This document shows positions 1 to 37,260 of a stretch of DNA of 37,260 nt, one piece after another. Made by a program: the position numbers and the translations under genes. Under the pieces are notes generated by a model that was not told where the DNA came from, did no database searches, and saw only the letters and a list, made by a program, of their open reading frames with translations. The DNA comes from Chiloscyllium plagiosum (lineage: Eukaryota): assembly GCF_004010195.1 (NCBI RefSeq), contig NC_057719.1:4212161-4249420 (forward strand), given 5' to 3'. The first letter of the stretch is position 1, and each line of letters starts with the position of its first letter.

Positions 1-74
1 CTGAGGCGGGAACTGAACCCGGGTCTCTGGCGCTGTGAGGCAGCAGTGCTAACCACTGTGCCACCGTGCCGCCC
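1..74 (-). mobile_element. HE1-type (V-SINE) tRNA-derived SINE, 5' head (cut by window start)
   Basis: Reverse complement reads GGGCGGCACGGTGGCACAGTGGTTAGCACTGCTGCCTCACAGCGCCAGAGACCCGGGTTCAGTTCCC with Pol III A box (TGGCACAGTGG) and B box (GGTTCAGTTCC); same head at 5160-5230, 18520-18590, 24805-24870. Confidence 0.9.
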
Positions 75-76
75 AT

Positions 77-148
77 TGATTTGGATCGGCTCAGGTTTGG
101 AGAACCGAAGGGCCTGTTCCTGGGCTGTAAATTTTCTTTGTTCATTCT
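77..148 (+). mobile_element. CR1 LINE 3' tail fragment
   Basis: ccgaagggcctgttcctgggctgtaaattttctttgttc matches the GAAGGGCCTGTT 3' terminus seen in other CR1 copies here (20077, 33405). Confidence 0.7.
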
Positions 149-159
149 AATCTGTGGAA

Positions 160-1951
160 CCAATCTGAAGCCCATCTAACTTACACTATTCCATTCTCAT
201 CCATATGCCTATCCAATGACCATTTAAATGCCCTTTAAAGTTGGCAAGTCTACTACTGTTGCAGGCAGTGCATTCCATGTTGTTACGAGTCTCTGAGTAA
301 ATAAACTACCTCTGAAATCAACCACCCCCCAATTTAAAGCTATGTCCCCTCATGCTAGCCATCGCCATCCAAGGAAAAAGGGTCTCACTGTCCAACCTAT
401 CTAACCCTCTGATTAGCTTGGTCTCAACTAAGTCACCTCTCAACCTTCTTCTCTCTAATGAAAACAGCCTCAAGTCCCTTAGCCTTTCCTTGTAAGACCT
501 TCCCTCCATAGCAGGCAACATCCTAGTAAATCTCCTCTGAACCCTTTCCAAAGCTTCCAAATCCTTCTTAGAATGCAGTGACCAGAACTGTACACAATAC
601 CAGAGTTTTCTACAGCTACACCTGTAGCATGGCCTCATGGTTCCGAAACTCAACAAGTACCAATAAAAGCTAACACACTGTAGGCCTTCCCAACAACCCT
701 ATCAACCTGGGTGGCAACTTTCAAGGATCCATGTACATGGGCACCGAGATCTCTCTGCTCATCCACACTACCAAGAATCTTACCATTAGCCCAATACTCT
801 GCATTCCTGTTACTCCTTCCAAAGTGAATCACCTCACACTTTTCCACATTCATCTCTATTTGCCACCTCTCAGCCCAGCTCTGCAACGTATCTATGTCCT
901 TCTGTAACCCACAACAGCCTTCGTCACTATCCACAACTCTACCAATCTTAGTATCATCCGCAAATTTACTAACCCATCCTTCTCCTCCCTCATCCAGGTC
1001 ATTTATAAAAATGACATACAGCAGTGAGCCCAAACAGATCCTTGCGTTACACTACTAGTAACTGAACTCTAGTATGAATATTTCCCATCAATCACCACCC
1101 TCTGTCTTCTTTCAGCTGGCCAATTTAGGATCCAAACCATTAAATCACCCTCAATCCCATGCCTCCGTATTTAATGTAACAGCCTACCGTGGGGACCCTT
1201 ATCAAATGCCTTACTGAAATCCATATACACCACATTAACCGCTTTACCCACATCCACCTGTTTAGTCACCTTCTCAAAGAACTCAATAAGGTTGCTGAGG
1301 CACAACCGACCTTCACAAAACTGTGTTGAATATCCCTAATAAACTTGTTCCTTTCTAGATGATTATAAATCCTCTCTCTTATAACCCTTTCCAACACTTT
1401 ACCCACAAATGAAGTAAGGCTCACTGGTCTATAATTACCAGGGTTGTCTCTACTCCCCTTCTTGAACAAAGGAACAACATTTGCTATCCTCCAGTCTTCT
1501 GGCACTATTCCTATAGACAATGACAACATAAAGATCAAAGCTAAAGGCTCGGCAATCTCCTCCCTGGTTTCCCAGACAATCCTAGGATAAATCCCATCCC
1601 CGAGGACTTATCTATTTTTACACTTTCCAGAATTCTAACATCTTCTTGAGAACCTCAATCCTATCTCATCTAGTGGCCTGTATCTCAGTATTCTCCTCGA
1701 CAACATTGTCTTTTTCTAGTGTGAATGCTGACGAAAAGTATTCATTTAGCGCTTTCCCATCTCCTCTGATTCCAAGCACAACTTCCCACTACAATTCTTG
1801 ATTGGCCCTAATCTTATTCTATTCATTCTTTTATTCCTGATATACCTGTAGAAAGCCTTAGGGTTTACCCTGATCCTATCCGCCAATGACTTCTCATGAC
1901 CCCTCCTGGCTCTTCTTAGCTCTCTTTAGGTCTCTCCTGGCTAAGTTGTAA
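160..1951 (-). mobile_element. CR1 (HER1-like) LINE, 5'-truncated, frameshifted ORF2 with reverse transcriptase
   Basis: ORF pieces 1266-1538 (VPEDWRIANVVPLFKKGSRDNPGNYRPVSLTS), 650-1033 (FINDLD..SKFADDTK) and 318-656 (LFSLERRRLRGDL) are colinear CR1 ORF2 segments. Confidence 0.95.
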
Positions 1952-2009
1952 GTGTGGCTGCATCATCTTTTGTGGCCTGTCTGTTGGCCAATGTCTTTTG
2001 TTTTATGCT

Positions 2010-2482
2010 TTTCATGGGATATGAGTGCCACAGGGAAGGCCAATATTTCTTGCCTATCCCTAATTTTTCTTACACTGAGTTGTTTGCTAGAGTATTTCAG
2101 AAGGCAATTCAGAATCAAACACATTGCTGTTAATGTATAGTCATGATTTGGAGATGCCGGTGTTGGACTGGGGTGTACAAAGTTAAAATCACACAACACC
2201 AGGTTATAGTCCAACAGGTTTAATTGGGAGCACTAGCTTTCGGAGCGACACTCCTTCAAAGGAGCGTTGCTCCGAAAGCCAGTGTGCTTCCAATTAAACC
2301 TGTTATGTATAACCTGGTGTTGTGTGATTTTTAACAATGTGTAGTCATGTAAGTCAGACCATGCAATGATGGGACCTTTCCTTCCTTAAAGAACAATAAT
2401 GAATCAAAGGAGGTTTTTCTTCAAGTTGATAGTTCTGATGGTCACAATTAGTTTTCAATTCCAGGTTTCTATTGATTGAATT
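2010..2482 (-). mobile_element. old SINE (family 'B' here), interrupted by a Penelope hairpin
   Basis: Similar to the fuller copy at 22591-22924 (cacattgctgt...agtca..tgta.gtcagacc...tttccttcc.t.aag); tail resembles the 3' end of the LINE at 6880-8055. Confidence 0.7.
2146..2335. mobile_element. Penelope-like terminal fragment (family A) as a head-to-head inverted hairpin
   Basis: ~75-bp inverted arms (gttaaaatcacacaacaccaggttata... / ...tataacctggtgttgtgtgatttttaac) match the end of the Penelope at 3918-3991; 14-bp TSD with one mismatch (2132-2145, 2336-2349). Confidence 0.85.
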
Positions 2483-2741
2483 TGTGGTCTTATCCCTGGT
2501 CCCAGGGGAAGAGGAAATCCCACCTCGGCACCATTCCATCCAGCAAAGTCTCTCGGTCTCTGCCTACATAGCAGGTATCAATTTCCCCTTAGTTACCCTG
2601 CCCAAGAATGTCAGGAACCATATTATGATTATTTGCAGTAAACTGCCCAGCCTTCAGGACAACATTGACCACAACGCCGTACAACGCTGTCAGAGTGTCA
2701 ACATGGATACCACCATTACACGTGGGGATACATGGGGCCTT

Positions 2742-2822
2742 CATTCCTGATGTAGCATCGATTTTCCTACTCCTCAGATGCCACCTGGCTTGCTGTGCTT
2801 TTCCAGCACCACTCTGACTTTG
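2742..2822 (+). mobile_element. short Penelope-derived terminal unit (family B) with hammerhead stem II/GAAA deleted
   Basis: attcctgatg[deletion]catcgattttcctactcctcagatgc..cctggcttgctgtgcttttccagcaccactct aligns with 28414-28500. Confidence 0.75.
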
Positions 2823-3184
2823 ATACGTGGGGACACCACCAACCGTGTATGCAACAGGTACAGAGGTGACTTGGCCAACATTGTCAATCTTATATGCTGC
2901 AGGCAAGGATGTCCTGAGGCACGGTACATTGGCAAGAGCAAACAGACACTGTGACAATGGATTAATGGACACTGCTCAACAATCAACAGACAGGGGTGTT
3001 CCCACCCAGTCGGGAAGCACTTCAGCAGTCGGGGACATTTAGCCTCAGATCTTCGGGTGACCATCGTCCAAGGCAGACTCCAGGACAGGTAACAATACAG
3101 AGTGGCCGAGCAGGGGTTGATAGCCAAGTTTGGTACCCATGGGGGTGGCCTCAACTGGGACCTTGGGTTCATGTGACCCCACTA

Positions 3185-3482
3185 CACTATCTCTCTCACA
3201 CACACATTCTTACATATACACTCATGCAGACCCTCTCTAATCCACACGCTCTCTCTCATATGCACACGCATACACCCCTCCCCACACTCACACCAACGCA
3301 CACATCCTCTCATAGGCTTAGACTCCATTACACCCACACCCCCACACACACTTTACCAAGCTTTCACATGCATACACACACTCTCTCATGTGCACTCACA
3401 CTCACACGTACACACTTACATGTGCACACTCACTCTGTCTCTCTCTCTCTGTCTGTCATGCACACACACCCACACATATATA
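3185..3482. repeat. degenerate (CA)n/(CT)n low-complexity tract inside the Penelope 3' UTR
   Basis: Interrupted cacacaca/ctctctct runs; explains the His/Thr-rich ORF 2996-3496. Confidence 0.9.
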
Positions 3483-3907
3483 GGTCTATGGGGTGAATCT
3501 GTGTTTGTAGAATTGTATTTGCAGATATATTCTATTTTGCTCAAAAAATGCACAGTCTTCAGGCAGTGAATGCTGGCAGTCAATACATGGAATATTTTGT
3601 AAATTCCACTTTGGAAATAGAACCAATCTGACTCAAGATCGGGATACAGACAGACTCAGATCTCACATCTTCAATACAATGTCTGAGCTGAGATGTCACC
3701 TTTTGTTATAAAACCTTAAATTATCTCGAAAAGGTGACTTAAAATAAGTTCTGGGATTTACATATTAATGAACCAAAACCTGCACCCCATTCTAAAACAT
3801 GAAAGACTTAACAATAATCGCGGTTTGTTCAATATATCATTTCAATTGCATGACACTGTAATGCTTTTGCGATAAATTCAGTGTCTTATGATCTTAACCC
3901 CCACAAC

Positions 3908-3942
3908 CACCTGATGAAGGAGCTGCACTCCGAAAGCTAGTG
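3908..3942 (+). ncRNA. minimal type I hammerhead ribozyme motif (family A), core intact
   Basis: CAC-CUGAUGA-A-GGAG-cugca-CUCC-GAAA-GC-UA-GUG: stem I CAC/GUG, stem II GGAG/CUCC, palindromic stem III AGCU; predicted cut after A3939. Confidence 0.8.
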
Positions 3943-4529
3943 ATTCCAAATAAACCTGTTGGACTACAACCTGGTGTTGTGTGATTTTAACTTTGTCCAT
4001 CCCAGTCATTACTTGCTACTGTGAGTCTCTCAAAAATGGACATGTAATCCAAAACTGAGGATTCATCATTTCCAATTCAATTCTCCCTAATAGTCCTCTA
4101 ATCTCATCGCTATAAACCCATTCAAATGGCTAAACCCAGTAGATCCATTTGGAGAATCTCTGGTAGCAAACAGTAAGAAATCTAATCCTTTAGTGCAATC
4201 ACGTCGGTATTTGTAACAGTATTCCAGAGTTTGATAACATGCCTCCAAAGTTCCCTGTATTTGTTGACTTCAATATGCAGTTGATTTCAGTTATTTTGTT
4301 CCCAAACTGCTAATAGTTTCCTGAAAAGCCTTAGACATAAAAGTTAGAACCCTGATCAGATTGTAACTCAGTTGGTAGTCCATAACCAGTAATAAACTGT
4401 GTTAATTTTTCCACCAGCAGTAATCATTCATAAGGGAATAGCGTCTGGGAATCAAGTTGTCACATTCATAATTGTAAAGATATACCGATGTCTGCTTTTG
4501 ATTTCAGTAAGAATCACGAAGACTGACTC

Positions 4530-4700
4530 AGAATCTGTCTACCTCGGCCTTCAATATACTCAACAACCCACCCTCGACAGCCCTCTGGGGTAAAGAATTC
4601 AACAGCTTCACTCTCCTCTGTGGAAAGAAATTCCTCCTCATCTCTCTCTTAAATGTGAGACCTCTTACTCTCCAGTGATGCCCTCTGGTTCTAGATTCTC
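4530..4700 (-). mobile_element. old CR1 3'-region fragment
   Basis: aagaaattcctcctcatctc...atgccctctggttctaga is the complement of the CR1 SRTRGH...EMRRNFF segment. Confidence 0.75.
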
Positions 4701-4944
4701 GCTATTCCCATAATTATCACAATAATTAAAACTTTTAAAAAGTATTCATTGTTCCCCAGTTTATCTGGTTTTCAGCCGCAGAATGACAGAGAGCGTGCGC
4801 CAGGTTTCTGTACTGAACATAGTCCCTATTATTTACAAGTAATTAGACTCGAGGTACAGGTAAGTAGTTGTATCCTATCAGCATATAGTTCTACTAATAT
4901 TCTAAAATTGCAGAAAAGGCTTCAGGAGATTGGAATAATGCTAA

Positions 4945-5230
4945 TTAGGTTAGATTCCTTACAGTGTGGAAAAGGCCCTTTGGCCCAACCAGTCCACACT
5001 GACCCTCTGAAGAGCAACCCACCCAGACCCAGTTCCCTCTGACTAATGCACCTAACACTATGGGCAATTTAGCATGGCCAAGACTGTGGGAGGAAACCGG
5101 AGCACCCGGAGGAAACCCACGCAGACACGGGGAGAATGTGCAATCTCCACACAGCCTGAGGCTGGAATTGAACCTGGGACCCTGGTGCTGTGAGGCAGCA
5201 GTGCTAACCACTGAGCCATCGTGCTGACCC
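4945..5230 (-). mobile_element. HE1-type SINE, near full length
   Basis: tRNA head (A/B boxes) at 5160-5230, central CTCCCCGTGTCTGCGTGGGTTTCCTCCGGGTGCTCCGGTTTCCTCCCACAGTC domain, CR1-like tail. Confidence 0.92.
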
Positions 5231-5529
5231 TAATATAATACCATTGTTCAAAAAGAGTGGCAGGCAGACAGTAGGAAACTATAAAGCACTATCATTGAAA
5301 TTATTGAAATCCATTATTAGAGAAGGAATAACAGGACATTTGCAAAATCAAAATCTAATCCATCGGAGTCAGCATGGTTTATGAAGAGTAAATTGTGTTT
5401 GACTAGTCCGCTAGAATTATTTGAGGATATAACAAGCAAGGTGGATAATGAGGATCCTGTAGATACAGTACATCTGGACTTCTAGAAGCATTTGATAAAT
5501 GCTGCACTAAAGATTAAAACACAAGTAGG

Positions 5530-5735
5530 GGAGCAAGTTACTGCAGATGCTGGAATCCGTTCTGAACACAACAAATACTGGAGATCACAGTGGGTCAGGC
5601 AGCATCCATGAAGACAGAGCAAGCTAACAATTCGAGTCTAAATGACTCTTCATCAGAACTGACATGAAGTGGGGAGGAGGCAGCATTTATGTACAGTGGG
5701 CAGGGGGGGCGCTGAGTTCTGGGGGAGAAAGTAAG
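5530..5735 (-). mobile_element. Penelope-like terminal fragment (family D) with degenerate hammerhead (5622-5660)
   Basis: Complement reads CTGATGA-A-GAGTC-attta-GACTC-GAAT..., then ggatgctgcctgaccc.ctgtgatctcc as at 29406-29490. Confidence 0.75.
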
Positions 5736-6014
5736 TGGAGTCCGGAGTAAGTGATTGGATCACACGGGGTTGGGGTATTTTATTGGCTTGGCTGGAGGAC
5801 TGGCTAACCAACAGAAAGCAGAGAGTCAAGACAAATGGGGTGCCACAGTGTTTGATCCTCAACCCCCAACTATTTATAATCTGTATTAATGGGTACAGCG
5901 ACAGAAAGTATATGATAGTCAGATGATACTAAAATAGGTCAAAACATAAGTTCATAGTATCATAGAATCCCTATTGCAATGTTACAATGAAGAAATAAGA
6001 AATTTTCAAATAGA

Positions 6015-6181
6015 CAGTTAAAAATCACACAATACCAGGTTATAGGTCAACCACCTGATGAAGGAGCAGTGCTCCAAAAGCTAGTGCTTCCAAATAGACC
6101 TCTTGGGACTATAACCTGGTGTTGTGTGATTTTTAACTTTGTACACCCCAGTCCACCACCAACTCCTCCAAACCATGGCTA
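6015..6181 (+). mobile_element. short Penelope-like terminal unit (family A) with small 5' inversion
   Basis: ~30-bp inverted piece, then ccacCTGATGAaggagcagtgctccAAAAgctagtg (G12A); 8-bp TSD caaataga (6007-6014, 6182-6189). Confidence 0.85.
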
Positions 6182-6549
6182 CAAATAGATATGGATCGGA
6201 ATTTGGCAGATGAGGTTAAACATGGATAAGTGTAAAGCTATCGATTTGTGTCAGAGTAATGGAAAGGCAACTCATTATCTAAATGAACAAAAATTACAGA
6301 GTATGTCGGAGCAGAGGGATTGAAGCATGAATCACAAAAAGCTAATATACAGGAACAGCAGGTAGTTAGGAAGGCAAATGGAGTTTTGTCATTTATTGCA
6401 AAAAGAAGCAAGTATAAAAGTAGGGAAGTGTTGTGATTAGTGAGATTGCACCTGGAGTTCAGTTTTGGTCCTCTTACTTGAGATGGGGCTTAGTTACATT
6501 GGAGACACCCCAAACAGCCCTGATTTTAATTGCTGTATCACTGACACTA

Positions 6550-6768
6550 AGGTATTCAGTCGTCCAGCCCCTCAGTCTTGAATTCCTTTCTTAAATCCGT
6601 CTCTCATTCTTTCTCCTTCTCCCTGTTCCTCTTGGATCTAGCAAATGGTCATCTTGCCTCTCTGAGACTGAATGGCAATTTCTGTTTTGATTATACTCCT
6701 GTGCAGCATTTTGAAATGTTTTTGAAATTTAAGGCACCATTTAAGTACCTATGGTTGTTGTTGCTGTA
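6550..6768 (+). mobile_element. old L2-type LINE 3' tail
   Basis: ctcctgtg.agca..ttg..atgtttt...ttaaggc.c.at.ta...gttgttgttg resembles recalled elasmobranch L2 termini; highly diverged. Confidence 0.55.
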
Positions 6769-6879
6769 GTTAGGAACTGGATGTGTCACATCACTAGACT
6801 GGATAGTGCATATAGTACCACCAGGTATAGTTAACCTGCGAGGGCAATGAAGGATTTTCTCTCAATACATTCTGAATCC

Positions 6880-8055
6880 CAGAGGGGAAGGGGAGAGTGA
6901 CAGTACTTGACGTTAAGGCCACATACAACCAAGTGTCGCATCAAGGACTCCCAGAAAAACTGGAATCAATGGGTATCAGGGGCAAACTCTCTGCTGGTTG
7001 GAATCATACCTAGCACATAGGAAGATGGTTGTGGTTGATCAAGGTCAGTCATCTCAGCTCCAGGACATCTCTGCAGGAGTTCCTCAGGGGAGTGTCCTAG
7101 ACCCAACCATCTTCAGCTGCTTCATCAATGACCTTCCCTCCATCATCAGGTCAGAAATGGGAATGTTCGCCGATGATTGCAAAATGTTCAGCACCGTTCG
7201 CGACTCCTCAGATACTGAATCAGTCCGTGCTCAAATGCAACAAGGTCTGAACAATATCCAGGCTTGGGCTGACAAGTGGCAATTAACATGCATGCCACAC
7301 AAATGCCAGGAAATGACCATTGCCAATCAGAGACAATCTAACCACCGTCCCTTGATATTCAATGGCGTTACCATCACTGAATCCCCCACTATCAACATCC
7401 TGGGAGTTAGCATTGATGAGAAACTCAGCTGGACTCAGCATATAAACACAGTGGCTATCACAGGAGGTCAGAGGCTAGGAATACTGTAGAAAGTAACCTC
7501 CTGACTCCCCAAAGTCTGTCCATCATCTCCAAGGCACAAGTCAAGAGTGTGATGGAATACTCCCCTCTTGCCTGGATGGGTGCAGCTCCAAGAACACTTA
7601 AGAAGCTTGAAACCATCCTGGACAAAGCAACCCACATAATTGGCATCATATCCACAAGTATCCATTCCCCCCACTATTGATGCTCAGTAGTAGTAATAGC
7701 AATGTATACCATCTACAACATGCACGATAAAAATTCACCACAGATCCTTAGACCGGACCTTCCAAATCTATGACCACTTCCATCTAGAAGGGCAGCAGAT
7801 ATATGGGAACACTGCCATCTGCAAGTTCCCCTCCAAGCCACTCACAATCCTGACTTGGAAATATATCACCATTCCTTCACTAGCTCAAAATCCTGGAATT
7901 CCCTCCCTAAGGGCATTGTGGGTCCACCTACAGCACACAGACTTCAGCGGTTCAAGAAGGCAGCTCACCCCCACCTTCTCAAGAGACAACTAGGGATGGG
8001 CAATAAATGCTGGGCCCAGCCAGCAATGCCCAAATTCCAGGAATGAATGAAAAGA
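6880..8055 (+). mobile_element. CR1/L2-group LINE (distinct family), 5'-truncated RT pseudogene with intact 3' end
   Basis: ORF 6998-7489: SAGVPQGSVLDPTIFSCFINDLP..MFADDC..WADKWQ..ILGVSIDEKLSW; C-terminal WNSLP..FKKAAH; 3' tail ending gaatgaatgaaaa. Confidence 0.92.
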
Positions 8056-8110
8056 AACATCGATTCTATTTTGAAAGAAGTAACTGGCTAGTATTGGGTT
8101 GGTAATGAGC

Positions 8111-8205
8111 CTTCCTGAAGAAGGGCTTATGCCCGAAACGTCGATTCTCCTGTTCCTTTGATGCTGCCTGACCCGCTGCGCTATTCCAGCAACACATTTT
8201 TAAGC
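8111..8205 (+). mobile_element. 95-bp Penelope-derived terminal unit (family B)
   Basis: Near-identical to 18852-18939 and 26522-26619; 7-bp TSD aatgagc (8104-8110, 8206-8212). Confidence 0.88.
8113..8144 (+). ncRNA. minimal type I hammerhead ribozyme motif (family B), core intact
   Basis: UC-CUGAAGA-A-GGGC-uuau-GCCC-GAAA-CG-UC-GA: canonical GUC site (predicted cut after C8142), palindromic stem III ACGU, stem I only 2 bp. Confidence 0.8.
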
Positions 8206-8450
8206 AATGAGCAAGATGGGCAGCAGCACTCTTTTGTGATGGTTCAATATCCAGCCACAAGAGAGTGAGACTTCAGTCACCTTGATAGCAGACTGCATAA
8301 GGTCACCCTCCCCTGAAACTCATTAAACATCCAGTTGGGTTTGGCAATCCAACAGCTACATGGTCATTTGACATAATATTTTTTTCTAAATTAAATTCAA
8401 ACCCAAAATGCCATGGTGTGATTTAAATACATGTTCTCTACCCATATAAT

Positions 8451-8965
8451 ACTCCCAGGACAGGGACAGCACAAGATTAGATACAGAACAAATATCCTTC
8501 TAAATTGTCCTCATCCAACACTCCCAAGACAGGGACAGCATGGGGTTAGATACAGAATAAAGCTCCTTCTCTGCTGTCCTGATGAAACTCCCAGGACAGG
8601 GGCTGGACAAGGTTAGATACAGAGTAAATCTTTCTCTACACCATCCCCATGAAATACTCCCAGGACAGGTATAGCACAGGGTTATGTACAAACTAAAACT
8701 CCCTCTATATTTTTGCCATCAAGCAGTCCCAGGACAGGGACAGCACAGGGTTAGATACAGGGTAAAGCTCCCTTTACATTATCCCCATGAAACACGCCCA
8801 GGACAGGGGAAGCAAGGGATTAGATACAGGGTAAAGCTCCCTCTGCATTATCCCCATGAAACACACCCAGGACAGGGACAGCAAGGGGTTAGATATAGGA
8901 CAAAGCTCCCTCTACTCTAATAAACTAAAGTAAGGTTTTGTCTACACTGTCTCCATCAAACATTC
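8451..8965. repeat. 69-bp minisatellite, ~7.5 copies
   Basis: Unit actcccaggacagggacagcacagggttagatacagggtaaagctccctct..a.t.tccccat.aaac starts at 8451, 8520, 8587, 8656, 8725, 8794, 8863. Confidence 0.95.
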
Positions 8966-10856
8966 ACAGAATATATCTTCTGTTATTTCAGACCTGACAG
9001 AGTGCAACTATGGCACAGTTTAAGCTTTCTACACAGAGTTTCAGAATCACTTTTTATGTCAGACCTCTCCCTCCAAAGGCTCGTGATTTGGAAAACAGTG
9101 CGTCCACTGGGAGACCTGTCTCACCCCAAGTCCTTCCCTGCTTTCTGTTAGTGTCACATATTCGACGAGTTTAAAAAAAACCTTGATCTTGATAAGCTTC
9201 CTATTGCAGCAATACATACTCAAGAGCTAATCTTATTTAGGATTAATGCGTGAAAAGCAATCAGAGCCCCCGCAACAGAATCAGGAAACACTTTAATAAA
9301 TAGACTCTTTGTTCAGAAAGCTAGGAATCTGCAGAGGTCTTGATCTGGACTGAAACAAAATAATGAAATACACAAGTGATTGCATTTAATATTTAAAAGA
9401 AAACACAGGAAAATCTATATGATTTTTTTGACAGAAAGAATTCAAGATAGTTTTTTAGCTGCCTTTTCCGGACCAACTTAGCACAGCACAGTGAAGTATA
9501 ATAATGACTTATAACCTGTGTAGACACTGTGCAGACTCACTTCATGTCGTTTAACTCATTTATTCAACTCGCTGTAAAAACAAAGAAATGGCAAATAAAT
9601 ATGTGGAAGTTCATTGTTTCCCGAGAACCCGCTGCCAAGAAACTTTCCTATGACCTCTCAATGCAGTCCCAAGTTAGCACTAAAATACCCATCACTCAAC
9701 ACGGTTGCTCGCTTGTTCAGTTTGGCCCTGACCACACTACCCATCTTGGTTTTCTCTTCTCTCAGCTATTTTTGCCTTGCGCCTATTTCTACAAGAGAGA
9801 AAAAAAACAGAAGATTAAAAAAAAAACAGCTGTAGATATTTAAGTTTTGTACTGGAGGATTACTGTAAATTGCCATATGACAAATACAATGCACAGGGCA
9901 CTGGGCTGCTTATTAATGGCATGTATACAGCAGGCCGTTTTCAACGCTGGGCTCAGTCTGCACTCACTCAGACGTAATTAGAACCAGTTGGGCCCATGTG
10001 TTCCAGCGATCCATCCCATCATTCTCCAGAAATCCACTTTATCTCGGGCTGATATTAATTGATGGTGGATCATTTCTCTCCACTCTCTTTCCCTTAATGC
10101 TGTAATACCTCTTGTACAGTTACTTTATAATCCTTTCAGAACTTAAGTCGTATTAGACATAATTTTTTCAAAAGAGTTTTTAATATGTTTAGTAATTTTA
10201 ACGAACTGCTGCTGACACAGCCCACACTCTTCACTGTAACACTGATATACCCCACACCCCTTACTGTAACCCTCTGATATAGACCACACCCCTCACAGTA
10301 ACACTCTCTGACATACCCTACATGCTCTACTGTAACACACTGATATGCCCCACATCCCTTATTGTAACCCTCTGATATACACCACACCCCGCACTGTAAC
10401 ACTCTGATATACCACACACCCTGAACTGTAACCCTTTGATATAGACTGTACCTCTCACTGTAATACTGACTGATATACCCTACTGTAACACTCTGATATA
10501 CCTCTCATCCCTCACTATAAAACTGATATAACCCACACACCTCACTGTAACTCTCTGATATAGACCATATCCCTCAATGTAACACTCTCTGATATACCCC
10601 ACATACCCCATTATAACACTCTGATATACCTGACACCCTTCACTGTAACGCTGATGTAGCCCATATCCCTCACTATAACGCTACTCTATAGATCACACCC
10701 CTTACTGTAATATGAGAATATACCCCTCATCCCTCGCTGTAACACTCTGATATACTCCACACCCCTCAAGGAACATCCCGATATACCCCACTGCCCTCAC
10801 TTAACCCTCTTAACCCTCAGATATATTTGACATCTGTCAGTGTAAGCCTCTGATAT

Positions 10857-11179
10857 TAGTGAGTTTTGAAAAGATTTGTAGCTCAGGTTGAGGTTCTGGA
10901 TGTAGATTTGCTCACTGAGCTGGAAGGTTCATTTCCAGATGTTTCAGCATCATACTAGGTAACATCTTCAGTGGGCCTCAGGTGAAGCACTGCTGATAAA
11001 TCCTACTTTCTATTTATATGATTTGGTTTCTTTGGTTTGGTGATGTCATTTTCTGTGGCGATGTCATTTCCTGTGGTGAAGACACTTCCTGTTCCTTTTC
11101 TCAGAGGCTGGTAGATGGGGTCTAACTCGATGTGTTTGTTGATAGAGTTCCGGTTGAAATGCCATGCTTCTAGGAATGT
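10857..11179 (-). mobile_element. Penelope-like element 3' end (family C, Poseidon-like) with degenerate hammerhead (10935-10974)
   Basis: Complement encodes FLEAWHFNRNSINKHIELDPIYQPLR (endonuclease C-terminus); homologous to 16725-17040. Confidence 0.88.
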
Positions 11180-11540
11180 CTCTGATATACCCGCACCCGT
11201 CACTGTAATACTCTGATATACACCATACCACTTACTGTAACACTCTGAATATCCCACATCCACTCACTATAACATTCAGATATATCTCACATGCCCCACC
11301 ATAATACTCTGATATATCCCACTCCCCTTGCTATAATGCTGTGAAATATCCCACACCCCTCACTAAATATCCCACACCCACTCACTGTAACTCTCTGATA
11401 TACTCCACTCCCCTGAATGTAACACACAGATATACCCCACACCATTCACTGTAACAGTCTTTGATATACCCCACACATCATCCACTCCCCCTCCACTGTA
11501 ACACACAGATATACCCCTCACACCTCACTTTAACATTCTG

Positions 11541-12108
11541 ATAAGACCATAAGACCATCAGACATAGGAACAGAAATTAGGCCATTCAGCCCATCGAGTC
11601 TGCTCCACCATTCAATCTTGTTTTTCAATCCCATTCTCCCACTTTTCCCTGTAACCCTTGATCCCCTTGACAATCGAGAACCTATCAATCTCTGTCTCAA
11701 ATATACTCAATGACCTGGCCTCCACAGTCTTCTGTGGCAGTGAGTTCCACAGATTTCCCACTCTCTGGCTGAAGAAGTTTCTCCTTATCTCCATTCTAGA
11801 AGGTCTTCCCTTTACTCACAGGCTGTACCCTCGGGTCCCAGTCTCTCCTACCAACAGTTCAAGTTCTCTCAAAATAAATGCATTTGCCTTCCTAATTACC
11901 AACTCAACCTGCAATTTTACCTTGAGAGGATCCTGGTCAAGAACTCCCCAGTCTCTTTAGGGCACTTCAGATTTCTGAATTTTCTCCCCATTTAGAAAAT
12001 ACTCCATGCCTCTAGTCTTCCTCCCAAAGTGCATGACCTCACACTTTCCCATGTTGTACTTTATTTGCCACTTTTTTGCCCACTCTCCTAACCTGTCCAA
12101 ATCCTTCT
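11541..12108 (-). mobile_element. CR1 3' fragment with internal deletion
   Basis: (ataagacc)n tail; RRNFFSQRVGNLWNSLP joined near 11855 to LGEWAKKWQIKYNMGKCEVMHFG. Confidence 0.9.
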
Positions 12109-13351
12109 TATATATCTGAAACCCCTCACTAAAACTCTCTGATATAACCCACACCACCCTCCACTGTAACATTCAGATATACCTGACACCCCTTACTGTA
12201 ACATTCTGATATTTCCCACACTCCTCAATGTAACACTGATATTTCCCACACCCCTCAGTAACATTCTGATATTTCCCACCCTCCACTGTAACATTTGGAT
12301 ATACCTGACACCCCTTACTGTAACACTCTGATATTTCCCACACCCCTCACAATAACATTCTGATATTTCCCATCCTCCACTGTAACATTCGGATATACCT
12401 GACACCCCTCACTGTAACATACTGATATTTCCCACATCCCTCACTGTAACATTCTGATATTTCCACACCCCTCAGTAACATTCTGATATTTCCCATCCTC
12501 CACTGTAACATTCGGATATACCTGACACCCCTCACTGTAACATACTGATATTTCCCACATCCCTCACTGCAACACTGATATGTCCCATACCCCTCACTGT
12601 AACACTGATATGTCCCGTACCCCTCACTGTAACATGCTCTTATTGATGGTAAACATACTGTGTATTTTTTGCCAGGCAAGTGACTGTTTATAGGTGTTGA
12701 TTAATTGGCTGCTTTTTCCTGGTGTTGAGCTGCTTGAGGATTAGAGCAAATGGATCATATCCTGACTCATGCCAGGAAATGTGGACTCCCGGGTTTGTGT
12801 TAGCTGTTGCCTCATTGTCTAATTACTCAATAGTCTGTTGTTGTTCTGTTTGTCTCATTCTGTCTCTCCTTGTTTAATAAAAATCAGTCAAATGAACCTC
12901 CAATTCTGCTTAAGATCTTTCTATAGACTCTGTAGTGCCGTCATTTACAACTGAATTTATTTGAATCATGTTCTCAAGTGCTGGTTCAGGAAGGTCTTGT
13001 CGTTCAGGCAGTTGGCTCTTATGTTTCTCTGGTTGATCGACCCGGTCTGCTCCTTCTTGCCTGACTGGCTTAAAACTTCTTGTTCAAGCTCTGGGATGGG
13101 GGTGGGAGTAAGGGGAGCAGGGTTCCCCCAAAAGGATTCTGCCCTCTAGGTCAAACAGGAACCATGGCATGTGGCTGTGGGAGAAGGCCCTCGGACTGTG
13201 GCGGTCCTGACTTTGGCCAGGCAGGGCCATTAAAGATGGCGTACAGATTGACAAAGCTGGAGGGCCACAGGAAGGAGTATCCTTCAAATGTAATAGAGGG
13301 TACTGCCATCTTCTGGTGCCCTCCTTCTCAACCCGTCCAGAGTTTTAGATA

Positions 13352-14097
13352 GACTCATAGAGTCAAAGAGATGTACAGCACGGAAACAGACCCTTCGGTC
13401 CAACTCGTACATGCCGACCGGATATCCTAACCTAATCTAGTCCCATTTACCAGCATTTGGCCCATATCCCTCTAAACCCTTCCTATTCATATACCCATCC
13501 AGATGTCTTTTAAATGTTGCAGCCTCCACCACTTTCCCTGGCAGCTCATTTGTGTGAAAATGTTGCCCCTTAGGTCTCTTTTATATCTTTCCCCTCTCAC
13601 CCTAAACCTATGCCCTCTAGTTCTGGATTCCCAGATCCCAGGGAAAAGACTTTGTCTATTTATCCTATCCATGCCCCTCAATTTTGTAAGTCTCTATAAG
13701 GTCACCCCTCAGCCTCCGACACTCCAGGGAAAACAGCCCCAGCCTGTTAAGCCTCTCCCTATAGCTCAAATCCTCCAACCCTGGCAACATCCTTGTAAAT
13801 TTTTTCTGAACCCTTTCAAGTTTCACAACATCTTTCTGATAGGAAGGAGACCAGAATTGTACAATATTCCAAAAGTGGCTTAACTAATGTCCTGTACAGC
13901 CATAACATGACCTCCCAACTCCTGTGCTCAATGCTCTGACCAATAAAGGAAAACATATTAAACGCCTTCTTCACTAACCTATCTATCTGCGACTCCACTT
14001 TCAAGGAGCTATGAACCTGCACTCCAAGGTCTCTTTGTCCAGCAACACTCCCTAACCTTACCATTAAGTGTATATGTCCTGCCCTGATTTACCTTTA
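13352..14097 (-). mobile_element. young CR1, 5'-truncated (~750 bp)
   Basis: QRDLGVQVHSSLKVESQ..YRTLV..ESRTRGHRFRVRG; (catagagt)n tail; same subfamily as 25466-26489 and 27308-28021. Confidence 0.95.
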
Positions 14098-14164
14098 CAT
14101 AAAGCCTGGCTGGATGACAGGTGTCACTGACCAGTTGCAGCTGAGCAACAGTAGATAAAACCAT

Positions 14165-14464
14165 CAGAATCATAGAGTCATCGAATCCCTACAGTGTGGA
14201 AGCAGACCATTCAACCCATTGAGTCCACACCGACCCTCCAAAAAGCGTCCCACCCAGTCCAACCCCCACCCCCCCAATCTTATCACCATAACCTGCATTT
14301 CACATGACAAACTTACTTAACCCTCGACACTACGGTTAATTTAGCACTGCCAATCCACCCTAATCTGCACATCCCTAGATACTGTGGGTAATTTAGCATG
14401 GTCAATCCACCCTGATCTATGGGTAATGTAGCACGGTCAATCTATGCTAATCTGCACATCTTTG
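14165..14464 (-). mobile_element. HE1-type SINE 3' part, headless, with internal triplication
   Basis: HE1 tail, then three copies of taatttagcatggccaatccacc.taatctgcacatc-like sequence. Confidence 0.8.
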
Positions 14465-15050
14465 AAAATAAGAATAGGAGCTGGCCATTTGGCCCCTCAA
14501 GACTGCTCCACTGTTCAGTAGGATCAGGGCTAATCAGACATTCCTCACATCCACTTTCCTGCCCTTTTCCCTGTAATCCTTGATTCTCTGACTGATCAGG
14601 AATCTCTCTCTCCCTCTCTCTCAGCCTTAAGTATACATAAGGACTCTGCCCCCACAGCTCTCTGGTGCAAGGAGTTCCAATGACTCACAACCCTCTGAGA
14701 AAAGAAATTCCTCCGCATCTCAGTCTTAAATTGGAGCCCCTTTATTCTGAGACTGTACCCTCTGGTCCTACACTTTCCCACGAGGGGAAACATTCTCTCA
14801 GCATTGATCCTGTCCGATATGTTTCAGTCAGATCACCTCTCATTTAAACTCCAGTGAGTAGAGTCCCAACCTGTTTAATGTTTGCTTATAAGACAATCCC
14901 TCCATACCATGGATCATCCTCGTGAACCTTCTCTGAACTGCCACCAATGAAATGACATATCCTTAAAGAAAGAGACCTAAACTGCTCACTGCACTCCAAA
15001 CATGGTCTCACCACCCCCTTATCCATTTACAGTAAGACTACCCTCCCTGT
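14465..15050 (-). mobile_element. CR1 3' fragment
   Basis: ORF 14596-14793 RTRGYSLRIKG..EMRRNFFSQRVVSHWNSL plus CR1 3' hairpin tail. Confidence 0.88.
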
Positions 15051-16724
15051 GAGAGTGGGGCAAGGTGGACAGGTGATGTAGGCCTTGACACCAGCCTCCT
15101 GGTAGGAGTAGCTGTTAACAGCAGGATCGGCATAGAGCAGACTGAGGCAGCAGCTGACACATGGCAGAAGGACCTCAACACTTGCTGGGAGTGCTAGGCC
15201 CTCAGGTCTGCCAGTACGGGCCTCCTCCTGGCGGTCAGCTTGTAAAGCTCAGTCTCTGACAATCAGCCGTAAGAGGTCTTCCAACTGATTTAATTGGCTA
15301 CTTTTCCACTGACCATGGGAAGTAGCCCTGATCCTAACGCTGCCTCAAGGAAAGTGGTCTGGGAGCAGGGAGATGGTGACAAAAACCAGCATGATGGTCA
15401 GAGCTGCCAAATTACGTACCTACTCACCTCGCACCTGACACATACTGGCTCTACAAATCCATCACTGAGTTCATCCTTTCCTGTTCATGTATGACCTACA
15501 TTTACTGTCTTGTTGGAGTAAATTCTACTGTTTTAAATTCTATTGGCTGCAGGAATGGCATCCTCTCCATTTCTCTGTGCATCAATTTGGAGTTGTGCAC
15601 TGTATGGCCTACTGTACTGTAACAATTCTCTGGTTCTCTATCTGTCTTCAGTCTCAGGCCCTGAGTTATGACCAGCTTGCGAGGTGCACAGTAGAGGTCA
15701 CAGCAGACTGACCAGCCCAATTTCATTCTCTATCTTGCTTCTGTTTTCCATTATTGTTTGGCCTAAATCCCCTTAAGAGTATTGATTTAAGAATTATAGC
15801 TTTGTAATTCAGAGTTTACAGGCTCTTCATTGAAGGTTTCCCCCTCTAAATAGTGTTTACACCAAATAAGGAGAGACGAAGTCATTTGTGCATCCCTCTA
15901 CTTTGATGCCAATTTGAAGAAACAAAATGCTGAAATGTACCTTCAGACACAGGTAAGGCTGCTTAGTGTAGAAAACTAAGTTTTAGTGTTTTAGAAGTTG
16001 TATTTTCTTTTAGATCTTTGCAGATATGCTACTACAGCATTTGTCTGCCTTTAAAAAAATCAGAACTTGTTTTTTCAATGAGAGACAGGAGTGTTGTCTA
16101 GTTGATCTTCAATTAGGTTTCCAAGTATCTGCCACTGAGATCTTGGTGTAGTTCCTTACAGATTTCCATTGCTCCTTAATATAATGTGTATTCTTCCTCC
16201 AGCAGTCATCTTTGCCCAACGCCATAATGTTATCATTTATAATGTAAGAATCCAGGATGTGGGAATTTGGTTTTGAAACCTTTAACACACGTTTATCACA
16301 GCTCCCTAACATTTACAAATATAACGGCACTTCAATATCTGGGCTAATATTACGCTCTCTAGTTACAAAGAGTAGCATGCTTCCTTCAGCGTGTCATGCT
16401 TCAAGTGATCTCCAGTCAGATGCAATCCGAGACATTTACACCTTTAGATCAGACAGTGACAATCTCGTTAGGATATGTCTGAAAGGTACAATGACCTACT
16501 ACGACAAGGCTGACCACATCTTTAACATGTCAGCCAGTCAGGGCCTCTCATTCGTCACATGACAAGTCACCAGTTAAAGAATATAAGATAGACTTGCATT
16601 TCTGTAGCACCTCTGTAACTTCACCAGTACAATTTACAGCCAACTGAATCAATTTGAAGTTCAATCTCTTTTTTAATCTAAGAAACATGGCAACCTTTGT
16701 GCACATTAAGCTATATATAGCTGT

Positions 16725-17196
16725 TTTGAGAAGATTTGAAGCTCAGGTTGAGATTCTGGATGTAGGTTTGCTCGCTGAGCTGAAAGGTTCATTTCCAGAC
16801 GTTTCATCACCCTACTAGGTAACATCTTCAGTGGGTCTCCAAGCAAAGCACTGTTCATGAATCCTGCTTTCTTTTTATATGTTTGGGTTTCTTTGGGTTG
16901 GTGATGTCATTTCCCATGGTGATGTCATTTCCTGCGCTGATGTAATTTCCTGTTCTTTTCTCAGGGGGTGGTAAATGGGGTCTGACTCGATGTGTTTGTT
17001 GATAGAGTTCTGGTTGGAATACCAAGCTTCTAGGAATTCTTGCGCATGTCTCTGTTTGGCTTGTCCGAGGATGGATGTGTTGTCCAGTCGAAGTAGTGTC
17101 CTTCCTTATCTGTATGTAAGGAAACTAGTGAGAGAGGGTCATGTCATTTTGTGGCTAGTTCGTGTTCATGTATCCTAATTTTCTGCCTGTTTGTCC
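16725..17196 (-). mobile_element. Penelope-like element 3' end (family C)
   Basis: Complement encodes GQTGRK..RIHEH..LSLVSLHTDKEGH..FLEAWYSNQNSINKH; 8-bp TSD atagctgt (16717-16724, 17197-17204). Confidence 0.9.
16795..16834 (-). ncRNA. minimal type I hammerhead ribozyme motif (family C), near-intact
   Basis: CCA-CUGAAGA-U-GUUACC-uaguag-GGUGAU-GAAA-CG-UC-UGG; stem I CCA/UGG; GUC site; closing pair of stem II decayed to G-U. Confidence 0.75.
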
Positions 17197-18051
17197 ATAG
17201 CTGTGTGTGAAAGCCTGTTTTTGAGATGTTGATTGAAGGGCACATGGGAGAATTCCTCTGTTTTTAAAAATTGTGCCATTGGGTCCTTTACATTCATTTG
17301 GAGCTTTGATTTAATGCCTCATTCAATGGATGGCACCTGTGACATTGCAGCACTCTCTCAGTGGTGCACTGTGTTTGCACAACTCCCTGAATCCACAACC
17401 TCCTGACTCAGAGAGTTTAACGAACAACATTGAAAATGTGAACCAACAGGCAAAGCTTGTAGCATTCCCCCTGAGACCCAACCTCTCTGTGCCAGCCTGC
17501 AGAAATAGGAGCCATGAAATTTCAGTGCTGTGTCTCACCCCAGTTCAGATTTCCCTGCACCATTTCAATTGATTACAACTGGTATCTAAAGAAACTGGAG
17601 CATGATACAGAAACTATCTGCAGTAATAATCATTAGCACTAGAGAGCAGGAACAGCTTTACAATTAGAGGCAGTTCTGAAATAGTTACGTATTATCACCA
17701 TTGTTATATACCACAGTATACACTGCCTATCTAGGGTTCTAATTTACAGTCTGAATTAATTTGGAGTAATAATCGTTCTTGAGAATTGTGGAATTATACA
17801 GCACAGGCCATTTACTCCAACATCAGCTGAATGACCTCATTAGGTTTACCCTTCAGGTGTCTCTGCAAGTTCAGCATATCCCTAGTTGTTCGTGATGGGA
17901 AGATGATGGTGTTGCCAAAGCTATTTCAGAGGCACTGGGGACGTGGGAAACACAATGGCAATGTCACTGGATTAGCAATCCAGACATTTACAGCCACAGC
18001 CTGTGCATTCTCTGCAGCAGCTGCTGTAATTTCATCTCAACAGAGGTGAAA

Positions 18052-18678
18052 GCCATAGTGGCTCAGTGGTTAGCACACCTTCCCCACTGTGTCAAGGACT
18101 CAGGTTCAAACCCAGCCTTGGATGACTGTCAGTGTGGAGTTTGAATGTTCTCTCTGGGTGCTCCTGTTTCCTCCTGCAGTCCAAAGATGTGTAGATTAGG
18201 ATGGATTGGCCATGCTAAATTGCCCCATAGTGTACAAGCTAGGTGGGTTAACCGTGGGAAATGGAGGGTTTTTTTAAGATTACATTTGATTCCCAACAGT
18301 ATGGAAACAGGCCCTTCAGCCCAACACGTCCACACCGACCCTCCAAAGAGTAACCCACCCAGACCCAGTCCCCTAGCCTATACTGACCTCTGACTAATGC
18401 ACCTAACACTACGGGCAATTTAGCATGGCCAATTCACCTGGCCTGCACATCTTTGGACTGTGGGAGGAAACCCACGCAGACACGGGGAGAATGTGCAAAC
18501 TCCACATAGACAGTCGGCTGAGGTGAGAATTGAACCCAGATCCCTGGTGCTGTGAGGCAAGAGTGCTAACCACTGAGCCACCGTGCCACCACACAGGATG
18601 CTCTTCAAAGGGTTGGTGCAGAACTCAATGGGCCAAATGGCTTCTTTCCACATGGTGGGGATTGCATGCTTCTATGAG
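18052..18678 (+). mobile_element. older HE1-type SINE, interrupted by an antisense HE1
   Basis: Head gtggctcagtggttagcac..ggttcaaaccc at 18058-18113, body to ~18268, tail resumes 18591-18678. Confidence 0.85.
18270..18590 (-). mobile_element. younger full-length HE1-type SINE
   Basis: Complete head, central domain and tail; similar to 4945-5230. Confidence 0.92.
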
Positions 18679-18851
18679 AGTTAGACTCAGTCTTGGTGAC
18701 CATAAAATCAACAATAATTGTAGAACCCAGAGAGACCTAGGGGTTCAGGTACATAGTTCATTGGGATTTGTGTCACTGGTTGGTATTGAACGCATTGGCA
18801 TGCTTGCCTTCATTGCTCAGACCATTGAGTATAGGAGTTGGTATAGGAGTT

Positions 18852-18939
18852 CCTGAAGAAGGGCTTCTGCCCGAAACATCGATTCTCCTGTTCCTTGGAT
18901 GCTGCCTGACCTGCTGCGCTTTTCCAGCAACACATTTTC
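18852..18939 (+). mobile_element. ~90-bp Penelope-derived terminal unit (family B) with hammerhead motif
   Basis: CTGAAGA-A-GGGC-ttct-GCCC-GAAA-CA-TC; 13-bp TSD agtataggagttg (18828-18840, 18940-18952). Confidence 0.88.
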
Positions 18940-19397
18940 AGTATAGGAGTTGATATGTCATGTTGAGGTTGTACAGGACATTGATGAGGCCACTTTCAGA
19001 GTACAGTGTCCATTTCTGGTTGCCCAGTTATAAGAGGGACATTATTAAATTGGAGATGCTTCAGAAAAGATGTACAAGTATGTTACCAAAACTGAAGGTT
19101 TTGAGTAATAAGGAGAGGCTGGATAGGCTGGGACATCTTCCCCTGGAGCATTGAAGGTTGAGGGGTGACTTTATAAAGTTTTATAAAATCATGAGGGGCA
19201 TCGATAAGGTGAATAGCAAGCGTCCTTTCCCTAGAAGTGGGTATTTCAAAACCAAAGGCTTAATTTTAATGTGAGGGGAAAAAGACGGGCCTGAGGGACA
19301 ATTCTTTCAGACAGAGAATGGTTTGTGTGTGGAATAAAATGCCAGAGAAAGTGGTAGATGCTGATACAGTTACAACAATCCAACATTAATTTGGTTA

Positions 19398-19960
19398 AAA
19401 ATCACACAACACCAGGTTATAGCCCAACAGGTTTATTTGGAAGCACTAACTTTCGGAGTGCTGCTCCTTCATCAAGTAGCTTTGAAAGAGGATCATAAGA
19501 CACAGAATTTAGAGCAAAAATTACAGTGTCATGCAATTGAAATGATATATTGAACAAACCTGGATTGCTGTTAAATCCTTCATCTTTTAGAATGGGTTGC
19601 AGGTTTTGGTTCATTAATAGATAAATCCTGTGACTTCTATCAAGTCACATTCTTGAGATAAGTCAAGGAGGAGTTGTTGACAGTGAGGAAGCATGTGGCA
19701 GGTTACATCCTTCATCTTTTAGAATGGGTTGCAGGTTTTGGTTCATTAATAGATAAATCCTGTGACTTCTATCAAGTCACATTCTTGAGATAACTTATGT
19801 TACGTTTGTTCAATATATCATTTCAATTGCATGACACTGTAATTTTGTGTTCTAAATTCTGTCTTATGATCCTGCTCTACAGTTAACTGATGAAGGAGCA
19901 GCGCTCCAAAAGCTAGTATTTCCAAATAAACGTGTTGGAGTATAACCAGCACCTCCACAT
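19398..19960. mobile_element. Penelope-like 3' UTR/terminal fragment (family A) in inverted two-arm configuration
   Basis: Left arm antisense and right arm sense to 3720-3991; two mutated hammerheads (19444-19478 minus, 19887-19918 plus); 17-bp TSD caacattaatttggtta (19381-19397, 19961-19977). Confidence 0.9.
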
Positions 19961-20136
19961 CAACATTAATTTGGTTAGATACATGAATAGCAAAGGTTTA
20001 GAGAGATGTGAGCCAAATGCAGGTAAGTGGGACTAGTTCAGTTTGAGAAACTTGGTTGGAGTGGACAAGTTGGACTGAAGGGCCTGTTTCCTTGCCGTAT
20101 GACTGTACGACTCTCTGACTCTAATTGTCATTCCTG

Positions 20137-20307
20137 ATGTTGAGGGAATGGAATCTGTCATCCTTACCCAATCAGCCAATGTGACTCCAGACACACACAG
20201 CAATTTGATTGACTCTTAATTGTCCTATTGTCTAACAAGCAAGTCAGTTCAAGGGAAAGAATAGAAATAGCTCATCATCAACCAGAATAGAATCTCATGA
20301 ACAAATT
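20137..20307 (+). mobile_element. old SINE family B fragment (a second antisense fragment follows at ~20312-20400)
   Basis: ggaatctgtcatccttacc..atgtgactccagac..acagcaat.tg.ttgactcttaa is the complement of the 22670-22750 core. Confidence 0.7.
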
Positions 20308-20743
20308 CTACAAGTCACAAGTAGACCAGACTACACTGGGTAAGGACAGCAGATTTCCTTCTGAACCAAGTAGATGATCCAACAATCCAGTAGTTGTATC
20401 TTTGTGGCCAATTCTCCATCAATTCAATTATGACATTCTGCAAATGCCCAAATGATTGAAGGTAACGGCCAGTGGTGTTGGAGAGAGTATATTATAATGG
20501 AAATAAAGTTGGCAAACTAATTGAAACGGAGAGTTGGGATAAAGGGAGCATTTTCAGAATAGCAACCTGTAACTAGTGGAGTGCCACAATGACCAGTACT
20601 AGGGCCACAATAATTTACAATATACATTCACAACTTGGATGCGGAAAGTGAATGTACGATCGCCAAGTTTGTGGCTGACACAAAATCAGGTGGGAAGGGA
20701 AATAGTAAGGATGACATAATTAGTCAACCGAAGGAAATAGACA

Positions 20744-21009
20744 AACATAGAACATAGAACATAGAACATAGAACAATACAGCACAGAACAGGCCCTTCGG
20801 CCCACGATGTTGTGCCGAACTTCTAACCTAGATTAAGTACCCATCCATGTACCTATCCAAATGCCGCTTAAAGGTCACCAATGATTCTGACTCCACCACT
20901 CCCACAGGCAGCGCATTCCATGCCCCCACCACTCTCTGGGTGAAAACGTTGCCCCTTAGATCTTTTTTATATCTTTCCCCTCTCACCCTAAACCTATGCT
21001 CTCTAGTTC
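20744..21009 (-). mobile_element. young CR1 3' end running into the gap
   Basis: (aacatag)4 tail; RGNVFTQRVVGAWNALP..FKRHLDRYM. Confidence 0.92.
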
Positions 21010-21279
21010 NNNNNNNNNNNNNNNNNNNNNNNNNNNNNNNNNNNNNNNNNNNNNNNNNNNNNNNNNNNNNNNNNNNNNNNNNNNNNNNNNNNNNNNNNNN
21101 NNNNNNNNNNNNNNNNNNNNNNNNNNNNNNNNNNNNNNNNNNNNNNNNNNNNNNNNNNNNNNNNNNNNNNNNNNNNNNNNNNNNNNNNNNNNNNNNNNNN
21201 NNNNNNNNNNNNNNNNNNNNNNNNNNNNNNNNNNNNNNNNNNNNNNNNNNNNNNNNNNNNNNNNNNNNNNNNNNNNNNN
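21010..21279. other. assembly gap (270 N)
   Basis: Run of n. Confidence 1.
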
Positions 21280-21481
21280 CATCCTGCACCTCCGCCCTCA
21301 GACCCAACCCCTCCAACCGCAACAAGGACAGAACGCCCCTGGTGCTCACCTTCCACCCTACCAACCTTCGCATAAACCAAATCATCCGCCGACATTTCTG
21401 CCACCTCCAAACAGACCCCACCACCAGGGATATATTTCCCTCCCCACCCCTCTCCGCCTTCTGCAAAGACCGTTCCCTCCG
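21280..21481 (+). mobile_element. Penelope-like element, RT-endonuclease linker fragment
   Basis: NKDRTPLVLTFHPTNLRINQIIRRHFCHLQTDPTTRDIFPSPPLSAF resembles the Neptune-type PLE linker (PLVLTYHP...IFP.PP..AFR). Confidence 0.82.
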
Positions 21482-22590
21482 GTATTGGAGGCAGTCCAGA
21501 GAAGGTCCACCCACTGACACCCGGGGATGGAGGGATTGTCTTATGAGGAGAGGTTGAGTAGTTTGGGCCAATGTTTGTTGGAACTTAGAAGAATGAGTGG
21601 TGACATTGTTGAAACATGCAAGATTCTTAGGGAACTTGACAGGGTCAATGGGGAAAGTGTTTCCCCTTGTGGGAGAGTCTAGGGCCAGAGGGCATCATCC
21701 CAGAATAAAGGGTTGCACAATTAAGACAGGGATGAGGAGAATTTCGTCTCTCAGAGGGGAGTGAATCTGTGGAATTCTTTGCTACAGGTGGCTGTGGAAG
21801 CTGGGTCATGAAGTATATTCAAGGCTGAGAGAGACAGATTTTTAATCAGGAAGGGAATCAAGGGTTAGGGGTAAAAGGCAGGAAGTGGAGTTGAAGATCA
21901 TCAGATCAGCCATGATCTAATTCAAGAGTAGAGCGGAGTCAATGGGCTGAATGGCTTACTTCTGTTGCCATGTCCTATGGTCTTAAACTCCTCCTAGTCA
22001 GTAATGTCAATGCTGCCGTGCACTAAGGAGAACTTCAGATGGCTTTGTAGCACCATCCCCTGGAATCTTGGATATTTGTGAGTTTGGGTAAACAGGACCT
22101 GAAAGAGGTGGGGATGGGGGGGGAGGGATGGTTTCCAGCCATCCAGGGTTGATTGAGTTTTGCCTGAAAGCTAGTGCACCTCGCTTCAAGAAGGGCAGAA
22201 AATTTTGCTCGACAGATCTCCTATAGAATCCAGCAAAGATTGCTGGTGAATGTGATGTCGCTGATACACAGCCCAAGTACCACTGCAGAAAAGGAGCATG
22301 ACATTGGCTCTATCTGCTCGGAGTTTTATTGACTTGTGGAGGTCCTTCCTGCCCATAGTTTGTACAAGGCTGATCCGATCTTAGACCCCATCATCGATGG
22401 TGACCTTTAAGAGCAGTGGCTGCCAAAGTCTGGGAAAATGTTCCGCAGCCTCTCCTTTAATATTTATGGAATATTGGAATGACAGGTATGGATTGGTAGA
22501 TGAGTCATTCACACTAACTTTTTTATTTCCAAATTTAATTGATTGAATTTAAATTTCCGAACTTTCTTAGTGGGATTTGAACTCCTGCCT

Positions 22591-22924
22591 TTTTTATTAA
22601 TTCACAGGACGAGAGTATCGCTGGCCCGGTCAATATTCATTGCCCAACCCTAATAAACTAGCGGGCGGTTAAGAGTCAAGCACATTGCTGTGGGTCCGGA
22701 GTCACATAGAGGTCAGACCAGGTAAAGATGGCAGTTTCCTTCCCTGAAGGATGTTAGTGAACCAGAGGGGTTTTTTCTGACAATCGACAATGGTCATCAT
22801 TAGACTCCTAATTCCAGATTTTGTTTTAATTCAAATTCCACCATCTGCCATGGTGAGATTCAAAAGCAGATCCCCGAGTTTCTGGATTAATAATCTAGGA
22901 TAATACACTGATTATCACTTCCTC
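22591..22924 (-). mobile_element. SINE family B, near full length (nested in an older related copy ~22480-22970)
   Basis: Complement: decayed tRNA-like head, atggcagatggtggaatttgaatt, ggttcactaacatccttcagggaaggaaactgccatc core, tail matching the LINE end at 7985-8050. Confidence 0.8.
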
Positions 22925-23349
22925 TTTGTGTCCTGAATCATTATTGCTGTAACATAATCATGATGTTATCATTCTGTTCCCTCTCTCACCATCACCCTGC
23001 CAGTGTTGCCCTTACAAATATTTATTTGGTTCCATTTCAGAGGTTATTAAGTCATGTACTTCCTAATCGTAATCACTCCCTGGTAAAAGATGTTCTTCCT
23101 CATCTCCCATCTGGCTGATTAGGTCTGAACTTTGTTTCCTCAAGTTACTGACTCTTCTGAATTGCATTACAGAATAGGTGGAGGCCATTCAGCCTGCTGT
23201 GCCAGTAGTGGCTCTATTATCTACTGCCAATCTCCTGCCCTTTTCCCCATAGCCCCATACCTAGGCATTCTGCACCCCAAAGCAGCTTCAGCTTACTTGT
23301 TCTGGTAGAACACTTCATAATCTCTGCTGAACTTTTGCCAGCTGAATAG

Positions 23350-23427
23350 CTCACTCGAAATGTTGTTTCTGCTTTCTTCCTACAGGTACAGCCAGGCCTG
23401 CTGAGTTTCTCCAGCAATTTCTGATTC
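23350..23427 (+). mobile_element. Penelope-like terminal fragment (family D-related), hammerhead 5' half missing
   Basis: ctcgaaatgtt...gccaggcctgctgagtttctccagcaatttctg. Confidence 0.55.
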
Positions 23428-24121
23428 TCATAGAGTCATACAACACGGAAACAGACCCTTTCGTCCAACCAGCCCATGCCAACCATAATCCCAAACTAAA
23501 TTCGTCCCACCTGTCTCCGTTTGGCCCATATCCTCTAAATCTTTCCTATTCATGAACTTATCCAAATGTCTTTTAAATGTTGTAACTGTACCACATCCAC
23601 CACTTCCTCTGGCAGGTCATTCCACACCCGAACCACTCTCTGTGTAAAACAGTTGCCCCTCACGTCCTTTGTAAATCTTTTTCCTGTCACCTTAGAAATA
23701 TGCTCGCTTGTCTTGAAATACCCCACCCTGGAGAAAAGACACCTGCCATTCACCTCATCTATGTCCCTCATGCTTTATAAAGCTCTATAAGGTCACCTTT
23801 TAACCTCCTGCGCCCCAGTGAGAAAAGTCCCAACCTACCCAGCCTCTCCCTATAGCTCAAACCCTCCATTCCTGGCAATATCTTGGTAAATTTCTTCTGA
23901 ACTCTTTTCAGCTTAAAAACATCCTTCCTACAGCAGAGCGACCAGAACTGAACACAATATTCCAGAACAAAACTCACCAATGTCCTGTGAAACCTTAAAA
24001 TGATGGCCCAACTCCTCTACTCTAAGTTCTGAGTAATGAAGACAGGAGTAATGAAACACCTTCTGAACTACCCTGTTTATATGTGATGCAACTTCCAATG
24101 AATTGTGTAACTGAACCCTTT
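23428..24121 (-). mobile_element. CR1, 5'-truncated
   Basis: LEYCVQFWS..GLSYRERLGRLGLFSL..RGNCFTQRVVRVWNDLP; catagagtcata tail. Confidence 0.92.
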
Positions 24122-24547
24122 CTGTTCAAGGGCAACCCTGGATTGGCAACAAATGCCATTCAAGAATAATGAAAAGTAAACCTGGATTTCTGAAGGCAGT
24201 GAAGCTGCCTCCCACACAGGTCGGAGGATTAACGTTAGTTTATTTCACCCTCTCTTTCGGGTGTTTCCACAGATCCAAAAGTGAGTAGGACCTGCAAGTG
24301 AGACTTGAGTTTTAAATTTGTTTGGCCCAAACATCGTGTGTTTTGTTGGGAGACACAGAGTTCTCCTTTGCAATGAGTGCAAGCACATAGCCAACAAGAA
24401 AAGTGAAGAGAGAGATTAACCCAAACCCTTTGTAATTGCACTTTCAACCTGTATTTCCTGGAAATATGTCTGATTACAGAAAAGAGCTAGAATTTTTGTT
24501 TTTAGCTGGAGAATTACGGAGACCATTTACACCGGATTTCCCTTTTT

Positions 24548-24870
24548 ATCATAGAATCCCTACAGTGTGGAAGTAGGCCATTCAACCCATTAAGTTCACA
24601 CCAAACCTCTGAAAAGCATCCCAGTCAGATCCCACCCTACGTTAACCCTGAATTCCCCATGGCTAACGCATCCAGTCTGCACAATTTAGCATGGCCAATT
24701 CACCTAACCTGCACATTTTTTTGGACTGTGGGAGAAAACCGGAGCACCCAGAGGAAACCCACGCAGACACAGGGAGAGCGTGCAAACTCCCCACAGACAG
24801 TCGCCGAGGCTGGATTTGAACCAGGATCCCTGGTGCTGTGAGGCAGCAGTGCTAACCACTGAGCCACTGT
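24548..24870 (-). mobile_element. HE1-type SINE, near full length
   Basis: A/B-box head at 24805-24870, central domain and tail. Confidence 0.92.
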
Positions 24871-25465
24871 ATGTTGGCTCTGATTTTAAGAGGGTTGGAG
24901 TATAAGAGTTGGGAAGTCTTACTGCAATTGTACAAACCGCTAGTGAGGGCAACATCTGGGGAATTGCTAATTTAAGGAAAGGTATAATTTCATTGGAGGC
25001 AGGTCAGAGAAGGCTCACTAGGACAATCCCTCCTGGTGTGGAGGGATTGTCTGATGAGCAAAGGCTAACCAGGGTCTGGAGTCTACTCACTGGAGGTTAG
25101 AAGAGTGAGAGGTCATCTCATTGACACATGTTGGGTTGTTAAGGAGCTTGACAGGGTAAACGCTGAAAAGCTGTTTGCCCTGGGACCAGAGGGTACAGAT
25201 TCAGCATAAAGAGATGCTAATTTAAGATTGAAATGGGGAGGAATTTCTTCTCTAAGGGAGTTGTGAGTCTTTGGAACTCTTTGCCATAGAGAGCTGTGAG
25301 GGCAGAGTCTTTGTCTATATTTAAGGCTGAGAGAGAGAGAGAGTTTATTGATCAGTCAGGGAATCAAAGGTTAAAGGGTAAAGCAGTAAATTGGAAGTGA
25401 GGAATTTTTTTATCAGCCATGATCCTATTGAATGATAGTCGAACAGACTACTCCTGTTCCTATTT
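24871..25465 (+). mobile_element. older CR1 3' fragment
   Basis: GLEYKSWEVLLQLYKPLVR..LEAGQRRLTR..RNFFS; 3' tail at 25410-25465. Confidence 0.85.
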
Positions 25466-26489
25466 AGAGTCATAGAGTCATAGAGATGTACAGCATGGAA
25501 ACAAACCCTTCAGCCCAACTCGTCCATCCCAACCAGATATCCCAACCCAATCTAGTCCCACCTGCCAGCACCCAGCCCATATCTCTCCAAACCCTTCCTA
25601 TTCATATACCCATCCAGATGCCTTTTAAATGTTGCAATTGTACCAGCCTCCACCACATCCTCTGGTAGCTCATTCCATACACGTAGCACCCTCTGAGTGA
25701 AAAAGTTGCCCCTTAGGTCACTTTTATATCTTTTCCCTCTCACCCTAAACCTATGCTCTCTAGTTCTGGACTCCACTACCACAGGGAAAAGACTTTGTCT
25801 ATTTATCCTATCCATGCCCCTCATGATTTTATAGACCTCTATAAGGTCACCCTTCAGCCTCCGACACTCCAGGGAAAACAACCCCAGCCTATTCAGCCTC
25901 TCCCTATAGATCAAATCCTCCAACCCTAGCAACATCCTTGTAAACCTTTTCTGAACCCTTTCAAGTTTCATAACATCTTTCCGATAGGAAGGAGACCAGA
26001 ATTGCATGCAATATTCCAACCAATGATCTAACCAATGTCCTGTACAGCCGCAACATGACCTCCCAACTCCTGTACTCAATACTCTGACCAATAAAGGAAA
26101 GCATATCAATCACCTTCTTCACTATCCTATCTACTTTCAAGGAGTTATGAACCTGCAAGCCAAGATCTCTTTATTTGGCAACATTCCCTAGGACCTTACC
26201 GATAAGTGTATAAGTCCTGCTAAGATTTGCTTTTCCAAAAGCAGCACCTCACATTTATCTGAATTAAACTCCATCTGCCACTTCTCAGCCCATTGGCCCA
26301 TCTGATCAAGATCCTGTTGTAATCTGAGGTAATCTTCTTCACTGTCCACTACACCTCCAATTTTGGTGTCATCTGCAAACTTACTAACTATACTTCTTAT
26401 GCTCACATCCAAATCATTTATGTAAATGGTGAAAAGTAGCGGACCCAGCACCGATCCTTATGGCACTCCATTGGTCACAGGCCTCCAGT
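25466..26489 (-). mobile_element. young CR1, 5'-truncated (~1 kb) including RT core
   Basis: LGPLLFTIYINDLD..SKFADDTKIGGVVDSEE (26188-26451) through FKRHLDGYMN (25552-26109); (agagtcat)n tail. Confidence 0.95.
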
Positions 26490-26521
26490 GTTATGCTTTA
26501 ATTCACTGCTCTCAGTCTGCC

Positions 26522-26619
26522 GATTCCTGAAGAAGGGCTTATGCCCGAAACATCGATTCTCCTGCTCCTTGGATGCTGCCTGACCTGCTGCGCTTTTCCA
26601 GCAACACATTTTCAGCTCT
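26522..26619 (+). mobile_element. ~100-bp Penelope-derived terminal unit (family B) with hammerhead motif
   Basis: CTGAAGA(26527)-A-GGGC-ttat-GCCC-GAAA-CA-TC; near-identical to 8111-8205. Confidence 0.88.
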
Positions 26620-26671
26620 AACCCCAATCAATCCATACTGGTACATTGGCCCTCAAACGTAATTTTATTCA

Positions 26672-26866
26672 CAAGGATTAGTGCTGGGTCCACTGCTTTT
26701 CATCATTTATATAAATGGTTTGGATGTGAACATAGGAGGTATGGTTAGTAAGTTTGCAGATGACACCAAAATGGGAGGTGTGATGGACTGCGAAAAAGGT
26801 TACTTTAGAATACAATGGGATCTTGATCAGATGGGCCAATGGGCCGAGGAGTGGTAGATGGAGTTA
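26672..26866 (+). mobile_element. CR1 RT-core fragment
   Basis: QGLVLGPLLFIIYINGLD..SKFADDTK..QMGQWAEEW*ME. Confidence 0.9.
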
Positions 26867-27180
26867 ACAATCCCTTTCACAAATCCAGATTGACTCAGCT
26901 CAGTCATGCCATTCTTTTCCAAATGTTCTTTATTGTTTCTAATTCACATTCTTTATATTAGCAGATACAATTTTACAGACCACTGACGTCAAACTTACAG
27001 TGTATGTTTTTCCATTCTTCATCACCCGCCTTTCTTAAATAATGGGGTTACACTTCATACTTCCCAGGAACCTTTCCAGAAAGCAGTAGAATTATGAATT
27101 ACAACCACATTCCATGATCATCCTTTAACGTTCTGGGATGTGCCTCATCTGGTCCAAGGAATTTATCAACCTTCAATCCA
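26867..27180 (-). mobile_element. old CR1 ORF2 fragment
   Basis: Complement gives DKFLGPDEAHPRTLK and VTPLFKKGG. Confidence 0.7.
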
Positions 27181-27189
27181 AGACTTTTT

Positions 27190-28350
27190 ATAGAAGCTTA
27201 CAAACAAGAAACAGAAGGAGGCCATTCAGCCCTTCTAGCCTGCTGTGCTATTCAACAAGACCATGGCTGATCTGATTTTCACCTCAACTCTATGTTCCTG
27301 CATATCCTGCTTAATGGTAAGGTCCTGGGGAGTGTTGCTGAACAAAGAGACCTTGGAGTGCAGGTTCATAGCTCCTTGAAAGTAGAGTCGCAGGTAGATA
27401 GGATAGTGAAGAAGGCGTTTGGTATGTTTTCCTTTATTGGTCAGCACATTGAGTACAGGAGTTGGGAGGTCATGTTGGGACTGTACAGGACATTGGTGAG
27501 GCCACTTTTGGAATATTGCATGCAATTCTGGTCTCCTTCCTATCGGAAAGATGTTGTGAAAATGTTGGAGAATTTGACCTACGGGGAGAGGCTGAACAGG
27601 CTGGGGTTGTTTTCCCTGGAGGATCGAAGGCTGAGGGGTGACATTCTTGAGGTTTATAAAATCATAACGGGCATGGATAGGGTATATAGACAAAGTCTTT
27701 TCCCTGTGGTGGGGGAGTCCAGAACTAGACAGCATAGGTTTAGGGTGAGAGGTGAAATATTTAAAAGGGACCTAAGGGGCAACCTTTTCACACAGAAGGT
27801 GGTGCGCATGTGGAATGAGCTGCCAGAGGAAGTGATGGAGGCTGGTACAATTACAGCATTTAAAAGGCATCTGGATGGGTATATGAATAGGAAGGGTTTA
27901 CAGGGAAATGGGCCAAGTGCTGGCAAATGGTACTAGGTTAGATTATGATATCTGTTCAGCATGGACAAGTTGGACCGAAGTGTCTGTTTCCGTGCTGTGC
28001 ATCTCTATGACTCTCTGACTCTTGGCCATCAATAACCTATCAAGTCTGTCTCAAAATTATTTAAAGATTCTGCATCCACTTTTGAGGAAGGGAATTATAA
28101 TGACCCTCAATCCTCTGACAGAAACACATGTTTCCTCATCTCTGTCTTAAATGGGTAACCCTTATTTATAAACTATCATCCCCTAGTTTTAGATGCTCCC
28201 AGAAGGGGAAACATCATTTCCACATCAGTCGGGTCAAGTCCATTCAGGATCTTATATGTTTCAATAAAGTCACCACTAACTCTTCCCAACTCCAGAGGAT
28301 ACTGGCCCAGCCTGTCTAGTCTTTCTGCAGAAGGTAATCTACTTATTCTA
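27190..28350 (-). mobile_element. older CR1 3' fragment split by the younger CR1 at 27308-28021
   Basis: Tail aggaggccattcagccc at 27216-27240; body resumes 28022 (tttcctcatctctgtcttaaatggg). Confidence 0.75.
27308..28021 (+). mobile_element. young CR1, 5'-truncated (~710 bp)
   Basis: ORF 27292-27936 is CR1 ORF2 C-terminus (LNGKVLGSVAEQRDLGVQV..FKRHLDGYMN) with a short internal deletion; tail ctctatgactctctgact. Confidence 0.95.
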
Positions 28351-28413
28351 AATCCTCATTACAACAGTAACTGCAAAATAAGACCTTCTAGTGACTCAGC
28401 AAGGTATCTCACC

Positions 28414-28544
28414 TTCCTGATGAAGGGCTTTTGCACCAAACATCAATTTTCCTGCTCATCGGATGCTACCTGACCTGCTGTGCTTTTACAGCACCACTCT
28501 AATCTAGACTCTGATTTCCAGCATCTGCAGTCTCACTTTTGCCA
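28414..28544 (+). mobile_element. 131-bp Penelope-derived terminal unit (family B), hammerhead broken
   Basis: CTGATGA-A-GGGC-tttt-GCAC-CAAA; 13-bp TSD aaggtatctcacc (28401-28413, 28545-28557). Confidence 0.88.
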
Positions 28545-28639
28545 AAGGTATCTCACCCACTGCCTACTCAAGTGTAATAAAAATGGACTTGCTAGCAGCC
28601 ATCCCACATGTCATTAATGAATAAAGAAATAGCAGCATT

Positions 28640-29040
28640 ATTTGTGGCAGCAAGTTCCACTGTCTAACCACTTTCTGGGAAAAGAAATGTGCACTTGAAT
28701 TCATTGGAAATTACAACTGAATTTATTCGAGGCTGCTTTATATTTATGGCCCCTAGTTCTGTACTTTCTGCACAAGTGGAAACATCTTTTCTACATCTGC
28801 CTTGTCAAACCCCTTCATAAATTAAAGACCTCTTTCAAACCACTTCTTTTCCAGTGAAAATAGTCCCAACCTGTTCAGTCTTTTGTAATAGTTAGAATTT
28901 CTCAGTTCTGGTATCAGTTTGGAAAATCTGTTTTGCACTTTCTCCAGTGTTTGTGTAATATGGAGACCGGCATTTGCACAGTTTTCTCAATTGAAGAATA
29001 ACCACTATTCAATGTAAATTTCACATAATGTAATGGTTTT
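28640..29040 (-). mobile_element. ancient CR1 fragment
   Basis: ggcagcaagttccac..ctaaccact; tttatggcccctagttctg; ttttccagtgaaaatagtcccaacctgttcagtct (complement of RLNRLGLFSLE). Confidence 0.72.
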
Positions 29041-29049
29041 GATTTCTTG

Positions 29050-29305
29050 TTCACATGCATATAAATGCAAAAATGCTCACATTTACAAGCATGCATGCAT
29101 AGACAAACATTTGCATAAATATGTATATGGACACACGCACTTGAATCTCACACATAAACATACAAACACAAAACTATGCACATGTACGCAAACGCATATG
29201 AACTTACATCTACATAAACGCACGTGTTCTCACACAGACAGGCAGATGAGCATTCATGTGTATATATGAACCCACAAATATGTACACACAGATGGCACAC
29301 ACATC
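29050..29305. repeat. degenerate (CA)n/(CATA)n low-complexity tract
   Basis: Alternating purine-pyrimidine, CA-rich; gives the His/Thr-rich ORF 29033-29269. Confidence 0.8.
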
Positions 29306-29319
29306 TATCTGAAAATGTA

Positions 29320-29496
29320 AGAGTAAATTACTGCAGATGCTGGAATCTATGCTGCGAGCAACAAGTGCTGGAGGTCACAGAGGGTCAGGCAAGCTAACAG
29401 CAGCTCTGATGAAGAGTCAGCGTGACTCGAAACATTAGCTTGTTCCCTCTCCACGGATGCTGCCTGACCCGCTGTGATCTCCTGCACTTTTTGTCG
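29320..29496. mobile_element. Penelope-like terminal unit (family D), inverted two-arm form, hammerhead motif at 29402-29440 (+)
   Basis: AGCT-CTGATGA-A-GAGTCA-gcg-TGACTC-GAAA-CA-TT-AGCT; left arm antisense; 13-bp TSD atctgaaaatgta (29307-29319, 29497-29509). Confidence 0.88.
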
Positions 29497-29814
29497 ATCT
29501 GAAAATGTACTGCTTCCTTTATACAGGTTTGTATTCAGTATCAATTTTTAACATCACAAAGGGGGTCATTAAGTTATGGTCTCAAGTTCAAGCGTCCACG
29601 CTGGTTGTGAACCTGACACAGTAAACTCAGGCTTTTGACCGTTTCTACCCATTGCTGAGCTTTACTGTACCATCAGAATAATTAAAACATCCCATTAAGA
29701 CATTTATCAAAGGAACCCCATTGGAAACAGCTAAATGCTTCTAAGAGAAGGCCTGGGCTTTTGGAGAGGGGAGCTGATGTAGCCGAGAGGCTGTTGATAA
29801 ATACAAACCAAGAT

Positions 29815-30010
29815 GTACTCAAACAGGAGGAGGCCATAGAGGCCTCCAACCTATTCCGCCATTCAGTAAGGTCACACCTGACCTGTATCCTAACCAATTG
29901 TCTTGTTCCCTAACCTTTAATGACCTTAGCAAACAAATTGAAGTGATAATATCAGATTTGAAAACTTTAATTCACCCACCGCACCAAATAGCCTCAATGA
30001 TTTTAAAGCA
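29815..30010 (-). mobile_element. ancient CR1 3' tail fragment
   Basis: aacaggaggaggccat..cct.ttccgccattcagtaag.tca similar to the tails at 14470 and 27210. Confidence 0.6.
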
Positions 30011-30094
30011 ACAATCCCACCTCCTCCCTCCCACCCACCTTTCTGCCTTTCTCTCTCTCTCTCTCCAAAGCCCCAGCTTTATTCTTGTTTCATT

Positions 30095-30480
30095 ACTCAG
30101 ATATTGTGGGAACCCTGGCTAGTGTCAGTGTTCAGCTGCCGCGCTGTCAGGGCTCAGGGCTTTGACAATTCAATGTGAGGTCGGCGAGATTTCCTTTTGT
30201 TCAAATCAGAGCTCCTCCCCCTAGCTTCGAGTCAGGCCAAGGGCTCATGGAGATTGTCAGATGTAATAAGTTCTGACAAAGGCATTTAGTGGCTGTAATT
30301 CAAATCTAATTCAGAAACATCTTACTGCTTTGCCTGTCAATGGGTTTTAAATGCACAGGACAAGTCCGAAAGCCACGATTAGGGTCCCAATCATTACTCT
30401 GTGTGGCTTCAAGTTGATGTAAGTGTCAACATGAGTGCTTACAATAACACTGCCCTTGAAGTGTTCGGAACACTTAGAGA
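30095..30480. promoter_or_regulatory. candidate conserved non-coding element / enhancer
   Basis: Non-repetitive, retains CpGs, seven TGACA/TGTCA motifs in 30123-30428 plus TAAT and ACAAAG/CAATG motifs; motif evidence only. Confidence 0.4.
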
Positions 30481-30739
30481 GAATGCACACAGCCGTGTCC
30501 ACACATCGACTGTGAGAATGTAAATAGCCAGCATATGTGGCACAGCCCTCTGCTGAGCCCCATCGCGGGGGGGAGCTTAAACCTCCTTCTCTTCCCCTTC
30601 TCAGTCTCCTTCCACATCATGGAACAATGGAGCTGAGACTGGCTGATCTACCCATCTAGCCCATACCAGCCCTTTGAAAGAACTTAATTGTTCCCTGTTC
30701 ATTAACTACGCTCCCCCACCCCCCACAACATCACCCTAA

Positions 30740-31317
30740 GGAGTTGGTTAGCTCGGTTGGCTGGACAGCTAGTTAGTGACACAGAGTGATGCCAACAGCG
30801 TGGGTTCAATTTCCACACCAGCTGATGTCCCCATGATGGACTCTCCTTCTCAACCTCTCCCCTCGCCTGAGGTCCTAGAGATGTACAGCACAGTAACAGA
30901 CCCTTTGTCCATCCCAACCAGGTTTCCTAAGTTAATTTTGGCCCCCCCTCAAACCTTTCCTATTCAGATGCCTTTTAAATGTTGTAATTGTACCAGCCTC
31001 CACCACTTCCTCTGGCAGCTCATTCCATACACGTACCACTCTCTGAGTGAAAACTTTACCCCTTAGATCACCTTTGAATCTTTCGCCTCTCACCCTAAAT
31101 CTAAGCCCTCCTAGTTTTGACCTCCCCTACCCTGGGGAAATGACCTTGTCTATTCAAGTCCCTCATAATTTTCTCAACCTCTATCAGGTCACACCTCAGC
31201 CTCTGACGCTCCAGGAAAAGATGCTGACCCTCAGGTTAAACCTGCACTAGTTGTCTCTCTCTCTCTCTCTCTCCAATGAGAGTGTGGGATTATGGTGTCT
31301 TTACCTTTACCTTTACC
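30740..31317 (+). mobile_element. tRNA-derived SINE (family 'C' here), split by a CR1 fragment
   Basis: A box ttagctcggttgg (30748), B box gggttcaattt (30802); resumes 31222 tgctgaccctcaggttaaacc; (tttacc)n tail at 31300-31317. Confidence 0.75.
30875..31220 (-). mobile_element. CR1 3' fragment
   Basis: tagagatgtacagcac..ccttttaaatgttgtaattgtaccagcctccaccacttcctctggcagctcattccatac, as at 25480-25690. Confidence 0.9.
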
Positions 31318-31499
31318 CCATGTAGAACTGGCAGGTATTAATTCAATTCCATTTCCACAGTTCTGACTGAGTCTGCTTTCACTGTCCTTACTGCTTCAGA
31401 AAGATGCTTCTTTTCTTCATTTCCCAAAGCCTTGCCTACCCACTCAACTGAACATCAAAGACTGGACAGCCACTATAAAACAACTTATCCCTGCTGTCG

Positions 31500-31672
31500 G
31501 GACTGACACTTGTCTCTCAACCAACAGCACTCGAAAAACAACACATGGAATTATTGCTGTTTGTGGGATCGTGCTGCCTCCTTTTCCCAAATACCACTAG
31601 AAAAACATCTGAAAAGTAATTAAGTGTGTTTTGGAGGTGGTAGGCACTATGGCAATGCAAGCCCTTTCCTTT
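31500..31672 (+). mobile_element. ancient SacSINE1-like DeuSINE 3' fragment
   Basis: ctcaaccaacagcact..attgctgtttgtgggatc.tgctg..aggcactat..aatgcaagcc resembles the Deu-domain end plus L2-type tail. Confidence 0.6.
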
Positions 31673-31979
31673 TGACAGAAGATGCTGAACAACAAAGGGC
31701 TGCTGTGTCATGGTTTATTCCCGGACTGCTCCACCATTCAGTTGGCTGGATGCACAGTGCTGTTGATTCTGTTAATCCTTTTAACTCAACTCGTGTTTAT
31801 CATTCCTGTTGTTCCCATGGTGACGTGACATAATGTCCTGGATCTCCCTGCTCCTCCCAGCAATCTCGGTCACTTTGTCCTGTCTTTAATTTTGTTTTTT
31901 TTTGTACCTTCTATCTGTCCTGTACCAACTCAATTGAGTTCACATTTTCTCTTGCCATCATATACTTACATACTCATAT

Positions 31980-33448
31980 CCCTAACCGTCCAAAAGAGAT
32001 ATACCATTTTGGATATTGTTAGAGAAGGGATGCCCCCCTCAGGAGACAGCAATGCCAATAGCCAGATCATTGGCACCATGATCAGCTCTGTTGGACAGCG
32101 GAGAAGGTTAAAGGAAGGTGAATAGCAATTCTACAGTCGGGGCACTAACTGATTTCTGTGTCTCCAAGCAAGACTTCAGGATAGTAAGTTATCTCCCTGA
32201 TGCCAGGGTCAAGGATATCTGTGAGAGGGCACAGGATATTCTGCAAGGGGATGGTAAGTAGACAAAAGTCATAGTTCATATTGGCACAAATGACATAGGC
32301 AGGAAGAGAAATGAGTTCCTGCAAAGGGAGCTCAAGGAGTTAGATAGAAAGTTGAAAAGCAGGACGTTTAAGGTTGTAATCTTGAGATTACTCCCTGTGC
32401 CACATGCTAGGTGAGGTCAAAAATAGGAAGTTGAAGAGCTAGTGTCAGACAGAGGGATTCAGTTATCTGGATCATTGGGATCTCTTCCAGGGCAAGAGGG
32501 ACCTGTACAAGAAGGACAGGTTACACATAAACTGGAGGGTCACCAATACCCTGGCAGGGAGATTTGTTAGTGCCACTCAGGAGGGTTTAGATTACTGCGG
32601 CAGTGGGTGGGAACTAGATCAGCAGGTCAGCATGTGGAGTGATCGAGGAAAAGGTGAAGGTCAAGTCAGTCTAATCGGAAGTAAAAGCAGGGCCAGGTTA
32701 ATGAACACAGTGGGACTAGCCATCTGAGGTGTATTTATTTCACTGCAAAGAATATAACAGAGGAAGGCAGATGAGTTCAGAGCCCAGATTAGTACATGGG
32801 ACTACGATGTGGTAACCATTACAGAAACCTGGTTGAGAGAAGTGCAGTAGTGGCAGCTCAGTGTTCCAGGGTTTAGATGTTTCAGGTGTGACAGACAGGG
32901 ATGTAAAAGGGGAGGTGGAGTTCCAGGACTGACTAAGGAGAATGTCACAGCCGTACTGACAGAGGACATCTTGGAGGGCTCATCCAGCAAGGCATTATGG
33001 GTAGAACTCAGAGTTAAGAAAGGTGCAATCACCGTGATGGGGTTATACTGAAAGTTGTTGCTGTGTATGACTTTAACATCCCCATTACGATCGATAAGCC
33101 CCTGGGGCCTGATGTGATCTTTCTCAGGATACTGAGGGAGGCAAGAGAGGAGATGTCTGGGTCCTTGACAGAAATGTTTGCATCCTCTTTTGTCACAGGA
33201 GAGGTTCCAGAGGACTGGAGAATAGCTCATGTTGTTCTTATGTTTAAGAAGAGCAACAGGGATATTCTAGGACCATTAATAACATTTAGAAGGCATTTGG
33301 ACAAATACATGGATAGGAAAGGATTAGAAGGGCATGGGGAAAGTGCAGGGAAATAGGGTTAGTGTGGATAGACATTTTGGTCGGCATGGACCAGTTTGGG
33401 CCAAAGGGCTTGTCTCCTTGCTGTAGGACTCTGTGACTCTGTGATTAT
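31980..33448 (+). mobile_element. CR1 relic retaining ORF1 (SGNH esterase-like) and APE N-terminus, RT domain deleted, 3' end intact
   Basis: LPDARVKDI..VIVHIGTNDIG..LYKKDRLHINW (ORF1); YDVVTITETWL..FRCDR..RGGGV (APE); GPD..ILREAREE..VPEDWRIA; then directly TFRRHLDKYM and tail. Confidence 0.9.
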
Positions 33449-33507
33449 GACCAGCCGAAGACACCAGAATGAAAATATTTACAACACAGAAAAATGCCAT
33501 TCAGCCC

Positions 33508-33622
33508 AGTGTTTGCATGTGTGTGTGCATGTGTGTGTTTGTCTGTGTGTGAGAGTGTCTTTGTGTGTGTGTGTGTGTGTGTGGGTGTGTTCGTATCAGT
33601 GTGTGTATGTTTGTGTATGTCT
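33508..33622. repeat. imperfect (TG)n microsatellite
   Basis: Interrupted tgtgtg runs; longest pure run ~33562-33582. Confidence 0.92.
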
Positions 33623-33649
33623 ATTCCATAGGGGTTAACATTATCATGA

Positions 33650-34860
33650 CGTAGTACTGCAACACACTGGAGGCTATTCTCAATGTGAATGGGAGACTTC
33701 ATCACCTCAAGGACGATACGGTGGTCACTCTTACCGATACTGTCATGGACAGGTGCATCTACAACTGGCAGATTGGTAAGGATGAGATCACATATGTTTT
33801 TCCCTCTGTTGGTTCCCTCACCGCCTGCCACAGACTCAGTTCAACAGCTATTCCTTTAGGACCCAACCAGCTCAATCAGTAGTTTGATTTTGATTTGATT
33901 TATTTTAGTCACATGTACCTAAATACAGTGAAGACCTTTGCTTTGCGAGCGGTACAGCCAGATCATAGTTAGCAAGGACATACAGATCACAGGGTGCTCA
34001 GACAGAGCGGGGCATACAGAGTTACACTGCACAGGAGGGGCATAAAGGAAGATCAACATTATTTAAAGTTAGAGAGGTCCATTCATCAGTCTAATAACAG
34101 CAGGGAAGAAGCTGTTCTTGGACCTGTTGGTGTGCGTGGAATCTTCTGCCTGATGGAAGAGGTTGTAGGAGAGCATTATGGGGGGGTGGGGGAGGGGTCT
34201 TTGATGATGTTGGCAGCCTATCCATGGCAACGAGCTGTGTAGATAGAGTCCATGGATGGGAGGTTGGCTTCTGTGATGGTCTGGGCTGTGCACACTGCCT
34301 TCTGTAGGTTCTTATGGTCCTGGGCAGAGCAGTTGCTGTACCAGGCCATTTTGCTGCCGAGTCACTCCCCCTCCCAGAGTACATTTTGGGCCCTTGCCAT
34401 CCTCAGTGCTTCTTCCAAGTGTTATTCAACATGGAGGAGTACTGATTCATTAGCTGAGGGAGGACAGTACATAGTAATCAGCAGGAGGTTTCCTTGCCCA
34501 TGTTTAACCTGAAGCTATGAGACATCACGGGGTCCGGAGTCAACGTTGGGATTCCCAGAGCACCTCCCTCCCTCCCGACTGTATCCCACTGTGCCACCAC
34601 CTCTGCTGGGTCTGTCCTGTCAGTGGGGCAGGACATATCCAAAGATGGTGATGGTGGTGCCTGGGACACAGTCTGTAAGGTATGATCCTGTGAGTATGAC
34701 TATGTCGGGCTGTTGCTTGAATAGTCTGAGATAGTCCTTCCACTGTTGACACCAGCACCCAGATGTTAGTGGGGAGGACTTTGCAGGCTTGGATTTGCTG
34801 TTGTTGTTTCAGGTATCCAGGTCAATACCAGCTGTTCTCTCTGGTTCCATGTCTTAATTT
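33650..34860 (-). mobile_element. LINE APE-endonuclease relic (probably same group as 6880-8055), split by Rex1
   Basis: Complement: QQPDIVILT, QDRPSRGGGTVGY, and RGKNICDLILTNL..DSIGKSDHRIV (APE SDH motif). Confidence 0.85.
33883..34346 (-). mobile_element. Rex1/Babar LINE 3' end
   Basis: Complement: AWYSNCSAQDHKNLQK..LPSMDSIY..LPSGRRF..TNRSKNSFFPAVIRLMN; (tcaaa)n tail at 33883-33900. Confidence 0.88.
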
Positions 34861-35378
34861 AGACTCAGCAGCACATTGAGGAAGCTCTTTCTGGAGCTGC
34901 AGATTCTGTGTGGAGAATATGGCTTCCTGGGAACTGCACCTTCGCTGCTCCTGCCCTTCCTAAAGCAGGGTATTCCCGCAGTGGGAGACAGTGCTCACCC
35001 TGGGACTGTTCCTACTGCTCATTATCTGAAGCCATATCTGGGATCCAGTCCAGCACAGTCTAGTGCGGTGTCCATACTCGCTGGAGTGGATCACAGCTCG
35101 ACATTGACCAATTCACAGGAGGAGATCATTGCACACACGCAACACGGACAGCAGCTGAGTGTAACTAGAGATTGTTGCTATACTCCCCACCCCACCAAAC
35201 CCCATCCCCACCCTCCATTATCTAGTTGCACGTTTCAGGAAGCCTTGAAAACCCCAAATATTGCTGTGATTAGGTGATTAATGGATTGAAACTGAGAACA
35301 GCTCTCTGCCCAGAGCAAATCAAAACTACTGCCTTTAAAGAGAAAGGCCCAGACTTCCCCACATCCAAATCCGCCCCC

Positions 35379-37260
35379 GTCAGTGGGAGCAGTACGGAGG
35401 GAGTGCTGCACTGTTAGTGGGAGCAGTGTGGAGGGAGTGCAGCATTGTCAATGGGAGCAGTATGGAGGGAGTGCTGCACTGTTAGTGGGAGCAGTACCGA
35501 GAGAGTGCCACACTGTCAGTGGGAGCAGTACAGAGGGAGTGCCACACTGTCAGTGGGATCAGTACAGAGGGAGTGCAGCACTGTTGGTGGGTCAGTATGG
35601 AGAGACTGCCACACTGACAGAGGATCAGTATGGAGGGAGTGCCACACTGTCAGTAGGATCAGTACAGAGGGAGTGCAGCACTGTTGGTGGGTCAGTATGG
35701 AGAGAGTGCCACACTGTCAGAGGATCAGTATGGAGGGAGTGCCACACTGAGGGAGTGCAGCACTGTCAGTGGGATCAGTACGGAGGGAGTGCCACACTGT
35801 CAGTGGGATCAGTACGGAGGGAGTGCCACACTGTCAGAGGGTCAGTACGGAGGGAGTGCCACACTGTCAGTGGGAGCAGTATGGAGGGAGTGCCACACTA
35901 TCAGTGGGAGCAGTACGGAGGGAGTGCCACACTGCCAGAGGAACAGAACAGAGGGAGTGTCAGTGGGATCAGTACGGAGGGAGTGCCACACTGTCAGTGG
36001 GAGCAATACGGAGGGAGTGTCACACTGTCAGTGGGATCAGTATGGAGGGACTGCCACACTGTCAGTGGGATCAGTACAGAGGAAGTGCCACACTGTCAGA
36101 GGATCAGTACGGAGGGAGTGCCACACTGTCAGTGGGAGCAATACGGAGAGGGAGTGCCACACTGTCAGTGGGAGCAATACGGAGGGAGTGTCACACTGTC
36201 AGTGGGATCAGTACGGAGGGAGTGCCACACTGTCAGAGGGTCAGTATGGAGGGAGTGCTGCACTGTCAGTGGGAGCAATACGGAGGGAATGCCACACTGT
36301 CAGTGGGATCAGTACGGAGGGAGTGCCACACTGTCAGTGGGATCAGTATGGAGGGTGCTACACTGTCAGAGGATCAGTACGGAGGGAATGCCACACTGTC
36401 AGTGGGATCAGTACAGAGGAAGTGCCAAACTGTCAGTGGGATCGGTACAGAGGGAATGCCACACTGTCAGTGGGATCAGTATGGAGGCAGTGCCACACTG
36501 TCAGTGGGATCAGTACGGAGGGAGTGGCACACTGTCAGAGGGTCAGTAGGGAGGGATTGCCACACTGTCAGAGGATCAGTACAGAGGGAGTGGCACACTG
36601 TCAGTGGGAGCAATACGGAGGGAGTGCCACACTGCCAGAGGATCAGTACAGAGGGAGTGCAGCACTGTCAGTGGGATCAGTACGGAGGGAGTGCCACACT
36701 GCCAGAGGATCAGTACAGAAGGAGTGGCACACTGTCAGTGGGATCAGTACGGAGGGAGTGCCTCACTGTCAGTGGGATCAGTACGGAGGGAATGCCACAC
36801 AGTCAGTGGGAGCAGTATGGAGGGAATGCCACATAGTCAGTGGGAGCAGTATGGAGGGAGTGCCACACTGTCAGAGGGTCAGTAGGGAGGGGGTGCCACA
36901 CTGTCAGAGGATCAGTACAGAGGGAGTGGCACACTGTCAGTGGGAGCAGTACGGTGGGAGTGCCACACAGTCGGTGGGAGTGCTACACAGTCAGTGAGCA
37001 GTATGGAGGGAGTGCAGCACTGTCAGTGGGAGCAATACGGAGAGAGTGCCACACTGTCAGAGGGTCAGTAGGGAGGGAGTGCCACACTGTCAGAGGGTCA
37101 GTAGGGAGGGAGTGCCACACTGTCAGAGGGTCAGTAGGGAGGGAGTGCCACACTGTCAGAGGGTCAGTAGGGAGGGAGCACTGCACTGTCAGAGGGTCAG
37201 GGCTGTCAGACTGCCCCAAAACCAGAGGGTCATTACTGAGGGAGTGTTGCACTATCAGAC
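35379..37260. repeat. 33/34-bp G-rich minisatellite, ~55 copies, runs to window end
   Basis: Units cagtgggatcagtacggagggagtgccacactgt (34), cagtgggagcagta.. (34) and cagagggtcagta.. (33). Confidence 0.97.

What the first reader, a model, noticed from the sequence alone, without database searches (positions are those of the whole stretch)
2146..29496. Dense set of minimal hammerhead-ribozyme motifs from four Penelope-type families with covarying stems
Seen: CUGANGA-N-[stem II]-GAAA-NN-UH motifs at 3908(+), 5622(-), 6052(+), 8113(+), 10935(-), 16795(-), 18851(+), 19444(-), 19887(+), 26525(+), 28415(+) and 29402(+), with partial ones at 2231-2282, 2747 and 23355. Stem II differs between families yet pairs (GGAG/CUCC, GGGC/GCCC, GUUACC/GGUGAU, GAGUCA/UGACUC), as does stem I (CAC/GUG, UC/GA, CCA/UGG, AGCU/AGCU). 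Stem III is a loopless palindrome (AGCU or ACGU). Established: Penelope-like elements carry minimal type I hammerheads in their pseudo-LTRs, proposed to work as dimers via palindromic stem III. Inference: about one motif per 3 kb here would imply a very large genomic ribozyme load, and the copies at 3908, 8113 and 16795 could still cleave a host transcript.
Basis: partly seen in the sequence, partly recalled or inferred. Interest (0 to 1): 0.72.

Follow-up and report, generated by a model that had tools for sequence, protein, structure and literature searches.

The report
Penelope retrotransposon stubs carrying minimal hammerheads
These are real but mostly decayed copies of a known tiny self-cutting-RNA motif carried by Penelope-type jumping genes, with about 160,000 intact-core copies in this genome; many copies start just in front of the motif, often after an extra G, which likely records where the element's capped RNA begins rather than a working load of ribozymes cutting host RNAs.

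Summary
The motifs are real and far above chance. Only 6 of the 12 named keep core and stem II, and only 3 (C3 at 3911, 8115, 16831) also keep the palindromic stem III. They are minimal hammerheads in the terminal repeats (pLTRs) of Penelope-like elements, a pairing published in 2014. GIY-YIG remnants lie upstream of three window copies. The genome has 162,818 intact-core matches against 97 in the control. Remnants occur at 1 per 3.9 kb, so the window is ordinary. Across families, 155 of 317 copies begin at the hammerhead's 5' edge, about 30 nt before the cut site, often after an extra G (64 of 100 versus 16 of 100). Half of the short copies are head-to-head pairs. Best reading: abortive reverse transcription of uncut RNA, running off its capped start. 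Host-transcript cleavage is unsupported: the G12 CpG decays at the neutral CpG rate, no host exon was recognised, and published monomers do not cut unaided. This scan has noted the same system before, here and in other genomes.

The parts
2138..2335 (.). Family A head-to-head pair: two 5'-truncated pLTR stubs (2258-2138 on -, 2259-2335 on +) joined inside the hammerhead core; predicted long hairpin
   Evidence: fold -118 kcal/mol, 80% paired; source of the MIR845_1 Rfam hit far below gathering score
2756..2815 (+). Family B stub; stem II and GAAA deleted
2830..3180 (+). Degenerate GIY-YIG endonuclease 3' end of a family A Penelope-like element
   Evidence: translation (YIG motif, stops and frameshifts); 80-85% identical copies genome-wide
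3908..3942 (+). Family A minimal hammerhead, intact: stem I CAC/GUG, stem II GGAG/CUCC, AGCU palindrome, predicted cut after A3939
   Evidence: the aligned copy runs 3739-4007
5530..5758 (-). Family D pLTR end; hammerhead C3 at 5656 with GAAA changed to GAAU
6019..6182 (+). Family A stub starting 7 nt before C3 (6055), G12 to A by CpG decay, preceded by a short inverted copy
8112..8200 (+). Family B1 stub with intact hammerhead (C3 8115, predicted cut after C8142, stem I only 2 bp)
   Evidence: 28,912 exact copies of its 31-mer in G000
10897..11182 (-). Family C 3' end with GIY-YIG C-terminal remnant; hammerhead C3 at 10971, stem II disrupted, ACAU
16757..17260 (-). Family C 3' end: GIY-YIG remnant, 3' UTR and intact hammerhead (C3 16831, predicted cut after 16798)
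18850..18941 (+). Family B1 stub, palindrome decayed to ACAU
19395..19593 (-). Family A copy, C3 to U and AGUU
19860..19947 (+). Family A copy (C3 19887), G12 to A, stem I 5' arm changed; inverted relative to the 19444 copy
   Evidence: (I23)
21276..21488 (+). Remnant of the region after the RT core of a family B2 element, no hammerhead attached
23340..23426 (+). Family E remnant, hammerhead largely lost
26522..26619 (+). Family B1 stub starting at A(-4) with a non-templated G in front; palindrome decayed to ACAU
28414..28532 (+). Family B stub with tail, GAAA box lost
29402..29494 (+). Family D stub starting at A(-4); stem I AGCU/AGCU, stem II 6 bp, ACAU; preceded by a partial inverted copy

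Best explanation
The motifs are mostly decayed genomic copies of the minimal hammerhead in the terminal repeat of at least five Penelope-like retrotransposon families, and most are short stubs likely made when reverse transcription started about 90-125 nt inside uncut element RNA and ran off its likely capped 5' end at the hammerhead's first stem.

Shown:
- The hammerhead lies after the GIY-YIG ORF and 3' UTR, and again about 165 nt before the next ORF's ATG.
- Copy 5' ends pile up at C3-10..+4.
- An extra G often precedes A(-4) in family B1.
- Half of the short copies are head-to-head pairs.
- Inserted copies lose G12 and the palindrome by CpG decay.

Inferred:
- The pile-up is the transcription start and the G is the copied cap.
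- Paired stubs come from nicking and extending both DNA strands, followed by joining.
- Selection acts on the source elements, not on the copies.
- The ribozyme would cut only as a dimer or with the element's protein. Cutting 30 nt after the cap would then uncap the element's own mRNA, as a feedback or processing step.
- Solo copies are predicted to be inert toward host RNA.
For: Linkage to Penelope-like ORFs:
- GIY-YIG remnants upstream of 3911, 10971 and 16831.
- L069 has a C-x4-C-x2-C linker, a GIY-YIG domain (PF01541, 25.6 bits against a cut-off of 22.6), a 3' UTR and then the family B hammerhead.
- In 13 of 25 loci holding the ORF's N-terminus, pLTR sequence runs straight into the ATG. 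Six of these 13 reach upstream of the cut site; 1 of 13 goes beyond C3-17.

5' ends:
- 155 of 317 copies of families A, B, D and E start at C3-10..+4, against 15 in the 39 nt just upstream.
- Loose ends pile at C3-4 in public contigs (385 and 78 records) and RNA reads (215), with heterogeneous flanks (agreement 0.33-0.46).
- Extra G: 64 of the first 100 listed of 7,327 non-templated B1 copies have G before A(-4), against 16 of 100 one base further in (hand count; Fisher p 4e-12).
- TATA-like motifs lie 35-48 nt before C3 in 5 of 10 reference copies, with weaker T-rich matches in 3 more.

3' ends and pairing: 3' ends fall in two groups, near +80-93 and +113-128. 129 of 260 short copies have an inverted partner.

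Decay: the G12 CpG differs in 40 of 191 cells against 72 of 303 for 3' CpGs (p 0.51).

Literature: internal RT starts, both-strand extension and use of uncut RNA in an anole element (PMC11167929); an extra 5' G from the cap in full-length L1 insertions (PMC11702581).
Against: - No direct transcription start was seen: the one informative RNA run showed no place where many molecules begin or end.
- In the smaller local sample only a minority of copies starting at -4 had the G (4 of 16 family B rows listed, one of the 16 with an N flank).
- Starts spread over about 15 nt, with modes at -4 and -3.
- Local alignment ends and microhomology joining of inverted arms blur the boundaries.
- Family C does not show the pile-up (14 of 20 extend beyond -11).
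- Non-CpG core positions remain somewhat more conserved than expected after context correction (36 against 54, P 0.006). This fits selection on sources but does not exclude some selection on copies.
- 17 of 317 copies start at cut+1..+3, so some templates may have been cut.
- D. virilis Penelope starts transcription upstream of an intron with a TATA-less promoter (PMC2377424), so the layout is not universal.
Confidence: 0.72

Rival explanations
1. The elements and decay are as above, but the 5' pile-up is not a transcription start. The reverse transcriptase stalls or switches template at the folded or protein-bound hammerhead, and inverted arms are then joined by microhomology.
For: Half of the short copies are inverted pairs whose junctions scatter through the core and stem II, often with microhomology. 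No RNA 5' pile-up was seen.
Against: A stall at a structure would be expected on its 3' side, not past its last 5' strand (inference). The sharp drop upstream of -10 and the G excess at exactly -5 are not predicted by stalling.
Confidence: 0.13
2. Intact solo copies such as 3911, 8115 and 16831 act as ribozymes in host transcripts, so the genome carries a functional cleavage load.
For: About 1.3-1.8 x 10^5 copies keep all core features. There is a residual excess of core conservation. 3911 and 6055 are same-family, same-strand copies 2.1 kb apart, and 6055 keeps the substrate arm, so a one-sided dimer is conceivable. 3911 keeps stem II (P 0.79) and stem I (P 0.44) in context.
Against: Monomers were inactive in vitro and dimers weak (PMC4209133); the anole motif cut only with its protein (PMC11167929). 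G12 decays at the CpG rate. RNA reads cover the cut-site bin equally in both orientations (349 against 350) with no end pile-up (a poly(A) single-cell library, so a weak test). No host exon was recognised in the window. None of four short-copy co-folds gave the double-hammerhead as the minimum-energy structure.
Confidence: 0.07
3. The short hammerhead units are a separate non-autonomous element (retrozyme, SINE or MITE-like) that spreads by its own cut-and-circularise cycle.
For: Very high copy number and near-fixed length. Animal retrozymes are proposed to derive from pLTRs (bioRxiv 10.64898/2026.07.22.740005).
Against: No hammerhead-bearing tandem array among the 29 TRF rows of the window. 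Units begin about 30 nt upstream of the cut rather than at it. Junctions of inverted pairs differ from copy to copy. The stubs match the ends of ORF-bearing copies.
Confidence: 0.07

Closest known systems
Minimal hammerheads (min-HHR) in pLTRs of metazoan Penelope-like elements (Cervera and De la Pena 2014, PMC4209133; parts 1-2 of 4 read)
   Same: Core boxes, an extra base between positions 9 and 10.1, G10.1-C11.1, palindromic 15.2-16.2 without loop 3, several covarying families per genome, mostly solo copies, some opposite-strand pairs.
   Different: Count: 162,818 pattern matches (46 per Mb) against about 4,000 in coelacanth and 9,000 in X. tropicalis, though the descriptors differ. Families A and B have short stem II (4-5 bp) and stem I of only 2-4 bp. 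The parts read do not describe a 5' pile-up or an extra G.
Poseidon element PAc of Anolis carolinensis (Frangieh et al. 2024, PMC11167929; parts 1-2 of 4 read)
   Same: Hammerhead at the pLTR-ORF junction, two internal RT start sites giving an optional tail, both strands extended, uncut RNA as template.
   Different: In PAc the ORF starts at stem II; in family B2 here the ATG is about 165 nt after C3. Protein-assisted cleavage was shown for PAc and is untested here.
Complex PLE insertions with pLTR, adjacent inverted 5'-truncated copy and 30-40 bp tail (Craig et al. 2021, PMC8557442; passages read)
   Same: 5' truncation, inverted partner, optional tail; C-x4-C-x2-C linker of Neptune type in family B.
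   Different: Here the commonest product is a roughly 95-130 bp stub or a roughly 200 bp palindrome centred on the hammerhead's 5' edge.
Non-LTR retrozymes of animals (PMC7229834, passages; bioRxiv 10.64898/2026.07.22.740005, parts 1-2 of 5 and passages)
   Same: Type I hammerhead, very high copy number (126,247 in axolotl), link to PLEs.
   Different: Retrozymes are tandem 170-400 nt units, with canonical loop-loop hammerheads in the axolotl case, and give circular RNAs. These copies are dispersed or inverted and minimal. Density here is about ten times the axolotl's (126,247 in 28.21 Gb).
Extra 5' G of full-length LINE-1 insertions (PMC11702581; one passage read)
   Same: A non-templated G at the 5' junction, read as the copied mRNA cap.
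   Different: Here it marks short abortive copies of a different retroelement class.

Membership tests
min-HHR of metazoan PLE pLTRs | CUGANGA and GAAA-NN-UH core around a paired stem II | tested here: met
   6 of 12 named sites; 89 hits in 1.353 Mb of random DNA; 0 in the reversed control of the first 1.16 Mb
min-HHR of metazoan PLE pLTRs | Extra nucleotide between 9 and 10.1; G10.1-C11.1 pair | tested here: met
   extra A or U in 6 of 6 window hits, G-C in 5 of 6 and G-U in 16831; G-C in 8 of 10 subfamily majorities
min-HHR of metazoan PLE pLTRs | Palindromic 15.2-16.2 with no loop 3 | tested here: met
   7 of 10 subfamily majorities have CG or GC; the other 3 show CA or TG, the CpG-decay products; only 3 of 12 named copies keep it
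min-HHR of metazoan PLE pLTRs | Families with compensatory stem changes | tested here: met
   66 of 70 cells paired, shuffle maximum 64; first stem I pair C-G, A-U or U-A
min-HHR of metazoan PLE pLTRs | Located in the pLTR beside an RT/GIY-YIG ORF | tested here: met
   A and C in the window; B in L069 and L237-L261; D only by a by-eye translation of upstream DNA; E not examined
min-HHR of metazoan PLE pLTRs | Self-cleavage as a dimer or with protein | not testable with these tools
   needs a bench assay; RNA reads gave no end pile-up
Endonuclease-positive Penelope-like element | C-terminal GIY-YIG endonuclease | tested here: met
   PF01541 above cut-off in L069:5242-5610; the family C fragment L066 gave no GIY-YIG hit in the same call
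Endonuclease-positive Penelope-like element | Telomerase-related RT in the same ORF | tested here: inconclusive
   L074:4120-5301 has a YIDD motif and continues into the linker but no Pfam hit; no tree was built
Endonuclease-positive Penelope-like element | pLTR, 5' truncation, inverted 5' copy, optional tail | tested here: met
Neptune clade | CX2-5CxxC linker between RT and endonuclease | tested here: met
   family B only: C-x4-C-x2-C in L069, L070 and L074. Clade labels for A and D (Neptune-like) and C (Poseidon-like) are recalled resemblance.
Non-LTR retrozyme | Two or more consecutive tandem units, each with a hammerhead | tested here: not met
   none among the 29 TRF rows of the window; not tested genome-wide
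Non-LTR retrozyme | Abundant circular RNA | not testable with these tools
   no suitable library was laid
Rfam hammerhead families | Match to a curated covariance model | tested here: not met
   5 matches at E<=1, none a hammerhead, all below gathering score

The most novel reading that the evidence does not exclude
The Penelope hammerhead is the capped leader of the element's RNA: its first stem strand doubles as the transcription initiator, and protein-assisted cutting 30 nt downstream uncaps the mRNA as a feedback switch. The genome records both states, with hundreds of thousands of cap run-off stubs and a smaller class starting at the cut. It also carries on the order of 10^5 long fold-back hairpins and the densest hammerhead load among the genomes in the papers read.
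Probability: 0.3. Interest if true: 0.7.

Novelty: new member of a known kind. Interest (0 to 1): 0.4.

Why it matters
The role of the hammerhead in Penelope-like elements is an open question (PMC8557442 calls it unclear; PMC11167929 found it dispensable for insertion in vitro). This genome holds roughly 0.9 million remnants (345 in 1.353 Mb). That is enough to read RNA start, RT start and possible cut sites from DNA alone, and to test directly by intronic strand bias whether solo hammerheads cost the host anything. The motif class itself is known, and the window is an ordinary sample of the genome.

Tried and rejected
- Chance motifs: rejected.
- Rfam: no hammerhead family found; the miRNA-like hits at 2218-2299 and 6019-6135 are the inverted repeat pairs.
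- MAFFT across 17 copies misaligned stem II between families, so it was not used for pair counts and no covariance model was built.
- Folding z-scores of five single motifs were not significant (-1.21 to 0.64), as expected for minimal motifs.
- Pfam gave nothing on 8 of 10 window ORFs; the two RVT_1 hits are LINE-type remnants unrelated to the motifs (the CR1 label is recalled).
- A genome search with PF01541 returned one unhelpful match.
- No intact full-length element was recovered: most long loci contain N runs.
- Raw excess core conservation (4.6% against 8.2%) shrank after base matching (59 against 90, all in A) and trinucleotide matching (36 against 54). It was not taken as proof of selection on copies.
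- The cluster at cut+1..+3 was inspected by eye for the first 120 regions (output partly cut). Several cases are CpG-decayed cores or microhomology junctions of inverted pairs, so it is left open.
- No RNA holder was listed on record. Run X20 laid no reads, so it is no test.
- Splice-acceptor explanation of the boundary: no shared upstream exon in the flanks seen, and no AG at the boundary in families A and B.
- Lunse et al. 2017 could not be read; it is known here only from its title and a citing review (PMC6765202, passages).
- Searches that found no paper on a transcription start at the PLE hammerhead, a cap-derived G in PLE copies, or a hammerhead census in cartilaginous fish. Subscription papers and the supplements of PMC4209133, PMC11167929 and the 2026 preprint were not seen and may bear on this.
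Full report
Setting. The window is G000:C10:4212161-4249420 of a 3.56-Gb assembly. At least 56% of it matches other sampled loci, so it is largely repeats. Exons of a Dicer-family gene lie upstream on the + strand (E 2.6e-57 to Dicer chains), with the stop about 24.7 kb before base 1. I recognised no host exon in the window; the ORF list was partly cut from view. That the animal is a shark-type fish rests on earlier notes of this scan and on recalled repeat types, not on a test of mine.

Observation. A descriptor for the minimal hammerhead finds 6 hits in the window, against a mean of 0.04 and a maximum of 1 in 300 dinucleotide shuffles. Three more have the stem III palindrome decayed to ACAU, and six have a broken core or stem II. 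Rfam has no hammerhead match. Covariation was tested without circularity: copies were gathered by homology 3' of the cut site, and majority sequences of 10 subfamilies pair in 66 of 70 stem cells, against a shuffle mean of 41 and a maximum of 64 in 20,000. The subfamilies are related, so the figure is descriptive.

Identity. Upstream of 3911 lies a degenerate GIY-YIG end (2830-3180) and a CA-rich UTR. Upstream of 16831 and 10971 lie GIY-YIG C-terminal remnants of another type. For family B, locus L069 shows the post-RT region, a C-x4-C-x2-C linker, a GIY-YIG domain (PF01541 above cut-off), a stop, about 210 nt of UTR and the hammerhead. Family D loci carry a similar endonuclease end by my by-eye translation. 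Family E was not traced to an ORF. In 13 of 25 loci holding the N-terminus of the family B2 ORF, pLTR sequence runs directly into an in-frame ATG about 165 nt after C3. The hammerhead therefore sits both after one ORF and before the next, as in published pLTRs.

Load. One 31-mer has 28,912 exact copies. A pattern with both core boxes, G10.1, C11.1 and an SS-U-H end has 162,818 matches against 97 for the reversed pattern; it does not demand stem pairing. In 140 evenly chosen 10-kb regions (1.353 Mb without N) there are 89 descriptor hits, 67 with the palindrome and 50 also with stem I of 2 bp or more. These scale to about 234,000, 176,000 and 131,000 genome-wide. There are 345 homologous remnants, 1 per 3.9 kb; the window has 15 against 9.4 expected (P about 0.06). 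Published counts are about 4,000 in coelacanth and 9,000 in X. tropicalis (PMC4209133, parts 1-2 read) and 126,247 canonical motifs in axolotl (PMC7229834, passages). The descriptors differ, so the comparison is rough. Expansion of Penelope-like elements in whale shark introns is already reported (bioRxiv 10.1101/443036, passages).

Anatomy of the copies. Of 317 non-reference copies of families A, B, D and E, 155 begin at C3-10..+4, 15 in the 39 nt upstream of that, 68 in all extend beyond -11, and 59 begin at +5..+24. Family C differs: 14 of 20 are long. Flanks of truncated copies are unrelated DNA or an inverted partner, and 129 of 260 short copies have such a partner. The window pair 2138-2335 folds as one hairpin. 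Public contigs and reads laid on L069 show a jump in depth and a pile of heterogeneous loose ends at C3-4; related subfamilies may add to that pile. 3' ends fall near +80-93 and +113-128, matching two internal RT starts and the optional tail. I had noted the start-site idea before consulting earlier findings; the extra-G and TATA tests came from them. Among family B1 copies with a non-templated base before A(-4), 64 of the first 100 listed (of 7,327) have G, against 16 of 100 (of 7,692) one base further in (hand counts; Fisher p 4e-12). The window copy at 26523 is one of them. In the smaller mixed-age local list only 4 of 16 family B copies starting at -4 had G. TATA-like motifs lie 35-48 nt before C3 in 5 of 10 reference copies, with weaker matches in 3 and none in 2. 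That the TCATT/TCAGTT edge resembles an initiator is recalled. An extra G from the cap is described for full-length L1 insertions (PMC11702581, one passage).

Is it cut? Most templates were copied through the cut site, including 6 of 13 ORF-linked pLTRs, so uncut RNA is used, as for the anole element (PMC11167929, parts 1-2 read). Seventeen of 317 copies start at cut+1..+3, but CpG decay and microhomology explain several of those inspected, so this stays open. In one poly(A) single-cell run (1,649 reads laid from about 2% of the run) no place showed many molecule ends, and the cut-site bin was covered equally in both orientations; the second run laid nothing. This is a weak test.

Selection. 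The catalytic G12 sits in a CpG and differs in 40 of 191 cells, like 3' CpGs (72 of 303; p 0.51, first 120 regions, 7 subfamilies). Non-CpG core positions differ less than the 3' region. After trinucleotide matching, with columns under 80% majority dropped, the count is 36 against 54 expected (P 0.006), mostly from families E, B1 and A1. I read this as selection among source elements, but cannot exclude some on copies.

Host cleavage. In a double hammerhead, stem I forms between partners (established for dimeric type I motifs; applied here by inference). The three intact window copies come from three families and so cannot serve each other. 8115 is predicted to misfold in context (stem II 0.03), while 3911 keeps stem II (0.79). 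The only plausible local pair is 3911 with 6055, 2.1 kb apart on one strand, where 6055 lacks G12 but keeps the substrate arm. Published monomers did not cut and dimers cut weakly (PMC4209133); the anole motif needed its protein (PMC11167929). A review states the dimer view (PMC6765202, passages). Whether this locus is transcribed was not tested.

Verdict. A real, correctly named instance of a known motif class in a new host: five families, mostly fossil. The additions are the very high count and the DNA record of a likely capped start at the hammerhead, which my searches did not find in print. This scan's unreviewed notes have reported it several times, twice in this genome among the 8 shown of 702.

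Noticed in passing
L076-L077 (G000:C10:4172161-4192160), about 25-36 kb before window base 1, + strand: Last coding exons of a Dicer-family gene (RNase IIIb and dsRBD); the window lies downstream of its stop codon.
   Followed up: partly
window 35379-37259: Long G-rich minisatellite of 33-34 nt units (47 copies plus a further array) giving spurious ORFs up to 446 aa.
   Followed up: no
window 10221-10810, 11180-11476, 12105-12635: 32-nt minisatellite interrupted by the family C Penelope end at 10897-11182.
   Followed up: no
window 8451-8915: 69-nt tandem array, 6.8 copies.
   Followed up: no
window 25466-28022: Two LINE RT/3' end remnants in inverted orientation (459-nt arms, 86%) enclosing a second inverted pair (26267-26865) and the 26525 stub.
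   Followed up: no
genome-wide sample, e.g. window 2138-2335, L038, L190, L230: About 65 head-to-head stub pairs in 1.35 Mb, on the order of 10^5 genome-wide; if transcribed they would form hairpins of up to about 100 bp, a possible double-stranded RNA load.
   Followed up: partly
L256 (G000:C5:106879721-106883182): Several short tandem and inverted copies of the tail-to-ATG segment in front of a family B2 ORF, suggesting repeated template jumps.
   Followed up: no
L141:2639-2675, L242:3034-3070, L049:1805-1848, L183/L197/L042: Further hammerhead families absent from the window, with compensatory stem I arms (GUC/GAC, GCA/UGC).
   Followed up: no
L069:5242-5600: RNA reads over the endonuclease region are skewed about 3:1 to one orientation, against 1:1 over the hammerhead, hinting at directional transcription of some long copies; library orientation unknown.
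   Followed up: no
window 21008-21277 region: A 270-N run directly before a Penelope ORF remnant; many long Penelope loci in this assembly are broken by N runs.
   Followed up: no
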